Shown here: positions 1 through 64,000 of the stretch, in pieces | Position numbering within the stretch: the stretch's first letter is position 1 | How the letters are laid out: each line of letters begins with the position of its first letter | IMG/VR virus record: IMGVR_UViG_3300033121_001553 | Location: 64,001-128,000 of that record | From: a virus | Taxonomy: Duplodnaviria > Caudoviricetes | Length of the DNA stretch: 64,000 nucleotides | Direction: 5' to 3' (one strand) | The notes under the pieces: generated by a model | The model's database searches: none | Told to the model about the DNA's origin: nothing | Seen by the model: only the letters and a program-made list of their open reading frames with translations | Made by a program: the position numbers and the translations under genes

Positions 1-2274
1 CGGAAACGCACCACGCTGTTCTGCAAGCAGAGTTGTCATGTTCGCGCAACCGAGCGCAGCCGTCTTGTAAAGACTCTCAACAAAGTCAACTGACTCCTTT
101 CCGTAGCTGTATCCCATCATCGCGATAGCATCACCTACACCAGTGAGGCCGCAACCGCAACGTCGTCCATTGATATTTGCTTCAAGAATCTTGTACCATA
201 GTTCAATCTCTCTTTCAAGATCGGCTACTTTGATACTTCTGTCGCTCTCATTCTCAATCTTTGAGATAATTTTACGTATTGCTTCAATTTCAAGATCGAT
301 GATATCGTCCAAAAAGCGCAACATCATACCGCATTCTTCGTAAAAACTATCGTAGTCAAACGTAGCATTTGGAAGAAAGGGATTAAGGACAAATTTTGAA
401 GCATTTACGACGCATAGTCTGCACGCGTCGTACGATGAAAGTGGGATTTCACCGCAATTCTTTACGCAGATACCAGAACATGTTACGTATTTTTCATCTT
501 GTGTCGATGTTATAACATGATAGTTGTGATTATCATCAACAGTAATGTTATATACATCTGCGTATCCACAGTGTTTAACAGATACAACTTTGTGATTATC
601 TGATACTTGATTTGCGAAATTTTCCCATGTTCCAAATCTAAAATCATTTGAAAGATGCTGTGGAAGTTCTTTTTCTTTTGCGTACTCGATCCAATCTTTT
701 TTGGTAATCTTACCGTTTTTCTTAAAAAGCTTTTTGCCATGCTCAAGCAGTTGTTCATTTGTAAATCCACTGTATCTACCATTTTTATCACCAAGATGTA
801 CAGCAAATTTTGTTTTCCATTCTTGGCTCATTTTGTGATAAGGATTTTTGCTACCTAGCATATTTTCTGTATGCAATTTTCTATGCTCTTCATGTGTCAT
901 TACACAAAGATTATCGTAAGCATCATTTGTAGAGCAACAATCGCTGTGATGAATTGCATAAGCAGCTGAGTCTACGACTTCACCGCTATAAAATTCGTGG
1001 ATAAGTCTATATTGACGTCTATTTCTACGATGTCCATTCGTCATTTTTTGACCAGACATCGCAATTTGTCTATACCCATTATTCATAAACGAATAAAAAG
1101 GAAAAATAGAATCGCCTTCTTTTAGATCTTTCAATTCTACATAACGCAAATCACGTAGCAAAATTTTATGATCAGGCGTTGCAGTAAATTTTGTTCCATC
1201 ATCAAGTTCAAGACACCAAATTTCTGCATTACGTTTTGTTAGACGTGGATTTCTACCAAATTTTATTTCAACTTTACCAGTTGCTGTATTAGTTGAATAA
1301 ACAGGCACATCGCGTCCTTCGTCAGCAAGCTGTTTTATTGTTACAGCATTACGTCCATCTGCTACAGCAATAAGTGTATCACCGGTTATGCACGGATTTG
1401 TGCTAATTGTGCGATAACCATGATCAGCGTATAGATCAGCCGGACTATTCTTTATGATAGTATCCCAGAATAGAACACCAGGTTCTGCGCTTTGATGCGC
1501 CGCATCTATGATCGCATCCCACACTTCTCTTGCACGAACAAAATTCTTGATCTTTGGGTTAGCGCTGTCAACTGGCCAACGCTGCTCGTACAGCTCGTCA
1601 GCAACAACAGCTTTCATAAACTCATCTGTGCAGCGTATCGAAACATTAGCGCCTGTGACCTTCTCACGATTACGCTTAATGTTGATGAACGTCATTATCT
1701 CTGGATGATGACACGAAATCGTTATCATCAATGCGCCGCGTCGACCGTCTTGACCGACTTCTCTGCACGTATTTGAATAACGTTCCATGAATACGCCAAT
1801 GCCAGCTGTCGTACGAGCTGCATTCGACGTAAACATTCCTTGCGGTCTGATATTCGAGATATCAACACCAACGCCACCACGACGTTTCATGATCTGAGCA
1901 AGATGTTCATCTGCTCTCATGATACCGCCGTAAGTGTCAGACGGAGAGTCAACAACAAAACAGTTCGAAAGCGACTGAATTTGATATTTGTTACCAATAG
2001 CAGACAGCGGACTTCCCTGCGGAACAATGATCCACTTTGAAATACGATCGTAGATATTTTCGTAGCTAACAGGCTCAGGATATTTCTTTTCAATACGAGC
2101 GATCTCTCTCGCAACGCGTGCAAACATATCTGCTGGAGTTTTTTCAACGAACTCGCCATTTTCATTCTTAAGAGCATACTTTTTGACGAAATTGTCAGTT
2201 GCAAATTCATCACCATTAAAATACTCAAGCGAAGCTGCGTATACTTCTTCTTTTGTGTATGTTTGCTTACTCAT
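1..2274 (-). CDS. nrdJ: Class II (adenosylcobalamin-dependent) ribonucleotide reductase, intein-containing, 3' end outside window
   Basis: Missing from the ORF track because it runs off the edge. Manual translation from ATG 2274 gives MSKQTYTKEEVY...PQGSPL...SLSNCFV...KRRGGVG...QDGRRGALM...KVTGANVS...SAEPGVLFWD...STNP[intein]CGEIPLSSYDACRL...GRRCGCGLTG...EQRGAFP, open to base 1. Confidence 0.93.
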   Translation of the reverse strand, partial: MSKQTYTKEEVYAASLEYFNGDEFATDNFVKKYALKNENGEFVEKTPADMFARVAREIARIEKKYPEPVSYENIYDRISKWIIVPQGSPLSAIGNKYQIQSLSNCFVVDSPSDTYGGIMRADEHLAQIMKRRGGVGVDISNIRPQGMFTSNAARTTAGIGVFMERYSNTCREVGQDGRRGALMITISCHHPEIMTFINIKRNREKVTGANVSIRCTDEFMKAVVADELYEQRWPVDSANPKIKNFVRAREVWDAIIDAAHQSAEPGVLFWDTIIKNSPADLYADHGYRTISTNPCITGDTLIAVADGRNAVTIKQLADEGRDVPVYSTNTATGKVEIKFGRNPRLTKRNAEIWCLELDDGTKFTATPDHKILLRDLRYVELKDLKEGDSIFPFYSFMNNGYRQIAMSGQKMTNGHRRNRRQYRLIHEFYSGEVVDSAAYAIHHSDCCSTNDAYDNLCVMTHEEHRKLHTENMLGSKNPYHKMSQEWKTKFAVHLGDKNGRYSGFTNEQLLEHGKKLFKKNGKITKKDWIEYAKEKELPQHLSNDFRFGTWENFANQVSDNHKVVSVKHCGYADVYNITVDDNHNYHVITSTQDEKYVTCSGICVKNCGEIPLSSYDACRLCVVNASKFVLNPFLPNATFDYDSFYEECGMMLRFLDDIIDLEIEAIRKIISKIENESDRSIKVADLEREIELWYKILEANINGRRCGCGLTGVGDAIAMMGYSYGKESVDFVESLYKTAALGCANMTTLLAEQRGAFP
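457..1392 (-). mobile_element. Intein (312 aa) with HNH-type homing endonuclease, inserted at the RNR catalytic NP|CGE site
   Basis: Starts CITGDTLI (block A), has block B FTATPDHKILL and block F VYNITVDDNHNY, and ends GICVKN before extein Cys. The central YRLIHEF...IHHSDCCSTNDAYDNLCVMTHEEHRKLH is HNH-like. Confidence 0.93.
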
Positions 2275-3124
2275 TTTCTGTCTGTCCCTCTATCATAAGC
2301 CGGTAGTTGTAGTTTTTAAACCTTGTCTTCATTACCTCGATCGCCTGAGGATTTTGATCTATTAGCACAGAGTCTCTTGAATGAAGCTCAGCTGACTCTC
2401 CTAGCGTTCCGCTACCTGCAAAAAAGTCAAGCAGCTTATCGCCGGGTTTCGAATGCACTTTTACGATTCTGTTTATGACTCCAAGCGGTTTTTGCGTCGG
2501 ATACCCAGTTTTCTCTTTGCTGTTTGGCGATACAATAGTATGCCACCATGTGTCTGTAAGCGTCTTGCCACGCTCTGCTTTCTCTGCTCCAACGAGCGAT
2601 GGTGCCATGTACGGTATACGCTCAACTTCATCGTAGTTGAAGCAGTAGTCATTTGGATCTTTCGCATACCAAAGTATATTGTTATGCTTTACAGACCATC
2701 TGCTTGTTGATCTAGCGCCGTAGTCGTAAGCCCATACAATTTCGTTTATAAATGACTCACGACCAAAAATTTCATCACAAAGCACTTTTACATAGTGAAC
2801 TTCTCTGTAGTCGAGATGCACAAAGATGCTACCGTTCGACTTTAGAATTCTTTTTGCTTCGACGAGTCTCTTTGATATGAAGTCGATGTATTCGTCGTAA
2901 CCAAATTTATCATCGTATTCATTTACGACATCTGACTTTACAGTCTTGTATTTTCTTCCGCCGTATCCAACGCGATCCCCGTCTTTATCTGATACTGTTT
3001 TTATCGTAGAACGTTTCTGTTTTACGCCAGTGTTGAACGGCGGATCTATGTAAATCAAGCTGAATTCTTCATCTTTGAAGGACTTCAGCAAAGACAGGTT
3101 ATCGCCCTGATAAACTGTTATCAT
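2267..3124 (-). CDS. DNA amino-methyltransferase (N6-A/N4-C, beta class)
   Basis: Catalytic motif IYIDPPF precedes YPTQKP and SAM-binding LDFFAGSGT. TAA stop. Confidence 0.92.
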   Translation of the reverse strand: MITVYQGDNLSLLKSFKDEEFSLIYIDPPFNTGVKQKRSTIKTVSDKDGDRVGYGGRKYKTVKSDVVNEYDDKFGYDEYIDFISKRLVEAKRILKSNGSIFVHLDYREVHYVKVLCDEIFGRESFINEIVWAYDYGARSTSRWSVKHNNILWYAKDPNDYCFNYDEVERIPYMAPSLVGAEKAERGKTLTDTWWHTIVSPNSKEKTGYPTQKPLGVINRIVKVHSKPGDKLLDFFAGSGTLGESAELHSRDSVLIDQNPQAIEVMKTRFKNYNYRLMIEGQTENE

Positions 3125-4605
3125 CTCTTTTCGCCTGCCAACGTTTCAAGCTTTACACCTTCGTCTGACATTTCTTTCCACTTTGCACGAAGTTTTGACT
3201 TCATGTCTTCTTCGTCAGACTGTCTCACCATCTCAGGTGTCACGTTCTCACCAACTACTGCGAACTTTGAATGCGCTGTATCGATAGAAACATTCCACAA
3301 AAGCCCATCGCGGCCTGCACGATTTTTCGCTATAAACATCCTACCAGTGCCAAGTGACTTCTCAGCAGATTTTCTTGAAAGTGAAATAACAACATCTGTG
3401 ATGAAAGCTTTGCTATACGACTCTGACATGTTGGTCAGATCGATAACATCAGCGTTGCTGCCGTCTCTGTTGGACTGCGAAGCTGTAATAACTGGCACTC
3501 TTTGCTCAACAGCAAGACCGCGCAGCTCTTGATAGATAAGCGCAAGCTCATGTCGAAGCGCATCGTACTGTCTGGTGCTACGCATGATATCTGCGTAGTC
3601 AACGATGATAACATCGGGTACAAAACCCTTTAGCGCGAGTCTTTCGATGTGAGAACGTAGCGTAAATACGCTCGCAGTATTCGGTGGGTAGCTCGCTATC
3701 TTCAAAGATCCAAGTGAAGCAGCATTCTCTGCGTAGTACTGCTTAACAACGTCTTTATTTTCAATGATGTCATCGCAAGCGATTCCAGTAAGGTTCGCAT
3801 CGTAACGCAAACCGATCTGCTCAGCGCTAAGCTCAAATGTAAAATGAAGCACATTTTTCTTTTGCTTCAATGCATTTGCGCCAAAAAAAGTCATAAAGTG
3901 CGACTTGCCAGCGCCAGACGGTGCAATGATAACAATAATCTCGCCCCTTCCAAGGCCACCATTTAGCACGCCCTTTGCATCAAGTTCTGGCATGCCTGTG
4001 CAGATACATTCGCGCTTCATAGCAACGAATCTGCTGTCCATGTCTTCTATCAAGTCGTGACCAAGACTTGACGGCGAACCAACAACAACTGCGCGCTTTA
4101 CAACATCAACGATAGACTCGTACTTATCGACATCCATCAAGTCAACAGCTTTTTCAAGCGCAGACTTAAGTGCCTGTTTCTTGCAAAAGTCTCTTGACTT
4201 GTCTTTAACATAAGCAAGATCTGAAGGATCTGGATTCTGCTTGATACGCTGAACATAGTCGATGACATTATCTCTCATCGCAATGTCAACTGTTGTACGT
4301 AGCTCATCAGCAACGATTGTAATGAGCAGCGGAAGCGTTGGAAATGTCTTGTATTTCCTGTAATGAGAGAAGTACCTCTCGACAAGATAACGAAGATACT
4401 TTAGCTCGAAGTGCTCATGCGTCATCACCTCGATCATCTCGCTTGCCCACTGTCTATCGGCGAAAAGCGCTTGGACAGTTTTTTCTTGAAATGTTTTACC
4501 GTACTGTCCAAGCGTAGCTACTGTTGTAGTCACTTCGTCTTCTGTCGAAACTTCAGCAGGAGATGTATCTTCAATTTCGTATTCTGTCACGCTAACTGCT
4601 CCCAT
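3121..4605 (-). CDS. DnaB/gp41-like replicative helicase
   Basis: Walker A APSGAGKS, HFTFELS, IIVDYAD, TASQSNR, AKNRAG. Alternative GTG start at 4590. Confidence 0.92.
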   Translation of the reverse strand: MGAVSVTEYEIEDTSPAEVSTEDEVTTTVATLGQYGKTFQEKTVQALFADRQWASEMIEVMTHEHFELKYLRYLVERYFSHYRKYKTFPTLPLLITIVADELRTTVDIAMRDNVIDYVQRIKQNPDPSDLAYVKDKSRDFCKKQALKSALEKAVDLMDVDKYESIVDVVKRAVVVGSPSSLGHDLIEDMDSRFVAMKRECICTGMPELDAKGVLNGGLGRGEIIVIIAPSGAGKSHFMTFFGANALKQKKNVLHFTFELSAEQIGLRYDANLTGIACDDIIENKDVVKQYYAENAASLGSLKIASYPPNTASVFTLRSHIERLALKGFVPDVIIVDYADIMRSTRQYDALRHELALIYQELRGLAVEQRVPVITASQSNRDGSNADVIDLTNMSESYSKAFITDVVISLSRKSAEKSLGTGRMFIAKNRAGRDGLLWNVSIDTAHSKFAVVGENVTPEMVRQSDEEDMKSKLRAKWKEMSDEGVKLETLAGEKR

Positions 4606-5540
4606 TTTCCACCTTTAATTCCTGCAAGCGATTGAAAAAAACTATCCGCTTCAAACACACCAGCGCCCAACGATACAAGCAACTTGATAAATTCAAGCTT
4701 GTTAAATGTACCATCATATAGTTCTATAGAGTCGTCTATTTTTTTTATTTGCGAATGCGTTAGCATCGAGCCGTCGAGCTTCACAAGTCTCAAATTAAGC
4801 TCAACCTTGTTCCACTCGTCTATAACACGTTTGTAAAGCGCGCTATCATCGCTGTGCGACATGCTGTAAAGCTTTATTTCATTAAGCGAACATTCGTTAT
4901 CTGTTGTTACGATTGGAAACAACTTTGTGAATGTCTTGTAGCCAAGTCCACGCACACCTTGAACATTGTCTGATGTGTCTCCGCACATAGCTTTAAGCAC
5001 AGCAAAATTTTTCGAATGCACGCGAAAACGTTCGTAAACTTCAGCGTCTGTTACGAAGCTTTTCTTCTTTATATTGTAAACACGCGTTTTTTCGTCTATC
5101 AGCTGGTAGTAGTCCATATCTGACGAAGCAATGATCTTTTCTTCATCGCGAAAATTAAACGCTAGACGTGCAATTATGTCGTCTCCTTCGCAATCTTCAA
5201 CATAAACTTGCATAATTGGAACGCAACGAAGCATTCTTATGAGATGCGAAAGCTGCCAGTCACGATTTTCCTTCGTTTCTGGTATGTCATCTTCATAAAA
5301 ACGATTCAATTTTTGTGGTTTACGCGTCATCTTGTAGCCGCCATCTAGATTACGACGACGTCTTGAACCGCCGCTCTCCCACGCAACTGCTATTCTTGTT
5401 GGGTGCGTTTCATTTATGATCTTTGAAAGCATCTTCAAAAATCCAACTGTACCACCCATATGCTGCCCAGTAGTTGACACATTTGGAAATGCAGAAAATG
5501 CTGTGCAGAACAGATTCAGTCCATCGATAAGAAGAATCAT
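4593..5540 (-). CDS. RNase H / flap 5'-3' exonuclease (T4 Rnh-like)
   Basis: MILLIDGLN, EGDDIIA, SSDMDYYQL, GDTSDNVQGVRGLG (H3TH). Start moved to ATG 5540 because a promoter and an in-frame TTA lie just upstream. Ends TTA 4593-4595 (standard code: TGA 4587). Confidence 0.9.
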
Positions 5541-5547
5541 GCAATGT

Positions 5548-5576
5548 AATTTACGTGTAACCCTATGGCATGTCAA
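5548..5576 (-). promoter_or_regulatory. Sigma70-type promoter TTGACA-17-TAAATT, 7 nt before the RNase H ATG
   Basis: Minus strand TTGACA tgccatagggttacacg TAAATT acattgc ATG. Confidence 0.7.
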
Positions 5577-5595
5577 ACAGACAGACTGGTGACAG

Positions 5596-5649
5596 TTCGA
5601 GCTTGGCATGTAGCTCATGTATGTATGCACGAGTCATGCCAAGCTCGAA
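5596..5649. repeat. Perfect 15-bp inverted repeat (hairpin) downstream of dUTPase
   Basis: ttcgagcttggcatg (5596-5610) pairs with catgccaagctcgaa (5635-5649). Confidence 0.85.
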
Positions 5650-5657
5650 AGATTTTT

Positions 5658-6131
5658 TAACGTTCCTGAAGAACCGAGTCCGCCGATACCACGAATTCCG
5701 TTGGATCCGCCAGAGTAATCAGTAGATGTAATGTTCTCTCTGTACCATTCCAGTGATCGATGAACTATATCAATCTTTTCGTACACTTGCGGTATCATCT
5801 GCGCGATACGATCACCTTTTGCAACGCGTAGCTCTTTATTTGTAACGTTTCTAAGTGCTACGATTATTTCTCCTGTGTAGCCAGGATCGATAACTCCTCC
5901 AACAGCGATCAACCCGCGTGCCGCCATTGAAGAACGAGACTCAATCTTCATGTAAAAATTCCCATTGACAACAATCGTTCTTATGCCAGTGTTGATCTTT
6001 TCACATTCAAATGGTCTGATGACATAGTCATCAAGCGCGTACAAGTCATACCCAACATCGTTATGATACGCTTTCGTTGGAACGATGGCTGAATCGTTCG
6101 TGACAACAATGATGAATGACTTTTCATTCAT
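5658..6131 (-). CDS. dut: Trimeric dUTPase
   Basis: GYDLYA, SRSSMA, GVIDPGYTGEI, GDRIAQ and C-terminal RGIGGLGSSG. Probable start ATG 6131 overlapping the recA stop. Ends TTA 5658-5660 directly after motif V (standard code: TGA 5634). Confidence 0.93.
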
Positions 6132-7314
6132 TCTCTGGGTCCTTTTCATCATCAACTGATCCAGCGTTCTCGTTAGAGGGATCGACAAAGCTATTCGCGT
6201 AAGCGGCATCGATTGCTTCGTCAATGAACAACGAGTACTCTGGATCTTTAATGATAGTATCAAAATCAGCTTTATGAAACTTCTTTTCAACAAGATGCTC
6301 GCCAGTTTGATTACTTGTTACGAGCAACTGCTTCCATGCTTGCTCGCCTTCGATCCTGATCTCGTAGTCCTTTGACTTCACAGGTCCATGCTGACGTAGA
6401 ACATCAAAAATTTGCTCGTGCTCAACGATGCCCTTGCCAAAGTGTATCTCAAAGCTAACTTTTCGATAGGGAGCTGAGATCTTATTCTTTTTGATGAAGG
6501 CATTAACTTCAATGCCGTAAATCTCTCCTGTCTTTGGATGTTTGAGATGACCGCCGCCTGTCAAGCTGATTCTCACGGAAGCGTGGAACGGTATGGCCAT
6601 ACCTCCCGGTGTGACGTTTGGATCACCGTACATAACACCGATCTTTTGTCTTATCTGGTTACAACAAAACATCAATGCGTTTGTATCACCAATGATGCCA
6701 GTTATCTTGCGCATCCCCTTGGAGATCGTACGCGCCTGTAGGCCTATTGTGCTTGAGTCGTAGTCACCCTCAAGCTCAGCTTTTGGAGACGTAGCTGCGA
6801 CAGAGTCCCAAACAACGAGTATTGGTGCTTTCGATGTACTGGCGAGATCTTTTGCTTTCAGTACTGTCTTCTCAGCTATCGTAAAAACTTCTTCTGTACA
6901 ATGGGTATCGCAGTACACAAATCGCTTCGATACATCGATACCCATCATCTTTAGCTTTTCGATAGACGTTGCGTTCTCGGTATCGATATAAACAACAAGA
7001 CCGCCCATATTCTGTATGTTTTGGGCAGAAGCATACGCTATATGCGACTTACCAATGCTCGGCGGGCCAAAAATCTCAACGATTCTTCCCACAGGAAGCC
7101 CTCCGCCAGATCGACCTGCGATTGCGTAGTCAAGCTGACGAGAACCTGTTGACACCCACTGCTTCACTACAGTTGGAGCTTCATCTGACGATAGGTTGAA
7201 TGCAACACGCTGACCCATGTCTTTGTTGAGACTAGAGATCAGCTCGGCCGTGAAATCCTCAACGGGCTTCACGGCCGAATCTGTTGCATCCTCCCGCTTT
7301 TTACGAGGAGGCAT
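6124..7314 (-). CDS. recA: RecA/UvsX recombinase
   Basis: GGLPVGRIVEIFGPPSIGKS, YIDTE, VWDSVAA, NQIRQKIGVMYGDPNVTPGG, KNKISAPY. Confidence 0.95.
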   Translation of the reverse strand: MPPRKKREDATDSAVKPVEDFTAELISSLNKDMGQRVAFNLSSDEAPTVVKQWVSTGSRQLDYAIAGRSGGGLPVGRIVEIFGPPSIGKSHIAYASAQNIQNMGGLVVYIDTENATSIEKLKMMGIDVSKRFVYCDTHCTEEVFTIAEKTVLKAKDLASTSKAPILVVWDSVAATSPKAELEGDYDSSTIGLQARTISKGMRKITGIIGDTNALMFCCNQIRQKIGVMYGDPNVTPGGMAIPFHASVRISLTGGGHLKHPKTGEIYGIEVNAFIKKNKISAPYRKVSFEIHFGKGIVEHEQIFDVLRQHGPVKSKDYEIRIEGEQAWKQLLVTSNQTGEHLVEKKFHKADFDTIIKDPEYSLFIDEAIDAAYANSFVDPSNENAGSVDDEKDPENE

Positions 7315-7341
7315 GCATTTTCCTTTCTTCTAAATTAGCTT

Positions 7342-8142
7342 TAAGCTATTTCCACCAAGCTCTGCTAGAGCAGCATCAAGATCAGAAACTGTCTTCTGCT
7401 TCTCAGCCGGTGCACGTGCAGTCACAGCAAGATCAGCGACAACCTTATCAAGGCTATCAACTTGGGAACCTGCACGCTCGGTTGTCTCCTCTGACGGAGA
7501 CATCCAACGCTCAAGCAGTTCCTTGAGCTCTTCGTACGTTGGATACGTAACAATATCGGACGTTTGCGGCATATTTTCAAGCCACTTCTTTTCTTTTGCT
7601 TGATCTTTCGTAAGAACAGAAGGCTTACGTGCTGCATCGACAACAACATCAAGCGTCTGCTTACCTTGCCACACTCTGCCTGAAGGCTTCAGTGTGACAG
7701 TCAAGTCATACCCTTCCTTCTGATGAGTGAAGTCACCGATTTCTTCATTCGTGAAGAATGAAAGCAAGCGATCATAAACGTTCCTATTGAACGACCACAA
7801 CATCCAACCGGCGTCTTCATTCGCTCGATCAATGATCAAAGCGTATGTTGTCATCTTCGGATAGAGTTGCTTGCACAGTTCTCTATCTTCTGGTCTACCT
7901 GTCTTTTGAAGCTTCACGATAAAGTCATGAATTGGATCAGGCTTGCCAAGCTGGTGGAGCGTTGCCTTTCTACGCTCTTTACCAATATAGTAATAATGAA
8001 CCTCACGAAATGGAAGCCCATTTTCAAACCACGGAAGCACACGAACTTTGTATTCACCCTGCTCTGGTTTCCAGAGCGGAACACTAGAGCGATTATTCAA
8101 CGAGTTGATCTTCTTCTTAACTGCTTCGAGATCTAGCGGCAT
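7342..8142 (-). CDS. gp32-like single-stranded DNA-binding protein
   Basis: LWKP..GEYKVRVLP, GKPDPI, GDFTHQKEGYDLTV, acidic C-tail DLDAALAEL, next to recA. Ends TTA 7342-7344 (standard code: TAG 7330). Confidence 0.8.
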
Positions 8143-8305
8143 TTTTTCTTTTCTTTCTTTTACTTTTTAGTTGTTTCGGTTTTTCGTTTACAAGTTCTTC
8201 GGATGAGTAACCAAGCGGAGCAGTAAATCCAGCTACAGCTGCCGTTGTGGTAAATTCATCTATCACAGCTTCAACAAATAGCTTGATTAGTTGCTCTTGA
8301 TTCAT
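8117..8305 (-). CDS. Small hypothetical protein with N-terminal amphipathic helix ending IDE and a basic tail
   Basis: Fills the gap between polA-like and ssb. N-terminus resembles other small proteins in this window. Confidence 0.6.
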   Translation of the reverse strand: MNQEQLIKLFVEAVIDEFTTTAAVAGFTAPLGYSSEELVNEKPKQLKSKRKKRKNAARSRSS

Positions 8306-8341
8306 ATTACAATGTTTCCCAAGTGGTTACAACTTTTTTAA

Positions 8342-9517
8342 TTATTCGATAACGCTAACTTTCAACGGAAAATTGAACTTGTAGCCAGGAATTTTTACGC
8401 CATTTGTTGCCATTGCTGTCAACGGTTCAATGTCATCGTTAGAAGCATCAATAATGATCGCATCGTGTATGATCGCAATTGGGGCTGAATTTTTTGCTGA
8501 TGATAGCAGCTCGATGTAACCGTATAGAGCGGCATCTGCTGCTGTACTTTGAGCGTAGTAGCTAGCGCACAATGCTGCACTTGCGTTGTCTTCTGACTCA
8601 AATTTGCAAACACGACCGAACTTATTCTTTATCGTGCTATCATCTTTCATGTCAGAGTAATCGTCGATCTTGAATATCGACTTTGTTTTTGCAACTATAT
8701 TCGCTGCTGTATTTTTTTGCATTCCAGCAAGAATAGCGACTGTTTCTACAGATGCACCGTAAACAATCGGATTGAATATAGCTTTCGCTACATCGCGCGA
8801 AAGATCAACACCGAGCATTTTTACGAACTGCGTGTATATGTCAGACTGAGGTACGATATCTGCTTCTTGAGCAAGAACTCGCGGCTCTATCGAGCTGTAG
8901 TCTACGTACAATAGCTTATCACGCTTTGGCACCAGAATATGTCTGACTTCTTTTGGAAGCGTCATATATCTTGGGCCTGAAACAATCTTTGTCCTACCAG
9001 TAGATGTCTCTGTTCTATTGTACTTCGGCACTTCAAGAAGACAGCTTTTGTCTCTCGGCAAAAATGTCTTGAGCACGTTTGCGTTAGAGTCATTCAACGC
9101 TGCTCTCATACGCTGAATGTTTACTTTGCCCGGCTCTAGCATATCGAAGATGCTATTTGAGTCAGAATAAAATCCGTTGTAGTACTTTATTGCACCATCA
9201 TGAATAACGTCTACGCATTGCAAGAAAAAATGCTGAAGTACTTCTATGTACTTTGCTTTTGGCAAAGCCATGCTGGGTATGAATTTTGTATCGAAGAACG
9301 CGTACGGCTTTTTGTATTTTGCGTCAATTACGATCTCTGGAACAGAGAGACCTGAGACTTGCGCAAGACTTCGTACGCATCCAGAATTAAAATTCTTACT
9401 AGAGATAATCCAGTCGTACTTGAGATCTTCTTGATAAATCTTAATTCTAGCAGACTGATCATCGTAAAGTACACTCTTGTCTTCATTAATGAATTCTTCC
9501 TTTGCGAGGATCAACAA
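8342..9517 (-). CDS. Short family-A DNA polymerase-like protein (polymerase domain only)
   Basis: TSTGR, motif A YVDYSSIEPRVLA, motif B RDVAKAIFNPIVYG, motif C IIHDAIIID. TTG start. Confidence 0.8.
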   Translation of the reverse strand: MLILAKEEFINEDKSVLYDDQSARIKIYQEDLKYDWIISSKNFNSGCVRSLAQVSGLSVPEIVIDAKYKKPYAFFDTKFIPSMALPKAKYIEVLQHFFLQCVDVIHDGAIKYYNGFYSDSNSIFDMLEPGKVNIQRMRAALNDSNANVLKTFLPRDKSCLLEVPKYNRTETSTGRTKIVSGPRYMTLPKEVRHILVPKRDKLLYVDYSSIEPRVLAQEADIVPQSDIYTQFVKMLGVDLSRDVAKAIFNPIVYGASVETVAILAGMQKNTAANIVAKTKSIFKIDDYSDMKDDSTIKNKFGRVCKFESEDNASAALCASYYAQSTAADAALYGYIELLSSAKNSAPIAIIHDAIIIDASNDDIEPLTAMATNGVKIPGYKFNFPLKVSVIE

Positions 9518-9521
9518 GATA

Positions 9522-9549
9522 ATTGTATTTTAATTTAACCAGCGATCAA
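9522..9549 (-). promoter_or_regulatory. Possible sigma70-type promoter TTGATC-16-TACAAT upstream of the polA-like gene
   Basis: Minus strand TTGATC gctggttaaattaaaa TACAAT tatc TTG TTG. Confidence 0.45.
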
Positions 9550-9550
9550 G

Positions 9551-12331
9551 TCACTTTACAGCACTTTTAAGATCTTCATTAACACGCTGAATTGCTCTAA
9601 CGAACGACGTGTAACGTGGATACGCATCATTGAAACTTAGTTTCCACGACGTTTCGAATTTTCCAGACGCTATCGTATGGCTCAATGACGTAACGATGTA
9701 CATGTTGTCAAGCGTGGTACCAGTTCCAAAGTCGAAAAAGAATTTTTGTGCAAATGAGACAAGCGGACATCCAACTGTTACCATCGTAAGTTCACCTGGA
9801 TACACAAGCATGGGCACACCGCCAACACCAGAACCGTTTGGCTCAACAGGGTTGCTACGTCCTTGAGACTTCATATTACCAGCTGCAATAAGCTGATTCT
9901 GCTGCGACGATACGCTTATCGACTTGATCATTGAATTATTCGTTCCCCACGTGATAGTTGGAACAATTTGCGTTATTGCGCGTTTTATGACGTCAATGTT
10001 ACCATCGACGTGAACGTACTCTGCGCCGTCGCCACCAGTCTTTGTTTCGATCTTGACATCAAAGCCGCCAGACGAGAGTTTCTCGCTTAGTTCTTTTATC
10101 TTTGCGATGAATGGTCCACGTTGCTCCTTCAACGCTCCATCAGACACGAAAGCATCTGGCTTAAGCGTAAGCTGCTTCAGTATGTGGTCTACGGGACCGT
10201 ACGGTTGCATCTGCTTATCGAATACATGCAACCGTAGTATCTTACTTCCCTCGTATACTGTCGATCCGCTATCAGCGATGCGCATTCTTGGAAGCGTTTC
10301 AAGATGCATGTGAACAACTGGAAACGCAAACGTGCCACCATACTGCTTCAGTTTTTCATCAAGTGCGCTTGTAAAGGCTTTGGTATCTTTATACTTTTTC
10401 TTATCAACAGCTGGTTCACGTTGTTTAGCAGTACGTGGCATGTACAGTTCTGCAAGACCGTATCCATCGCTTCTGTAGTCTTTGAGAAAGTTGTCGCTTA
10501 CGAATGTAAGAAAGTCGTATATCGACATATCAGACGCTCCGCTATCTTTAAGCCTCTCAGAGAACAGTTCTTTGAATAGTCCAACGTCTATCGGAAAGTC
10601 ACCGATATTTCTTGAGCTTGCCGCACCGCACGTAGAACCGAACGTGTAGAAGAACAGCTGCGCTTCTTCGATACCATCGTACTGCGATACAGCAGGACCA
10701 AGAACAAAAACGGACATCACTTGAGAAAGAGAAACGTACTTCAAAGGTTTTCCAGCAACGTTTTGTTCGTAGAATTTCTCGAATCCTGGCGCGTCTGCCG
10801 GCGACTTAACGTAAGCGTCTTTATTAAGCAAATCTAGTTTGTTACTGATACGTCTCTTTATATGCTGAGCATGTCTTTCCTTCAGCGAAAGAACTTTTTT
10901 CTTGTCTTTGTCGTCAGGGTCTAGGCTGAATGCTTCTGTGATTTTATCAGATAGCTGTTTTGCAGCTTCATTTATTTGGCCTGTCGCAGGTTGCCCTTTA
11001 CCATTATCAGACTTCCCATCAGGGCTCTTACCAGCAAGCACATTCTTCAATTTCTGTACAGCTTCTTGTAGCTTATTGCCTTCCAGATCAGATGGCAGCT
11101 CTCCGCGAGATGCTGCTTCAAGCAGCTGAGATGCGCGCAAGTCTGGCATGAAGTCAAGCTTCATTTGCGTACGCACCTCCTTTGAAAGCTCAGTTATCTC
11201 CTCAAGCACATTTTGAAGATTAGTAGTGCCACCAACTTTTATTGCATGAGTCTCCGTTGCGCCTTTCATCGCAAGATCCAGAGAAATCTTTATCTGACCG
11301 GCTGGATCCAATGCATAAGTTGCTGATTTTACGCCATAAATCTCACGGCATTTTAGTGTATTCATGAATTCACCATAAACGCTTGAGTTGACATCGTTGT
11401 CAGGATGCTGCCAACCGTACTCTATATCGATGCTTGTTTTCGCGTAAAAGTCTGGCTTGATCAAATCTGCAATCTCGGTCAATCTTGAACGATCATGCAG
11501 TATGATTTCAAGCTTTGCAGTTTTGTACGCAAGAGGACCAGTCATCGACACAACATTAACGCTAAAATTTTCTATAGACATCAGCGGACGTGTCTTGTCA
11601 AGAACAGGAACGTATCTGTTCGACGGTACGTAAACCTCGTCAAGGTTCAACAGCGTTTGCGGTGATGTGAATAGATCCATAGCTGTCTGCGTGACATCGA
11701 TCGCTTTTTTTCCAATCAACGCTTGCTTTTTTACGCCAGCAAGCAATTTATCAGCCGACTTTTGATCGACAGGCGCGCCGCCAGAGAAAAATTTGATAAG
11801 TGACGTCCCGACAGCACGACCCATGTGATCGAGCGGAGCGCGTGGCAGCTGCATTCGTACATCTATGTACGGCATACACCTAGCGAGTTCTATCGACGGT
11901 ATCGCTTTCATGAACGTTGTTATCTTGTTTACGTTTCTAACGTTCATTGATAGATACGGTACATCACATTTCACAACGCAAGATTTTCTAGATAGCGGTA
12001 CATTAATACCAATAGCTACGGCAGTTTCATATACCTCAGTTCCAAGTCCTTGCACTATTCCAACAGAAGTATAACAACGTAGATACTTCTTGAGATTTTT
12101 ACCATCATCAGATCTAGCAAATTCTTCTATCTGACTCTTTATGTCGTCTGAACCTGCGACGCCGTCTGAACGTGAATGAACCAATAGCTCAAGCAAGAAT
12201 TCAAGCGCACCGTCGCTACGATTTTTTGACGGATCTGCATTGAGCTGTGTTACAGCGGGATCGTCTACAAACTGCGTTAGATCTTTTGGTCTAAGATAGT
12301 TGTAGAATCTTTCTAGAGAGCCAGCAGGCAT
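9551..12331 (-). CDS. Large virion protein, probably baseplate hub-like
   Basis: 926 aa, downstream of the LysM/gp53-like gene. IEYGW motif and C-terminal GCP...YIVTSLSHTIASGKFETSWKL resemble hub/GPD-type proteins. Position-based call. Confidence 0.55.
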   Translation of the reverse strand: MPAGSLERFYNYLRPKDLTQFVDDPAVTQLNADPSKNRSDGALEFLLELLVHSRSDGVAGSDDIKSQIEEFARSDDGKNLKKYLRCYTSVGIVQGLGTEVYETAVAIGINVPLSRKSCVVKCDVPYLSMNVRNVNKITTFMKAIPSIELARCMPYIDVRMQLPRAPLDHMGRAVGTSLIKFFSGGAPVDQKSADKLLAGVKKQALIGKKAIDVTQTAMDLFTSPQTLLNLDEVYVPSNRYVPVLDKTRPLMSIENFSVNVVSMTGPLAYKTAKLEIILHDRSRLTEIADLIKPDFYAKTSIDIEYGWQHPDNDVNSSVYGEFMNTLKCREIYGVKSATYALDPAGQIKISLDLAMKGATETHAIKVGGTTNLQNVLEEITELSKEVRTQMKLDFMPDLRASQLLEAASRGELPSDLEGNKLQEAVQKLKNVLAGKSPDGKSDNGKGQPATGQINEAAKQLSDKITEAFSLDPDDKDKKKVLSLKERHAQHIKRRISNKLDLLNKDAYVKSPADAPGFEKFYEQNVAGKPLKYVSLSQVMSVFVLGPAVSQYDGIEEAQLFFYTFGSTCGAASSRNIGDFPIDVGLFKELFSERLKDSGASDMSIYDFLTFVSDNFLKDYRSDGYGLAELYMPRTAKQREPAVDKKKYKDTKAFTSALDEKLKQYGGTFAFPVVHMHLETLPRMRIADSGSTVYEGSKILRLHVFDKQMQPYGPVDHILKQLTLKPDAFVSDGALKEQRGPFIAKIKELSEKLSSGGFDVKIETKTGGDGAEYVHVDGNIDVIKRAITQIVPTITWGTNNSMIKSISVSSQQNQLIAAGNMKSQGRSNPVEPNGSGVGGVPMLVYPGELTMVTVGCPLVSFAQKFFFDFGTGTTLDNMYIVTSLSHTIASGKFETSWKLSFNDAYPRYTSFVRAIQRVNEDLKSAVK

Positions 12332-12624
12332 TATCCAACGTACTCCGCTACTTGATTAATGTCGGGTATAATAATGACTGTTCCGGGCGGAACTTGAATG
12401 CCCCAACCGATTCCGCTAGCTGCTGCGATGACCCACCAGTAACGTCCGTCGCCGTAAACTTTTCCAGCAATCGTATCAAGTCGTTCACCTTCTTGCAGCA
12501 CACTTTCGCTATACGCGATCGTTCCATCTCTCACGGCGCGCCATATAGCGCTTGAAGCACGTGAGATTCCAATTGCGTTTCCGCCATCGATTCTTGATGA
12601 TCTGCTGTATCTGCTAAAAGGCAT
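12331..12624 (-). CDS. LysM-like baseplate wedge protein (gp53/tail-X like)
   Basis: GERLDTIAGKVYGDGRYWWVIAAAS...VPPGTVIIIP. Confidence 0.8.
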   Translation of the reverse strand: MPFSRYSRSSRIDGGNAIGISRASSAIWRAVRDGTIAYSESVLQEGERLDTIAGKVYGDGRYWWVIAAASGIGWGIQVPPGTVIIIPDINQVAEYVG

Positions 12625-12627
12625 TTA

Positions 12628-15624
12628 TCAACTCTTCTTGTCATCCGGTGGAACACTCTTTCCAGCCATATTACCAACTGGATACACAAATGCTCTGTTG
12701 AAACCATTATGATCGATACCTGGCGCGATGTCGTGGATCGGAGAGATATCCATCGTTACTTTAACGCTCATTGGACCGCGTGATCCCGGCGTAACGCTGA
12801 ATGTTCTTCCTCCGTCGCCTACGCCCCAGTCGAATGCAAGCGACTCTATCACGCATGCGAGTCCTTCACCACCAGCCGATCTGAATGATCTAACGATAGC
12901 ATTCTTCTCATGTGAGAAAAAATCTTTGATCTTCTCAGATGCTTCTTGACCTGACTTCTTTGTATCGAAAAATTTAGGCGTCCATTTTATAAATCTCAAC
13001 GGAATACGATATTTTGTATTGTAAGCTCCCTCTATCGCATTCTCAAGATCTTTAAAACGTCCTTTGTACTGTTTCTTTACTCTAATTTTCGCATCATAGC
13101 TGTAATTCCCATTTGTAGTAATACCAATGTCGCTTACAGCAACATCAGTTAGCTCAATAAACTGTATCCAATGACCTTTAATATTGAGCTCAGACTTATC
13201 TTCTTTGCTGACACCTGGGATAGAAGGCATACTTACGCCTATTCCACCTTCTGACGGTTGAAATGTTACACCGCTCGCATTTTCTTTCAATTCAACGTAA
13301 TAATCATTACTATTTATGTTATTAAGCAAAACATCACTTTGCTCTTGAAAGTCTTTGGCTGCTGTAGCAGCGTCTAGTTTTTCGCCTTCGATTGCAAAGT
13401 CTTTCATACCAGCGCCAAACAAACGTGCGAGAGCAAACTTTGTGTAGTTTGAGCGTATCAAGTCGCCAAAACGTATGCGTACAAGCGGTCCTGTAGCTGG
13501 TACTTGCGTAAATGGTTGTACTATCGTTGTTTTGTCACTTGATGATAGTACATCACCCTTTGTCCACTGCGGATAAACAAGTGTTGTAAGCTTGTTTATC
13601 TTCAGCCACATCTCGTCAAAGTCTGACTCGCTTGTTGCAACGATCCAAAATGACATATTGATTTTTCGTGCTGTTGTTTTGTATATCTTCACAGAGTCAA
13701 CACGTCCGTACATATCATTTGATTCGTACTGAGCTGCGTATGAGTCTGTCAACGACGTAACAAAAGCATGAAATGACATTATCTCGTTTGTGCGTAGATC
13801 GTGAAAATAGAATGGAAAATAATGAGAATCAAGCTCTTTTTCCATTGCTTCACGTGTTTCTACATCGATTCGTGTTACTTCATCTTTAACTCTTTGAACA
13901 AGAACAGATGAGTTATTTCGCGCGCCAGCTTCCTTCAAAGCGACAAGCTCTGGTGAAATCCCACCAATACCACGCAGTAGTACACCAGCGCCAAGCACAG
14001 CTTGTGGCATCAAGTAAATTGCTGCAGCACGTTTCTGAGCCCACGCGAGCGTGTGTCCATCTCGCAGATAGCTCTTAGCAACGTGCTGAGCTCCATCATC
14101 GTACCTATTTACGTCCCACGAAACGCTCTTCAACGAATCCTTATTACGCTCAAGCTCAGCATCACCAACTTTACCGAAGATGTTTATCACAGCGATTATC
14201 TTCGATGACTTGATAACGTTCATGATAGCGCCGATGCCTTCAACAATTCCAAGTGGATCTGTGATGCTGAAGCTATCTGCTATATTACCAATTGACGTGC
14301 CTATCTGATTTGCAGATCTGAACAACATTCTGAAGAATACGATGTAGTAGCCAGGATTGTTTGCAATAGAGTCTGCTCTTGGCTTCGTTAGCGGAATAGG
14401 CAACTGACCAAGTGGATTCAGCAATTCTATCAAGCTGTCCATACCAAACGTTGCAGCCATACCTTTCTCTACGGCTTTATCAAGAGGATTAACAGTAGGC
14501 GTAATACCGATCGCATTTAGTATTGAACTTGATAGCTTGAAACCACTGTACACTTCAGGCTGCACATTTTCGCCAAGTGGTCTACGACCTATTCGTGTAA
14601 TATCTCTTTTTTCCCACTTGGAACCGCCACCGTTCGCAGGTATCAAAGAAAGTATTTTTGTAAGAACGAAGATAGATACTACAGAACCAAGCAACAATGC
14701 GTACGCAAGAGTAGCTTGCGCGATTGGCACAAGACCGTCGAACGGTTCTTCCGTCGTATTCATCGATCCGTAAGAATCGCTATTGTACGAAGTAAGACTG
14801 TCTGGATCTTTCGGGCTAACCTGTCCCTGCTGCTCAGCGTTATATAGCCTTGCAAGTGCTTCTTTAGCATTGAAGTTATCAACATTCGCTTTCAAGATAC
14901 CCATTTGAACAGCGCCCGGCAACAAGTTGCCTGCGGAGTTCGCTTCTGGATCGTATCCGTATTCGTTTGAGTCGAGTTTACCAGCAGCACGCTGCGACAG
15001 CAAGCTACCGATTTTTAGCATTGTATTTTGACGTATTGGCGTTGGGCGTGTCAAGAAGTTAGACACTGTCGACTCAATGCCGAGCGTTGGATCTTTATCG
15101 CGCTTTGTAAGCTCGTCTACGCCAGAGCGTCCAGTAATGTTCGTAAAATGAAGCGCTGGATTTTCATCAACGCCGCGAGCGATGTCGGGTCTATAAACGT
15201 TTGCTCCAGACTTCAACAGCTGATCAACGTATTTCGTCCCATCGGGCTCGTCTGCTATAACCTTCGATGCTGGAACTTTACCAGCATCACCAGTACGTTC
15301 TCTATCGATCGTTCCTGGATAGCCAAGCCTGTTGTACGATTCGTGTTGCTGAAGTCTTGCAACGTCCACGTACGCACCTTCGCCAGCGAATGTTCCGTAT
15401 ACAGTCGAAGTCTCTATATTCGTTTCCATTGTAAATACGCTCGGTTTGTACTGATTTACCTTCAGTTTTGTCTTTATGTAAGAACCGATCGTTTCACGTG
15501 TCTTTTTACTTATGTCGTCGCCTTGAACGACACTTACAGCAGCGCGCTCTTCATTGCTACGATCTGCCCCAGTATCGAAAACAATCTCTACGGGACCATT
15601 TTCAGTCTCTATTGTTGACGGCAT
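12628..15624 (-). CDS. Large baseplate/tail-tube-initiator-like protein
   Basis: 998 aa. C-terminal FHAFVTSLTDSY...YGRVDSVKIYKTTARKINMSF...PLVRIRFGDL resembles tube-initiator folds. Follows the tape measure. Confidence 0.55.
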   Translation of the reverse strand: MPSTIETENGPVEIVFDTGADRSNEERAAVSVVQGDDISKKTRETIGSYIKTKLKVNQYKPSVFTMETNIETSTVYGTFAGEGAYVDVARLQQHESYNRLGYPGTIDRERTGDAGKVPASKVIADEPDGTKYVDQLLKSGANVYRPDIARGVDENPALHFTNITGRSGVDELTKRDKDPTLGIESTVSNFLTRPTPIRQNTMLKIGSLLSQRAAGKLDSNEYGYDPEANSAGNLLPGAVQMGILKANVDNFNAKEALARLYNAEQQGQVSPKDPDSLTSYNSDSYGSMNTTEEPFDGLVPIAQATLAYALLLGSVVSIFVLTKILSLIPANGGGSKWEKRDITRIGRRPLGENVQPEVYSGFKLSSSILNAIGITPTVNPLDKAVEKGMAATFGMDSLIELLNPLGQLPIPLTKPRADSIANNPGYYIVFFRMLFRSANQIGTSIGNIADSFSITDPLGIVEGIGAIMNVIKSSKIIAVINIFGKVGDAELERNKDSLKSVSWDVNRYDDGAQHVAKSYLRDGHTLAWAQKRAAAIYLMPQAVLGAGVLLRGIGGISPELVALKEAGARNNSSVLVQRVKDEVTRIDVETREAMEKELDSHYFPFYFHDLRTNEIMSFHAFVTSLTDSYAAQYESNDMYGRVDSVKIYKTTARKINMSFWIVATSESDFDEMWLKINKLTTLVYPQWTKGDVLSSSDKTTIVQPFTQVPATGPLVRIRFGDLIRSNYTKFALARLFGAGMKDFAIEGEKLDAATAAKDFQEQSDVLLNNINSNDYYVELKENASGVTFQPSEGGIGVSMPSIPGVSKEDKSELNIKGHWIQFIELTDVAVSDIGITTNGNYSYDAKIRVKKQYKGRFKDLENAIEGAYNTKYRIPLRFIKWTPKFFDTKKSGQEASEKIKDFFSHEKNAIVRSFRSAGGEGLACVIESLAFDWGVGDGGRTFSVTPGSRGPMSVKVTMDISPIHDIAPGIDHNGFNRAFVYPVGNMAGKSVPPDDKKS

Positions 15625-15856
15625 TGCTTGCTTGGATAACTAGTTCATCTTTATTTTTTCCAGTTAGACGAGATGCAACATCAGCAAGTGGCATAATCCC
15701 GTTGTTAACCATCTGCGCAACGTAGCTACGCAAAGCTGAGACGACTTTTTCTTGCTCTTCGTTGTTTAGCTCTGCAAGCTTTGGCTTTAGCGCTACAAGA
15801 ACGTGTTCAACGATACTATCGATCGCAACTTCATTCGACTGTTTTTTAAACTTCAT
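15602..15856 (-). CDS. Hypothetical protein
   Basis: 84-aa ORF filling the gap between the tape measure and the next gene. Confidence 0.6.
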   Translation of the reverse strand: MKFKKQSNEVAIDSIVEHVLVALKPKLAELNNEEQEKVVSALRSYVAQMVNNGIMPLADVASRLTGKNKDELVIQASNAVNNRD

Positions 15857-15874
15857 CGTGTTAGATAATAATCA

Positions 15875-18800
15875 TCAGTCGGGCAACGAACCTTCATTCT
15901 TCAGATCTGTTGCTGGGAATCCTTCTTTCGTTTCGTACGCTGCATTCACTAGGTGCTGACGTATCACGGAAGACTTACGCTTGATGATCACGTTTTCGAC
16001 CTTACCAGCTTCCATCGTAACGTTCAAATTGACGTTTATAACAACGTCTTTGTTCTGTATCTGGTAGTTGAACTTACCACCGAGCCCAACACCTTTTGCG
16101 ACGGCTTCAAGCTTCGCTGGAACATTGATCGTGTTGAGCTTTCCATCAGCTAGAGTATCATTAAGCTCATTTACTCGCTTAATCATATCAGAAACTGCAG
16201 AAAGCGAACGTTCAATACCACCAGACTTTATCGCATTACCAATCTTCGTCAGTTTCTCAGACGCAGAGATGATGTCAGCTGCGAATGAATCACTAAGAGT
16301 GAACGAAATTATCTTGATGTTATCAGACATCATTGCAAATGAGCTTGTATCAACTTGAGTCATTTGCACCGTTGCTACTTCTCCCATCGCAGATGCGAGA
16401 TTACGCATTGAAAGCAACGCATCTGATACGCTGGTAGAAATTTGCTTGACTGTCTGAACTGTGCTTTCAAGCGTACCAACAACACCGCTTGACTGCGAGA
16501 ATAGCTCGAATACGTTCATCTTTGACGTAAGCGTGCTAATGAATCCTTCAATAGACGATGAGATACCCATCAAAACATCACCTATGCTAGTGAATGCTGT
16601 ATCTGCATTGTCTACGTTCTTTGGAACGCTCTTTGTCGCAGAGCTCATCGAAGAAATAAATCCACCGAACGATGTAATGGCTTTCGAGATAGCATCGATT
16701 TTTGAGATATCTTTGCTCGTAAGCTGTTCTGCACCAGCGATAAGCGAATTTATGATCCCGCCAGTCATCGCCGGTAGCAGCTCTTTCATACCTTCAAGAT
16801 ACGTTGATATAAACTTACCAGCCGCACCGATCGCATTAGGATCGATGCCTGCTGCAAGCGCGCCGCCGCCAACAGAAGACTTCAGCGTTTCAAGCATCTT
16901 ATCAGATGGCATGATAGACTTCAAAACATTAGCGAAGCTTGACATGATAGAACCCATGCGTTCCATCTTCGTCAAGTTTTCGTCTGTGATCTTTGCAAAT
17001 TCAGGCGAGTTCATACGTCCGATGATCAAGTCGATAACTGTGCCGATCTTTTGTATCATCGAGCCAGCGAAGTACCCAACTTCTTCAAGCGTGTTTATTC
17101 CAGCAAGTTTTGGAAGAACTGACTTTGCGCCATCGATGATTTCACCGCTTGGCGTCAAAGCTTTCATTATCTCCGACGTTGCACGAAGTGAACTTGTCAA
17201 AAAGTTCATCGACTTCTCAAGCTCAGCAGTTACATTGAGCTCTGACGCTTTCTTTACAATCGTGTCTATCGTAAACTGCAGCGCAGATATTGTAGTACCA
17301 ACGAATGTGCCGATCTCGCTCAACGTATCAGTGAAGCTAGGTCCTATGAGACCGTATAGTTGACCCAAACCAGGCTTCGCAAGCTCGATGACAGATACCA
17401 TCGAAGATGAAAACTTACTAAATGTGTCTACAACATCAACGAAAATTTTAACTTTTGGACCTATTACGGATGGCTCCGGAAGCTGTTCTATCTTTGTAAG
17501 AAGATTTTTAACTTGCTCTACCATCTGCTCGCTAAATGCAGACACTGCTTTTATGCCAACGACTATTGATACAAAAGTGAACGGATTCATCGTTAGCAGA
17601 CCGACACCAGACATTGCGATAATAGAAAGTCCCAGTGCACCAAGCGTTACAGCTAGACTGCGCATCAACGATGTACCACGCTCTATTTTACTAATTTCGT
17701 CATCTTTCATGTCTTTGAAGACAGCGCCAATCATCGTAATCCCAATGGCGAATACTCCAATCGTTGCTGCAATACCAGCGAGTGCTCCACCAATCACGCC
17801 AGCGATCGCCGCTCCACCGACACCAGACTGAACAGCAACAGCTATGATACCGCCTATCACACCAACGACTGCCGTCATTGGCACCATTGCAAGAGCAAGC
17901 TTAGCCATGATGCCAACTCCCTTAGAAAGTGTATCAGGGCTTACGCCCATCGCATCTATCGCTTTCATCGCAACGCCAATGATAAACATATTTGTGCTAA
18001 ACGTCAACGTGATACCCGCGATAGTGAGCAATGCAGTACCGATATCTTTCGCTGAGGTGTCTTTCATACGTTTAGCAAGTTCATTAAGCGCTGCCATACC
18101 AACGATCATACCGCCAAGCGTTATCATCGTTTTCGTAAGACTACTGAAAGATACATCTTTCAAAATATCTGCAGCTTCTTTTACACGCTTTGCTAGTGGT
18201 ACAAGCCCGATGTATATCACTATGCCGACAGCAGCAAGTTTCATTGCCATCGTTGCTGCTTCTGCAGCGCCGAACTTTACCTTGCTCATAGCACTTTGGG
18301 CCTTTGCAGTTTGTTGAACTGCTGTAGCTGCAGCTGGCAAATCCTTTGCTTGCTCAGCAAGATCTTTTGCAGTTGATCCTGCATTTGCCGCTGCTGTTGC
18401 AGCCGACCCAGCTTTTTTAGCAACTGCCTCTTGTTTTTTTGTCGCAATCAAATTAACAATACCGGTCGCAAATGCACCAGCGCCTGCAGCAAATACAGAC
18501 TGCATAACAGCCGGACCAAACATTGCCAAGCTAAGGTAGATCATTGCTTTTTTGATCTTTGACTGCACGCTTGGCTTATTGAAATAATCGCCTATTTTAT
18601 CTGTTATGATGTCAAACAAACTCGTAAATGCATCCCAGAGTCCACGCCAAGCATCACTCTTTATAAGCTTGATGATCGGATCAAGTATCTGCATCAAGAT
18701 ACCTTGCGCACCAGACGTATCAAGTGAAAAATCACCTGTCTTAATGAAGTCTATAAGTTTACGAATACCTTCAGTAAGTGTACGTGCGCCCCACTCAAGA

Positions 18801-20758
18801 CCAGAAGCAAAAACTTTCATAAAGCTGATTGCTATCGTCTTTCCAGACTCAAGCAGTTTATTAACTGCTGGTGACTTGTCGGAGAAGACCTTCTGGAAGA
18901 CAGCGTACAAACCGCCGTTTTGATCTCCGATGAGATCTTTAAGGTTTAGCGTAACAAAAAATTTCTTGAATACATCTCTCACGTCACCGAGCATCTGCTG
19001 AAATTTCTTTTTATCGAAAATTTCTATGAAAGACTTCAGCGCTGTCTTTACTGCTCCGCCACCGAAAGTATCGACGAATATGCGTCCAACCTCACGTCCC
19101 ATAAGAAACGTCTGATTTAGAGTTGTACGAATCGATATCATTAGCTCTCTAAATTCTTTAGTGCTCTTGATACCAGCAATGAAACCCTGGAAAAACCTGT
19201 CTACGAATCCACCACTTCCAAGCATCTGACCGTCTTTTACGAGACGCTCGATCTGATCAGCAACGCGCTTCAATGCTTCACCAGTAGAGATCTGCTGCGC
19301 AGCGCTCTTAGCTGCTTCTTTCTTTACATCATCGTAAGACTTCGACAAGCCGTCTTGACTAAATGCGAGTCGCAATGAAGCATCGTCCATCTTCAACGTG
19401 TCTGCTAGCGCTTTTCTTTGAAACTTATTCATTGACTCGTAGCTATAGCCAGCTTCTGCTATTGACTTTTGAATCATGCTGAACTGCGCTGCAGGATCTT
19501 CTTCCATCATCAACGAATACGCGTCTACTGACGCGCCGAATGCTTGCGCGAGCTTCGATGCTGCTTCTGCACCGCCCTCGATCGAATCGAACTGATCAAG
19601 CGTACTCTTCAGCTGTTCGGCTGACAGACCAAGTCGTTGCATTTGCGCTGCAGCTGATGCGATTGTTTTTGTATCAAGGTAGTTTGGCCCAAACTGCTTC
19701 TGGATCACTGCCATCTCGCGTGAGACCATCTTCGCCGACAGCCCCCAACCCTTGTTTGCATCAGTCATTCCGCGCGAAACTTTAGCCCAGTCAGCCTGCA
19801 TCTTCACGAGTGTTGTACCGCTTGACTTAGCGTGCACAGCCATGAGCTTCATCTCTTCGGCAGAGTGCCCAAGCGCTTTTCCGAAGCCAAGCACGTAGCC
19901 AGACGTATCACGAAATTCATTCTGTATTACGTTAAAAACAGCACCGAACTTATCAGCTACCTCACGTATGTAGTTCAACTGTTCGGCCATATCGCCGAAC
20001 ACTTGCATAACGCCAAGACCAGAGTCTTTAAAGGTGTTATTTAGCGTTTTGAAACCAGTTATGACAGCTGACGCAGGGCCCTGCTGAAAGCTGCCAAACA
20101 CCTTTCGCACTTCTTCGTAAGCGCGTGCAAGCTCGTTCCCGCCACCACCCTCCTCTGCGAGAGAGATAAGACCTTCAAGCATCTTGAATGGTATCGAAAT
20201 TATCGCTTTACCAATATTGAATATACTTTCGACAAATCCACCAACTGCGCCAAGTCCAACACGTAGAATTGCAGATGTATTCTTTATGCCCTCATAAAGA
20301 CCTTTTGCTCCACCAGTTGCAGCTGCGGCTCCAATTGCCATATCGCCATATTCATCGTTCAACTGCTTCAAAACATCGATCTTTCGAAGCATGCTGCGTG
20401 AAAGAATATTGAAGATCGCATGTTGCTCTTTAGAACGTCCCGTTGAACGCACTTGCGCTGCCGATAGAAGATCTGAAGCTGATGTCGCTTTCTCGCTTGC
20501 CTCAGCTAGAGCTTCATTCGCTGCTTGTGTATCATTTATGCCAATGCGTGCATCGCGCATTGCAGATGTAAGAGACTTAGCGCTTGCTGCGACATTATCC
20601 AAGCCTGCACCAGACTTTGCGTAAGCGTTCATCGTTTCACGCATCGCGTCAAGCAAGTCTCTCTGAGAACTTATTGAATTTGCAATCTGCTCTTGCAAAC
20701 GAAGTTGATTCTCAAGCAGAGCATTTATCTGTTTTGTTATCTCAAGATTATCTGCCAT
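15875..20758 (-). CDS. Tape measure protein
   Basis: 1627 aa, Ala/Gly-rich and helical with hydrophobic segments. Lies downstream of tail tube and chaperone genes. Confidence 0.85.
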   Translation of the reverse strand: MADNLEITKQINALLENQLRLQEQIANSISSQRDLLDAMRETMNAYAKSGAGLDNVAASAKSLTSAMRDARIGINDTQAANEALAEASEKATSASDLLSAAQVRSTGRSKEQHAIFNILSRSMLRKIDVLKQLNDEYGDMAIGAAAATGGAKGLYEGIKNTSAILRVGLGAVGGFVESIFNIGKAIISIPFKMLEGLISLAEEGGGGNELARAYEEVRKVFGSFQQGPASAVITGFKTLNNTFKDSGLGVMQVFGDMAEQLNYIREVADKFGAVFNVIQNEFRDTSGYVLGFGKALGHSAEEMKLMAVHAKSSGTTLVKMQADWAKVSRGMTDANKGWGLSAKMVSREMAVIQKQFGPNYLDTKTIASAAAQMQRLGLSAEQLKSTLDQFDSIEGGAEAASKLAQAFGASVDAYSLMMEEDPAAQFSMIQKSIAEAGYSYESMNKFQRKALADTLKMDDASLRLAFSQDGLSKSYDDVKKEAAKSAAQQISTGEALKRVADQIERLVKDGQMLGSGGFVDRFFQGFIAGIKSTKEFRELMISIRTTLNQTFLMGREVGRIFVDTFGGGAVKTALKSFIEIFDKKKFQQMLGDVRDVFKKFFVTLNLKDLIGDQNGGLYAVFQKVFSDKSPAVNKLLESGKTIAISFMKVFASGLEWGARTLTEGIRKLIDFIKTGDFSLDTSGAQGILMQILDPIIKLIKSDAWRGLWDAFTSLFDIITDKIGDYFNKPSVQSKIKKAMIYLSLAMFGPAVMQSVFAAGAGAFATGIVNLIATKKQEAVAKKAGSAATAAANAGSTAKDLAEQAKDLPAAATAVQQTAKAQSAMSKVKFGAAEAATMAMKLAAVGIVIYIGLVPLAKRVKEAADILKDVSFSSLTKTMITLGGMIVGMAALNELAKRMKDTSAKDIGTALLTIAGITLTFSTNMFIIGVAMKAIDAMGVSPDTLSKGVGIMAKLALAMVPMTAVVGVIGGIIAVAVQSGVGGAAIAGVIGGALAGIAATIGVFAIGITMIGAVFKDMKDDEISKIERGTSLMRSLAVTLGALGLSIIAMSGVGLLTMNPFTFVSIVVGIKAVSAFSEQMVEQVKNLLTKIEQLPEPSVIGPKVKIFVDVVDTFSKFSSSMVSVIELAKPGLGQLYGLIGPSFTDTLSEIGTFVGTTISALQFTIDTIVKKASELNVTAELEKSMNFLTSSLRATSEIMKALTPSGEIIDGAKSVLPKLAGINTLEEVGYFAGSMIQKIGTVIDLIIGRMNSPEFAKITDENLTKMERMGSIMSSFANVLKSIMPSDKMLETLKSSVGGGALAAGIDPNAIGAAGKFISTYLEGMKELLPAMTGGIINSLIAGAEQLTSKDISKIDAISKAITSFGGFISSMSSATKSVPKNVDNADTAFTSIGDVLMGISSSIEGFISTLTSKMNVFELFSQSSGVVGTLESTVQTVKQISTSVSDALLSMRNLASAMGEVATVQMTQVDTSSFAMMSDNIKIISFTLSDSFAADIISASEKLTKIGNAIKSGGIERSLSAVSDMIKRVNELNDTLADGKLNTINVPAKLEAVAKGVGLGGKFNYQIQNKDVVINVNLNVTMEAGKVENVIIKRKSSVIRQHLVNAAYETKEGFPATDLKNEGSLPD

Positions 20759-20786
20759 GGCCCACCAGTAACACCAGAATGCGTAT

Positions 20787-20835
20787 AAAAAAAACTTCTT
20801 CGCCCGGTAACGGTTTTTATTGACCGTCCGGGCGA
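20787..20835 (-). terminator. GC-rich hairpin plus U tract upstream of the tape measure
   Basis: tcgcccgg/ccgggcga outer stem and acggt/accgt inner stem, then agaag and T8 on the minus strand. Confidence 0.6.
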
Positions 20836-20876
20836 GATTTTTGAAAATTTCGTTCTGCAGCTCACCGCATAAGTAA

Positions 20877-21147
20877 CTAGGTGAATCTGCGTGTTCTCGT
20901 TGGCGCGTGAGGATTTGTCATTCCCTGAAGTGCTCTTACGTCTGGACTATTCTGATGTGCTGCACGTGTTCTTGCGCCGCCATCATCACCATTTTTATTT
21001 ATCTCTTTGTTGATTCTTTCAATCCACCATTGCTTCATAACAATTGGCATATTGTAACCTTCGATGTACGAGAACCCACCGTAGTACATGAGATTGAAGA
21101 TGGGCTCCCATATAAGGCTAGCTTTATTTTCTGGCTGATGGCCAAAG
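20877..21147 (-). CDS. Tail assembly chaperone second ORF (gpT-like), probably reached by +1 frameshift
   Basis: Frame is open upstream of ATG 21089 as TFFGHQPENKASLIWEPIFNLMYYGGF, overlapping the end of the upstream gene. Confidence 0.65.
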
Positions 21148-21981
21148 AAAGTTTATTCCGATTGGAATGCTAACCTCCTGATCGGCTCCACACTTCGAGC
21201 ACGTACAGTTCTGTTTTGTGTCTACGCCAGGTTCGTTCGAGTCAATAAACTCGCGCAATGCCAAACTATCTCGTGCAGGCATGTTTTTTATGAAGCTGAC
21301 TGTGTGATGACCAGCCTGCACACCAGCTATTGATGTTACGCATGATACAAGCTTTGTTGTAACGTTGCTATCGATGCGTGATCCAAGCTTTTTTGCTGCT
21401 TCTTGCGTCTTCGTAATATTGTCTTCATCGTAGCCAGTCAGAAACTTGAACATTACATCTCTTTTCGTAACCGGTAGAGTAAATTTAAACTCGTTTACTC
21501 CTTGTGTTACTGGCTCGATCATGAGACGCTTCAGACCGAGCTGCGCTAGATCAAATACATATTCGAATTTTTCTGAGCATTCGTTGCATGTGATCTCAGC
21601 TGAATAGTCGGCGCCGTAGCCAGTAATTCGCACTGCGAACATGAGCGCAGTTTTATCACCAGAGAGCATGCTATTCACGTCTATTCGCTTGTCAACAAGA
21701 CAACTCTTAATGAGCTCGTTAATGACAGTGCCCTTCTTCAGCAACGCTCTGCTCGTAAGAATGTCTTCTTCTCTTGTCGTCATAGGCCTAATGTCGACAG
21801 TCTCGCACATGTGTAGAGCATTATCAGGTGAATAGATAACGCCTCTGCTTGGAATCGGTACGGTCTCTTGCGGTATGTCCAAACCAAGCTCAGCGAGCAG
21901 TTCATCGTTTGACTTCGTTTTTACGTTATTTGCTTGAGCGCTTTGTAGAACAGCTGGATTTATTCTATCTGATGACATCAT
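21124..21981 (-). CDS. Tail assembly chaperone / T4 gp26-like baseplate hub assembly protein
   Basis: PIPSRG, IRPMTTREEDIL, CxxC pairs (CNEC, CSKC), C-terminal FLWP. Lies between tail tube and tape measure. Confidence 0.75.
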   Translation of the reverse strand: MMSSDRINPAVLQSAQANNVKTKSNDELLAELGLDIPQETVPIPSRGVIYSPDNALHMCETVDIRPMTTREEDILTSRALLKKGTVINELIKSCLVDKRIDVNSMLSGDKTALMFAVRITGYGADYSAEITCNECSEKFEYVFDLAQLGLKRLMIEPVTQGVNEFKFTLPVTKRDVMFKFLTGYDEDNITKTQEAAKKLGSRIDSNVTTKLVSCVTSIAGVQAGHHTVSFIKNMPARDSLALREFIDSNEPGVDTKQNCTCSKCGADQEVSIPIGINFLWPSARK

Positions 21982-22014
21982 TCACATAATAAAATTTACG
22001 ACTTCGTAGTAAAC

Positions 22015-22052
22015 AAAAAAAGGGGCCCTTGCGTGACCCCTTCAAAATGCGA
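22015..22052 (-). terminator. Rho-independent terminator after the tail tube gene
   Basis: Minus strand aaggggtc-acGCAAg-ggcccctt followed by a T run. Confidence 0.8.
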
Positions 22053-22069
22053 ATGTTACAATGCAAAAA

Positions 22070-22561
22070 TCAATACTGAAGTATGCAGTTATCGAATCTG
22101 ATAGAAAGAGAAATTTCCATTGGCGCTGCGTCTGCGCTGTAGTCGAGATCACCAAACGCTACGCTTGTAAGCATTGCGCCCTTGATATCCCAGAGCTCGA
22201 TAACGTTACCGATCGGATCAAGCATCTTCAGCTGAACATCTCGTTTGTAAAAGTCAGCGTACCCAGCGCGACCGGACACAGACTCGTAATGCAGTCTAAT
22301 CCACTCCATCACCTGCTGCGCTCCAGACGGTGCTATCGCATCCGTGATGACAACTTCCATTGGTTCGAACGTTGTTTTCCCAGCGATGTAACGCGTTGCA
22401 TTGATCCAAGATATCGTATGCTCAACGGTTGTGTACTTTGGACGCGCTGATTTCTTAATCAGAAATGCGTCGATACCTTCAATGCTAAGAACCCAACGCG
22501 TATTGCGCTTTGGCTCAAACTTATTTGGGAGCATTGAGGTTACGTCTAGGGTCTCAGCCAT
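22070..22561 (-). CDS. Tail tube protein (gp19-like)
   Basis: FEPKRNTRW, RYIAGK, YADFYKRDVQLKMLDPIG, FGDLDY, ISLSIRFD. Confidence 0.88.
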   Translation of the reverse strand: MAETLDVTSMLPNKFEPKRNTRWVLSIEGIDAFLIKKSARPKYTTVEHTISWINATRYIAGKTTFEPMEVVITDAIAPSGAQQVMEWIRLHYESVSGRAGYADFYKRDVQLKMLDPIGNVIELWDIKGAMLTSVAFGDLDYSADAAPMEISLSIRFDNCILQY

Positions 22562-22629
22562 TTTCTCTTTCCTCTGTTACTTTCTTCAACTAGAACTAAC
22601 TATGCGTATTCTTTCGTTCAACGCAAAAT

Positions 22630-22971
22630 TTATAGCGGACTCCACTTTGACGTTTGCTTCGTAAAACGCATTGGCTTATAGCCACGTACTCTTGGCACAG
22701 CTTCAATGTAATTTGTTCCATCATCATCAAATTCATTTTTGAGATGATAAAAGTCCAGCACCTTGTCGCTTGGTATATTAAGCTCCTTAGCGAGAGATGC
22801 AGCTGCATCAGCGTTTTGTCTCTGCTCGGCGTCTTGTCTACCGACATTGTACTTTGTGCTGCCAGCACTGCTTGGAGCACCGCCTGTGATACCAAGATTG
22901 CCGATTTCGCTTAGTACTTCTCTGATTATTCTTTTTACGTCTTCTTCTCTAACAAATCTTTTTGACTTCAT
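22630..22971 (-). CDS. Hypothetical protein, putative head-internal protein
   Basis: N-terminus VKRIIREVLSE. Confidence 0.6.
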   Translation of the reverse strand: MKSKRFVREEDVKRIIREVLSEIGNLGITGGAPSSAGSTKYNVGRQDAEQRQNADAAASLAKELNIPSDKVLDFYHLKNEFDDDGTNYIEAVPRVRGYKPMRFTKQTSKWSPL

Positions 22972-23237
22972 AATGATCTCCAGGTCCTTGCAACAGGATC
23001 CCAGCTAAGTGAATTCATAGCATTCTCTCGTGAACGTGCGTACAACGCTCCATCTTCAAGCGTTAGTCTATACTCTGCTTCAAGCTTATCTTTCGGTAGA
23101 TTGAGCGTCTTTTGCAATGCTAGATACGCACCAAAAAATTCTCTATCAACTTCGCCTTTCGTAAGTTCTTTAATGGCTTCTTCTGTAAGCAAAGCGCTCG
23201 CAATGTAAGCCCGAAGTTCAGAAAGGCGAAATTTCAT
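22971..23237 (-). CDS. Hypothetical protein, putative head-internal protein
   Basis: Start MKFRLSELRAYIASALLTE at an ATGA overlap. Ends TTA (22971-22973) followed by TGA, overlapping the next ATG. Confidence 0.6.
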
Positions 23238-23719
23238 TCTCCAACCCAAGCAGGAATCTTAGCAGCAGCTGCAGTTACATACTTTAGTATGCTTTGAAGC
23301 GCAACGTAAGCATCTCTTGAATGCGCAAGATTCGTTTCTTTTGACTTATCGTATTTTGCTGCTGTACTAACAACAATCATGAAGATGTCTTTGAAAGCTT
23401 TCAGCTCGGCTGCCGCTTTCGCATTATCTGAAATCTGATCGATATCCATAACGCTTTGAGACAGCTGAACAAGAATAGTTTTCGCAGCAGTTAGCAACTG
23501 AAACATTTCTTCTGGCGTTTTATCTTCGCCAGAAGCAGGATTGTAATTTGCTGTTTTCGCTGCAAGCAGCTTTTTTAGCTGATACAATTTGTACGTTACG
23601 TTACGCAGTACGGCTTTTGCCTGTTCTTGCGTGAATGTACCTTCCTGCAGGAGCAAACGATCTCTGTACTCCTGCAAGATTAGATTACGTATTTGTTTTG
23701 GTGTTAGCTTGTATACCAT
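23234..23719 (-). CDS. Hypothetical protein, putative head-internal protein
   Basis: N-terminus KLTPKQIRNLILQE, with AGGA SD upstream. Confidence 0.65.
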   Translation of the reverse strand: MVYKLTPKQIRNLILQEYRDRLLLQEGTFTQEQAKAVLRNVTYKLYQLKKLLAAKTANYNPASGEDKTPEEMFQLLTAAKTILVQLSQSVMDIDQISDNAKAAAELKAFKDIFMIVVSTAAKYDKSKETNLAHSRDAYVALQSILKYVTAAAAKIPAWVGE

Positions 23720-23737
23720 GATGTCCTGCTGTGATTA

Positions 23738-26700
23738 TAACGCTGGGATGCTGTTCGATACGACGAACTCAAGCGAAACGAACTCAATAGAACGCGTTGG
23801 TTGCACGTAGATCTTGCCACGAATCGTGTTGTTCTCTACGTCTGCTTGCGTTGTTGTCGTTGTGTCAATCTTTACGAGGTAGCGATCGACACCCGCGTTC
23901 TTCTTTGCTTTATCGAGGATTGGCTCAACAGCAGAAGCGAATCTTGCGAGCGTTGCATCTCTATTTGGCTCGAACAAGAATGTTCTTGCAACGTTTCTTA
24001 CGTCTCTTCTGAGAGAGATGAGCAAACGTCTTACGTTCACGCGATCGAGCGCTGACTGCGCTGCGAGCAGCGTCTTCTGTCCCCATACGACGGGTGCCTG
24101 TCCTGGGAACGAAACGATTGGGTTGATGTCTGCATCGTACAACACGTTCATGTTGTCCTTCGACAGCTTGACAGCAACGTTGACTGTCGTATTGAGCGCG
24201 CCACGCGTAAAGCCAGCTGGAGCGAACCATGGGAACGCGAGTCTATCATTCAACGCAAGCGCGCCGAGTACAGCGACAGATGGCGGGCACTGCACATTCG
24301 AATTTGTCGTTGGGTCTGTTATCACGACGTCTGGGAAGTACGCTGCACCGAACGAAGAGTCGAGACCACGGTTCAAGAACTCCTGCGACGTGTTGTTGAC
24401 GCTTGGGAGCTGAGCTGATGATGTAACAACAAAGTTGCTGCTGTCTCTCTCTTCGACGTCCATGATGTACAAAGCGTCGAATCTGTCTTCCGTTGCAAGC
24501 AACGCAGCGTCAGTAACAACTGAGTGTCTGATGCCTGGGATCGCGATTATCTGCGCATCGATATTCGTTACTTCCTTCACGATATCAATTGCCTTTATGT
24601 ACGATCTTACAGAAGGGCCAAGGTTAGTTCCGCGACCGTTACCGCTCTCCATATCCTGCGTTACGGCAATGTTGCTGATCTTTGACTCTTCTTCGTTGAA
24701 GATATTGACACCATCAAATCCGCCCTGCATGAAGAAGCTGAACTTGATGTATTTCTTATTTGGAGTTGTCAAGTCTGACGTTGACAACGCACGTGTCTTC
24801 GCTGTGTCGTCAGCTGTGATCGAACCGTTACGAACGTAGACAGCTTCGTTCCACTTCGTAGAGTCTGCGTACGTATTCGATGCTGTCGTCACCTTGATGT
24901 TTTCTAGCGAGAATACGTTCATGCAGTAACGATCTGCGTCGAGGATACCGTTTGCAGCTGTATCAGCCACACCCTGGTTATCAGCAGCAACAACATTCAT
25001 ATTTGTGCTGTAGAAATTTGGCATGTAACGAGCGTATCCGTCGAATGAACGATTACGTGCAACGCTAGAATTTAGCTCGTTTACATTCGCGCTGTGCTCG
25101 AACTTCACGCCCCAGTAAAACAACGGTTGGACTGTCTGTTTCTGACCCGTTCCGAGCGTAATGTTCTGACGTAGCGGAACAGGTGGTGTAAGCGTACGCT
25201 TTGCGCATAGCAACGAGTCAAGTTGCGAACTTGTAACTGCTTGCAGCGGAGCAGAACCGCTTGTGACAAGATGAGCAATGCCACGTATACCCATTGGCAA
25301 TGCAGTTGCATCGATTTCGCCATTTTCGACTGTTGTCGATACTTCTACTCTTACGTAACGTGACTTCTGCGGATAGTTACCAGCTGTCACAAGCTTCTGC
25401 GACTTCTCTACACGATTCCAGTCATAGTACGTGTAAAGATCACCGATTGCCTTTGCAACGTAACGATCAGAGCTTGGATCGAGCGAGAGACCTCTGAACT
25501 GCTCGAGTATCTTTACGTCAGTATCTCTATCAGTAATGTCTCTGATAATCAGATCGAATGTACCGTACTGGTACGCCGTGTCTGACGACGGTGTAAGATT
25601 TTCAATAGAGAACTTGATCTTGTTTGCCGTGCTTTCGCCGTCATCGATCGCATGCAGTCTAAAGAGGTTCTTGGCAACGCCACCGAACTTCTGAGATACG
25701 ATCCAAGGCGTCTTTGCAGCGCTGTATCGATCTTCAAAGTTCTCGTAGTTTGGCACAGTTGTCGAACCCGCATTGCGCCCAAGGGAGCTTGTTAGCAAGA
25801 ACGCAGCAGACTCAGCGCCAACAAGCGGTGCTGTAGAAGTTGCGCCCGCACCGCTCAATACGCTAACATAACCTGCACCCGTTACAACAGCGACAGCGCT
25901 ATGCACATCCCAGCTTGCGTAGAGATAATGACCAGCTTGCTGAAGTTTGAATGGATCAGTATTGAAAACATTCGCAAAGTAGTTTGGCGCCGTTATGTCA
26001 AATGACGCCGTAATGCAGTTAGGATACTTTGCGTCTGTACCCTTGTGACCATTCAGCAGCATTACGAATTCTTGCTTTGAAACGCCGCCAGCCGTTAGAA
26101 CAACTGTGCCAACAGCTGAACCTCTAGCAGAGGCGTCATCTGCGATAAGAGATGAAACTGGCTTGACGCTATTCTCAACAGATGAAGACAGTCTGAGCAG
26201 AACACCAGATGCCGCCATAAGTACGCCTCTTATGATCGGTACAGAGCTTGAGATATCTGGCGTTATACCGCCAGTTCCCTGAAGTCCTGCGCTGGAGAAG
26301 AACGTCGAACCATTGCTCTCAGACATCAGACATCCCAGGAAATATGTTCTTCCTGGAACACCATTTGTATTTGCATACGGATTCGACGTTATTGTACCAA
26401 CAGTCGACGGTTGATTTTCGCCAACAACAAAACCTGCTGCTGCAACTGTATCATCAGTCTCACGTTTCTTACCCTGACCAACGCCAAGAACACGCAAGTA
26501 AGTGGCTGCTGACGCATTATTCAGCCACTCACGCACTGCGAGTGGACCGAACTTCTTACCGTCAGTTTTACCGAAGACTCCCTGGAAGTCGTTGAAGTTA
26601 CCAAACGTTGTTGGAACAAACGCTGGTCCTTTCTGCGACGTACCAATGATGACTGCGGGTATTCCAGTAACTTCTGCTGCTACAGGAGCCGATAGATCTT

Positions 26701-26740
26701 TTTCGCTTGCGTTAACACCGCCGCTGCCGTTTTTTGCCAT
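23738..26740 (-). CDS. Tail sheath protein (gp18-like), copy 1
   Basis: IGTSQKGPAFVP, PWFAPAGFTRG, WGQKTL, LDRVNVRRLL, PTRSIEFVSLEF. Ends TTA TAA. Confidence 0.93.
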
Positions 26741-26782
26741 TTTCTCTTTACCTAACTAGCATTGCAGACGCTATTCTTCGTA

Positions 26783-29773
26783 TCAAACGAACTCAACGCC
26801 CGAATTTGTGATGATGAAGTCAAGCGAGATGTATTCAGCTGCTCTGATCGGCACAACAATGATTGCGCCGTTAAGCCTTTGTGCTTCAACATCTACTTGC
26901 GAGTTATTTGTGCTATCCATGATTATCTTGAACGACTTGATACCAGTCTGCGCCTGGATCAGTCCAAGCTGCAGTGTTGCGTCTGCCTTGAACTTATCTC
27001 TTGTCGTCTGCGTATTCTGCTCAAATACCATACGTGTCGCGATATCGATAATCGTACGCTTCACTTCTAGCATCAGTCTTCTTACGTTCACTCTATCGAG
27101 CGCCGAAGGATTGAGCTGAAGTGTCTTCTGACCGAAGATCACGTAACCTGTACGTGGAAGATTTGCGATTGGATTGATACGAACATCTTGCAGACGATCT
27201 CTGTCTGCGACGCTCAAACGTGTTCTTGCATTCTTCACGAAATCAAGCGATGTTCTGTTGAAACCCGCAGGAGCAAACCATGGCTGGCTCAACTTGTCGT
27301 TCAAACCTATCGCAGCGAATGCTGCGACTGATGCTGGGACGAGAACGCGTCGCTTGTTCACGGTATCCTCTGCGTACACATCTGGGAAGTATGTGCTACC
27401 GTAGTTGTTGTCTATCACACGTCCATCGAACAGACTCGTCGTCTTATCAACGTCTGGTGGCGATGTCGAGTCATCGTACAGGCGGTTACCAGAGTCGTCA
27501 TAAGATGGAATATCCATGATGTAAAGCGCCATGGCGTATTCCTTCGTCTTCTTCAGCGCATAGTCAGTCATGTAAGACTCACGTATGCCTGGAATGACAA
27601 GCAGGTTCGTTCTAACTTCCATTGGATCTGTCATAACATCTACTGCTTTGATGTATGAGTTTACAGTATTGTTGTCTTTACCAACGCCACCGCAATTGTA
27701 GAGCAAGCCAGGACTTACATACGAACTCTCTGCGCCACCATTCGTATCGAACGACGATGCCTTATCGTTCATTCTTCTTGCATTTCTGTCGAGCGTATTG
27801 AAACCATCGAAACCGCCAGCCAAGAATGTTGAGAACTTCGCGAATCCAGAGAATCTGTTGAAGTCAGCTGAGCTTGTCTGTGCGACGAGCGTTGCAAGCG
27901 TTATTCTGCTTCCGAACGTACCATCGTTGATTCTGTAGTCAGATCCGTTGATAACGCCATCACGCAGATACGCCGCTGTTTTCATGTGATCGCTGACAGA
28001 GCCAGTCAGATCAGCAACTGCGCCGTTAGCAAATGCAACCTTTGCAAGTGTAAACTTATTGTCGTTCTGTGTATCAACGCCAGATCCCGTTAGAACAGCA
28101 TCAAGCAGCCCGATCCCGACAAACTTTGAGTACGCTTCAACAACAGCATTCTTCTCAGACGAGATATTTGGGTTGAGTGGATCGTTATTGCGTTCAAACT
28201 TCACACCCCAGCAGTAGTTCTGATTCACAACTTCAAGTGATCCTGCTGCACCTGGGAATGATGGAGAAGTTGGCGAATCGCCCTTTGTCACCTTGAACCT
28301 GAACGGAAGCGGTGGAACAATCGAGTTAGCAAGCAAACCAACTCCGGTGCCCGCGAGTCTTGTAGTCGTATTATCATCTGTTAGCGCATCGTTTGTCTTC
28401 AGCGATGAAAAACCTCTGAAGCCGAATGGTAGCGAACGAGCTGGTACAAGAGCGCGTTTTACTGCGTCTGTTACGTTTACTCTTATGTACTTCGATCTGT
28501 TCTTGTAGTTGCCAGTCGTGATAAGACGTCTGTCTGAGTCAAATGTTGAGTCGAAGTTGTAGTAAGACTTCTGATCGCCTATCAAACGTGCGATGAATCT
28601 TTCTGACGAAGGATCTAGCGAGCAGTTAGGGAACTGCTCTAGCACATTTTGATTTGCGTCGTTATCATCCCAGCTACGAACAAGAACCGTAAATGTTCCA
28701 TATGGTTTTGACTCATCTGGCGACATTTTCAAGTTGGTTATCGTAATCTTGTAAAGATTATTCGCGTATTCGCCATCATCAAGCGCTTCAAACGAGAACA
28801 AGTCGTACTCAGTACCACCAAATGGCTGCGAAATGAACATCGTTGTCGATGGAGTTGAGTAGCGAACGTCGAAATGACCGTACGCATCTCTGAAGATCAT
28901 CGTTGTGTCACCACTTGTCGTAGACGTGCTCGCAGAACCCGACAGTACAGCGACAGCGTCAGCAGACGCAACTTCATCATCTACTGCGTAGTCTGCCCAT
29001 AGCAGATGCTGCTCCTCGACAAACTTATCTGGATCGCGGTTCAACAGCTTGCCGATATAGTTCTTGCTACCCGGATTCAGAGATGCTGAGAACACCTTCA
29101 CGCCAGCACGACCATCTGCATTTGACCATGACGAACCAAGACTTGACGAGATAACAAGCTTAAACAGCCCGCTTGACATCGCAGCGTAGTCATCGACAGC
29201 AGTGTTCAGACCAGCTGGCATCGCCTCAGCGCCGCCAAGAACCATCAGTCTTGCGCCAGATGGCATGAGCACCATAGCTCTAATGATGCTGCCTGTCGTT
29301 GGTCCCCATGACGTATTGTCTGTGAACATCGGCATACCAGCTGCTTCATTCGCAGAAAATGTATGCGACGCTGCAATAAACTGTACTGCGCCTTTGTGTC
29401 TGTTATCTCCAGACCCTACTGATGTGCCTGTAACAACAAATCCTGCATTCTTTACCTGACCAGTTCTAAGCGTTTTTTCAATTTCGCCAGTTGATGAATT
29501 GGCTCCAGCGCCAAGCACTCTACAGTACGTAAGCGACGGTCTGTTCTTCAGGTACTCTGTTGCGGCGTACGTACCGTACATCTTTGGATCAACGTTGCCA
29601 AATACGCCGACGTACTGATCCAAGCTGCCAACTGTCGTTGGTACGAAAGCAGGACCTTTCTTGCTTGTTCCAATAACGCCCGCTGGGGTACCTGCAGGCG
29701 AAGCCTCAGCTGGCGCCGATAGATCTATCTCACGTTCGTAGTAGTTCGGCGATTTATACGTCTGTTCAGGCAT
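26783..29773 (-). CDS. Tail sheath protein (gp18-like), copy 2
   Basis: SPNYYEREID, KGPAFVP, PWFAPAGFNR, FGQKTL, LDRVNVRRLM, AEYISLDF. Confidence 0.93.
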   Translation of the reverse strand: MPEQTYKSPNYYEREIDLSAPAEASPAGTPAGVIGTSKKGPAFVPTTVGSLDQYVGVFGNVDPKMYGTYAATEYLKNRPSLTYCRVLGAGANSSTGEIEKTLRTGQVKNAGFVVTGTSVGSGDNRHKGAVQFIAASHTFSANEAAGMPMFTDNTSWGPTTGSIIRAMVLMPSGARLMVLGGAEAMPAGLNTAVDDYAAMSSGLFKLVISSSLGSSWSNADGRAGVKVFSASLNPGSKNYIGKLLNRDPDKFVEEQHLLWADYAVDDEVASADAVAVLSGSASTSTTSGDTTMIFRDAYGHFDVRYSTPSTTMFISQPFGGTEYDLFSFEALDDGEYANNLYKITITNLKMSPDESKPYGTFTVLVRSWDDNDANQNVLEQFPNCSLDPSSERFIARLIGDQKSYYNFDSTFDSDRRLITTGNYKNRSKYIRVNVTDAVKRALVPARSLPFGFRGFSSLKTNDALTDDNTTTRLAGTGVGLLANSIVPPLPFRFKVTKGDSPTSPSFPGAAGSLEVVNQNYCWGVKFERNNDPLNPNISSEKNAVVEAYSKFVGIGLLDAVLTGSGVDTQNDNKFTLAKVAFANGAVADLTGSVSDHMKTAAYLRDGVINGSDYRINDGTFGSRITLATLVAQTSSADFNRFSGFAKFSTFLAGGFDGFNTLDRNARRMNDKASSFDTNGGAESSYVSPGLLYNCGGVGKDNNTVNSYIKAVDVMTDPMEVRTNLLVIPGIRESYMTDYALKKTKEYAMALYIMDIPSYDDSGNRLYDDSTSPPDVDKTTSLFDGRVIDNNYGSTYFPDVYAEDTVNKRRVLVPASVAAFAAIGLNDKLSQPWFAPAGFNRTSLDFVKNARTRLSVADRDRLQDVRINPIANLPRTGYVIFGQKTLQLNPSALDRVNVRRLMLEVKRTIIDIATRMVFEQNTQTTRDKFKADATLQLGLIQAQTGIKSFKIIMDSTNNSQVDVEAQRLNGAIIVVPIRAAEYISLDFIITNSGVEFV

Positions 29774-29811
29774 TTTTAATTTATCTCCATCTAGGCTTTC
29801 AGCAATCGCTA

Positions 29812-31056
29812 TTACGATTTGTTACTAGCTCGAATAATTACACCGCTCTCAAGCCGAAACACGCGTTCGCCAAAGTTACGTGATGTTATTCTGCTTCTTA
29901 CAAATGTTCCATTGACGTACGTGCCTCTGTAAGGTGATGCAGCATACGGATCAGACGGATTCAAAAACTTTTTTTTCTTTGGATCGTTATAAAGTTGATC
30001 GTATTTTGAAAGACGAGGCAAAGTTGGATCTTGCGCGTAATAGTTTGGATCGATCAGCTCTTCTAGCTTCTCATTTTCTTCACGCTCACCAGCTTCTGAC
30101 GCATCGATATCAAACCCTATGTACGCAGGCGACACAAAACTACGTGTTGCAACGGGTGCGCCAGGTTCATCTCCTGGTATATGATACGCAGGTACGCTTA
30201 GCTGAAATTTGTATTTCACGATTCTTTCAGCTTTCTTCATATCATCAAAGTTATTTTCTGGATCGTACGCTTCAGACACATAAGCAACGAACCAGTAACC
30301 TTTGCTTGTTGAAATTCTTATCGTTCTCTCGCCTGTCGGCAAGTAAGATGCAAACAACTGCTGCATCATCTGATTCATATGAGTTACATACTGTGTCCAA
30401 AAAACAACTTCGTAGTTAGCTGTGTAGAACTGTGGTGATGGTAGCTGCACGTACTCCCACACACGATTAGTATCATCAGTTCTAATAAACGCTCCATCGA
30501 CAACATCGCTGTCAGACTTATTCATATGCGCAAGTTCATCGTCTGACGCAAGCATGTACTGATCGATCTGCGATGGTTCTACGGCTAGCGATTTATCATT
30601 TGGTATCGCATCTCTGTTCATCGGTCTTTGCGTATTAACGTCTGCTTGCGAAAGCAAACGTTTAATAACAAAATTGCCAGTCGACTGATTCATACCACGC
30701 CCAGTAATATCTTTTACTGGATCTTGAACGATACCTGTTCGTCTTATAGAAATAAGCGGAAGTATGAGATTACCGTTCTTGTCTCGAACTCCGAGATCGC
30801 GTTTCATCATTGCCCAACGCTCTCCGCTTGCAAAAACAACGGGAACTTTTTTAGCATTAGACGTATTCGTGCCAATAACTGTGAATCTGATGCCTTCGTC
30901 AAATGCTGTAGCAACAGCAACGTCAACATCTTCTATACCACACGACGGAACATTGACAGACGCTAGCTGTCCAGCGTAGCCAGACGGCGTTCCATCGCTG
31001 CTACCAGCTTCGTACCGTGTTACTGTGTCTGTGCTGGGGCCGCGTGTCGTTGGCAT
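29812..31056 (-). CDS. Tail completion / sheath terminator (gp15-like)
   Basis: VPVVFASGERW, ILPLISIRR, YEVVFWT. Lies between neck and sheath genes. Confidence 0.7.
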   Translation of the reverse strand: MPTTRGPSTDTVTRYEAGSSDGTPSGYAGQLASVNVPSCGIEDVDVAVATAFDEGIRFTVIGTNTSNAKKVPVVFASGERWAMMKRDLGVRDKNGNLILPLISIRRTGIVQDPVKDITGRGMNQSTGNFVIKRLLSQADVNTQRPMNRDAIPNDKSLAVEPSQIDQYMLASDDELAHMNKSDSDVVDGAFIRTDDTNRVWEYVQLPSPQFYTANYEVVFWTQYVTHMNQMMQQLFASYLPTGERTIRISTSKGYWFVAYVSEAYDPENNFDDMKKAERIVKYKFQLSVPAYHIPGDEPGAPVATRSFVSPAYIGFDIDASEAGEREENEKLEELIDPNYYAQDPTLPRLSKYDQLYNDPKKKKFLNPSDPYAASPYRGTYVNGTFVRSRITSRNFGERVFRLESGVIIRASNKS

Positions 31057-31067
31057 CTAAACGTAAA

Positions 31068-31727
31068 TAACTCGTCGTAAAACGTGTTACCAGCAGTGGT
31101 GCTATTTTTATCCGAAATTTCTCTCTGACCTTCTATCGGTGGATCCAACGTACCATTTTCCTGGAGCTCTCTCTTGTCACCAGTCATACCCTCTTTGTTC
31201 TCTGGCAGGCCACGCTGTTGAACAAATGTTTTTTGAACAGCGTCTGGATCTGTGTATCTCTCGTCTGTTGGACCAAATATCTTTGTCTTGAAGTTAGACT
31301 CGCGTGCTGTTACGCCAATAAGCTTCACGCCGTCTGTGCGCTCTACCTGACCGTAGATGGCACGCATGTACGTAATTTCTGTTACTTCAAAGAACAAAGA
31401 ACCGTAAGAGAAAAAATCTCCAATTGACAGCTCTATCTGCTTGTCAAGCATATCTCTGTAATGCAGATACGCCTCTATCGTGTACGTATTTTCGTAGCTG
31501 AATGTGTCGATCTTTGCGTCACGTTCTGGTTGACCGACGATCGCATCAAGCACGATCGGATTCTCAAAAATTTTCTCCGGACTTTCGTTGTAGACAGAAT
31601 TTGCGCGCGTCTTGACTTCAGATATCGAATAGTAGTAGATCTTCTGACCGACGACATCTTTGATGTACTCTTTTGTTATATCGCTTATGAAATTAATTTC
31701 ACGTTCAGTTACAAATAGTCTTGCCAT
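31068..31727 (-). CDS. Neck / head closure protein (gp14-like)
   Basis: VVGQKIYYY, VYNE, IGDFFSYG and synteny after gp13. Ends TTA 31068-31070, 11 nt before the next ATG (standard code runs into the next gene, to 31020). Confidence 0.72.
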
Positions 31728-31730
31728 CTG

Positions 31731-32921
31731 TCATCCTATAAAGATCGGTTTTGCGATCGGCACGTAGGCAAGCTGTTTTGCAATATTCTCAGCTCGTAGC
31801 GCTTCTTTTTCTTGCAGCTTATCGCTCGTAAGCTCCTTCAGCCACTCTACGATTGTGTCTACAAGCTTTGTTTTGTCTTCACGCGCTTGCGCTATCAGCT
31901 CTGCTCCATTCAGCTTCAAGTCTGCGCCCGGTATTGGGATTGTTTCAAGCTTCGTGCGTACAATGCCGAGCAGCTCTTTGCACAATGCTAGACAGTACTC
32001 TCGTATCCAATGTCTACCGTGAGTGTTTATAGACGCGTACGGTATGTTAGTTCTAAATGGAATATCGTGCGGACCAGTGACAGAACCAGAGATGCTCTGA
32101 TCATCGTACGAAGGTTCAAGCGGATGAGACGCGTAAGCAACACGCATGTACAGTCGATCACCGTTTGGCGAGAATGTACTACCCGTTACTGGTATTGGGA
32201 AGATCCTTATCTTTTTACCTATTATCTCATAAGAATATTGTGATCTGCGAACTTTAAACGCTTCTTCAAGCATGCCTCTACGTAGCACGTCTTCAAACAC
32301 GGGCAACACGTAAAAAACTGTTGAATTTACGTACGATTCGTAGTTAAAGTTTGTAGCAAGAAAGTTTGTAACGTTACTTGCGTTGAGCAAGAACTGCTGA
32401 GCTGCTATTGGATTAAAGTGAAATACATCTATGATACGAAGCTTTGTCTGCGAACCGCTTGGCTGAGATCTGAATATATTTGTTCCAGACGTTGCATGCA
32501 CAAGCGTATCGTAGATATCGTAGTCTTGCTGTCCGGACACTAGCGGTATGTAACCGAGTATTGGATCTTGCGAGCCCATAACGTTCGCCATCTCAGCGTA
32601 CGGCTCAGCAAGCCTCATGAGATACTCGAGACTGCTGCGAGGGTATTTGTTCGTCATGTCGCCGATGCTCGCTGTAGACACGCCAAGCATGTTCACAAGT
32701 TGACTTGCAATTTGTGTTTGCTGTACAAGCATGCTGTACTTTAGCGTTGCTTCTTCAAAACACGCCCATATGTCTTTCTTCGACAGTTCAACGCTAAGTG
32801 TGCTATCGCCAAGCTTCAGCTTCACAAAACGTACCATGGCGTCAGCTTCAGTCTGAAATGCTGTTTCTGCGTCGAAGACACCAAACGGCGTTGGATTTAT
32901 TGTTTGAGCGAACGTTGCCAT
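31731..32921 (-). CDS. Neck / head-tail adaptor protein (gp13-like)
   Basis: LKLGDSTLSVEL, WIREYCLALCKELLGIVRTK, IPGADLKLNG. Confidence 0.8.
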   Translation of the reverse strand: MATFAQTINPTPFGVFDAETAFQTEADAMVRFVKLKLGDSTLSVELSKKDIWACFEEATLKYSMLVQQTQIASQLVNMLGVSTASIGDMTNKYPRSSLEYLMRLAEPYAEMANVMGSQDPILGYIPLVSGQQDYDIYDTLVHATSGTNIFRSQPSGSQTKLRIIDVFHFNPIAAQQFLLNASNVTNFLATNFNYESYVNSTVFYVLPVFEDVLRRGMLEEAFKVRRSQYSYEIIGKKIRIFPIPVTGSTFSPNGDRLYMRVAYASHPLEPSYDDQSISGSVTGPHDIPFRTNIPYASINTHGRHWIREYCLALCKELLGIVRTKLETIPIPGADLKLNGAELIAQAREDKTKLVDTIVEWLKELTSDKLQEKEALRAENIAKQLAYVPIAKPIFIG

Positions 32922-32937
32922 GCGATGATAAATAGCG

Positions 32938-34830
32938 TTACTTGGCGTAAACGATTACAGGTTCAGTCCTTACGCTACCGTTTCCCATGTACGAGTTACC
33001 GCAGCTCATCTGCTCAGTGCATACATGCTTGAAGCCAACATCAACTGCAACTGCATTGAATACATCAACGTATTTGTTTGAAACGTTAATAACAAACTTC
33101 GAGTTCTGCTTCAAACAAACGTATGCATGTTTTACTGTTGGTTTTACGTAACTGTCTACCCATTCCTGATATGTTTTGTATTCTTTCCATGCTTGTCCCG
33201 ACTCATCATAATATTTCTCAGTATCATAATATGGCGGCGATGTGAATACAAAGTCAACTGTGCATTCGTCAGGCGCCATCATCTCAGATCCGGCTGAGTT
33301 TACGATGATATCATAACCATACGATACGATATCTGACGCTAGGTTAGACAAGTCAGCTCTGGTACGTGATGATGGCTCGTTGCATATATAAGTTCCGCCG
33401 CTAAAGGACGATACAAAACCGAGCATTCTAGCACCGAACCCAGCAGAAGGATCCCAGACAGTTGGACACTCAGCTGTACAATATTTGCTGTAGATATACT
33501 TTGCGTAAGCGGGTCTAAACCAAGATACAGCTTTCTTTTGAACACGCAAACCGCGTCTAATAGATCTAAATGTTATGTCAATGCCTTGAGCTAGCCTTGT
33601 ACGTAGTACATTCGACAGTACGGCATCATTATAAAATGCGTTGCGTGGCCCATCGTTCGTATCCCAGTACGAACGAAATATCGACTGAAGATATGCTGAA
33701 CCTGCGTGCGAGTATTTTCTTGAGTTAGCAAGCTCAGCGATAGCATCAGCAAAACTTGAAGAACGAACTGGGTATATCCAACCGTAAGTCTCTGCGTATT
33801 GCTTGAGATAATTCAGCAGACATCTTACTGTCTGCTGCTGAACTTCGACAACTCTGCTGGCTCGCGTTATTATCGTTTCATCGTCAATAGACGGCAATCC
33901 ATTCTTGATAATCTTACCATCAATAACGGCTGTATGAGCACATGCTAGAAGTGATTCGTAGTCTCTGCATGAACACCAGTCTGCGTCTTCTGCTATTTTG
34001 ATGTATGAACTACGCGTTAGAACAGCTGAACGTAGTTTACGTAGATCTGAAGTCATTGTAGCGAGTTGTTGATCAGACCAGTCAGATGATCTGTCTAGTC
34101 CGTGCCAGTACGTTCCGTCAAATTCGACGTAGGTTCCACAGCTAAGTTGCATGTCGTAGCATGCCGTCATTCCATCTATTGATTTCCACACTTGCGTTTT
34201 TGCGTCATGATCAAATGTTTTTACGTGTTCAATGAACTTCTGCTCAGCAAAAGATGACTTCGATACTTCTCTCGTCATGTTCGATGACGAAATTTTTGAT
34301 CGCATCTCATCAGTAAATATTTTGCTCATAAGCTCAGAACGTTGCTCAGCCCATACACGTTTTCTAATACTGCTTAGTTTCTCATGCATTCCGTCAGCAT
34401 TCAACGAAGCAGATACTGCTGCTGCATGTCTACGGCTAACATCAGGATTACTAAATGCATCTTTTACGCTCAACGCTATTTTTCGTTTGATTTCATCACC
34501 ATGTTCAGCGTACGCAGCTCTGATCGCTGCATTTCTTTTTTTTACAGCATCTTGTGATGGCGAACATCTTGTTGCTGTTGACTTATTATTATGACCAGTT
34601 ATATATCTGTTGTAGCAGTACTTTGTTTTGTGCCACAATGTTAGCTGACCGCAGCCGCATAGACACTCTGGCTGACGTAGAGAAAAATATTTCTCAACAT
34701 ATCCCTTGATACCCTCAATGTCAGAATGACATTTTGAGATGTGAATACCAAGCTGCTTACGTGTCGCTATAACGGCATCGCATGCTGCACAACGATGCGT
34801 AAAGCTAATGTTACCGTAGCTATCTACCAT
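32938..34830 (-). CDS. Fusion of Zn-finger/Vsr-like (DUF559-type) endonuclease and alpha-class DNA methyltransferase
   Basis: CAAC..HISKCH, CLCGCG and YD..YVEFDGTYWHG, then motif I VWDPSAGFGARMLG and motif IV FTSPPY. Confidence 0.75.
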   Translation of the reverse strand: MVDSYGNISFTHRCAACDAVIATRKQLGIHISKCHSDIEGIKGYVEKYFSLRQPECLCGCGQLTLWHKTKYCYNRYITGHNNKSTATRCSPSQDAVKKRNAAIRAAYAEHGDEIKRKIALSVKDAFSNPDVSRRHAAAVSASLNADGMHEKLSSIRKRVWAEQRSELMSKIFTDEMRSKISSSNMTREVSKSSFAEQKFIEHVKTFDHDAKTQVWKSIDGMTACYDMQLSCGTYVEFDGTYWHGLDRSSDWSDQQLATMTSDLRKLRSAVLTRSSYIKIAEDADWCSCRDYESLLACAHTAVIDGKIIKNGLPSIDDETIITRASRVVEVQQQTVRCLLNYLKQYAETYGWIYPVRSSSFADAIAELANSRKYSHAGSAYLQSIFRSYWDTNDGPRNAFYNDAVLSNVLRTRLAQGIDITFRSIRRGLRVQKKAVSWFRPAYAKYIYSKYCTAECPTVWDPSAGFGARMLGFVSSFSGGTYICNEPSSRTRADLSNLASDIVSYGYDIIVNSAGSEMMAPDECTVDFVFTSPPYYDTEKYYDESGQAWKEYKTYQEWVDSYVKPTVKHAYVCLKQNSKFVINVSNKYVDVFNAVAVDVGFKHVCTEQMSCGNSYMGNGSVRTEPVIVYAK

Positions 34831-34837
34831 TTTGCAT

Positions 34838-34866
34838 ATTTTAACAATTTCTTATGATTAGTTCAA
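34838..34866 (-). promoter_or_regulatory. Sigma70-type promoter TTGAAC-17-TAAAAT with extended -10 TG, 7 nt before ATG
   Basis: Minus strand TTGAAC taatcataagaaatTGt TAAAAT atgcaaa ATG. Confidence 0.7.
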
Positions 34867-34871
34867 ATGCA

Positions 34872-34901
34872 GAAAGGGAGGCGATAATTCGCCTCCCTTT
34901 C
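34872..34901 (-). terminator. Terminator hairpin after the major capsid gene
   Basis: Perfect 13-bp stem gaaagggaggcga/tcgcctccctttc with a 4-nt loop. Confidence 0.8.
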
Positions 34902-34923
34902 AGTCGATTACTTATCTAATCGA

Positions 34924-36813
34924 TAAGATGATGTTCATATTCAGAACCGTTACAGTTCCGAAGTAGTCAGAACGGATCATCTTCTTGCCGTACCGCGTCA
35001 TCACGCCCTTGGTTGGGGTGAAGTCCTGCGGATTGTAGATTGTCTGCGTCATGATGAGTGGCACATATGGCGCGTAGACATATCCCGTCTCAAGATAGTT
35101 ACCGCCCTTGTAGCCAACAAGGATGCGGTTCCTTGGGAAATAAGGATCCTTATAGACGGTAAATCTATTGTTCAGTGTACCGATTGCCTCTGCGCCCATC
35201 TGGAATGGAGAAGCTACCTGACCGTTGCCGTCAATCGACAGCTTGGCCTTGTACGCGATTGCGCTCTCGATAATCGTGCAAACATCTGGCGATGTCACGA
35301 TAAAGTTTGCGCTACCACGCAGGGTCTTACGGTGGATGGTGTTCGCAACGTCGTTGATTGTCTCAACAAGCGTCTGCGCCCACTCCATCGTGTTGCCCGT
35401 GAACTGTGGTCCGATCGACAAGCTCGTTGAGAGATCTCTCTGAGCACCGGTCAGCTTGTTCACGAACACGCCTGGAGCACGGCTCCAGTACAGGTTTGCA
35501 CCATTTGCCTGCGTTAGCAGATCCTGGAGGATCTCGCGGTCAATCTCAAGTGCGATCTGCTCCGACAGTACCTGCGTCAGCTCGACCTCTGCGTCGATGT
35601 TGTGGTACGCGTTCAGATCCTGCGCGAGCTCTGGAGACCAGCGAGCGCGCAGCTTGCGTGATGTTGCAGTGATTGCAATCGACTCAACCTTGATGTTGAC
35701 CTCTGCGATCACTGGGCTTGATGACGAGCCAAAGTCAGACTCGTAGCTTGGCAGCGTCAGAGTCGAACCTGTCGATGAATCGACCTGGAGCTTGTCGCTT
35801 ACGACACCAGACATCTTCATCGAGCCGCCGAGCACAGGTACTGAGCCTGCATTCGAGAGTCTCACGACGAACTGGATGTGGTCACCATTCAGCGCGTCTG
35901 GCGTAAACGTGGTGCCGTTGAAGTTACCACGCTTGTTCAGCTTGCGCAGGTTAAGCACACCAGTACCTGCCTGGAAGCTCTCGCCCCATGCCGTTGCACC
36001 GTTTGCCGTCGAGAACGCTGTGATTGCGAGCTGATCAACCTGGAGCAAGTCGACGTTTGCAATCGCGCTTGTGATCTGCGCAGTTGGAACGTGCACGAAG
36101 CACACGTCAAACGTACCAGCCTCGATACCAGCCTCAACGTCTGGATCGAAGTTGCAGAAGCGAGCGTTCGAGCCAGAGAAGTCAGTCGATGATGCGACTG
36201 TACCAGCTGATGTCCATGCGCCGTTCACTCCCGTGAATGCACCGACCTTCGTCTCAGCCGAAGCCGAAACAGAGTTGCTACCGCTGTGAACCTTCGAGAA
36301 GCCTGAGCCAACGAGGTCGTACATACCACCAGCCGCAAGCGAGCCCGACTGAACTCCCTTACCTGGCGGGTTGTTGTACAGCGACTGTCCAACGGTGTAA
36401 GTCTCATTTGCTGATGATGATGACAAGCTCACGCCTGCATCGCCACCAACGTTTGAGCCGTAGCCATAGTCGATGTAGAACACAAGACCAGATGGCAGCG
36501 ACATTGGCTGAACCGAAACGAGCTCGTTGGCAACGAGGCCACCGAAAACTCTACGTACGATTGGGAACGCAATGTTCGCGAAACCTGCGATCTGACCCGA
36601 CGTTGTAACGTTACCGCCACCTGTCGAGAGCGCGTTTGCCTCCTTTATGAGGCCTACTGCCTGGTTCTCAAGCAGACGGGCCATATGGCTACGGCGCTGT
36701 CCCTCGAGACCCTTGAGCAAGCCCGTCTTCGTCCACTTCTTGACGATGCGTGCTTCCTCTGCACTTCTATTGGGATCCTGGATCCCTTCCATAATATCCT
36801 GATATGTCAACAT
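34924..36813 (-). CDS. Major capsid protein (gp23-like)
   Basis: MARLLENQ, FPIVRRVF, VSVQPMSLPSGLVFY, RKLRARWSPELAQDLNAYH, GYVYAPYVPL, GVMTRYG. Own ATG 36813 with GGAGA SD. Ends TTA 34924-34926 (standard code: TAA 34912). The ORF track fuses it to the scaffold. Confidence 0.95.
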
Positions 36814-36843
36814 TTTTACTTTCCAATCTCCTAAGTTGTGAGC

Positions 36844-38295
36844 TAACTTGATACCAGCCAAAATGCTCCAGCGATCTAGCTCAGCAGACTCTGACAGAGT
36901 CTCCTTCGATGCTGTTGCTGCTCCGCTTTTCACCGTGCGTGATGACGACCCGAGCAGCTGACCGCCGCTCTTGCCTTCTGTCATCGGCTTCTTGTCAGAC
37001 ATTGCCGTTGAAACTGCTGTCTCGTAAACGAGGCGTAGCTCCTTCAACGAGCTTGCTTCATTGACACGCTTGCACGCTGATGCTTTCTGTGCCTTGGTCA
37101 GATTGTCATTCGTGACGATCTTATTCGCGACCTTTGTCTTGGCTAGCATGAGATTCGTCTCACGCAGTTGATTGTAAAGTTGACGTACTTTACGCTCTGC
37201 GACGATAGAGGTATTAAGCTCTCTCATACGGCGTCGCGCCGGTGATGCTGACTCACGCATACGAAGCGCTCTGCGGAAGCGCGACTCGCGTGTTAGCATC
37301 TCGTCATCTTCTTCGGCCTCTTCAGCCATTGGCTCTTCGCCCTCAAGACCCTCAGTCGTAACGTCAGCGTCAAGCCATGGATCACCCATGTCTTCTCCAC
37401 CGCCGAAGTCATCAACTGGCATCTTCTTTGACTCTGCAATTCTTGCACGTACTCTCATAATCTCACGACGAAGCATACGCTCATCAACCTCAACGATTGG
37501 ATCAGCGTCTTTTCTGCCTCTGCTTTCGCCCTGCTGCGTTGGCTTCTTCTCTTCTTCGCCAGCAGCTGCACCGCCAAGAATCGAGTCTAGTTCTGCGTCT
37601 GATGTATCATCACCAGAGCCGTCGGAAGGAGCAGCAGCATCAACATCAGCCTGTTCCTCGTCGCCCTCAGGTGCGCCACCTTCTTCATCTGCAACAATTG
37701 ATACACCGAGCGCTCCAAGATCAAGATCATCTGGCAGCGCCTCGCCGCTAAGCTCGAGTGTAACTTTACCTTCCGACATACGCTTCTTCATTTTTATTTC
37801 CTCTGATGTTTCCTTATTCTTGATCTTTGAGAATGCATCTTCCAGCGCCTCTATTAGAGGCTTTTTCTCCGCTTCACTTGAAGAACTCTCTTTTACGCTT
37901 CTATACATATCGTCGAGACGAGCGACTGCACGCTCACTCATACGAAAAATTGCGCCTACACGCTTTATTTTTGCTGTACGCTTTACGAACTCATCAACAT
38001 TTTCGCAAAGCGACGTAACTTCTGCCTTAAGCTTGTTGAATGATTCATTCTTTGAATCATCATCCGTTAGCACATTTTCTTCGTCTTTATCATCTTCAGT
38101 TGACTCGACGAATTCTTTTTCCATATCATCGCCGCACTCAGTGACGTCAGCTTCATCCGACTCCAACAGAGTCTTTTCAATGAAACTACGTATAGCTGGC
38201 AACGCCGACTCTACGATCTCTTTCTTAGCGCTGTCTTCTGCAAGCTCACGCAATTTTTGCACGTCTGCAAGCGCTTCTTTATAAAGATTCGACAT
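36844..38295 (-). CDS. Prohead scaffold/core protein (gp22-like)
   Basis: Acidic coiled-coil directly upstream of the capsid gene with many L/I-x-E sites. Ends LDRWSILAGIK then TTA 36844-36846, with no standard stop. Confidence 0.8.
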
Positions 38296-38299
38296 TTTT

Positions 38300-38914
38300 T
38301 AAGTCCTGATTTGTAACGTTGAATTTAACGTATTCTGTGCCGTCAGGCGTGCCTGGACGTGAGCCCTTCTTCAACGCGCGTGGAGGAGCGGCAATCGCGT
38401 CTGTGATCTGAGCGCTAGTGCTACTTGGGTTCGCAGTGTTCTCGGAACGTGGCTTTGCGTGCAGCTCATTACGTAGCTCTTCTGGAGTTGCGGGCTGCGA
38501 CAGTGGATCAACACCAACTGTTGGCGAACCAAGATTTGGTGACCACGCTGTTGATGTGCTACCGACGCCACCCGCTGCTTCATCAAGCGCATTAATGTCT
38601 GGAGCTGCGCCATAACCAGGCTTGTACTCAGACTCAAAGTTCCAGTAGGCCTTCGCATCATCAACATCGCCCTCTGTTACAAGTAGCTTGCTGATCATTG
38701 CATCGCCCTGACCGTTAATGTACTTTGGTGGCAGCTGACCTTTGTGAATAGGCGAAGCAGTGTATAGTCCTTTTAGTACATTTTCATTTGATAGTGACTT
38801 TGGTGGACCAGAGAATGACTCTTCGTACGCTTTAGTGTCAGGAGTCGTTACAGTCGAACCGTATCGATTCCCGTCTATCTGCGTTTTTGGATCTGGATCT
38901 ATTGGTTTTGGCAT
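38300..38914 (-). CDS. Hypothetical Pro-rich protein in head module
   Basis: Ends TTA 38300-38302, 4 nt before the scaffold ATG (standard code: TAA 38279, inside the scaffold gene). Confidence 0.65.
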
Positions 38915-38953
38915 CTTGCTTCACCTGCTCACGAATAAATACACAACGAAATG

Positions 38954-39208
38954 TAAAAGCAGATCATTAACTGCTTTTACAGCCGCTTTCTTTGCTTCTC
39001 TAATCTTCTGCAGCGCTTCAATAATCTTTGCTTCCTTGACGCGAAGATCTTTCATATGATTAACCTTCTTCTCAAGCGTATCTGCAAGTTCATCTGCATC
39101 TACTTCTTTTGCTTTGACGCTGCTTGGCTTCTTTGCCTTCTCATTCTTTTTCTCGTTCAGCACTTGCTCAACAAGCTTTTCAAGCATCTCACTCGTAAGT
39201 TTCTTCAT
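38954..39208 (-). CDS. Small hypothetical head protein
   Basis: MKKLTSEMLEKLVEQVLNE with GAGG SD. Ends TTA 38954-38956 (standard code adds LHFVVYLFVSR to 38921). Confidence 0.7.
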
Positions 39209-39236
39209 CTGGATCCTCTCATCTTATATATCACTC

Positions 39237-39659
39237 TTAAACGCCTTTCTTGTCTGAAAATGCGAGTGCAGACCACAAATCTGCTTTTCCAGCGAGCATG
39301 TCTGCGAATGGATCATTTTCTTCAGATGCTTGTTGCTGCATACTTTCTTGGGCCATCGTTCTGTGCTGAACATTTGCCAGCGGTCCCTCAGCGTTTAGTT
39401 GTTCTTGCAACGTTGTTTTTGCAGTATCGGCCAATATGCTGCTAAGCGTCGGATCTTTTGTTAGCAAGCTTATTGCATTTTTTGCTGCGCTGTCTGCCTT
39501 CTGCTTCGCTTGCATTTGCTGCGCAGGTTGAACCTGTCTGTAACCTGTAGAAGGAACAACACGTTTTTTTACTTCTGTAACTGTTGAAACATCAGAACCA
39601 TCTAGCAAAATTTCTACAAGACATTCTTTGATCAGCTTCTTTAGTTCACCACGTGTCAT
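39237..39659 (-). CDS. Hypothetical protein in head module
   Basis: MTRGELKKLIKECLVEIL. ATGA overlap with the protease gene. Confidence 0.7.
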   Translation of the reverse strand: MTRGELKKLIKECLVEILLDGSDVSTVTEVKKRVVPSTGYRQVQPAQQMQAKQKADSAAKNAISLLTKDPTLSSILADTAKTTLQEQLNAEGPLANVQHRTMAQESMQQQASEENDPFADMLAGKADLWSALAFSDKKGV

Positions 39660-40282
39660 GCCGCTACTCCCTTGTGAGCGTTCAACGCATCTATAACAAA
39701 TCCAGCAGTTCGATAAATTCTATCAGACTTTGTAAATGTATTTCTCATCTCAACAAGATCAACGCGTTTACCTTCTTGCAAAAATGCTCCTGGCGTCGAC
39801 GGCTCAGATACGATATCCCAGCAAATGAGCTGGAAGTCATCTTGCACAACTTGCTTATCGCCTTCTTTTTTTGTCGTTCCAACACCACGAGATGATATAC
39901 CAAGTTTTACTCCACCAGCAAGCAGCTCTTGTAGTATTTTTCCGCTTGGTGTATTGAGTATCTCAACAACGCCGTGCACGATTCCGTTGTTAAACGTTGC
40001 TTCTCTGATTATGTGAGAAACGTTCTTTAGATTTACCACGCTCGACTCTGGATGATCGCATTCACCGCATGCTCGATTCTCATTAATAAATTTTTGATAG
40101 TTTCGTACTTCTCTTTCAAGTACAGAGTACGGATACACTCTACCATTTTGATTGAGCGTATCTGCCCGTTGCAGTATGCCACGTAGCAGTATCTTACCAC
40201 CCTTACTAATTGTTTCGTTAATCTCACTCGGAGTTAGCTCCAGAGGCTCCCAGCTTGTGATCAGTTTTTTATATTCGCTCAT
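39656..40282 (-). CDS. Prohead protease (gp21-like)
   Basis: NQNGRVYP, GECDHP, NVSH, GISSRGVG, WDIVSEPSTPGA. Confidence 0.93.
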   Translation of the reverse strand: MSEYKKLITSWEPLELTPSEINETISKGGKILLRGILQRADTLNQNGRVYPYSVLEREVRNYQKFINENRACGECDHPESSVVNLKNVSHIIREATFNNGIVHGVVEILNTPSGKILQELLAGGVKLGISSRGVGTTKKEGDKQVVQDDFQLICWDIVSEPSTPGAFLQEGKRVDLVEMRNTFTKSDRIYRTAGFVIDALNAHKGVAA

Positions 40283-40286
40283 GGTA

Positions 40287-41144
40287 TAACTTGCTCTCTA
40301 TCTCATTTATCAATTTTTCATAAAGCAAATGTTCGATCACCGCTGAGTCTTCTATCTCGTTGATCGTTTTGCCTCTCGCGAATGTTTCATTTTTTACGAT
40401 ATCAAGTCTTTCGTTTGTCATGATATCTCTGGGATTGTGAGATACGTAATTGTCTATCGCGTTGACAAGTCTATCTCGCGTTTCTGCGAAAAGTTTTTTT
40501 ACGTCTTCTTTGTTACCGTTCACGCAGCTCAAAGCATAAGTACGCACCAAACTCCGCTGTGCGTCTGTCAGTTCACCGTCGTATCGCTCGTTGATCTTGT
40601 TTGTCATTACCTTGATCAGCATACGCAGCGTGCCAGGCGACTCTGCTGGAATCGTTACTGTCTTTTCATCATCACTAGATCTCGTAAGGTGCTCACGCAG
40701 CGTATTCTCGTACTGCACAACCCTACCGAAGTCAGCTGCTGCTGGATTTCTCCAGTCATTTATAAGTGACTGTATCGTCGCATAAAGCTTGTAGTTCTCA
40801 AACTGCTGATCCCAGAAATATGGAAAATTTAGATGAGATATCGACTTAATAAGTGCTGTCTTCTCTTGCTCAAGCAGCGTAATATCATAGTTTGCAGATG
40901 CTTTTCGAGCTTCTGTTAGAACGGCTGCTGCAGCAACTTCTGACATTTTTTCATTCACGAGTGCCTTGAAGAGCCGAAATTCTCTGTAGATTTCAGTTCC
41001 TGGCTTGTAATGACGCTTCAAAATTTTAAGAGCACGACGTGCAACATCGTTGTTATTCTCAACGACAGACTTTGATATAACTCTTACCAGCAGCTCATAC
41101 GTTAGTCCAACGTTTCGCTTTTTATTGTGCTTTGCCATTCTCAT
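40287..41144 (-). CDS. Hypothetical protein between portal and protease
   Basis: Helical ORF starting (MR)MAKHNKKRNVGLTYELL. Ends TTA 40287-40289, 4 nt before the protease ATG (standard code: TAA 40269). Confidence 0.75.
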
Positions 41145-41198
41145 TCCTTACCGCAAAAAATTCATTTTTGCCGTCGCTTATAACTATCAACATTAAAA

Positions 41199-43295
41199 TC
41201 ACTCGTCTGTAGCATCAACGTTTACGTCTTCAGACAGAAGAACATTTTCAGCGCTTGCATCAGCTGTTTCTATCTGCCAGTTATGACGCTCACAAAACTT
41301 TTGTAGCATCTTATACATATCGCTTCCAAACGCAGGCTTGTAATATCCCTCTGCAAGTGGTTTCTTATCAACACCTGCAGTCGAAAGACTATTGAGCCAT
41401 TTGATATCCGATGGATCATCTTCTGTTGCTGTTTTAACAGTTGGCGTTGGAGTTGTTATCTTTTTCTTGTACCGACGTCTTCTTATTGCATTTCCGCGCC
41501 ATTTTCTTTCAGCTTTTGACTGTGCTTCTGAGAATCTTCTTATTTTGCTTGACGCAGATATCGGTCTATCGAGTTCCTTAAGCTGAAATTGTGGTGGTGC
41601 GAAGTCATCAGCGTCAGTGAGTATATTTTCTTCGTCTTCATCATCTTCAACGCTTGCATTAACTTCTCCGCCTGGTTCTCCACCTGCGGGTGGCGCTCCA
41701 CCGCCACCCTCACCGCCAGCTGGTGGAGCGCCACCGCCAAGATCTCCGCCGCCAAGCCCACCTAGCTCTTCACCGCCACCGCCTCCCGTAGGATTCGTAA
41801 AGTCGAATCCACCACCGCCACCTCCGCCGCCGCCGCCCATACCGCCGTCAGCTGTTTCAAGTCCAACGCCGATTTTTTCAAGTTCTGCATCTCGTGCACG
41901 ATCTTTCTTTCTACCCTCTTCTATGGCTGCTATCTGATCTTCTGTTAGCGAAAGTATATTTGTTCTTACAAAGTCACGATCAAGCATGCCTTCTGGTGGG
42001 CTACCAGCTATCTCAAACTTTGCGCGCCATAGCTCAAGCTTCTGCTGCTCAGCAACTGTTGATGGATTCGACAAACGAAGAGCAAAGTTGATCAGATCTT
42101 CGCCAGAAAATCCATGCACGAATAGATGCATAATCGCAAGCTTGTTGAGCTCTGATAGTATCGTCTTCTGTATAACGTTTATTGTACGAGCAAATCTAAT
42201 GTCGACTTGCGCAAGCGTTGACTTGCTTCCAAGTAGCTCTTCGTATCCCAAGTAAGCGCTTGGTACACCCAACGCTGTTACAAGTTTTCTTCTTATGTAT
42301 TGAACGTCTTCGACGGCAGCGACATTTTGACCACCAGCAAGCGTGTCTATCTTCGTTGCAGACGTCGAACCTCTAACGGGCATGATGTAGTCTTCTTCTA
42401 CGCTCATAGCTCCATAACGCAAGTCGACTCTACCAGTCGCTCTATCAACGACAGATGCCGTACGAAAATTGTTCTTTACGCTTTCAATGTGTGCTGGTAT
42501 AGCTTCGTTTGGCATATTACCAACGTCGATGTAGATCACACGACGCTCGGGCGCTCGTACGATACGATAGACAAGCATCGCGTCTTCGATCAGTATGAGC
42601 TGTCTCCACACTCTTCTTGCTCCGTCTAGAACTGATGAACCGTACGGCAAGTAGTTATCATTTCCGAGCAGACGCATGTGAACAATCTCCCAGTTTTCTA
42701 GCACACGTGCACCAAGCGTATTCCATCTGAACCTGACGGCTGCTGGATCTGCTGGATCGAAATTTTCTTCGCGATCGATTTCATTAACTGGTATCGGTAT
42801 CAGGCCTTGCACACCGTACTCTGGTGATACGTCTACATACGCAAACCAGTCACCGTTCTTGCACAAGTTACGTGCCCAAGGCCTCATGTTGAACTCAACG
42901 TTCAATACGTTGTAAAAAAGATCTTCCAAGATCTCTTGTATCTTCGGATTATCGCTATAGATGTGAAATGATCGTCCTTTATCGTCCTGAGCGCATGACT
43001 CATCTGCGTACAAGTTAAGCGCTGTAGCGATCTCAGGCATCTGCTCCATCTCGATAAAGTCTTGGAATCTCATCAGTCGTTCTGATGAGTTGAACGAGTT
43101 GGCTGTTAGCGCAGTGTATGTTGGTGATATTGTTTTTGAAAACAACTGTGCTGCAGATGAATACACAGAATTGCCAGACGCTACAACCGTGTCTTGTGAC
43201 TTTACTTTTCTTCTTACGACAGGCCCGCTCTTAAAAAGACGTGTGAGTTTTTTGAAGAAACTGTCGTACTGATTATCCTGTGTTGCCATCAGCAT
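41199..43295 (-). CDS. Portal protein (gp20-like) with Gly-rich C-terminal extension
   Basis: PEIATALNLYADE, LIEDAMLVYRIVRAPERRVIYIDVGN, EEDYIMPVRG, IDTLAGG, ALGVP. Confidence 0.94.
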   Translation of the reverse strand: MLMATQDNQYDSFFKKLTRLFKSGPVVRRKVKSQDTVVASGNSVYSSAAQLFSKTISPTYTALTANSFNSSERLMRFQDFIEMEQMPEIATALNLYADESCAQDDKGRSFHIYSDNPKIQEILEDLFYNVLNVEFNMRPWARNLCKNGDWFAYVDVSPEYGVQGLIPIPVNEIDREENFDPADPAAVRFRWNTLGARVLENWEIVHMRLLGNDNYLPYGSSVLDGARRVWRQLILIEDAMLVYRIVRAPERRVIYIDVGNMPNEAIPAHIESVKNNFRTASVVDRATGRVDLRYGAMSVEEDYIMPVRGSTSATKIDTLAGGQNVAAVEDVQYIRRKLVTALGVPSAYLGYEELLGSKSTLAQVDIRFARTINVIQKTILSELNKLAIMHLFVHGFSGEDLINFALRLSNPSTVAEQQKLELWRAKFEIAGSPPEGMLDRDFVRTNILSLTEDQIAAIEEGRKKDRARDAELEKIGVGLETADGGMGGGGGGGGGGFDFTNPTGGGGGEELGGLGGGDLGGGAPPAGGEGGGGAPPAGGEPGGEVNASVEDDEDEENILTDADDFAPPQFQLKELDRPISASSKIRRFSEAQSKAERKWRGNAIRRRRYKKKITTPTPTVKTATEDDPSDIKWLNSLSTAGVDKKPLAEGYYKPAFGSDMYKMLQKFCERHNWQIETADASAENVLLSEDVNVDATDE
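41680..41850 (-). repeat. Low-complexity Gly-rich repeat in the portal tail
   Basis: Poly-Gly run plus two tandem GGAPPAGGE units. Confidence 0.8.
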
Positions 43296-43296
43296 T

Positions 43297-43333
43297 AAAA
43301 TAAACGAAAGGGACGAATGTTTCGTCCCTTTCG
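43297..43333 (-). terminator. Terminator-like hairpin immediately upstream of the portal gene
   Basis: 13-bp stem cgaaagggacgaa/ttcgtccctttcg (43305-43333) followed on the minus strand by tttatttt. Confidence 0.75.
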
Positions 43334-43359
43334 CGTTTTAGCTGACTGAATGTTACAAT

Positions 43360-43767
43360 TTAAAAATTGATTATGCGTCGTTTTTTACTAATTGAACTGC
43401 TACTGCCGTAGTCTGATGAACGCACTCTATCACGTGGTATTTTTAGTTGTGAGTCTAGCTCACCCTCTGGTCTACCAAGATACTTTTTTGGATTTTCATT
43501 CATATCTTTTAGCTGTTCTGCGCATTCACTTATTTTTTTTGACATCTCATCAATGAAGCTATTCACACGTGGAGAATCTTTGAACTTATCGCTTTCTTTG
43601 ATCTTTTGAACTATCGTAGACAGCGCGCCGATCTTGTTAAGCAAGTCACTTGAAAGTTTTGTAATGTCAGAAATCTTACGATGCTTTTCTTCTTCGCCCT
43701 CTGCAAGAACATTATCGATAAGCTTCTTTATCTCATTTACGTTTATGACGTTTGTCTTCTTGTCCAT
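43360..43767 (-). CDS. Hypothetical protein, putative head-internal protein
   Basis: N-terminus INVNEIKKLIDNVLAE with AGGTGA SD. Confidence 0.7.
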   Translation of the reverse strand: MDKKTNVINVNEIKKLIDNVLAEGEEEKHRKISDITKLSSDLLNKIGALSTIVQKIKESDKFKDSPRVNSFIDEMSKKISECAEQLKDMNENPKKYLGRPEGELDSQLKIPRDRVRSSDYGSSSSISKKRRIINF

Positions 43768-43785
43768 GTCAGCTCACCTTAAATA

Positions 43786-45381
43786 TCATCTCAATAGCAA
43801 CCACGAGAAATTTGGATCCATTATCGCTTTCGATGTTCGAAGCAGCATTTCTCTTCTACGCGCAAGCACTGGATCATCTACTGACTTTAGTCTGTATCCA
43901 ACGACCATTTCGTCTACAGAAGGCAACGTTTTACGTTCGCATCTCAGCAGCTTGTTGAGTTCGTAGTCTTCTGGCTTTTTCTCATACGACATAAGATTTA
44001 GCTCGTAATACACATACGACATAACTGCCAAAGACATCACAAGATCGTCTGTAAATCCTTTAAGCGCTAGAGCTTTCTGACCTTGCCATACAAAACTTCG
44101 TATTTCATGCAAAAATCTTGATGAACGTATAATCATACGTTTCGTTCTTAGCAACTCTTCGAGACGCGTTAGCATGATAACACGTGTTTTTGCAGATGTT
44201 GTTAGACCCGGCAGCGCTTCGTACTCTGTAACATCAACATCAGACAACGATGCAACGCCAACGTCTTCGTACCACAAAGCCGGATATTTCATATCACGTA
44301 GTTTAATACACGTTGTGTAACCAAATCCGTTGTTTTCTGGTGCAACTACGGCATTGTTATACTTTTTGCCAGTGTCTGCTATCATATCTGCAAGAATGTC
44401 TGGCGTTACCTTTCCCATGAATTCGACTACAACTTCGCCTGTTCGTTGATTCATGACGTGAAATGTTGAAAAGTCACCTGCATCGCCTCTCGAAACATCT
44501 GCACTAAGCATGTACTGCTCATTTTCCGACGGTTCTTCCCAAATCCATACGCTAGAGTCAGGTCCTGTTTTTCTAAGTGGCTCTGAGATACAGCTAGTGA
44601 TAAATGAGATTGTGTCATATTGAAGGTATGTCTCACCGCTTGATATGAAGTCGCACATTAGCTCTTGCGCTATTTGACGCTTCGTCATATTTCTGGTTTC
44701 ATTTTCAAACCATGCAAGATCATGTTCAGGATGCACGTCCCACTTGAGCTCTATCGCGTTGAACTCATTCGACTTCGCAAGCGCTCCTGCGTACAGGTCG
44801 TAGTACTGCCCTCCAACACCGTTTGGAGTCGAAATTAGAATTGCTTCACCACCGGTAGACAACGTTGGATAAAGACCAGTCCAAAGAACATCAAAGTCTC
44901 TAATGTGCGCTGCTTCATCAACTATCAGCAGAGAAAGCGCCTCAGAACGTCCAGCGTCTTCAGACGTCGGTACAGCATGAACCTTGCTGCCGTTGTCGAA
45001 TGTTATAGTCTGCTTTGTAATGTTTGCTTTCGTTATCTTTATCCAGTCGGGTAGATTATCGTACATAACCTTTACCTTCTTGATAAAGTTGATCGCAGTC
45101 GGGAGCTTAGTTGCAATGATCAGTATGTTTTTATCACGTCTAAAAATCGCTAGCCACAAAGCATAAGCAGCTGTGACCGTAGAAAGTCCCAGCTGCCTTG
45201 CTTTCGCTATGATGTTGAAACGATGTTTTCTAAACGATTCAATTACGTCATTTTGAAATTTATACGTTTTGAAATTCAACAATCCACGCTTTGGGTGCTG
45301 AATTTTGCAATACGAATTCATAAAGTACGTTGGATCTTTTCCACAACGTACTATCTCTCTATAAATTTTTTCTTTATCCAT
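43786..45381 (-). CDS. terL: Terminase large subunit (gp17-like)
   Basis: KARQLGLST, LLIVDEAA, ISTPNG, nuclease SADVSRG, ENNGFG, DDLVMSLA. Confidence 0.95.
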   Translation of the reverse strand: MDKEKIYREIVRCGKDPTYFMNSYCKIQHPKRGLLNFKTYKFQNDVIESFRKHRFNIIAKARQLGLSTVTAAYALWLAIFRRDKNILIIATKLPTAINFIKKVKVMYDNLPDWIKITKANITKQTITFDNGSKVHAVPTSEDAGRSEALSLLIVDEAAHIRDFDVLWTGLYPTLSTGGEAILISTPNGVGGQYYDLYAGALAKSNEFNAIELKWDVHPEHDLAWFENETRNMTKRQIAQELMCDFISSGETYLQYDTISFITSCISEPLRKTGPDSSVWIWEEPSENEQYMLSADVSRGDAGDFSTFHVMNQRTGEVVVEFMGKVTPDILADMIADTGKKYNNAVVAPENNGFGYTTCIKLRDMKYPALWYEDVGVASLSDVDVTEYEALPGLTTSAKTRVIMLTRLEELLRTKRMIIRSSRFLHEIRSFVWQGQKALALKGFTDDLVMSLAVMSYVYYELNLMSYEKKPEDYELNKLLRCERKTLPSVDEMVVGYRLKSVDDPVLARRREMLLRTSKAIMDPNFSWLLLR

Positions 45382-45420
45382 GCTTAATAATATATGTTAA
45401 GCATAGACAAAAATTTATGA

Positions 45421-45864
45421 TAACGTAAAATCATACGTTGCTGTACGAATCACATACGCAATTCTGCGTGGATTATGTTGCATCGCAGAAATCGTTTGCA
45501 GAGTATCCTCAGCGCCAACAAACTTGATCTTCAAGTCTTCATCGGCTATCTTCTTGTACTCACGTTTGATTCGTGCTACCTCTGAGTCTATAACGCTATC
45601 AGCTTCATGTATTGCACGCTCTTTAAGCATGTAGCGTTCATTTACGCTGCTGTAATTAACGACTGCAGTGTATGTAATAACAAGTCTTTCACCGACTATT
45701 TTTGACTTCACGGATGGACCGACAAGATTAGCAGACGTTGACGGTCTTGTGAAAGTTGTGTCGATTACTTGTCCAAGCGCATACACATCGTATCCAGCGT
45801 TAGCGCGTACTGTAGCTTTTTTCTTATCAGGCATGTCAATATGTATCTCCAAATGATGCGCCAC
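45421..45864 (-). CDS. Hypothetical protein
   Basis: ORF upstream of the terminase. Ends TTA TCA TAA. Confidence 0.65.
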
Positions 45865-46123
45865 CGTTCATTTTACAACGATAACATACGCTGTACTCTT
45901 CGTATGTATCATAGTCTTCCCTACTAAGCATAATTTTTTTACAGCTTGGGCAATCAAGTGGTACTTCGCATGTGTTCTTAAGATCATCAATAACACAGTG
46001 AATACCCTTGTATTTCGTTACTAGCTTACCATCGTAACGATTTTTCCACGTTGCGTTTCTCAGACAACGCTTTGTTTCATTTATCATCTCATGAAAATTG
46101 AACGTAGGAGTTGTTTTGTTCAT
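45836..46123 (-). CDS. Small Zn-finger protein
   Basis: CPSC...CYRC. Start uncertain. Confidence 0.6.
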   Translation of the reverse strand: MNKTTPTFNFHEMINETKRCLRNATWKNRYDGKLVTKYKGIHCVIDDLKNTCEVPLDCPSCKKIMLSREDYDTYEEYSVCYRCKMNGGASFGDTY

Positions 46124-49100
46124 CTTTAACCACCTCTATCTGCTGATCTGCAATATCTTTGATCGCATCAACATGACTTATTACGAGAATAAATCTAAAG
46201 CTGTTTCTCAGCGAAGACAGCAAACTACATATTGACGGTAGCTGAATCTCGTCTAGTGTACCGAAACCTTCGTCTATGATGAAAAAGTCTGGTTTCGGTA
46301 GCACAGAAACTTTATGCAACGCTACTCTTATCGCTATCGATGCTATCGTTTTTTCCATGCCACTGCATAGTTCGATAATGCGTTTTGAGTCATTGTAGTT
46401 GATGAACACTTCAAGACTCGTTGAAGCTTCGTCTTCAAACTCAAGCTCGATCGTAAAGTCAACGTTACCTGCAAGAATTCCAGCAATTTGTCGATTGATG
46501 TAATGCAGCTTCGAACGCATCAAATACGCAGGCAAACCCTTTTTCGAGAATGCTTGCATCAGAAATTCAACAGCTCCGATACGCTTTGAAACATCAAGCT
46601 CAGATATAAGTTTGTCGTTGCTATCTCTTAGCGTATTCTCATCTTTAGCTTTACGCTGTATGATTTGAACAAGTCGCTTTTGAAGCAATTCAACTTTGCT
46701 TTTTTCTGCTTCAAGCTCATTTTTTAGCTTTAGTGCCGCTTCATCATCTTTGCTATGCTCATCATCGACGCTCAGCACTGCTAGTTGCTTTGTAATTTCA
46801 ACTATCTTCTCATTTAGAGAATCGATCTTTGATGCATGTCTTACAACATTTTCTGCGCTCTTCGATAGCTGCACATTTGCTGATGCTATACCTCTTGTAA
46901 GCTCATCTCTTTTCTTGATTTTTTTCGATATTTCTGACTCTTTTTCATCTGAGCACATTGCGGCTGTCGTTTCTATGACAGTCTGCAATTTTTCTATTTT
47001 TGCTGCAAGCTCTGTTAGCTGCATCGAATCTTCAGCAGCGTCCTTTATGTACATGCAGCTTGGGAACGTTCCGCCGCAAGGAACATCTGATAGCTTCAAA
47101 GCATTTTTTTTCTTTGATGAATACGATGCTTCAGTAACACGCTTCTCTGACTTCAAATTCGCCAGTTCATTAGAAAAAATCTTTAGCTGCTTTAGTTCGT
47201 CTGTAAGGGTATCAATGTTGTGCTTATCAACAACACTCTGAGCAACTTCTATTTTTTTCTTTAGTTCATCGCGTACTGCAGTTTCAGCCGTAAGCTGTTC
47301 TTGCACTTCTGCCAGTTGACGCTTTGCTGTTTCAAGTTGCGCTGTTAGACGTTTTCTTTCTAGTATTGTCTGAGCTGTATTCGATACGCCTGCGTATGCT
47401 ATGCTTAGTCGTAGAACATCATCCTCAGCAGATTTCTTTTGCGATTCGCATTCTTCGATTTCTCTGTTAGCGTCGTTTAGTCTATGCTCAAGTGCTGTTA
47501 TTTGTTTCTTTAGCTCATCGATAGAAATACCACCCGACTTTGCTTTGAGCAGTTGTAGCTCTGACTTCATCGTTGCGTGATACGTTTCAAATATGTTGAG
47601 TCCTAGACAACGCGTTACTATCGCTTTGCGCGCTGCTGAACCTACATTTATGAAATTCAGCATGTCGCCTTGGGCTGACAACGCTGTTAGCGCAAAGTCT
47701 TCTCCTGTGCCGATGAACGTTCTAAGCGTACGATCTGTGTCAGATCTCTGCTCAGCAGAAAGTGATACAAGCTCATCGTTAACGTAGCTGTACAATTCAA
47801 GAGTCGTTGGAGCTCCAACAACACCTCGCTTTTGATTCTCAATCTTGCGTGTTTTTCTTTGAAGCGCGTAAACACCATTCGAGCATGTAACAATCGCGCT
47901 TGCACCGCATTCTTGCTTGTTGACGTTAATGTAGCTAATGTTCTTCAGAGAACCACGATCAGACGAGTTATATAGCGCGTACGTTATTGCACCAACGATA
48001 GACGACTTACCAATCCTGTTTCGTCCAAAAACGCCGACTATACCGTTTAGCTTGTTGAAGTCTATTTTGTTATCTCCGCCGTAACAAAACAAATTATCAA
48101 ATTCAAGCTTGTTTATCGTCCAATTTCCGGTGTTTATTTCAACGTTGTTAGTTTGATCAATACAATTTTTGAGTTCATGCGTAATAAGATCACGATCAAA
48201 TTTTGAGTACGACTTTTCATCGTAGTTTCGCAAAAGCTCATGTAGATCGTTAACAGATCTAATGTTTGTTTGCTTATCACCACCGTCAGAACTCAGTTCT
48301 ACTTTCTTGATCTCATCTTGAGATTCATCTTCTATCTTGAATGCAACTTCAAGTCCACCGTAACGTTTTAGCTGATTCGTAATCGTCTGAATTGCCGACT
48401 GTGTCGGTCGTGACGAGCAAAGAACTCTAAATCTAGACTTCGCGGGATACTTTTTGTAGTCTGACAGACCATTCACATCATCCCAATAGAGCGTAACAAA
48501 TGGATTGATAGTCGCAATTTCAACAAATTTCGCTGAAAAGTTTTTCTTTCCTACAATATCCCAGACGTAATATCCGTGCTCATTGATCGATTCACCATGA
48601 TTCTGCTGAATAAACGAGCCTGGATACGCTATCCGTGGTGTAACGACGCCATCTTGAATCGCTACATAGTCAAGACATTGACGCTTGTGAATGTCACCGA
48701 GAAGCGCAATATCGTAGTCATTAAAATAGTCTGTTGTAACATGCCCGTCAACAGCCCATCCAACGTCTGTCTTTGATCCATCAACTGGACCGTGATAGCA
48801 CCCTATCGTAAAACAGTTTGTTTGATCAAACGGCGCTTTATGAGTGTTCCAGCTATCTTGATCAAACAAACTGTAGATGTAAAGCCAAATACCATCGTGG
48901 CTTGCAAACTTATTATCGCCAGTCAGTTTATACCAACCAGACTTTTTGTAGAGACATATTCTAGGATTGTTCAGAGCCTCTACAATTGGTGATATCGCAT
49001 CCATACGTGTTAGATTCACGATATTACCATCGTGATTTCCGAGCATCATATGAACGGGCGCGACATCAGCCAGCTTCGTTAGCCATGTATTCATTACGCT

Positions 49101-49289
49101 AACGAATTCAGGACTTATTCCAGCTGTCTTAGTATGAAAGATATCTCCAGCAATAAAGATGTAATCTACAAGATGATCTTTTGCTGACTTGTAGAATTTT
49201 TCAAACGTTTCTAGGTACTCTTCATGACGAGAAAGTCCACGCCAATGAATATCAGCAAGATGCGCGATTCTAATATTTGATTTCATCAC
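46089..49289 (-). CDS. Fused Mre11/SbcD nuclease and Rad50/SbcC ATPase (gp47-gp46 fusion)
   Basis: N-terminal ADIH, AGDIFH, GNHD, GDIHK. Then Walker A GRNRIGKSS, Q-loop SAQG, coiled coil with CGGTFPSC hook, signature CSGMEK, IIDEGFGTLD, VISH. Confidence 0.92.
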   Translation of the reverse strand: MMKSNIRIAHLADIHWRGLSRHEEYLETFEKFYKSAKDHLVDYIFIAGDIFHTKTAGISPEFVSVMNTWLTKLADVAPVHMMLGNHDGNIVNLTRMDAISPIVEALNNPRICLYKKSGWYKLTGDNKFASHDGIWLYIYSLFDQDSWNTHKAPFDQTNCFTIGCYHGPVDGSKTDVGWAVDGHVTTDYFNDYDIALLGDIHKRQCLDYVAIQDGVVTPRIAYPGSFIQQNHGESINEHGYYVWDIVGKKNFSAKFVEIATINPFVTLYWDDVNGLSDYKKYPAKSRFRVLCSSRPTQSAIQTITNQLKRYGGLEVAFKIEDESQDEIKKVELSSDGGDKQTNIRSVNDLHELLRNYDEKSYSKFDRDLITHELKNCIDQTNNVEINTGNWTINKLEFDNLFCYGGDNKIDFNKLNGIVGVFGRNRIGKSSIVGAITYALYNSSDRGSLKNISYINVNKQECGASAIVTCSNGVYALQRKTRKIENQKRGVVGAPTTLELYSYVNDELVSLSAEQRSDTDRTLRTFIGTGEDFALTALSAQGDMLNFINVGSAARKAIVTRCLGLNIFETYHATMKSELQLLKAKSGGISIDELKKQITALEHRLNDANREIEECESQKKSAEDDVLRLSIAYAGVSNTAQTILERKRLTAQLETAKRQLAEVQEQLTAETAVRDELKKKIEVAQSVVDKHNIDTLTDELKQLKIFSNELANLKSEKRVTEASYSSKKKNALKLSDVPCGGTFPSCMYIKDAAEDSMQLTELAAKIEKLQTVIETTAAMCSDEKESEISKKIKKRDELTRGIASANVQLSKSAENVVRHASKIDSLNEKIVEITKQLAVLSVDDEHSKDDEAALKLKNELEAEKSKVELLQKRLVQIIQRKAKDENTLRDSNDKLISELDVSKRIGAVEFLMQAFSKKGLPAYLMRSKLHYINRQIAGILAGNVDFTIELEFEDEASTSLEVFINYNDSKRIIELCSGMEKTIASIAIRVALHKVSVLPKPDFFIIDEGFGTLDEIQLPSICSLLSSLRNSFRFILVISHVDAIKDIADQQIEVVKDEQNNSYVQFS

Positions 49290-50218
49290 TTTAGCAGTTT
49301 ATTCAAGAATTGAGACTTCCAAACGTAAGGCTTCGCTTTTGCAATTGCAGCATGCAATGCAAAACGTTCGGTGTCGCCCGGATCTTTTTTTAGCGTTGCG
49401 TATCTTACGTTTACACCGTAGTCAACAAGTTCAGCGCAAATTTTATTACTTTTCTCAGCAGCATCTGGATCTAGACAGACACAGACAGGTGTATTATTTT
49501 CAACTATTTTGCAGAACAAAGCGTAAGTGTAGTCAAGCTCTGATCCAAGCAGACACGTAGCATTCAACGAACCAACACGCATAAGATCAAACGGTCCTTC
49601 AACGAGAATAAGTTCAATATTCCAGTCAATGTTCAATTCGTTGAATATGATTTCTGTCTTTTTTATGTTGCTATTAACATATTTGTTTTGAATTTTTTGT
49701 TGTCCATAATATCTTCCAACGTAATAGTTCAACTCTCCATTTGCGTCATACGATGGAAAACAAACGTAGTCACGATGCTCTGGACACACAAATAGTTTGT
49801 ACCTGTAAGCGTCATTGATCGTGTATTTTCTTTTAACGATGTAGTCGTACGCTTTGTTTGCTTCATTACTTGCAAGTTTATACACAAGCTCAGAATGATT
49901 TGGCATGTACACAGCTGCATCATTTGCATGTGTACTTGTTCGAAACTCATCGCTTGTGTAGTACCCTGCACTAAAATTTGTGTTGTATTCATGGACCGCT
50001 TGCTTACCAAAGCATTTGTAAAGAAGCGGTCCAAGACTACGTGATCCCCATCCACAGATCCAACAATGCGTTTTATCGTTATCGAGTCTGATCGATAGCT
50101 TCTTTTTATTTGTACCGCATATCGGACATGCTACAACTACGTTAACATGATTCCTCGAGAATTCGATCGAGCCAAAATACTTTTTGATAAAGTTGATTTT
50201 GTCGTCTACTGTAGGCAA
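49286..50218 (-). CDS. DNA primase (Zn-binding plus TOPRIM, gp61-like)
   Basis: CPIC...HCWICG, YYVGR, LVEGPFD, CLDPDA, KDPGD. Start placed at TTG 50218 because ATG 50251 is followed by in-frame TTA TTA. Confidence 0.82.
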   Translation of the reverse strand: MPTVDDKINFIKKYFGSIEFSRNHVNVVVACPICGTNKKKLSIRLDNDKTHCWICGWGSRSLGPLLYKCFGKQAVHEYNTNFSAGYYTSDEFRTSTHANDAAVYMPNHSELVYKLASNEANKAYDYIVKRKYTINDAYRYKLFVCPEHRDYVCFPSYDANGELNYYVGRYYGQQKIQNKYVNSNIKKTEIIFNELNIDWNIELILVEGPFDLMRVGSLNATCLLGSELDYTYALFCKIVENNTPVCVCLDPDAAEKSNKICAELVDYGVNVRYATLKKDPGDTERFALHAAIAKAKPYVWKSQFLNKLLK

Positions 50219-50247
50219 ATGTAATAATACATTAATCAATTTTTTCA

Positions 50248-50820
50248 TCACTTACAATATGTTTTTTTAGCAACAGCAGCCATTACAACAGCGTCTGACT
50301 CATCATAAGCCCACGAATATGGTTTTTCTGTCTTCTTATTTATCCAGTCATCGACTTTGCTGGGATAGCGTTTCAAGTTATCGTCGAATACGTCTTGTTT
50401 CTTATTCTTTGATCCTTTAATATTTGGATAACCACATTTTTTTCTGCCATGCGACACTGACACATGACAAAACTTGTAGTCGTATGATGAGTGCACCTCT
50501 GTAAACAGCTTATGCAGACCGTACGTTATCATACCATTGAAAAACTGCAGCTTGGATATTGTACCTGCCGATGTTCTACCTTGCGCGTACGCTTTTGCTG
50601 GTTCTTCAATGCACAATGATAGTTTTAGCCTACGCGTTGATAGATTCATCAGTGAAAGCATGAACTCTGCAATGACACGATCAGCAAAATTTACAAGTTC
50701 CTCATCTTTACTTCTGCTCACGTGAGTTGTCACAAGCTTATCATCGCAAAAGAAAGCAATGCCAACTGTCGTTGTTGATATGTCAAACCCGGCGTAAACC
50801 GTCGCGTATTCCGCATTCAT
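50248..50820 (-). CDS. ruvC: RuvC-like Holliday junction resolvase
   Basis: GFDISTTTVG, CIEEP, DESDAVVMA. Confidence 0.78.
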   Translation of the reverse strand: MNAEYATVYAGFDISTTTVGIAFFCDDKLVTTHVSRSKDEELVNFADRVIAEFMLSLMNLSTRRLKLSLCIEEPAKAYAQGRTSAGTISKLQFFNGMITYGLHKLFTEVHSSYDYKFCHVSVSHGRKKCGYPNIKGSKNKKQDVFDDNLKRYPSKVDDWINKKTEKPYSWAYDESDAVVMAAVAKKTYCK

Positions 50821-51196
50821 TCTTCGCGATCATACCATCTGTCGCAAAAATGTACACTGCATTGTTCCAACGACACCAAGCTTCTGCGAACTTTGACTTT
50901 TTGATAACACCAACTTTTTTCAATCTTGAAGTTGGTTTAATTTCAACAATGTAAAGTTTACCTGCTTTCGTTAGAACAGCAACGTCTGGCCAGTACACTC
51001 TAGTTCTTTTACCTACTCTGTACGGTATACCAAACGGTTCGTAAACGTACGCTGCGATACAGTCATTTGAGTCAAGTAGCTGCATGTAATCGTATTCTAG
51101 CTTAGAACGTGTTAGACACTCAAATCCAACAAGCTTCCTTGACACATGCTTACATCTTTTTGGCGTTCTATTGCTTTTTTTTCTCTTTGCTGCCAT
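50795..51196 (-). CDS. TnsA-N/T4 gp4-like head completion nuclease
   Basis: RSKLE, YEPFGIPY, YWPD, VEIKP. Ends TTA 50795-50797 (standard code: TGA 50783). Confidence 0.78.
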
Positions 51197-53517
51197 AAGT
51201 AATCTATTCTTGGCTTAAACACAATTGACTGACTGAATCGTTTTTCTATCGGTTGCGCAAGATGAGCTCTGATCACGACATTGAAATTCGAGTCATGAAA
51301 ATTGATTCGCGATATCTTCACGATGGGCTCATCTTGAGCTGCGTATCTGTAGCTAGATGTACCATAGACAAAGTTTGTATTTGAAGATGTGTTGTAATGT
51401 CCCGCAGGAGCAATAGCTGTTAGCTTTACAACGTTAACATCACGTGAACCTTCAAATTCCATACCATAGCTATCATTACCAAATGGGTAAAGATGCGGTG
51501 ACTTTACGAATACTATACCTTGCTCGTAAAAGATATTACCAACGCTGTTCCAAGCTGATGCTGATGTTACGCAGTTCGCTCTGTAAAGATTACCGTTACC
51601 ATCGTCACGTAGCAGAACGCTTAGCGCTCCGTTCGTTCCAGAAAGGCTGCTGCTAAGCTTGAACGTACCAGGCGTTATCTTGTCACCGTAGTACAAATTG
51701 CTAATGCTAAAAACAGTGATTTGATTTGAATTACTATCTTTTGTTCTGTTGAATATCGTTAGAGCGCTACCTGGAGCATTTTTGATGTCTCCTGTTTCTG
51801 GCGCAACACCACCTATCACCTTGTCTATGCTAGATGTTGCTTGTATAAATCTTCCAGCAAGCAATGAAGAAGTAGATATCAAATCACGAAGATTTATCCA
51901 GCTGCCATCTGATGTGTCTGTGGAGTCACGGTAGTGGTTGTTGGCAGCTGTTACGTACGTTGATATAACACCAAGATTCGGTATGTAGTTACCGTCATCG
52001 CATGGTAGAATCAAAAGATTTCTCGCGATGAAACTCCCGCTTTGGTACAGAAGATCGTTAGCTGGAGCTGCAGCTGTTGTAGTTGAAATCTCATGAGCTA
52101 GCATGTTGTATGCTAGCGGATATCGTTTTGAACCAAAGTCATACAGAAAATTTTCGATATTTATTAGATGTCCGCCAACAGAAAACGCCAGCGATGTGTT
52201 AAAAGGTGTTTCTGTAGATCCGTCTGACGCGTAGAAAGGCGTTTCGAGAATGCCGCCGTAACCATCGACTGCGCTTCTCGTTGGACTCGTTGGAATGAAA
52301 TAAGGTGGAAGATAGAAGGCAACATCACGCATGTCGCTGCTACCAGTGCACGTCATTTCTTCAATTTCACGATTTGTTACGTATCGTTTGATGATCTTCA
52401 AATCATGAATTTCAGCACGCAGTCTGTGTCTAAAGTTGAAATTTGCGGGCTCTTCTGTCGCTGGCGTTGTAGTGACATTTATAAGTCCCTCACGCGTTGA
52501 TGGATTTGTCGCAAACCACAGTGCTTGAGCATTTCCACCTGTATTATTACCCTCATAAAAATTTCCAACAAACAACGCGTTTGAACTCAAACTGTTCAAC
52601 GATGACGATGGAACAACGAATGTTCCTCTTAGCGTACCATCTACGTAAAAACTACCAGTTCCACGATCACGTGAATTCGTACCCCATCGTACAAGCACAT
52701 GATGCCACGCGTTAAGTTTCAAACAGTCATCTGAGTAAAATGCTAGATCACGTGGATACGCTGCCGCAACGCTTGGGTTTAGCTCGCTTGGTCTCTTTTC
52801 TGCTGTACGTTCTAGCTGAAGTGCTACGCGAAACGTATTTGCTCTACCGTACTGATCACGTCCAGATCCAGTTATAAGAGACAAACAGTAGCTAGACGAT
52901 ACATGCACAATAGCGCCAGCAGTAATTGGCACAGATGAATCATCAGCTGAATTTGGTTTTATGTACGTTTCTATTGTGAATGCACCAGTGACGGTGTACT
53001 CGCTACCGGTCATTGGGTAGATAAGAACAGACGCAGTTGGTACATTCGAGCAAGAAAAGAAATTAAGACAGTTGTAATTCGTATAAGCATACTGCGCTGC
53101 ATTCGAGTATAGTCTCTGTTCACGCAGCAAGCTATTCTTTACAAGTGACTTAACAGCAAACTTATCATTGTACACAAATCCTGGTACAATTCTATCAATC
53201 AACTGCGTTGCTGAATTTCTTCTGCTTTGGTTACGACGATTTACTTCGCTCATATAAGCAGACATTACGCTTGCGTTACTGCTGCCAACACGACCGAGCA
53301 AAGACGCCTTCTTCAGTATATCGTCTATCGACTGATCGTTAGCTGCGCTATCACCGAGGCTCGACGATAGAGAAATGTCTTTCTCTATCGTCGAGCTTCT
53401 ACCGAGCACAGTCAGAGAGCCAGTTACACCAGTTGAGCTGCTAACGTAGACGCGCTTTGGATTTACGCGCAGCGCGTAGATCTCAACATCGTTTTGCGTC
53501 AAACGTTGCGTTGTCAT
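51196..53517 (-). CDS. Virion protein with LamG/concanavalin-like domain
   Basis: FTIETYIKP, AWHHVLVRW, FYVDG, LFVGN, IHDLKI. C-terminal AHLAQPIEK...PRIDY then TTA overlapping the next ATG (standard code runs to 51112). Confidence 0.75.
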
Positions 53518-53529
53518 AAGCGAAAGCTC

Positions 53530-54720
53530 TCAGTAGTCGATCCTTAGACGTAGCGACAAGTCTTTCTCTGGATTCTTTTCAACTGGACGAGAAAGCTTAC
53601 CAACTGCTAGCAAGTTATCGTTTGCATCGTACAGTCCAACTGTCGTAACCATCGTAAACGACTGCTGCGTATCTTCCTGTCCCTCGTCGATCACAACGAT
53701 TCTATTGTTACTGTCAATAAATGTTGGGTTAGAAGAGTAGTTGAACTCATCTGCGCTTGCTCTGCAGAATACAAGTGTTGAGTTGATGTTTGTAACATTC
53801 TGGAATGTCATGGCTGTAATCGAACCAGACGAGAATCTAACTCCACAGATATGATCAAGAATATTGTCGATAGAACCGCTTACAACAAAGTCTGGTATAA
53901 ATGCAGCATTTGCATTACCAGATCCAGCGCGGCCAATAACCATCTGCCCAGTTGAGTTAACAGCGTCAACTGTACCTGTCATGAACTGACTTCCTGACGT
54001 AATTCTGTTCAAGTCAAGAACAATGATGCCGCGATCATAAAAAACCAGACCACCGTAATTTGCAGTGTTTGATGAATTTACGATATTACCGACCTGACCA
54101 CCGTATGTAGTAATCTTATTCGTTGATGAACCAACATCTGTGTAAACTGTCGCTCCAAGCGTTGTTGGGGCACCAAGGTTCGACTGCGCTGCTGTCGTAG
54201 ACGCCGTCTGATAGAACTGCAACGCGAGTGTCTCTCTCTTTATCTGATCACGTGAAAAGAGACGTTTCATGCAAATGAAAAGCGCACAGTCTATTTTTTC
54301 ATTTGCGTTAGTTGAATCGAACGGAGAGGCAAATTGCAGATCCTTATCACCAAGCAATGTTTGCGCAAACTGCTGATATATCGACATCTTCTCTCTCATC
54401 ATCAAGCTTGACGACGGGAAAAGTGGCTTACCAGCAGCATCTTCGCTTAGTTTCGATGAGCTAACGGTTGAACCGTTCGGATAAAGCCCAACTGTAATAT
54501 CAAAGATCGGATTTGCAGTTTGATAAGTAAAATCCTGATCGTAAACTGTCTGAAACAAGCTTGACGTAACGCCGGGTCCGAGCCCACCAGTAACGAATAC
54601 TTGATATTTCTTACGTGATGTGCTACCAGAAACGTCTTCCTGTATCACGTCGATAATCTGTGATAGAGAAGAACGCTGAACTTTTATATCGTTGCTGTTA
54701 ATTTCTTTAAATGTTGCCAT
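53530..54720 (-). CDS. Virion (baseplate/fibre attachment-like) protein
   Basis: C-terminal EFNYSSNPTF...VGLYDANDNLLAVGKLSRPVEK...LRIDY, paralogous to the C-terminus of the downstream gene. Confidence 0.7.
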   Translation of the reverse strand: MATFKEINSNDIKVQRSSLSQIIDVIQEDVSGSTSRKKYQVFVTGGLGPGVTSSLFQTVYDQDFTYQTANPIFDITVGLYPNGSTVSSSKLSEDAAGKPLFPSSSLMMREKMSIYQQFAQTLLGDKDLQFASPFDSTNANEKIDCALFICMKRLFSRDQIKRETLALQFYQTASTTAAQSNLGAPTTLGATVYTDVGSSTNKITTYGGQVGNIVNSSNTANYGGLVFYDRGIIVLDLNRITSGSQFMTGTVDAVNSTGQMVIGRAGSGNANAAFIPDFVVSGSIDNILDHICGVRFSSGSITAMTFQNVTNINSTLVFCRASADEFNYSSNPTFIDSNNRIVVIDEGQEDTQQSFTMVTTVGLYDANDNLLAVGKLSRPVEKNPEKDLSLRLRIDY

Positions 54721-54722
54721 TC

Positions 54723-55439
54723 TCAGTCGCCCTTGCGGATATTAACTCTGAATTCTGAAACTGCGCCGCTTTGAGCGCCAGTGACCCTAACATACGTTGC
54801 TATCACGTTTTTGTCAGCTGTTGTACCGTAGATCGTAAATTGAGCGTCTGTTATCGACTTTACTGAAAGAGCAAATTGAAGTATGCTACCTTGATAGCTA
54901 TTTTCTGTTGGTGATCTCGACAAGATGTAAGTTGCACGTTGCTGAGCGTCTATGCTGTCTGGCGTCTGTCTCAATATCTGAAGGAAAATGTTTGAAAGCT
55001 CAACGATGAATACCTGATCTCTTAGTTCTGGATCTATCGTAGGCTCGTTTATGATCGTCTGCTCACATGTTATCGATGCTGTGAGCTTACGTACACTTCC
55101 AAGCGAAACAACAGATGTAGAACTTGAAACGTTTGAATCTCCAGAAAGCGAAAGCGACGGCAAGCGAACTAGATTTGGATTAGACACGCTGATCATTTTG
55201 TACTTCAACGCGTTGCCTGCCGATGTTATTCCTTCGAAAATCGGAGTATTCTTCTCTATTTTTTCTTTTCCAACTGATCTACCGTATCGTTTGATCACAG
55301 TATAGTCAACTTCATCATCGCCAAACGCAAATTTTGCTATAGCGAAGCTACCATCATTTTTCGCTAGAAGTTGTCTGCCAACATCAGTTAGCACTGTATC
55401 AAGAATTATGTTATTGGTCGAGCCGTCAAGAAATCCCAT
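54723..55439 (-). CDS. Virion (baseplate-associated) protein
   Basis: MGFLD...LDTVLTDVGRQLLA...KFAFGDDEVDY, a collar-like N-terminus shared with the gene at 63134. Confidence 0.65.
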   Translation of the reverse strand: MGFLDGSTNNIILDTVLTDVGRQLLAKNDGSFAIAKFAFGDDEVDYTVIKRYGRSVGKEKIEKNTPIFEGITSAGNALKYKMISVSNPNLVRLPSLSLSGDSNVSSSTSVVSLGSVRKLTASITCEQTIINEPTIDPELRDQVFIVELSNIFLQILRQTPDSIDAQQRATYILSRSPTENSYQGSILQFALSVKSITDAQFTIYGTTADKNVIATYVRVTGAQSGAVSEFRVNIRKGD

Positions 55440-55488
55440 TGTTTCTTCCTACGATTATAGCTAGCTAGTAACGTGCGTATTTCTACGT

Positions 55489-57261
55489 TCAAACTTTTAT
55501 TTTTGACTGTGCCTTGAACGAGTCGTTCAGCTCAATGTTGAACGAGTCGCTGTCACCATTTTTAACATCTATGATTCCAACGACGTAATAACTACCATCA
55601 GACGTAGTTGCTGCGTGTTTAATTTGCATATCATCTGTATCTGTTAGCGTAAAAGCGTCTGGTGATAGTGTAACTGTCATCTGATCGCAGTTTTCATCGA
55701 TATTATCGACAAACGCGTTTGTTTCAACGTAAACATTTGGGTACACACGTGGTGCACCAGATCTTGAGATACGCTTAACGAGCAACTTATTTTTGAATAC
55801 ATCGAATGTCACGCTGAACTGTTCGGAGTAATTTGATATGAAGCCGTGAGCATCAACGCAGCATACAGCGTAGATAAATTTGCTTGTTTGTGTTGTAATA
55901 CCAGCCGTATCTACGTACGACACAACAAATTCATCATCAATGTAATAACACAGTGGTGAGTTAAGTTTTTGAACGATGCTACTTGGTATACCCTCAACGT
56001 CTGATACCTTAACAGCAGATTTATCAAAATCGTAAATTTTCAATATTTCATATGGTTCTGTTATCGACCTTCTACGCATTATTTGAAATTTTACAATATC
56101 ACGTTGCTTGTTTACCGGCAGCGTCCAATGCACCATAAGCCTTTTGTGCTCGTAATCCCAATTGAAGCTTAGATCATTCACAGCTGGCGGTGGAGTTTCT
56201 TCGACAGTATCAACGTAGCTTCTTACTGGTTTTGACGCAATCAAATAACGAGAAAGTACGCGTTTTCCATCTTCGTCAATCGTTGGTATAGCCACGCTAC
56301 AAACGGCTCTAATTGAGTAAACGTATGTTTTTCCATACAGAATATTCACGTCAGCGTAGTTGTAAGACTTGTAACCAGAAACACAGATTGTTTCAACATA
56401 TCTTGTGTCGCCAGAAGGCAAGCACTCGTGCTTATCAATGATGTATCCGATCATATAAGAAGTGCTTGCTGTGGCTGACTTTGCGTCAGTCGACAAAATA
56501 GAATTTGTATTTGTGTCGTACGTCTGACTTAGATGCGCGTACGGATCTGTTTTAGAGACAGACGTAAATTTTGCAGCTTCAGTTGCTGTTGCGATTAGAT
56601 TTGTCGAAACGAATGATGATGGATCTTTACACGCCTCGTGCAGCAGCTGCGCTGAGAACTTCGTCTTCATCGACATCGTTAGCTTAACATCGTCAATACC
56701 ACGCACTGCAAACTTTTTATTTGCACTATATCTATATCCACTCTGACTAGGATTTTTTTTCATTGACGCTGTTTTAAGCTTACCACTTTGATCGTAGATT
56801 GGAGCGCCGCCAATCGTCTGATTCAATGAATGAGAGCTTGATACTGTCGTCTGGACTCTTGACGCAAGCTCATTATCGTCAAAAGACACTGTCGTGTATT
56901 CAGAGTAAGAAAAGTCATCTTCTGACAGTATGAACTTCAAATTTCTTTTCAAGAAATCTGCATCAAATGTCGCTGCTGCTTCTTGTGTAGGCGAATATCC
57001 ATTAGTTTCGTCGTATCTATTTGTAAAAATTATAGGACGCCATGCAAGCTTTACGTAACGTGGCACTCTTGATGACGCGTAGTCAAAATACGCGTCTGAT
57101 ACATTCGCTCCAAGCTTTTTTACGATCGTCTGACTGTATTTTGGTTTTTCATTTACTGACTCGTCTTGCACGTAAAAGTCATAAACGAAGTTTGATGTGA
57201 ATCCTCTGACTTCTGGTATATCGACGACCGTTGCTTTTATAGATGGGAAAGTACTTGTCAT
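55489..57261 (-). CDS. Putative virion protein with FN3-like domains
   Basis: YADVNILYGKTYVYSIRAV, PPPAVNDLSF, FIYAVCCVDAHGFISNYS. Confidence 0.6.
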   Translation of the reverse strand: MTSTFPSIKATVVDIPEVRGFTSNFVYDFYVQDESVNEKPKYSQTIVKKLGANVSDAYFDYASSRVPRYVKLAWRPIIFTNRYDETNGYSPTQEAAATFDADFLKRNLKFILSEDDFSYSEYTTVSFDDNELASRVQTTVSSSHSLNQTIGGAPIYDQSGKLKTASMKKNPSQSGYRYSANKKFAVRGIDDVKLTMSMKTKFSAQLLHEACKDPSSFVSTNLIATATEAAKFTSVSKTDPYAHLSQTYDTNTNSILSTDAKSATASTSYMIGYIIDKHECLPSGDTRYVETICVSGYKSYNYADVNILYGKTYVYSIRAVCSVAIPTIDEDGKRVLSRYLIASKPVRSYVDTVEETPPPAVNDLSFNWDYEHKRLMVHWTLPVNKQRDIVKFQIMRRRSITEPYEILKIYDFDKSAVKVSDVEGIPSSIVQKLNSPLCYYIDDEFVVSYVDTAGITTQTSKFIYAVCCVDAHGFISNYSEQFSVTFDVFKNKLLVKRISRSGAPRVYPNVYVETNAFVDNIDENCDQMTVTLSPDAFTLTDTDDMQIKHAATTSDGSYYVVGIIDVKNGDSDSFNIELNDSFKAQSKIKV

Positions 57262-60200
57262 TTTTTAGCACCATACGTTTCTACAACAACAAAATACTCT
57301 TCCAACGCAGCTTCTGAGTTCTTTCCACGTCTTTCTACTAGCTTGTACGTTCTATCTGACGATAGCTGATTAAACTGTTCGCTGTTTTTGTAGCTCCCGC
57401 TTCCACCCGACGTTTGCTTTTTCTCTTCAACAATTTTACCAGACTTTAGCAATGCTTTGTATATCGCTTTGCCTTCCTCTGTCTTCAGAGTTTCATCGAT
57501 ATCAATTTCATAGTCATCTGGATCAACAGCTATGTGAAAAACACGATCAAATGCTTTCGGCATCACAGCAGCGCTAATCAACGTTTCACTTGTTGAAAGT
57601 GAATTATACGTTTTGTTTATATACGAGCACGCCTCTGCCAACGATAGCAACTTTTCTTTTTGCTTATTGGTTGCACCGTCAAATGTTGACTTCACATTTT
57701 CTGTTGTTGTCGTTTGAGCGATCTGCTGACTTGCTTTATTTTGCGACACTGCTCCAGCTGATGCGATACCAACATTCTGTATTTTAACAGCTTGTGCCAG
57801 CTGGTTCCACGTTGTCTGTGCGACGTTATTAAACGTTTCTATTGGATCCATTATATAAAGTGAATTTTCATTCACTTGCAAACCTGTCATTAGTCTGATA
57901 TACAACTCTAGTATAAAGCTCATTGAATGATTATCGAGTATTTCGTTCTTATCTTTTTGCGATAGAAATGAATACGAAGTGCTTGTTCTGATGTCGTCGC
58001 CGTTTTCATCGTAAACATCGATTTCAAGTGATTTTCCGGCTCCCTTGAAACGTTCATTTCTTGAGAGTTCAAACAAGAATTTTTTTGGCTTAAAAACGAT
58101 TTCTTGGTATTCAAGATCATTTTTATATACGCTAATGCTGATGATGTCGGTTTGCTGTTTCGTAGACTCAGTTCTTAGCAGCCTACGTAGCATAGCTGAC
58201 ATTCCATGTGTTATACCGATAGAAAGCAAACGTATGTTATCTCCGTCTGGACTCTTGAATTTTGACGTTGATAGCTTTTTTTCAACAAGAGAGAATGCTT
58301 CATCAAGCTTTGTAATCTCTACTTCGTCACCAAGCATAAAATAATGCTGATTTCTTTTTTCTGTGAATTCACTATCAAACTGTTTCAATGCGTTATTCGC
58401 AAGCCTCAGCTGCTCAGCATTGTACAGAAAGGGTAGCGCTGCGCCAACATAAGAACGCAAACTCGCAACAGAAGTTTTGTAGTCGTTATCATTGATGATC
58501 GACAAAACTTCTGATATTGAATTCTTTAGCGTTAGCAAATGACCAAGCAATGCTGTTATACATTTTGAAGTTTTGATCTCTTCAGATCTCATTCGTTTCA
58601 AACAAGCTGTGCCGATCTCTGATGACTTATCGCCTTGATCAACTTTTATCGTAAATTTGCTGAACCAGTCATTCTGCGGTATGAAATTTGTATACGTTAC
58701 GTTTGATATCGCGCCATACAAAGAAATCATTGCTGAGAATATCATGTACGACAGCGTTGTCTGCTTCAGCCCGGTGTATCTCGTACGTCCATCTATGAAA
58801 ATATTCTCAACGCTATCATTGCTGTACGCGTAGTTGATCCAGTCGTACAACGCTTTCATTACGACGTTATTCTCTGTTGAGTCATGCTCAAGTATCTTGA
58901 ACAGAGACTCATCTGTTATTTCAACTGTTTGAGAGCTTATAACGTTATTTGTTCCAACAGCTTTTCTTATTGCGAATACTAGCTGAACTGATGCCCTCTC
59001 TATTGCAGCCATAACTGGTGATTGAGAGTTATTCTTTGATGCAGCACTCTTGTATTTGAGCCTCAAGAGAGAAAAATACGTAAACAATGCTGCGAGCACG
59101 TTATCGTTTCTTGATGCTATTTCTATCATTGCAAGAGCATGAGCGATAACATTCGTTGGCATAGACGACTCTACAAACCCAGTCTTTGTAGACTTTACTG
59201 GTTTCTTGATCCTCGTCTCTCCAATAGTTCCAGCTGTAAAATCAACAACAGCGAGATGATCTAGCAATGACAAAAACAACGTATCATGTTCTTTTGCACT
59301 TGTTGCTTGATCTTTAGGATCTGCGGTTATTGCGTATGCATCGATGTACGACAAGAAACTAAGCATACCGCCGAATGTACTTGTCAGCAGCTTAAAAAGC
59401 GCATTGAGACGTTCAGGATTTGGCTCGCTTGTACCATCGAATCCAGCGAAATAATAGTCTGCTCCTGGTACAAAATCAATATTTGCGCCGACTGTATCAT
59501 TTCTTTCAAACAATGCAACATTTGCATTAGCGCGTCCTTCTGTGTAATTTTGCATACGCAATGAAGTCATTGCAGTATAAATTTGCGTCGTTGCATTCTG
59601 CTGATTATCGAACACATTCGACGGAAACTGCCCAAACACAGTATCAAACATCTTTCTATTACCTGCGTCTATTGGTGCGTACCCGTACTTCTGTAGTTCG
59701 CTAACGAATGATTCATTTTGCAATGCTGTCGAATATCTAACTTCCTTAGCAACTGAGTATAGCATCAATGCGCAATACTGCACTCTGTCAAGCGAGCCAA
59801 CATATTTTTTGATTTTTTGGCTCTCTGCTGTAATCGTGCTTATGACTTGTTCAACTGTTTCTGAATTTGTAGCTGATAGCTCTCGATCAGAGAGAATCAT
59901 ATCAGACATTCTAATGAATTTTGCAATATCAGAATTTGGTGTAACGAGCAGCTTATACTGTTCAGTATCATTTTGACGTGTTGTTGTATTACTACCAGCG
60001 TACTCTTGACTATGTCCAGCGAGCAAGTCACGTAGCTCATAAGCAAGCTGCATAAATTGTTTTGTTCCACTGAACTTTTGTATGTTCTGCTGCTTATAAC
60101 CAAGTTCCTTCAACGCATCAGCGTACGTAATAGTTTCACCCAACAACTTTACTAGCGCTGAGTATTCTATATCTGCATCTGCTGAATTTACGCCAGCAGA

Positions 60201-60890
60201 CTTCATGTACGAAAATACAGTCGTAAGCGTGTCTTTAACATTTATTTTAGCAACAGCCGGATCAAACAACAGCATCGTTGACTCAGACTTATCAACGTAA
60301 TTTCGCAAATAGTTGACATGTCTTCTGCTAATGATGCATTGCGAAAGATTATCTTTCTTTACTGTGTTATACAGTAGTTCAACAGCTTCGTTGTTAGCAG
60401 CAGCAACGCATACGTTATTTGTAAGCTTTTCTTGCATGCCAGCATACTCAGAGCTAAGTTTCATGCGATCGTAAGCGGGTGTTTCTCCGTGAACGCCCAC
60501 GATTGGCAAAAAATTTGTGATGCTAATAATTTCTGGTACGTAATGCGAAATACCGAGCTTCACCTTATACGTATTTTTTGGTGATTCTGCTACAGTCTGT
60601 TGAGGTTGTGATTTTGCTTGTGACTTTTGCTGTGGTGGAACTGCATTTTTAAATGCTGTGCTTGAATTTGCAACTTGCGTAGACTTTACGTTTGTCGCAA
60701 CAATGGACTTTGCAGTCATTCCATTGAGCGTGCCAACAACAGCGTCTGCGACTCCACCAACACTTGTTGCGTAGCTGCCCGGCGAAGTTGACTTCACTAC
60801 TGTAACAGTATCTGTAACTTGCGCTGTTGGCTGCGTGCTTACGCTGCTAGCTGGAACAGCTTCTGTAATTTTCTTTATCAATGAAGTCAT
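57258..60890 (-). CDS. Large hypothetical protein (1210 aa), probably virion-associated
   Basis: Long ORF with ATGA overlaps on both sides, within the structural cluster. Confidence 0.65.
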   Translation of the reverse strand: MTSLIKKITEAVPASSVSTQPTAQVTDTVTVVKSTSPGSYATSVGGVADAVVGTLNGMTAKSIVATNVKSTQVANSSTAFKNAVPPQQKSQAKSQPQQTVAESPKNTYKVKLGISHYVPEIISITNFLPIVGVHGETPAYDRMKLSSEYAGMQEKLTNNVCVAAANNEAVELLYNTVKKDNLSQCIISRRHVNYLRNYVDKSESTMLLFDPAVAKINVKDTLTTVFSYMKSAGVNSADADIEYSALVKLLGETITYADALKELGYKQQNIQKFSGTKQFMQLAYELRDLLAGHSQEYAGSNTTTRQNDTEQYKLLVTPNSDIAKFIRMSDMILSDRELSATNSETVEQVISTITAESQKIKKYVGSLDRVQYCALMLYSVAKEVRYSTALQNESFVSELQKYGYAPIDAGNRKMFDTVFGQFPSNVFDNQQNATTQIYTAMTSLRMQNYTEGRANANVALFERNDTVGANIDFVPGADYYFAGFDGTSEPNPERLNALFKLLTSTFGGMLSFLSYIDAYAITADPKDQATSAKEHDTLFLSLLDHLAVVDFTAGTIGETRIKKPVKSTKTGFVESSMPTNVIAHALAMIEIASRNDNVLAALFTYFSLLRLKYKSAASKNNSQSPVMAAIERASVQLVFAIRKAVGTNNVISSQTVEITDESLFKILEHDSTENNVVMKALYDWINYAYSNDSVENIFIDGRTRYTGLKQTTLSYMIFSAMISLYGAISNVTYTNFIPQNDWFSKFTIKVDQGDKSSEIGTACLKRMRSEEIKTSKCITALLGHLLTLKNSISEVLSIINDNDYKTSVASLRSYVGAALPFLYNAEQLRLANNALKQFDSEFTEKRNQHYFMLGDEVEITKLDEAFSLVEKKLSTSKFKSPDGDNIRLLSIGITHGMSAMLRRLLRTESTKQQTDIISISVYKNDLEYQEIVFKPKKFLFELSRNERFKGAGKSLEIDVYDENGDDIRTSTSYSFLSQKDKNEILDNHSMSFILELYIRLMTGLQVNENSLYIMDPIETFNNVAQTTWNQLAQAVKIQNVGIASAGAVSQNKASQQIAQTTTTENVKSTFDGATNKQKEKLLSLAEACSYINKTYNSLSTSETLISAAVMPKAFDRVFHIAVDPDDYEIDIDETLKTEEGKAIYKALLKSGKIVEEKKQTSGGSGSYKNSEQFNQLSSDRTYKLVERRGKNSEAALEEYFVVVETYGAKK

Positions 60891-63115
60891 ATGTCAACCT
60901 GCGTTGTTATCTTTTTTCCGCTGCTGTAGTCAAGATAGAATGGTTTTACGCTGTATGTCATTGCACCGTCGTCTTCAGCATCAATGACGTAAACGTATTT
61001 TGATGTTCCGTACCCAGTAAGAACACGTGCGTGAGAAATTCCTATTACTTCATATGTTCCATCGTCATCGCACAGTCTTTCAAGAACGCATGAGTCAATG
61101 TCTGACGGTGACTTATCGTATCCCCACTCGAACATAAGCGTTGAGCTTGTGAGTCTTTTGACTGAGAAGTTTTTTAGACTTGTTCTCTGTTCTGCGAAGT
61201 CGACAGCAACTGACGCATAGACTCCTATCTTTCCAAACGCGAATTGCGAACCAACATATTTTTGTTTTTGCGTTTCTGGTGTGCTTATAACGCCAGCTTT
61301 TAGAGCCGTCGGATGCTTGAATTTGCTAATCGGAAATGTATATTGCTTACCTGTAGTCAAATCAGTCTTTTGAACTCTAAGATTTTCTACCATGGTTTCT
61401 GTATCACGTAGCATTGGTCTTACAGTATAGACGTACCTTACACCATTTGCTAGTCTTTGCGCGCCAGATGAGTCAGCGGCTGCTTTATCGCTGTACGTTC
61501 CAGCAGGAAAAATTCCCATGCTCTCTCTTTGACCGGTTGAAAGATTATGTCTTTCAACATCATAAACTATAACGGAACGCAATTTTTCACGGTTTGTAAG
61601 AAATTCATCACCGAAATATTTTTCTATATCGTATGACTTCAACGCAGCTCTAAATTTATCGTAGTCAGAATCTTCAAACGCAAATGAGATGCCGAACGTG
61701 ACTTCCGGGCTTCCATTTACGATCGATGTTTGCTGATTTTCAATCAAAACGCGCCCTATCTTTTTTGCATCGTCAAAATACTGAATTATTTCATTACCGA
61801 CGATCATGCTATTTCCGTACGTGTCATACGCTCTTAGCACATATTCGTATATGTGACCATTTTTCATTGACGTATCGACAACGTCAAGAGAAGCTACACG
61901 TGATGTTGTTGGTAGCTGTATGATTGAATTTTGTCTTGTTTTCGGAAAGCTAAATGACTCTACGATATCTCCAACTGCTACACGATCAGTTGTTTTCTCA
62001 TTCAACGTAAGATCACGTTTAAGAACCTGATATGACATAAATTCTTTCGACAGCTTCTCAACATTGATCTTCATGCCAAGATCTGTTTGAAATGCTCTTA
62101 TAACAACGTGCGAATCATGAAAATTTTTATTCTTGCCTGGTACGATAACTGATGTGTATTGACCACAAGAATTTTTCATTGAGTCTATTGCGACAATTTG
62201 AAAATGAGTTTCTCTATCTTCTGCAACAGATATCTTCGTTGTGATATCATCAGAAAAAAATAGCAGTTCAGACACAAGAGAATACTGCTCATTATTTCCA
62301 CGTTTGTAGATACGTACGCCCGTTGTATTCCTATCGCCACGTGTTATGTACAGTTTTGCTTGTCCGCATCCTATGCGGACAACTTTTGCTGCTGGTCTCG
62401 ATGTACGTTCAATAAACGCTGTTTTAGCGGATAGTATGTCAACGCTCTTTGTGATACTCTGTATCTTTTTTTCATTTGCATCACGTAGCGTAAATGTTAC
62501 AACAAGCTGATCTACCCTGTCAACAGAATTTGTTGTGAAAAAATACTCTGTTGGAAGATTTACTTTAACATCTCTCTTTATCGTATTGCTTTTTTCAACT
62601 CTGTCAAAAATTTTTGGTTTGATCAGCTGTTGTTTGTCTGTTACGATATTCTTTACGTCAGATAGCTTTTTCAACTTTACAGCTGATCTAACAGATGATT
62701 CTTCTGACGTTACTGTTTTTGTTAGACTGAAGTTTCTTACTGGTAGATGCGTGATCTTTGATCCAGTCGACTGACTGGATTTCATCTTTGAACGTGCTAT
62801 GTCTAGCAACGACACACGAGCGTCTGCAAGCGATGTAAGCTGATTTACAGTTTCTTGCTTGAAAGACGCAAATCCCTTTACGATGCTTGACGCATTCGTA
62901 ATCTGCGGTTTAAGTTGCTGTTTTGCTGCTTTTTGCGAGTCAATCTTAGATATTTCTATGCTAACAGTTGACGCTCCATACGCAGACGTTACATTGGCAT
63001 CAACATAAAACGTGATATTCGCTACGACAGATGAATTATCGTAACGTATAAAGTCAAAAAAATATTCTTCAACAGATACAGCTGGTATATCAAGTTTCTG
63101 TACTCTTGTAAGCAT
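60887..63115 (-). CDS. Putative virion protein with FN3-like repeats
   Basis: VDTSMKNGHIYEYVLRAYD, NGVRYVYTVRP, MTYSVKP. Start ATG 63115 or TTG 63118. Confidence 0.6.
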   Translation of the reverse strand: MLTRVQKLDIPAVSVEEYFFDFIRYDNSSVVANITFYVDANVTSAYGASTVSIEISKIDSQKAAKQQLKPQITNASSIVKGFASFKQETVNQLTSLADARVSLLDIARSKMKSSQSTGSKITHLPVRNFSLTKTVTSEESSVRSAVKLKKLSDVKNIVTDKQQLIKPKIFDRVEKSNTIKRDVKVNLPTEYFFTTNSVDRVDQLVVTFTLRDANEKKIQSITKSVDILSAKTAFIERTSRPAAKVVRIGCGQAKLYITRGDRNTTGVRIYKRGNNEQYSLVSELLFFSDDITTKISVAEDRETHFQIVAIDSMKNSCGQYTSVIVPGKNKNFHDSHVVIRAFQTDLGMKINVEKLSKEFMSYQVLKRDLTLNEKTTDRVAVGDIVESFSFPKTRQNSIIQLPTTSRVASLDVVDTSMKNGHIYEYVLRAYDTYGNSMIVGNEIIQYFDDAKKIGRVLIENQQTSIVNGSPEVTFGISFAFEDSDYDKFRAALKSYDIEKYFGDEFLTNREKLRSVIVYDVERHNLSTGQRESMGIFPAGTYSDKAAADSSGAQRLANGVRYVYTVRPMLRDTETMVENLRVQKTDLTTGKQYTFPISKFKHPTALKAGVISTPETQKQKYVGSQFAFGKIGVYASVAVDFAEQRTSLKNFSVKRLTSSTLMFEWGYDKSPSDIDSCVLERLCDDDGTYEVIGISHARVLTGYGTSKYVYVIDAEDDGAMTYSVKPFYLDYSSGKKITTQVDI

Positions 63116-63133
63116 CAACGTTAATAATCATTG

Positions 63134-63988
63134 TAACTCGAATTTGATGCTAAACAACTTACAGAAACACGTAACGTCACTTGAATTTACATACAATTTT
63201 CCAACAATGTACGTTGACTTAGCAACCCTATACGCACTAAGCTTTTTTATTTTACCACCAGACACTTCAAAAAATTGAAATAGCAAACGCTTTTTTTCAT
63301 CTTGGCTGAAGTATACTTTTTTTGTTGCAATGTCAGTACCATCAGTCATTAGCACATTTTTGTAAATTACACCTGTGCTTTTTTTTGTATCGCCATCTCT
63401 ATATGTCGGTGGAAGATAAGAAAAATTCACAAGTTTCGCAAAACGTTTATCTTCTATCAATGTAGGTAGATCGTCGATAGACATACCATCGTACTTTGAC
63501 TTTACGTCATCGTTGATCTTAAAAATCACTTTTTGATCAGATGTATTAAGATCATTTTCGCTTGAAAATTCATCATGCGTGTACAGCAGCTGAAGCTTTC
63601 TGAAAGCTTCAGCTGAAGATTCTACGATATCGCCTACAATCGCTCCGAACGCTGCAGATGATGTAACGGGTGAGTAGACGCCATCTGACCCTGATAGTAT
63701 CTCTCCGGACCTCACTGTGTACGAGTTAAGCGACTTGAATGGCTGCAAGCTTCCAAAGTCATCTGTCACGTATGTAATAAGATCGTGTGGTTGCGATGTC
63801 GACGCTTCAAGATGAGGATAAGTCGTAGTATCAACTGTTCCGCTTACAAGATCTTTAGCGTACACAACATCAGCATCACTAAACGTAACGTAAGCTAGCT
63901 CCATAAGCCCTGATGCCATCTGACGTCTTCCCTCGTCAGTAATAACGACATCCATCACTCTTGTCTTTGGATCTAGTATACCGCTCAC
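63134..63988 (-). CDS. Virion (baseplate-associated) protein, paralog of 54723-55439
   Basis: MSGILD...MDVVITDEGRRQMA...VTFSDADVVY. GTG start. Ends TTA CAA TGA. Confidence 0.65.
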
Positions 63989-64000
63989 GATGTTTCTCTT

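Follow-up and report, generated by a model that had tools for sequence, protein, structure and literature searches.

In a T4-like phage from wastewater, the leucine codon UUA very probably functions as a stop codon beside UGA and UAA, and would be read by a release factor that the host supplies. A preliminary description of a 64-kb stretch of this phage (the window), located within a 187-kb contig (G000), had proposed that TTA is a stop codon. This proposal is supported by the depletion of in-frame TTA, the stop positions of homologues, the gene cover and the lack of a phage tRNA-Leu(UAA). The whole genome was closed as a circle of 273,334 bp, a composite from several samples in which the strains are 98–100% identical to each other. 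Its GC content is 43–45%. The phage sequence is present in runs from seven studies, and among the variant positions listed for the four runs that were compared, available as contigs of RNA and DNA, the TTA stops are unchanged.

Distribution of TTA and stops of homologous proteins

In-frame TTA occurs about 0.5 times per 1000 codons in the contig, versus 3–26 times (median 11) in relatives at the same GC. Core TTA was observed 22 times in 40,456 codons, where about 440 are expected at the relatives' median rate, as drawn from 44 related loci with 41–45% GC. Even when the lowest rate among the relatives is taken, the depletion has a P of about 1e-33. The scarcity is specific to the coding frame, with 69, 899 and 377 TTAs in frames 0, 1 and 2 of the contig, respectively. 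Moreover, 44% of the in-frame TTAs of the contig lie at most 30 codons from a stop, compared to 7–11% for nine other codons. The table-11 stop-to-stop frames of the window contain 29 TTAs, next to 326 TTG, 538 CTT, 179 CTC, 279 CTA and 240 CTG codons; each of these 29 either precedes the start, falls in the last 30 codons or so, or belongs to the scaffold/capsid junction. Several gene bodies had been described as free of TTA, and the ORF bodies of the window indeed hold none in frame, in line with the predicted distribution of almost zero internal TTAs and a peak at the 3′ ends. A search for in-frame TTA within a conserved domain, aligned to Leu, yielded no case.

Reading TTA as a fourth stop does not cost coding sequence. 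When genes are split at TTA, no internal TTA is left in the window or the contig, and gene calling covers as much sequence as with table 11. The ORF cover of the contig stays unchanged at 0.93, versus a drop to 0.23–0.35 when CTA, TTG or ATA is taken as stop; for the full map, it is 0.93 with TTA and 0.53–0.88 with six other sense codons. TTA ends about 28% of all genes (about 3 in 10), and its share of stops is 26–31% in each gene-length class. It terminates genes of all classes and on both strands. The other stops are UGA and UAA, UAG being hardly used. Inside genes, no in-frame TAG or TGA was found, TAG being present only before starts or at gene ends, and reading TAG or TGA as sense did not improve ORF cover.

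All 15 plus-strand taa positions that had been listed are in-frame TTAs of the minus strand at gene ends (Table 1), and when TTA is set as a stop in an independent ORF caller, 15 of the 47 minus-strand genes of the window are ended exactly there. This reading had been said to leave gaps of 4, 4 and 11 nt or 1-nt TTATG overlaps, which were recovered as well. Contig-wide, −1 overlaps are formed seven times with TTA and four times with TAA.

Table 1. TTA stop codons and associated features of the window (positions from the first letter of the window).
Feature	Positions	Strand	Basis and context
TTA stop, 315-aa gene 4593-5540	4593..4595	-	First in-frame stop under the four-stop code; canonical TGA 3 codons past TTA
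TTA stop, dUTPase-like gene 5658-6224 (...GGLGSSGT/TTA)	5658..5660	-	ORF call; one homologue among fetched loci, stop at offset 0
TTA stop, 266-aa gene 7342-8142	7342..7344	-	ORF call
TTA stop, gene 22971-23249	22971..22973	-	1 nt (TTATG) shared with start of gene 22630-22971
TTA stop, 1000-aa gene 23738-26740	23738..23740	-	TAA is the very next codon; homologue stops 2-4 residues away
TTA stop, 219-aa gene 31068-31727	31068..31070	-	11 nt to next start; 23/25 homologues stop 0-2 residues from TTA; table 11 adds 16 codons
Intrinsic terminator hairpin GGGAGGCGA-ATTA-TCGCCTCCC plus T-run	34871..34900	-	Directly after capsid gene; read from sequence
TTA stop, Gp23-type major capsid gene 34924-36813 (...VLNMNII/TTA)	34924..34926	-	Homologue stops
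Scaffold/capsid junction	36811..36846	-	Read from sequence
TTA stop, 204-aa gene 38300-38914	38300..38302	-	4 nt to scaffold gene start; same TTA retained in L083, L003 orthologue likewise TTA-ended
TTA stop, 84-aa gene 38954-39208	38954..38956	-	Homologue stops at offset 0-1; retained in L083
TTA stop, 285-aa gene 40287-41144	40287..40289	-	4 nt to next start; TGA in L003 orthologue, TTA in L083
TTA stop, 147-aa gene 45421-45864	45421..45423	-	Homologue stops, at offset 0 in 8/10 and +1 in 2/10
TTA stop, TnsA-like endonuclease gene 50795-51196	50795..50797	-	Single homologue, at offset 0
TTA stop, 773-aa gene 51196-53517 (...PRIDY/TTA)	51196..51198	-	1 nt (TTATG) shared with next start; table 11 adds 28 codons
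TTA stop, 312-aa gene 63134-64072 (start past window end)	63134..63136	-	ORF call

The C-termini of homologous proteins, which the preliminary description had proposed to align with the TTA positions, coincide with them. In each gene with at least 10 homologues, the majority of the homologue stops lie 0–3 residues from the TTA, and among the homologues compared, no other sense codon was found at the homologous stop position. The major capsid gene (Pfam Gp23 match, E 3e-79) is the clearest example. In 78 of 78 relatives, the terminal NII is followed by TAA, TGA or TAG at exactly the position (offset 0) that is TTA in this phage and its sister lineage L003. Between orthologues of these two, TTA is exchanged with TAA or TGA. 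Both are sisters in a capsid tree built with FastTree (support 99), and the TTA-stop trait forms a narrow clade that is nested among standard-code relatives. The nearest of these share 64% portal identity, which would imply that the code change is recent; a recent change fits a phage-driven trait equally well as a host switch. Seven relatives with little TTA (L215, L301, L225, L294, L247, L224 and L234) were rejected as clade members, as they have internal TTAs and no peak at gene ends. In L215, one internal TTA is located at a conserved Leu of an RF1-like gene. L084 (G004), which uses TTA internally, was rejected likewise.

Scaffold, capsid and terminators

Under table 11, scaffold and capsid form a single frame of 1127 aa, in which TTA codons are the sole separation between both proteins. 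At the junction, a TTA (36844-36846) is followed by a second in-frame TTA (36832-36834), the Shine–Dalgarno sequence GGAGA (36827-36831) and the capsid ATG (36811-36813). Homologues of the scaffold stop 0–3 residues from the TTA, and the capsid N-terminus MLTYQDIM aligns with its relatives from residue 1–2. If TTA were read as Leu, the peptide NMNIILSIR would arise at the capsid end and AGIKLAHNLGDWK across the join of scaffold and capsid.

A convergent gene pair, of which both members end in TTA, flanks a 16-bp bidirectional terminator, and one of these genes has its canonical stop 111 nt downstream of the TTA, past the terminator hairpin. In the case of DnaE, read-through of TTA would add 40 codons. 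Low-level read-through of TTA may nevertheless occur, as it is compatible with the sequence.

Translation machinery and the reading of UUA

The closed map encodes 34 tRNAs, and an Rfam search returned tRNAs only. Its leucine tRNAs, Leu(CAA), Leu(GAG) and Leu(UAG), cover five leucine codons and leave out UUA; tRNA-Leu(UAA), which the preliminary description had suggested to search for, is absent from the complete phage genome. A suppressor tRNA(CUA) is encoded at G000 154237-154308, although TAG is not a sense codon here. No class-I release-factor homologue was found in the closed genome (best match E 0.53, versus 1e-76 for controls), and no RF-1 domain on the contig. A weak PCRF match was rejected as release factor, being below the cut-off (18 bits) and located towards the C-terminus of the portal protein. 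As the closed genome is without a release-factor homologue, the UUA reader is probably the host's. A phage-encoded factor could also be present that is too diverged for HMM detection or of a new kind.

In the mechanism that we propose, the infected cell would have no tRNA decoding UUA, and a release factor of the host would hydrolyse the peptidyl-tRNA at this codon. The likeliest factor would be of the RF2 type, with its reading of the second base relaxed from A/G to A/G/U. For organellar RF2, Ser204 substitutions have been proposed to relax second-base reading (PMC12574857). The host would share the four-stop code, to which the phage would have adapted. More specifically, we lean slightly towards a wastewater host with UGA, UAA and UUA as stops and little or no UAG, lacking tRNA-Leu(UAA) and possessing a relaxed RF2-type factor acting at UNA. 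A metagenome scan for the host with the end-of-contig protein gave zero matches. When genomes were scanned with the capsid protein, 12 phage contigs were returned that are binned into unrelated MAGs. These were discarded as host clue, since canonical stops end the capsid genes inspected among them, and TTA is found inside genes of L305 and L311.

It is unlikely that the phage itself imposes the fourth stop on a standard-code host, by removing or outcompeting tRNA-Leu(UAA) and by supplying a new terminating factor different from RF1 and RF2, while its near-complete tRNA set would keep the other codons readable. That the trait is limited to a narrow clade nested in standard-code relatives would agree with this, as would the fact that the 34 phage tRNAs omit exactly UUA, and the presence of an RNA ligase, an AAA_33 kinase-like gene and a PTH2-domain peptidyl-tRNA hydrolase gene, the latter adjoining the amber suppressor tRNA. 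Additionally, related jumbo phages encode truncated RF1-like factors, and therefore termination genes do occur in this phage group. In G004 and G003, this gene retains the PPT and GGQ motifs. Searches with it against IMG/VR, singly and as an alignment, led to its rejection as UUA reader, as standard-code jumbo phages commonly carry it and this phage lacks it. Around the gene that adjoins the tRNA array, no array of this kind was found in relatives. The closed genome without release-factor homologue argues against imposition by the phage, as does the equal frequency of TTA in small early-type and late structural genes. Because TTA is never used as Leu, genes translated before a phage factor acts would be mis-terminated or extended.

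Still less credit is given to an unassigned UUA, at which the ribosome would stall for want of a tRNA and the peptide would be freed by ArfA/RF2, by ArfB, or by drop-off followed by peptidyl-tRNA hydrolase. The phage encodes neither tRNA-Leu(UAA) nor a release factor, it does encode the PTH2-domain hydrolase, and in 10 of the 67 TTA-ended genes of the contig a canonical stop is the next codon, all of which would suit such rescue. However, the TTA-TGA cases are mostly TTATG start overlaps, and back-up stops do not follow TTA more closely than they follow canonical stops, the distances to the next canonical stop having the same distribution (KS p = 0.999). Stalling would also be costly, as TTA ends about 28% of the genes, among them those of the two most abundant head proteins, and rescue by tmRNA would mark the products for degradation. 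In Micrococcus luteus, unassigned codons cause stalling without peptide release, which equally argues against this explanation.

Finally, it is scarcely conceivable that the code is standard, with TTA as a Leu codon shunned to an extreme degree, as in Streptomyces, and with tolerated tails, or that the pattern arose as an artefact of sequencing or assembly. Some relatives whose GC is similar are poor in TTA (L215 and L301, at 1–2 per 1000 codons), and many read-through tails would be short. This explanation is already contradicted by the capsid stops, which avoidance cannot set at the homologous position in 78/78 comparisons, by homologous stop positions that are never held by another sense codon, and by the scaffold-capsid fusion and passage through a terminator hairpin that read-through would entail. 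The frame-specific scarcity, the extension of DnaE by read-through and the identical TTAs in separate assemblies speak against it as well.

Comparison with known genetic codes

To our knowledge, departures from the code in bacteria have so far consisted of a stop becoming sense or of an amino-acid swap. A precedent for UUA as stop in a phage or bacterium was not found in the literature searched, in which a sense-to-stop change is described for mitochondria and plastids only. If the host has a four-stop code, cellular, non-organellar translation would here show a sense codon reassigned to stop for the first time, with the phage clade as its footprint. The TTA stop is a lead to a bacterial host or factor, hitherto undiscovered, that reads UUA as stop. 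The altered code extends over about 400 genes, compared to the tiny proteomes of organelles, which suggests that changes from sense to stop are possible in large genomes too. The phage additionally offers naturally occurring material for studies of release-factor specificity and of the genetic isolation of phages and hosts from one another.

High-GC Actinobacteria offer another parallel, with unassigned codons in Micrococcus luteus and a rare UUA in Streptomyces, where it underlies bldA/TTA regulation (PMC10732093). As in these bacteria, in-frame UUA is very scarce in the phage and the outcome is tied to whether tRNA-Leu(UAA) is present. In Actinobacteria, however, UUA is still Leu or merely unused, and GC pressure is the cause. 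The phage has a GC content of 43–45%, TTA is frequent in the other frames and marks gene ends, and its in-frame TTAs align with stops instead of with Leu.

Known phage recodings had been described as going from stop to sense, which is consistent with the literature searched: in crAss-like, Lak and other phages, TAG or TGA encodes an amino acid (PMC11210395; PMC10879173). The phage studied here resembles these in belonging to a lineage that departs from table 11, in having many tRNAs, a suppressor tRNA(CUA) among them, and in being mis-annotated by standard callers. The direction of change is opposite, from sense to stop, and in-frame TAG or TGA is lacking within genes. Instead of the fragmented genes of stop-recoded phages, table-11 calls here give false tails on about 28% of the phage proteins and fusions of adjacent genes, as with scaffold and capsid. 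Such a stop can escape code-prediction tools whose output is limited to amino-acid meanings.

The closest parallels are found in organelles. The precedent cited earlier, NCBI table 23, holds for mitochondria of Thraustochytrium and other Labyrinthulea, and further organellar cases have since been added, i.e., UUA/UCA stops in peDinoflagellate plastids and UUA/UUG stops in mitochondria of Marsupiomonadales and Pseudoscourfieldia (PMC12574857). As in these codes, UUA is absent inside the genes of the phage and found only at expected stops, the genome is without the cognate tRNA gene, and the remaining leucine codons are retained. The signature also matches the one used by the authors of that study, namely C-terminal alignments and codon counts. 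Organelles have small genomes and import mutated release factors (mtRF2a or pRF2 with changes at Ser204, or mtRF1a; PMC12574857). The phage differs from them as a 273-kb bacteriophage translated on bacterial ribosomes, with a release factor that is proposed to come from the host. Unlike in the organellar UUA/UUG codes, UUG is sense in the phage, and about 28% of its genes use the new stop.

Phage identity and genome map

The window is G000:C1:64001-128000 of a 186,819-bp IMG/VR contig (GC 43%), with nearly all of its genes on the minus strand. The phage is T4-like; the closest cultured phages are Microcystis phage Mel-JY01 and the Flavobacterium 'immuto' phages, with a capsid identity below 60%. 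The genome was extended by walks outward from both contig ends via exact-protein look-ups. The two walks join in a 108-nt overlap of 100% identity, giving a circular, composite genome map (273,334 bp, 45.0% GC), with all ten junctions verified. The contig represents about 68% of this map and, as the map is closed, its CheckV completeness estimate of 52% is too low. The approximately 86 kb beyond the contig ends contain mostly small genes without Pfam matches, whose transcription diverges from around L338:9600-10000 (a piece of the map).

A UDP-glucose dehydrogenase gene is apparently split by an intein. Its N-part ends in an intein N-region, the middle is a separate ORF in another frame with a weak, sub-threshold match to DUF7487, and its C-part opens with an intein C-region (...VVHN, then C) followed by the remaining enzyme sequence, an arrangement that may represent a naturally split intein. 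The RNA ligase and the AAA_33 kinase-like gene may form an RNA or tRNA repair pair.

Features of the phage and of the loci compared with it (unprefixed positions are those of the window; G000, source contig; L125, part of G000; L324, L342, L343 and L346, pieces of the map)
Feature	Location	Strand	Remarks
Gp23 major capsid protein	34924-36813	-	E 3e-79
Gp20 portal	41199-43295	-	E 2e-66
ORF (putative gene)	20907-21155	+	sole plus-strand ORF of at least 60 aa kept by the caller; ends on TTA
TTA-ended gene	G000 14810-15688	+	outside window; faces 15742-16221 across terminator
TTA-ended gene	G000 15742-16221	-	outside window; faces 14810-15688 across terminator
UDP-glucose dehydrogenase	L125:1031-3139 (G000 151031-153139)
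PTH2-domain peptidyl-tRNA hydrolase and amber suppressor tRNA(CUA)	G000:C1:153884-154308 (L125:3884-4308)		outside window
Leu-anticodon tRNAs UAG, GAG, CAA	L324:3791-3866, 4042-4115, 4732-4807		beyond contig's 3' end
IF1-like gene (PF01176), near phage GroEL; RNA ligase (PF09414) and nearby AAA_33 kinase-like gene	L343:1-229, L342:11503-12432, L346:7874-8389		near G000 start; precomputed Pfam
RF1-like genes of other phages	L208:11106-11765; L209:9470-10075; L211-L304 at about 10001-10650

Reading frames end at TTA

The preliminary description proposed TTA (Leu) as a fourth stop codon and listed 15 gene ends by a plus-strand 'taa'. As the genes are almost all minus-strand, this 'taa' is an in-frame TTA, and all 15 are TTA codons that close ORFs once TTA counts as a stop. 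The expected scarcity of internal TTA was borne out too: the long frames of the window have 29 in-frame TTAs, all of them upstream of a start, close to a frame end or at a single internal junction, and 1,562 occurrences of the other five Leu codons. Over the whole contig, TTA occurs 69, 899 and 377 times in frames 0, 1 and 2, respectively, and long-frame cores hold 22 TTAs per 40,456 codons; those traced are all gene junctions or antisense frames. In 44 related loci of 41-45% GC, TTA amounts to 3.4-26 per 1000 codons (median 10.9). The in-frame TTAs of the contig show the predicted 3'-end spike, with 44% lying at most 30 codons from a canonical stop vs 7-11% for other codons.

A rival reading is that TTA is merely avoided. 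When TTA is added to the stops, ORF cover of the contig is unchanged, as anticipated (0.926 to 0.932), and falls to 0.23-0.35 with CTA, TTG or ATA as control stops; with six other sense codons it is 0.53-0.88 on the full map. Homologue C-termini match TTA, as had been foreseen for the capsid, which in 78 of 78 relatives ends in ...NII (or a variant) followed by TAA, TGA or TAG, at the position that TTA takes in this phage. Homologues of the remaining TTA-ended genes mostly stop 0-3 residues from the TTA, like those of canonically ended genes. Under table 11, the standard bacterial code, scaffold and capsid form a single 1127-aa frame, with TTA, three codons, TTA, GGAGA and then the ATG that opens the conserved N-terminus of the capsid at their junction; the capsid gene has its own terminator 3' of its TTA. 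Between the two facing TTA-ended genes outside the window lies a perfect 16-bp bidirectional terminator, and the canonical stop of the plus-strand gene follows 111 nt past its TTA, beyond the hairpin. The next canonical in-frame stop is distributed after TTA as after a canonical stop (KS p = 0.999), so that in this frame the sequence past TTA behaves like non-coding DNA. Overlaps of start and stop by one base comprise 7 TTATG, which mirror 4 TAATG. Independent lines of evidence show, at the DNA level, that reading frames end at TTA.

With TTA besides TAA, TAG and TGA, the full map has 412 ORFs of at least 60 aa, ending on TGA (184), TTA (117), TAA (90) or TAG (21). The TTA fraction is 26-31% in each gene-length class, and TAG ends 1 of 137 genes of at least 200 aa.

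Relatives and distribution

A 98% identical copy from a different metagenome (L083) has the same TTA stops. L003, with 68% capsid identity and 47% GC, shows the same pattern and also has TTA at the capsid stop position. Orthologue stops of G000 and L003 pair as TTA/TTA, TTA/TAA and TTA/TGA, exchanging as synonymous stops would. The two are sisters (SH-like support 99) nested in a large set of standard-code phages; the next relatives, with portal identities of 64% and 62%, read TTA as Leu. The phage sequence is present in runs of seven studies of wastewater, sludge and bioreactors, and the same genes occur in several JGI and Logan assemblies. None of the variants listed for 4 runs (>99% identity) changes a TTA stop; a further 78 variant positions lie outside this list.

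An RF1-like gene led to L215 and L301 (IMGVR_UViG_3300001199_000002 and 3300032177_000173), contigs of jumbo phages with 45-47% GC in which TTA is rare (1-2 per 1000 codons) and still read as Leu; L215 has one at a conserved Leu of that gene. Such scarcity may mark codon loss ahead of reassignment, or adaptation to a low-TTA host.

tRNAs, release factors and the reading of UUA

In line with the original proposal, no tRNA-Leu(UAA) is found among the 34 tRNAs of the closed map. The UUR box has Leu(CAA) only, the further Leu tRNAs being Leu(GAG) and Leu(UAG); Lys, Glu and Gln each have both a U34 and a C34 tRNA for their purine-ending boxes. The three Leu-anticodon tRNAs are just 74-76 nt, with a Leu-like D arm and A73 and, unlike bacterial tRNA-Leu, without a long variable arm, which is retained in the array's Tyr and Ser tRNAs. 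The amber suppressor tRNA lies 11 nt past the PTH2-domain gene (Pfam E 1e-11); despite this tRNA, no TAG was found inside genes.

A class-I release factor was not found: the Pfam RF-1 domain is absent from the contig, and the best match on the map to an HMM built from the phage RF1-like family has E 0.53, vs 1e-76 for controls. This truncated RF1-like factor, which misses domain 1 and carries PPT and GGQ motifs (rare PPT variants: PPN, SPT, PET, PPH, SPL, PQN and PPG), is encoded by many jumbo phages, among them G004, the nearest standard-code relative. In loci L212, L213, L216, L218, L221, L223 and L224, its aligned frame contains a single in-frame stop close to the 5' end. The gene is absent from the TTA-stop phage.

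Since the phage has no release factor of its own and every class of gene includes TTA-ended members, we infer, as the simplest reading, that a host factor reads UUA and that the host shares the code. Alternatively, the phage could impose the code change by a new kind of factor, or UUA could be an unassigned codon handled by rescue. As for a host factor, UGA, UAA and UUA are the stops that the phage really uses, a set compatible with one RF2-type reader: a single such factor with relaxed second-base recognition would read all three. A Ser204-substituted organellar RF2 has been proposed as a relaxed UUA reader in Labyrinthulea mitochondria and peDinoflagellate plastids (PMC12574857). Our literature searches found UUA stops in organelles only, and phage recoding only in the stop-to-sense direction.

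Follow-up and report, generated by a model that had tools for sequence, protein, structure and literature searches.

Background

Changes of the genetic code that turn a sense codon into a stop codon are in print for mitochondria and plastids only (PMC12574857). In these organelles, the use of UUA alone as an added stop goes together with substitution of Ser204 in release factor RF2, and the use of both UUA and UUG goes together with a factor of the RF1 type (PMC12574857). For bacteriophages, possession of a suppressor tRNA with no visible reassignment of its codon has been put forward as a possible incipient stage of recoding (PMC7886860), and the Lak phages have been called "alternatively coded". 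Our literature search found no report of a sense-to-stop reassignment in a virus or a bacterium. Programmed frameshifts, which also bear on the locus described here, are familiar both from the tail-assembly chaperone genes G and GT upstream of the tape measure and from the +1 shift at CUU-UGA in prfB.

The window is the whole 64-kb stretch of DNA that was analysed; it belongs to a 186,819-bp contig, which we lengthened, by walking into near-identical assemblies (JGI and Logan; 99.3% nucleotide identity), by ~54 kb at its end and by 3.6 kb at its start. Two contigs of the phage, Ga0490007_000001 (171 kb) and Ga0490007_000039 (58 kb), are in JGI sample 3300045333. The ends of the sequence lengthened in this way (~58 kb added, ~244 kb in all) do not meet. 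The explanation that we prefer, at slightly better than even chances, is that the DNA is from a T4-like jumbo phage, as yet uncultured, that closes its genes with UGA, UUA or UAA and has nearly abandoned UAG, and that avoidance of UAG due to a tRNA(CUA) of its own would be combined with recognition of UUA by an RF2-type factor specified outside the ~244 kb. The genes of the window are closely packed and all on the minus strand, so that the codons tallied in a preliminary description of this DNA are minus-strand codons and were read correctly. Two of the window's genes have unusual architectures: a single ORF of 1066 aa (46089-49289, minus strand) joins a Metallophos domain (Mre11/SbcD-like) to AAA_23/SMC_N domains (Rad50/SbcC-like), which are on separate genes in T4, and the gene for the large subunit of ribonucleotide reductase (1-2274, minus strand) is split by an intein that carries an HNH domain. 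The features that matter most for the argument are listed in Table 1.

Table 1. Positions of stop codons, genes and signals discussed in the text (window coordinates unless marked as genome)
Feature	Position	Strand	Basis or remark
TAG stop, the sole gene end of this type in the window	20877..20879	-	direct reading; at conserved C-terminus ...RRFT, TAA in the L027 homolog
TTA adjoining the TAG (tandem stop)	20874..20876	-	direct reading; adjacency not enriched compared with other stop types
Hairpin followed by U8, terminator-like, between TAG-TTA and tape-measure start	20787..20837	-	RNA fold -23 kcal/mol, z=-4.55
+1-frame extension ORF, 91 codons, without a conserved start of its own	20880..21152	-	tblastn match to L027, 46% identity, E=1e-16
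Candidate +1 slip site AAC TTT CTT TGG (CUU to UUU re-pairing)	21142..21153	-	+1 frame opens just 5' of the site
gp26-like baseplate-hub gene, 285 aa, ends TAA, then AGC TAG	21124..21981	-	Pfam PF12322 T4_baseplate, E=1.2e-14
Tape-measure gene, 1627 aa, TGA TGA TTA TTA at its end (15877-15866)	15866..20758	-	ORF list, codons after the stop
Major capsid gene of the Gp23 type, 629 aa, predicted C-terminus ...LNMNII, with TTA (34926-34924) as its stop	34924..36813	-	Pfam Gp23; stop positions of orthologs
TTA ... TTA between scaffold and capsid genes	36832..36846	-	followed by Shine-Dalgarno-like AGGAG and ATG; 1127-aa "fusion" under table 11
DNA_pol_A-like gene, ends TAA TTA (8344-8339)	8339..9517	-	Pfam PF00476, E=1.2e-12
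Table-11 ORF with apparent TAG end (7332-7330)	7330..8142	-	TTA in the same frame four codons before it (7344-7342)
tRNA(CUA), amber-reading	genome 154237-154308

TTA as an additional stop codon

The triplet TTA is almost missing from the reading frames of this phage. It accounts for 22 of 21,099 in-frame codons in the window, the GC content of which is 43%, and for 111 of 59,933 in the genome, as compared with 298 occurrences of CTA and 333 of TTG in the window and with ~780 TTA triplets lying off-frame on the same strand. TTG, at 15.8 per 1000 codons of the window, is a common leucine codon. The few in-frame TTAs of the window fall within the last 1-28 codons of ORFs called with table 11, before the likely true start of a gene, between genes that table 11 fuses, or in doubtful ORFs, and those of the genome are likewise confined, nearly all of them, to the starts or ends of ORFs; none occupies a conserved in-frame position. 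TTA does occur where orthologs have their stops. In the alignment of the major capsid gene with those of 76 relatives, the first stop-like codon of the relatives stands exactly at the position of the phage's TTA, and is TAA in 37, TGA in 31, TAG in seven and TTA in one. The single relative with TTA at this site, L001, has the same genome-wide TTA pattern, and between its genes and their orthologs in the window phage TTA changes places with TAA and TGA, with alignments that stop at the ends of the ORFs. These two phages and L083 form a clade (support 0.998), and TTA is a sense codon in its sister group. About one third of all genes end in TTA, including those for the major capsid, scaffold and sheath proteins. 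Judged from these sequence comparisons, TTA does behave like a stop codon, and it is the only codon beyond the standard set to do so. One practical consequence is that gene callers run with table 11 will fuse or extend about one in three genes of this phage.

The base composition of the genome is not uniform: the most distant ~40 kb of the extension past the contig end (L167, L173 and L175) have a GC content of 53%, as against 43% in the contig, and the TTA rule still holds there.

The scarcity of TAG

The preliminary description had counted 22 gene ends with TGA, 15 with TTA, 10 with TAA and one with TAG in the window, and our recount, with TTA taken as a fourth stop, is close to identical (TGA 22, TTA 14, TAA 10 and one TAG, in a small ORF). 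Under table 11 there is one other ORF in the window with a TAG end (7330-8142), and we ruled out its TAG as a stop because a TTA precedes it in frame. On the whole contig the same procedure gives 207 ORFs, of which 96 end in TGA, 66 in TTA, 39 in TAA and six in TAG. The near absence of TAG noted at first for the window thus extends to the genome, where TAG makes up 2.9% of stops. This is far below the 16% that off-frame trinucleotides would predict (p=3e-9). It is also far below the 17.6% (90 of 511) found in standard-code relatives of 38-48% GC (p=3e-6) and the 12-26% found in each of four standard-code relatives that could be taken whole (157-273 kb). The depletion of TAG exceeds chance, and the clade member L001 has TAG at the end of none or one of 17 ORFs. 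Apart from two small ORFs and the putative frameshift product considered below, the genes of the genome that truly remain TAG-ended are those for UvdE and an HNH endonuclease.

The TAG-TTA pair and the +1-frame extension

The solitary TAG of the window is followed directly on the minus strand (20879..20874) by a TTA, and the preliminary description had seen in this arrangement a TAG stop that is "backed" by TTA, together with tandem stops after the tape-measure and DNA_pol_A-like genes, which are present as it described them (Table 1). The adjacency is real, but the idea that it reflects a rule had to be given up. Among 331 ORFs of the contig and its extensions, a second stop lies no more than 4 codons away in six of the 15 that end with TAG and in 107 of the 316 others (Fisher p=0.59), and ~40% of TTA stops likewise have another stop within 4 codons. 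The TTA behind the TAG is an ordinary chance tandem stop and, as TAG stops are backed no more tightly than others, strong pressure from read-through is unsupported.

The reading frame that this TAG closes is of some interest in its own right. From the ATG at 21089 to 20880 it encodes 70 aa, and the homolog in L027 is 46% identical across its full length; the two proteins share the C-terminus ...RRFT, and the fact that L027 has TAA at the site of the TAG marks the latter as a genuine gene end. Similarity to L027 and L081 (FFG..PE.K..L..EP.F.L.YY.G) does not begin at a start codon, however; it begins before any start codon is available, within the final codons of the gene before it, and overlap of the extension ORF with the end of the upstream gene is found in all three phages. 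The stretch of overlap contains a candidate slip site with the consensus TTT YTT TGG, common to the window and the IMG/VR loci L027 and L081, its equivalents being ACG TTT TTT TGG in L027 and AAC TTT TTT TGG in L081. What is seen here, just upstream of the tape measure, is a conserved overlapping ORF in an alternate frame that lacks a start of its own, and we infer that it is expressed by a programmed +1 frameshift; the conservation is visible in the alignments and the slip itself is putative. On the same comparative evidence, the TAG is the true end of what appears to be an extension of the gp26-like hub gene in the +1 frame. The hairpin between the TAG-TTA pair and the start of the tape-measure gene (Table 1) is not flagged by a simple terminator scan.

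The tRNA set and the avoidance of TAG

The contig carries the gene for tRNA(CUA) and 12 other tRNA genes, including one for Asp-GUC that was seen by Rfam only. The extensions add 22 more, an array of 20 directly past the contig end and two farther on (L150 5381-7568; L175 1944-2346), which brings the phage to at least 35 tRNAs covering 19 amino acids, with no tRNA-Cys seen among them. The anticodons of its leucine tRNAs are UAG, GAG and CAA. The lack of tRNA-Leu(UAA) that had been predicted for this system therefore holds for all of the phage's own tRNAs, at least 35 in number, and two standard-code relatives do have a tRNA-Leu(UAA). A low-threshold ARAGORN candidate with anticodon "tcaa", beside tRNA-Val, is an ordinary tRNA-Asp(GUC) according to Rfam and was set aside. 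The split boxes are served in two different ways: for Gln, Lys, Glu and Arg(AGR) the phage has U34 as well as C34 tRNAs, whereas the UUR, UAR and UGR boxes have C34 tRNAs only (Leu-CAA, CUA and Trp-CCA, respectively), so that no phage tRNA reads UUA, UAA or UGA. These three are exactly the codons that end 97% of the genes.

Several further observations were made on tRNAs and their processing. The three leucine tRNAs of the phage are 74-76 nt long, have A73 and, unusually for tRNA-Leu of the bacterial type, lack a long variable arm. Of the 25 tRNAs in G002 (the record behind L026), a relative in which TTA has its standard meaning, one is an opal reader with the anticodon UCA. An RNA_ligase gene (PF09414; genome 2067-3071, L160) lies near the contig start and may serve in tRNA repair. 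The closest paralog of tRNA(CUA) in the phage has at most 67% identity to it and is uninformative.

The preliminary description had tentatively ascribed the rarity of TAG to an altered release factor. The depletion itself is borne out, but the phage's own amber tRNA(CUA) offers a simpler cause and is the most likely one. In infected cells this tRNA would compete with termination, and UAG, which could then be trusted neither to end a chain nor to specify an amino acid, would be avoided. There is no in-frame TAG in any conserved gene, nor any direct sign that tRNA(CUA) decodes phage genes, and so UAG looks avoided in both roles; the table-11 ORFs are contiguous (96.6% coding), and reading TAG as sense would only lengthen the ends of the few ORFs that have it as their stop. 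None of the four standard-code relatives examined whole has a tRNA(CUA). Adjoining tRNA(CUA) is a Pth2-like gene with homologs in Lak phages, whose recoding we take to be that of TAG. Searches with the Pth2-like protein found no loci in IMG/VR and, in the protein database, only the protein itself.

TAG is the least-used stop in many bacteria and phages, and its rarity here could be ordinary stop-codon bias that has no connection with the termination machinery, with TTA as the only special codon. TAG stops are also missing from three of 36 relatives' loci with ~14 genes each, and the chance level of the TAG-TTA tandem agrees with such a bias. We nevertheless think this quite improbable: TAG is 5-6 fold below its level in relatives of the same GC content and below that in every one of the whole relatives, its rarity coincides with a phage-encoded tRNA(CUA), and it recurs in L001.

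The reading of UUA and the search for a release factor

The preliminary description had proposed that UUA, UAA and UGA are read by an RF2-like factor relaxed at codon position 2, and had called for a search for prfA and prfB homologs with a changed SPF/PxT motif. Within the phage sequence, such a search was negative. No bona fide RF-1 or PCRF domain was found with Pfam in the contig, phmmer --max with a bona fide RF2 had no match in the six-frame translation of the ~244 kb of phage sequence, and the RF-1 domain was not found in four large relatives. A PCRF signal in the C-terminal tail of the portal protein (window 41241-41333, minus strand; 18 bits, E=1.8e-4) follows a long Gly-rich linker, has neither a GGQ nor an SPF/PxT context, and is probably due to chance.

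To look beyond the phage we scanned databases with a DNA pattern for RF2 in which the serine of SPF is replaced ([Ala/Gly]-PFD..GRRHT), a pattern that misses Cys variants and divergent flanks. It gave two matches in 185,579 GTDB species genomes, both spurious and of high GC, none in IMG/VR, and 10 in JGI metagenomes, of which two are real RF2s with APF, neither of them linked to an avoidance of TTA. The only full-length one (L100 3641-4750; JAEEGK010063437.1) is on a contig of 46% GC that has TTA inside its genes, so the change from SPF to APF alone may not suffice to make UUA a stop.

What can be kept of the earlier proposal is its fit to the codons: as UUA alone has become a stop and TTG is a normal leucine codon, an RF2-type model is the best mechanistic analogy. 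Against this, the lack of any release factor homolog in ~244 kb means that the central actor of the model is unobserved. By analogy with the organellar model of an RF2 with Ser204 replaced, UUA would be read by a factor of the RF2 type that is specific for A at position 3 and relaxed at position 2, and this factor might be a host factor, might be encoded in the remaining genome, or might be non-homologous to class-I release factors. RF2-type reading of UUA is thus plausible and unproven.

The same findings have to be weighed against two other accounts. In one of these the code is the host's own, that is, a host bacterium with an altered RF2, no tRNA-Leu(UAA) and a weak or absent RF1 terminates at UUA, and the phage mirrors it. 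The TTA stops are spread over both strands and all 20-kb bins and are present in small early-like ORFs as well, which implies that termination at UUA is needed from the start of infection, and the lack of a phage-encoded factor in ~244 kb points in the same direction. We regard this account as unlikely all the same, since the GTDB scan with the DNA pattern, described above, yielded nothing but spurious altered RF2s, sister phages with ~67% capsid identity use TTA as sense, members of the clade span 43-54% GC, and the near-complete tRNA set suggests a phage that reshapes the tRNA pool and does not rely on that of its host. In the other account UUA is merely unassigned, as no tRNA in the infected cell reads it, and chains are released slowly, either through a rescue pathway or by wild-type RF2, for which UUA would be near-cognate. 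No altered factor in ~244 kb, a phage tRNA set without a UUA reader and the second stops that lie so close to ~40% of TTA stops would all agree with this. Such release would have to be efficient, however, for a third of the genes end in TTA, capsid, scaffold and sheath among them, and TTA stops are kept between clade members at 68% identity. In addition, sense codons are strongly rejected by bacterial release factors, and proteins rescued by tmRNA would carry a tag that marks them for degradation. We consider an unassigned UUA very unlikely.

A more far-reaching version of our preferred explanation, RF2-type reading of UUA combined with avoidance of UAG, is that the phage imposes a code of its own on the infected cell. 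The UNG codons UUG, UAG and UGG would each be read by a C34 tRNA and the UNA codons, except UCA, by none, UUA, UAA and UGA would end genes through one RF2-like specificity, and translation of host mRNAs, which abound in UUA, would be cut short. We offer this tentatively and think it rather less probable than not. If true, the sense-to-stop change would at the same time shut off the host and act as a firewall against rival phages; a virus able to give a leucine codon the meaning of a stop within an ordinary host would have a new route of host takeover. A tRNA set that skips the U34 readers of UUR, UAR and UGR, an amber tRNA and the lack of a release factor in ~244 kb are in any event the first data on mechanism for a phage case.

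Comparison with known systems

The putative frameshift resembles that of the tail-assembly chaperones G and GT in that a start-less overlapping ORF lies directly before the tape measure and is conserved in distant phages. The usual chaperone shift is -1, whereas the candidate shift here is +1, and the upstream gene is gp26-like (T4_baseplate) and not a recognised chaperone of the G type. With respect to the prfB site, the CUU-UGG of the window permits the same re-pairing of CUU to UUU, but UGG and not a stop codon would occupy the A site.

The phages with amber recoding (code 15: Lak and crAss-like phages; PMC7886860; bioRxiv 10.1101/2021.08.26.457843) share with the window phage a phage-encoded tRNA(CUA) and little use of TAG as a stop, and the Lak phages among them share homologs of the Pth2-like gene. 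They differ in that the window phage has no in-frame TAG interrupting its conserved genes, and it matches more nearly the state in which a suppressor is present without apparent reassignment (PMC7886860). Their recoding is moreover from stop to sense, while the striking change in the window phage, that of UUA, is from sense to stop.

Close parallels also exist in the UUA-stop codes of organelles, namely those of labyrinthulean (Thraustochytrium) mitochondria (NCBI table 23) and peDinoflagellate plastids (PMC12574857). As in those codes, UUA and not UUG ends genes, UUA stands only where homologs have stops, no tRNA-Leu(UAA) is seen among the phage's tRNAs, at least 35 in number, and the restriction to A at position 3 would be the signature of an RF2-type factor. 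The organelle codes are defined by an altered RF2 in which Ser204 is replaced by Ala, Gly or Cys, and such a factor was not found in the ~244 kb of the phage. The system of the window is that of a bacteriophage and not of an organelle, and in it UCA stays a serine codon, UAG has been abandoned as well, and an amber tRNA is present.

Follow-up and report, generated by a model that had tools for sequence, protein, structure and literature searches.

Are the scaffold and major capsid proteins of this phage made from one gene or from two? The source is a large wastewater phage, and the window, that is, the whole 64,000-nucleotide stretch analysed here, spans 64001-128000 of a virus record that is 186,819 bp long and has 43% G+C. 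On the minus strand, an ORF at 34912..38295 is open under table 11 for 1127 codons and runs through both a scaffold-like and a Gp23-family sequence. An earlier note had drawn attention to this ORF and had described, where the two halves meet, two in-frame TTAs, a GGAGA and an ATG. The junction reads as given there: ...GGT ATC AAG TTA (36846-36844) GCT CAC AAC TTA (36834-36832) GGA GAT TGG AAA GTA AAA ATG (36813-36811) TTG ACA. The features of the head module are as follows.

34873..34900, minus strand: terminator-like hairpin, 12 bp, G+C-rich, 3' of the capsid gene.
34912..34914, minus strand: TAA, the first standard stop of the reading frame, 3 codons past the capsid TTA.
34924..36813, minus strand: major capsid protein gene, Gp23 family, 629 aa, ending ...VLNMNII and then TTA.
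34924-34926, minus strand: putative terminal TTA of the capsid gene, directly after ...VLNMNII.
36811-36813, minus strand: capsid start ATG; the N-terminus aligns with the start of its relatives.
36814..36843, minus strand: putative intergenic spacer of 30 nt, with the second in-frame TTA, GGAGA and GGAAAG.
36819-36824, minus strand: GGAAAG, 5 nt before the capsid ATG.
36827-36831, minus strand: GGAGA, Shine-Dalgarno-like, 13 nt before the capsid ATG, which is longer than usual.
36832-36834, minus strand: second in-frame TTA, in the spacer, as in the junction sequence above.
36844..36846, minus strand: TTA, putative scaffold terminator, at the position of TGA, TAA or TAG in relatives.
36844..38295, minus strand: scaffold-like gene (gp22 position), 483 aa, ending ...LDRWSILAGIK and then TTA.
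38300..38914, minus strand: 204-aa head-module gene whose terminal TTA precedes a TAA by 7 codons; the ortholog in the closest relative, G001, likewise ends on TTA.
39656..40282, minus strand: prohead core protease (Peptidase_S77, gp21-like), PF03420, E 4.8e-21.
40287..41144, minus strand: 285-aa head-module gene, ending on TTA; the G001 ortholog ends on TGA.
41199..43295, minus strand: portal protein (T4 gp20-like), from a precomputed Pfam assignment (PF07230) to the called gene in identical contigs.

The ATG at the junction opens a complete gp23-like protein of 629 aa, as had been claimed, and the capsid half of the ORF is matched by Pfam PF07068 (E 2.9e-79) and PHROG 138 (E 1.8e-76). The 483-aa protein has no match in Pfam or PHROG, and its naming as a scaffold rests on position, acidic composition (pI 4.7, with 109 Asp+Glu, 23%) and its C-terminal motif. 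Its gene sits between those for the prohead protease and the capsid protein, and the order of portal, S77 protease, scaffold-like gene and Gp23-family capsid is that of T4 gp20-gp21-gp22-gp23, which places the 483-aa protein at the scaffold position. T4-like phages encode scaffold gp22 and capsid gp23 as separate genes. With its Gp23-family capsid protein, S77 protease and T4-type portal, the module here keeps the T4 order and probably also the separation of scaffold and capsid, but differs from T4 in the scaffold-like protein without family match, in the three small genes between protease and scaffold and in the 629-aa length of the capsid protein.

The comparison that the earlier note had suggested, of the TTA at 36844-36846 with the same position in relatives, bears directly on the question. 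With the capsid protein as query, viral contigs yielded 80 loci at 53-68% identity, and a metagenome scan gave 80 more. In about 75 relatives the scaffold protein ends with RWxxLAG[IL] followed by one to six residues (usually K or xK) and then TAA, TGA or TAG. The scaffold sequence in the window ends RWSILAGI-K-TTA, so that the TTA comes one codon past the conserved motif and thus lies at a conserved termination position. The view of the junction as an ordinary intergenic spacer agrees with this, since relatives carry a standard stop where the window has the scaffold TTA; their own spacers are about 12-64 nt long, with GGAG-type sites. The scaffold gene does indeed lack a standard stop, as had been pointed out, and the next one in frame comes 643 codons past the scaffold TTA.

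In each of the 81 viral-contig relatives checked, the frame is closed by a standard stop that lies 3-57 codons before the capsid start. There is thus no fusion among them (0/81), and in this comparison the window alone is open upstream of the capsid start, for 495 codons. A stop-free scaffold-capsid frame conserved in relatives that use the standard code, which would have spoken for a fusion or readthrough product, was thus not seen. Nor did 5.8 billion proteins contain any capsid-like protein of at least 1102 aa besides the phage's own ORF.

The other end of the capsid gene repeats the pattern. In about 78 relatives a standard stop comes straight after a capsid C-terminus of the form ...(D/N)(M/L)N(I/V)I, whilst in the window the capsid sequence ends ...NMNII-TTA-SIR-TAA and is followed by a strong hairpin (folding of 34835-34930 gives an MFE of -33.8 kcal/mol, z -7.4). 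The scaffold-capsid spacer has no terminator-like site on the minus strand. TTA is absent from the leucine codons of both genes (40 in the scaffold gene and 49 in the capsid gene). Relatives of similar G+C have 10-25 in-frame TTAs per 1000 codons, and several of them encode a conserved leucine within the capsid tail by TTA. Since TTA is leucine in these relatives, even in the capsid tail, its use for leucine is the ancestral state.

The same pattern is found in a second lineage. The closest relative, G001 (IMG/VR record 3300033066_001998; 22,952 bp; 47.5% G+C), was found in three JGI samples and has a capsid protein 68% identical to that of the window, whilst its scaffold ortholog is 28% identical over the full length. 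The G001 scaffold sequence ends RWSKLAGL-PAK-TTA-RDT-TAA. The TAA, four codons past the TTA, lies in the G001 spacer, so the open junction is not conserved. The G001 capsid sequence ends ...MNII-TTA, where table 11 would append 35 unconserved residues, and the 630-aa gene that follows the capsid gene in the window has a 668-aa ortholog in G001, ending on a TTA from which the frame runs 301 codons into the next gene. At corresponding C-termini, orthologs in the window and G001 have TTA in the one and TAA or TGA in the other, and either of the two may be the one with TTA. Among the roughly 160 capsid relatives the TTA-stop pattern was found in these two lineages only, which counts against the reading of TTA as a stop. 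Six further loci with low in-frame TTA (L025, L032, L064, L098, L103 and L104) were examined and not accepted as TTA-stop genomes; either their TTAs are in mid-gene, or the shortness or high G+C of the locus leaves no basis for a judgement.

Among the 19,934 codons of the window's 36 long ORFs, TTA occurs in frame 17 times, where positional base composition would predict about 272; in the other two frames of these ORFs it occurs 491 and 201 times. The corresponding counts in the window are 11, 430 and 476 for TAA and 23, 474 and 928 for TGA, so that the depletion of TTA is like that of a stop codon and is not a matter of chance. Of the 17, eleven are followed by a standard stop within 1-28 codons, four are at most 27 codons from the earliest possible start, and the remaining two are those of the junction. 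No TTA was found inside a gene body anywhere in the record, on either strand.

A gene model in which TTA was added as a fourth stop, with genes of at least 80 aa counted over the 186.8-kb record, gives 190 genes and 95% coverage of the DNA; the stops are TGA (90), TTA (61), TAA (34) and TAG (5). The gap to the next gene shows the same short distances after TTA as after TAA, and includes four TTATG overlaps. Past a terminal TTA, the frame reaches a standard stop after a median of 6 and a maximum of 643 codons, compared with 5 and 383 after terminal TAA and 8 and 805 after terminal TGA. The 643-codon run past the scaffold TTA thus lies in the usual tail of a single distribution rather than being a special construction. 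The open in-frame junction would be a by-product, the next standard stop past a true terminator falling by chance. Terminal TTAs have no distinguishing extended sequence context. UUG and UCA remain sense codons (319 and 456 in-frame occurrences in the window). TTA ends were seen in every gene class examined, and since small genes of an early-looking region also end on TTA, stopping at UUA seems to be present from the start of infection.

TTA is thus missing from conserved gene bodies and present where homologs have standard stops. Judged from these sequence patterns, UUA in this phage lineage very probably marks the end of translation beside UGA and UAA and does not specify leucine, in which case scaffold and capsid would be two separate genes. 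The junction provides the clearest single-locus evidence in the window for TTA ending translation in this lineage.

Reassignment of UUA to stop is known from organelles, in labyrinthulean/Thraustochytrium mitochondria (NCBI table 23) and, as UUA/UCA, in peDinoflagellate plastids, with UUA/UUG stops in the mitochondria of Marsupiomonadales and Pseudoscourfieldia (PMC12574857). These stops arise via an altered RF2, with a Ser204-type change (PMC12574857). As in the organelles, UUA in the phage is gone from gene bodies, is found at the stop positions of homologs and stands beside standard stops, and a stop set of UGA, UAA and UUA with almost no UAG fits the RF2 route. However, the phage has double-stranded DNA, infects bacteria and carries some 190 genes or more, UUG and UCA are sense codons in it, unlike in the organelles that use one of these as a stop, and no altered release factor like that of the organelles was identified for it.

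Recoding in phages has the opposite direction. In crAss-like and Lak phages, TAG or TGA is read as an amino acid, with suppressor tRNAs (PMC7886860, PMC8346664). The present phage shares with these a phage-encoded tRNA(CUA) and, very probably, a non-standard code, but its change would be from sense to stop, and would affect all gene classes examined rather than late genes only. Neither code 15 nor code 4 describes it, TAG being almost unused, occurring only in leaders or tails and interrupting no gene, and TGA being the commonest stop. Streptomyces phages avoid UUA, a feature linked to the bldA tRNA (PMC10732093), and resemble this phage in lacking UUA from their gene bodies, for which a missing or limiting tRNA for that codon is a plausible cause. 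In contrast, the hosts of those phages are high in G+C, so that TTA is rare anyway, whereas here the G+C is 43% and relatives use TTA freely; TTA as the terminator of a third of genes is not described in PMC10732093.

In the literature searched, sense-to-stop reassignment is reported from mitochondria and, since 2025, from plastids only (PMC12574857); none was found for phages, in which the recoding described there is only stop-to-sense. If the present reading is true, a phage of 43% G+C that closes a third of its genes on UUA, among them those of its two most abundant head proteins, would carry code changes of this type over to the translation systems of bacteria. There is also a practical consequence, in that standard gene callers fuse or extend such genes, and the 1127-aa product is recorded in public protein collections. 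The junction itself offers a read-out, with products of about 53 and 67 kDa expected from two genes versus one of about 120 kDa from a fusion.

How UUA might come to end translation can be approached through the translation genes of the phage. Another 62.5 kb to the right of the record and 3.8 kb to the left come from contigs of this phage (99.2% identity over 14.4 kb), and one 171-kb JGI contig joins both sides, giving an estimated genome of about 274 kb. About 92% of it (about 253 kb) was seen, the other 20.6 kb or so falling between positions 38,880 and about 59,500 of JGI contig Ga0490007_000001. A look-up of the terminal 169-aa protein gave no match. The phage encodes 34 tRNAs in total, with a large array in the extension beyond the record. 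Its leucine tRNAs have the anticodons UAG, GAG and CAA, with UAA absent, so that five leucine codons are read and UUA is omitted; in the Lys, Gln, Glu and Arg-AGR boxes, by comparison, a U34 and a C34 tRNA are present side by side. The missing tRNA-Leu(UAA) is only suggestive, since tRNAs for Asp and Cys are absent too. The phage also encodes an amber suppressor, tRNA(CUA), adjoined by a gene for a PTH2-family hydrolase (E 7.8e-12).

Outside the window, 143 of the 144 modelled genes were compared with Pfam; an IF-1 homolog, the PTH2 hydrolase, an RNA ligase, GroEL, DnaE and ClpP were recognised, and no release factor. No release-factor family was found among the genes called on 66 kb of flanking contigs, and no RF-1 domain in G000. 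A scan of genome contigs with the phage GroEL, meant to point to the host, gave one weak, partial match only and so no lead.

In the infected cell, UUA would be left without a decoder, as the phage tRNAs are predicted to read CUN and UUG and not UUA. Release would then most plausibly be by an RF2-type factor that tolerates U at the second codon position. The stop set of UGA, UAA and UUA, the near absence of UAG, the amber suppressor tRNA and the organelle route to UUA stops all fit such a factor, and we tentatively favour one that is supplied by the host or by an unrecognised phage gene, a proposal whose chances fall a little short of even. A more speculative idea, which seems rather unlikely, is that the phage imposes the code change as a take-over device, whereby UUA-containing mRNAs of the host or of competitors would be truncated whilst its own UUA-free genes would be read normally. 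The 34 tRNAs without a UUA reader, the amber suppressor, the IF-1 homolog and the PTH2 hydrolase would then form the take-over kit. If true, sense-to-stop recoding would here be met for the first time outside organelles, and for the first time in the role of a weapon.

A serious alternative to dedicated release, though one given clearly less credence than an RF2-type factor, is that UUA is an unassigned ‘hungry’ codon at which ribosomes stall, followed by the action of rescue factors or by drop-off and peptidyl-tRNA hydrolase. Scaffold and capsid would still be separate genes under such stall-and-rescue. The absence of any release-factor gene found in the approximately 253 kb seen, the presence of a gene for a PTH2-family hydrolase beside that for tRNA(CUA) and a phage tRNA set lacking a UUA reader would all be accommodated, and the avoidance of UUA by Streptomyces phages where the host tRNA is limiting (PMC10732093) offers a parallel. 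However, efficient release would be needed, since TTA closes the genes of the two head proteins that are made in the largest amounts, and nearby backup stops are no more frequent after TTA than after TAA or TGA. Drop-off of long peptidyl-tRNAs is inefficient, and PTH2-like genes are present in many phages, which weakens the argument from the hydrolase.

It is very improbable that TTA is read as leucine and that the phage makes a real 1127-aa scaffold-capsid fusion, after the manner of phages with an N-terminal scaffolding domain on the capsid protein. In favour of it, table 11 leaves the frame open across an in-frame spacer, and fused scaffold domains do exist in other phage families, the delta domain of HK97 being one. 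Yet no relative is fused, the TTA falls exactly at a conserved stop position, the capsid gene is equipped with a start and a ribosome-binding region of its own, which are conserved, no gene body of the record contains a TTA, and the G001 spacer has a TAA.

Less credible still is an artefact, by sequencing or assembly error or by RNA editing of UUA to UAA, considered only because TTA is one base from TAA and without any support found, since on either strand only one reading frame is affected, JGI and Logan assemblies made independently give the same junction DNA, the diverged relative G001 shows the same pattern in other samples, and the TTA is unchanged in a 1419-nt contig spanning the junction from a metatranscriptome library (which may contain DNA), which argues against editing.

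The sequence turns up in many assemblies made independently. Nineteen contigs, assembled by JGI or Logan, encode exactly the 1127-aa product. In four contigs, one of them from a more diverged strain, the junction was read and found to be identical. The stretch is present in runs of nine studies, and those that are labelled are from wastewater, sludge, bioreactor or aquaculture. In the RNA libraries X1 and X3 the stretch lies in contigs of 19-57 kb that look like DNA carry-over, so such runs are no sign of transcription. A joint in X1, at 35959/36662, is on a short and unlike contig of another organism and was discounted. The contig from a further RNA library, X19, stops at 36841.

The capsid gene of the phage is adjoined by a gene with a DNA methylase domain, which has a gp13-like neck gene on its other side:

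32938-34830, (-), 630-aa gene, DNA methylase domain (PF01555, E 2e-6)

In the closest relative (G001), the orthologue of this gene ends in TTA, and reading by the standard bacterial code would extend it by 301 codons into the next gene. The 698-aa portal of the window is without an intein, unlike that of G001, where an intein (PF14890) lies inside the portal gene between two Portal_T4 segments (L181:1956-5600).

Several relatives encode, downstream of the capsid gene, a second protein that ends on the motif of the scaffold, (E)RWxxLAG[IL]-x-K. This shared ending may be a common tail for capsid-interior targeting or binding. The cases noted are at the following positions in the relatives' loci:

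L008:8773
L015:4495
L063:4944
L075:10208
L033:13456

The 186.8-kb record containing the window (G000) is itself a fragment, since the same phage continues for 62.5 kb rightward and 3.8 kb leftward (L184, L187 and L192-L211). A 171-kb JGI contig joins the two sides, which implies a genome of ~274 kb. Six independent contigs all break near one 181-aa gene, at ~50-190 bases on its upstream side, and this coincidence suggests that a repeat or a physical end is present there. L201 has a short tandem duplication at ~9930-10077, with copies of 87 nt shifted by 61 nt, where one block of small genes gives way to another of divergent orientation; an origin or early promoters may be situated here.

Same-phage contigs past the right end of G000 carry 22 more tRNA genes (L192:3601-5788 and L211:10597-10999), bringing the total to 34. 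Among these 34 tRNAs, on G000, L192 and L211, the Leu anticodons UAG, GAG and CAA were found and Leu(UAA) was not. The three Leu tRNAs are just 74-76 nt long and lack the long variable arm that bacterial tRNA-Leu usually has, an arm retained in the phage Tyr and Ser tRNAs.

Outside the window, at G000 153,917-154,308 (L169:1118-1509), lies a gene for a PTH2-family peptidyl-tRNA hydrolase (E 7.8e-12), whose terminal codon is TTA. A 72-nt tRNA with anticodon CUA starts at most ~15 nt after it; it is a predicted amber suppressor and has A73 and a short variable loop. TAG is rare in G000, closing 5 of the 190 genes and occurring within none.

An IF-1 (translation initiation factor) homologue (PF01176, E 1.2e-19) was placed in the region G000 1-35,000. 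The phage also encodes GroEL, an RNA ligase, ClpP and DnaE; its other products include many enzymes that modify sugars and two phospholipases of the patatin-like type.
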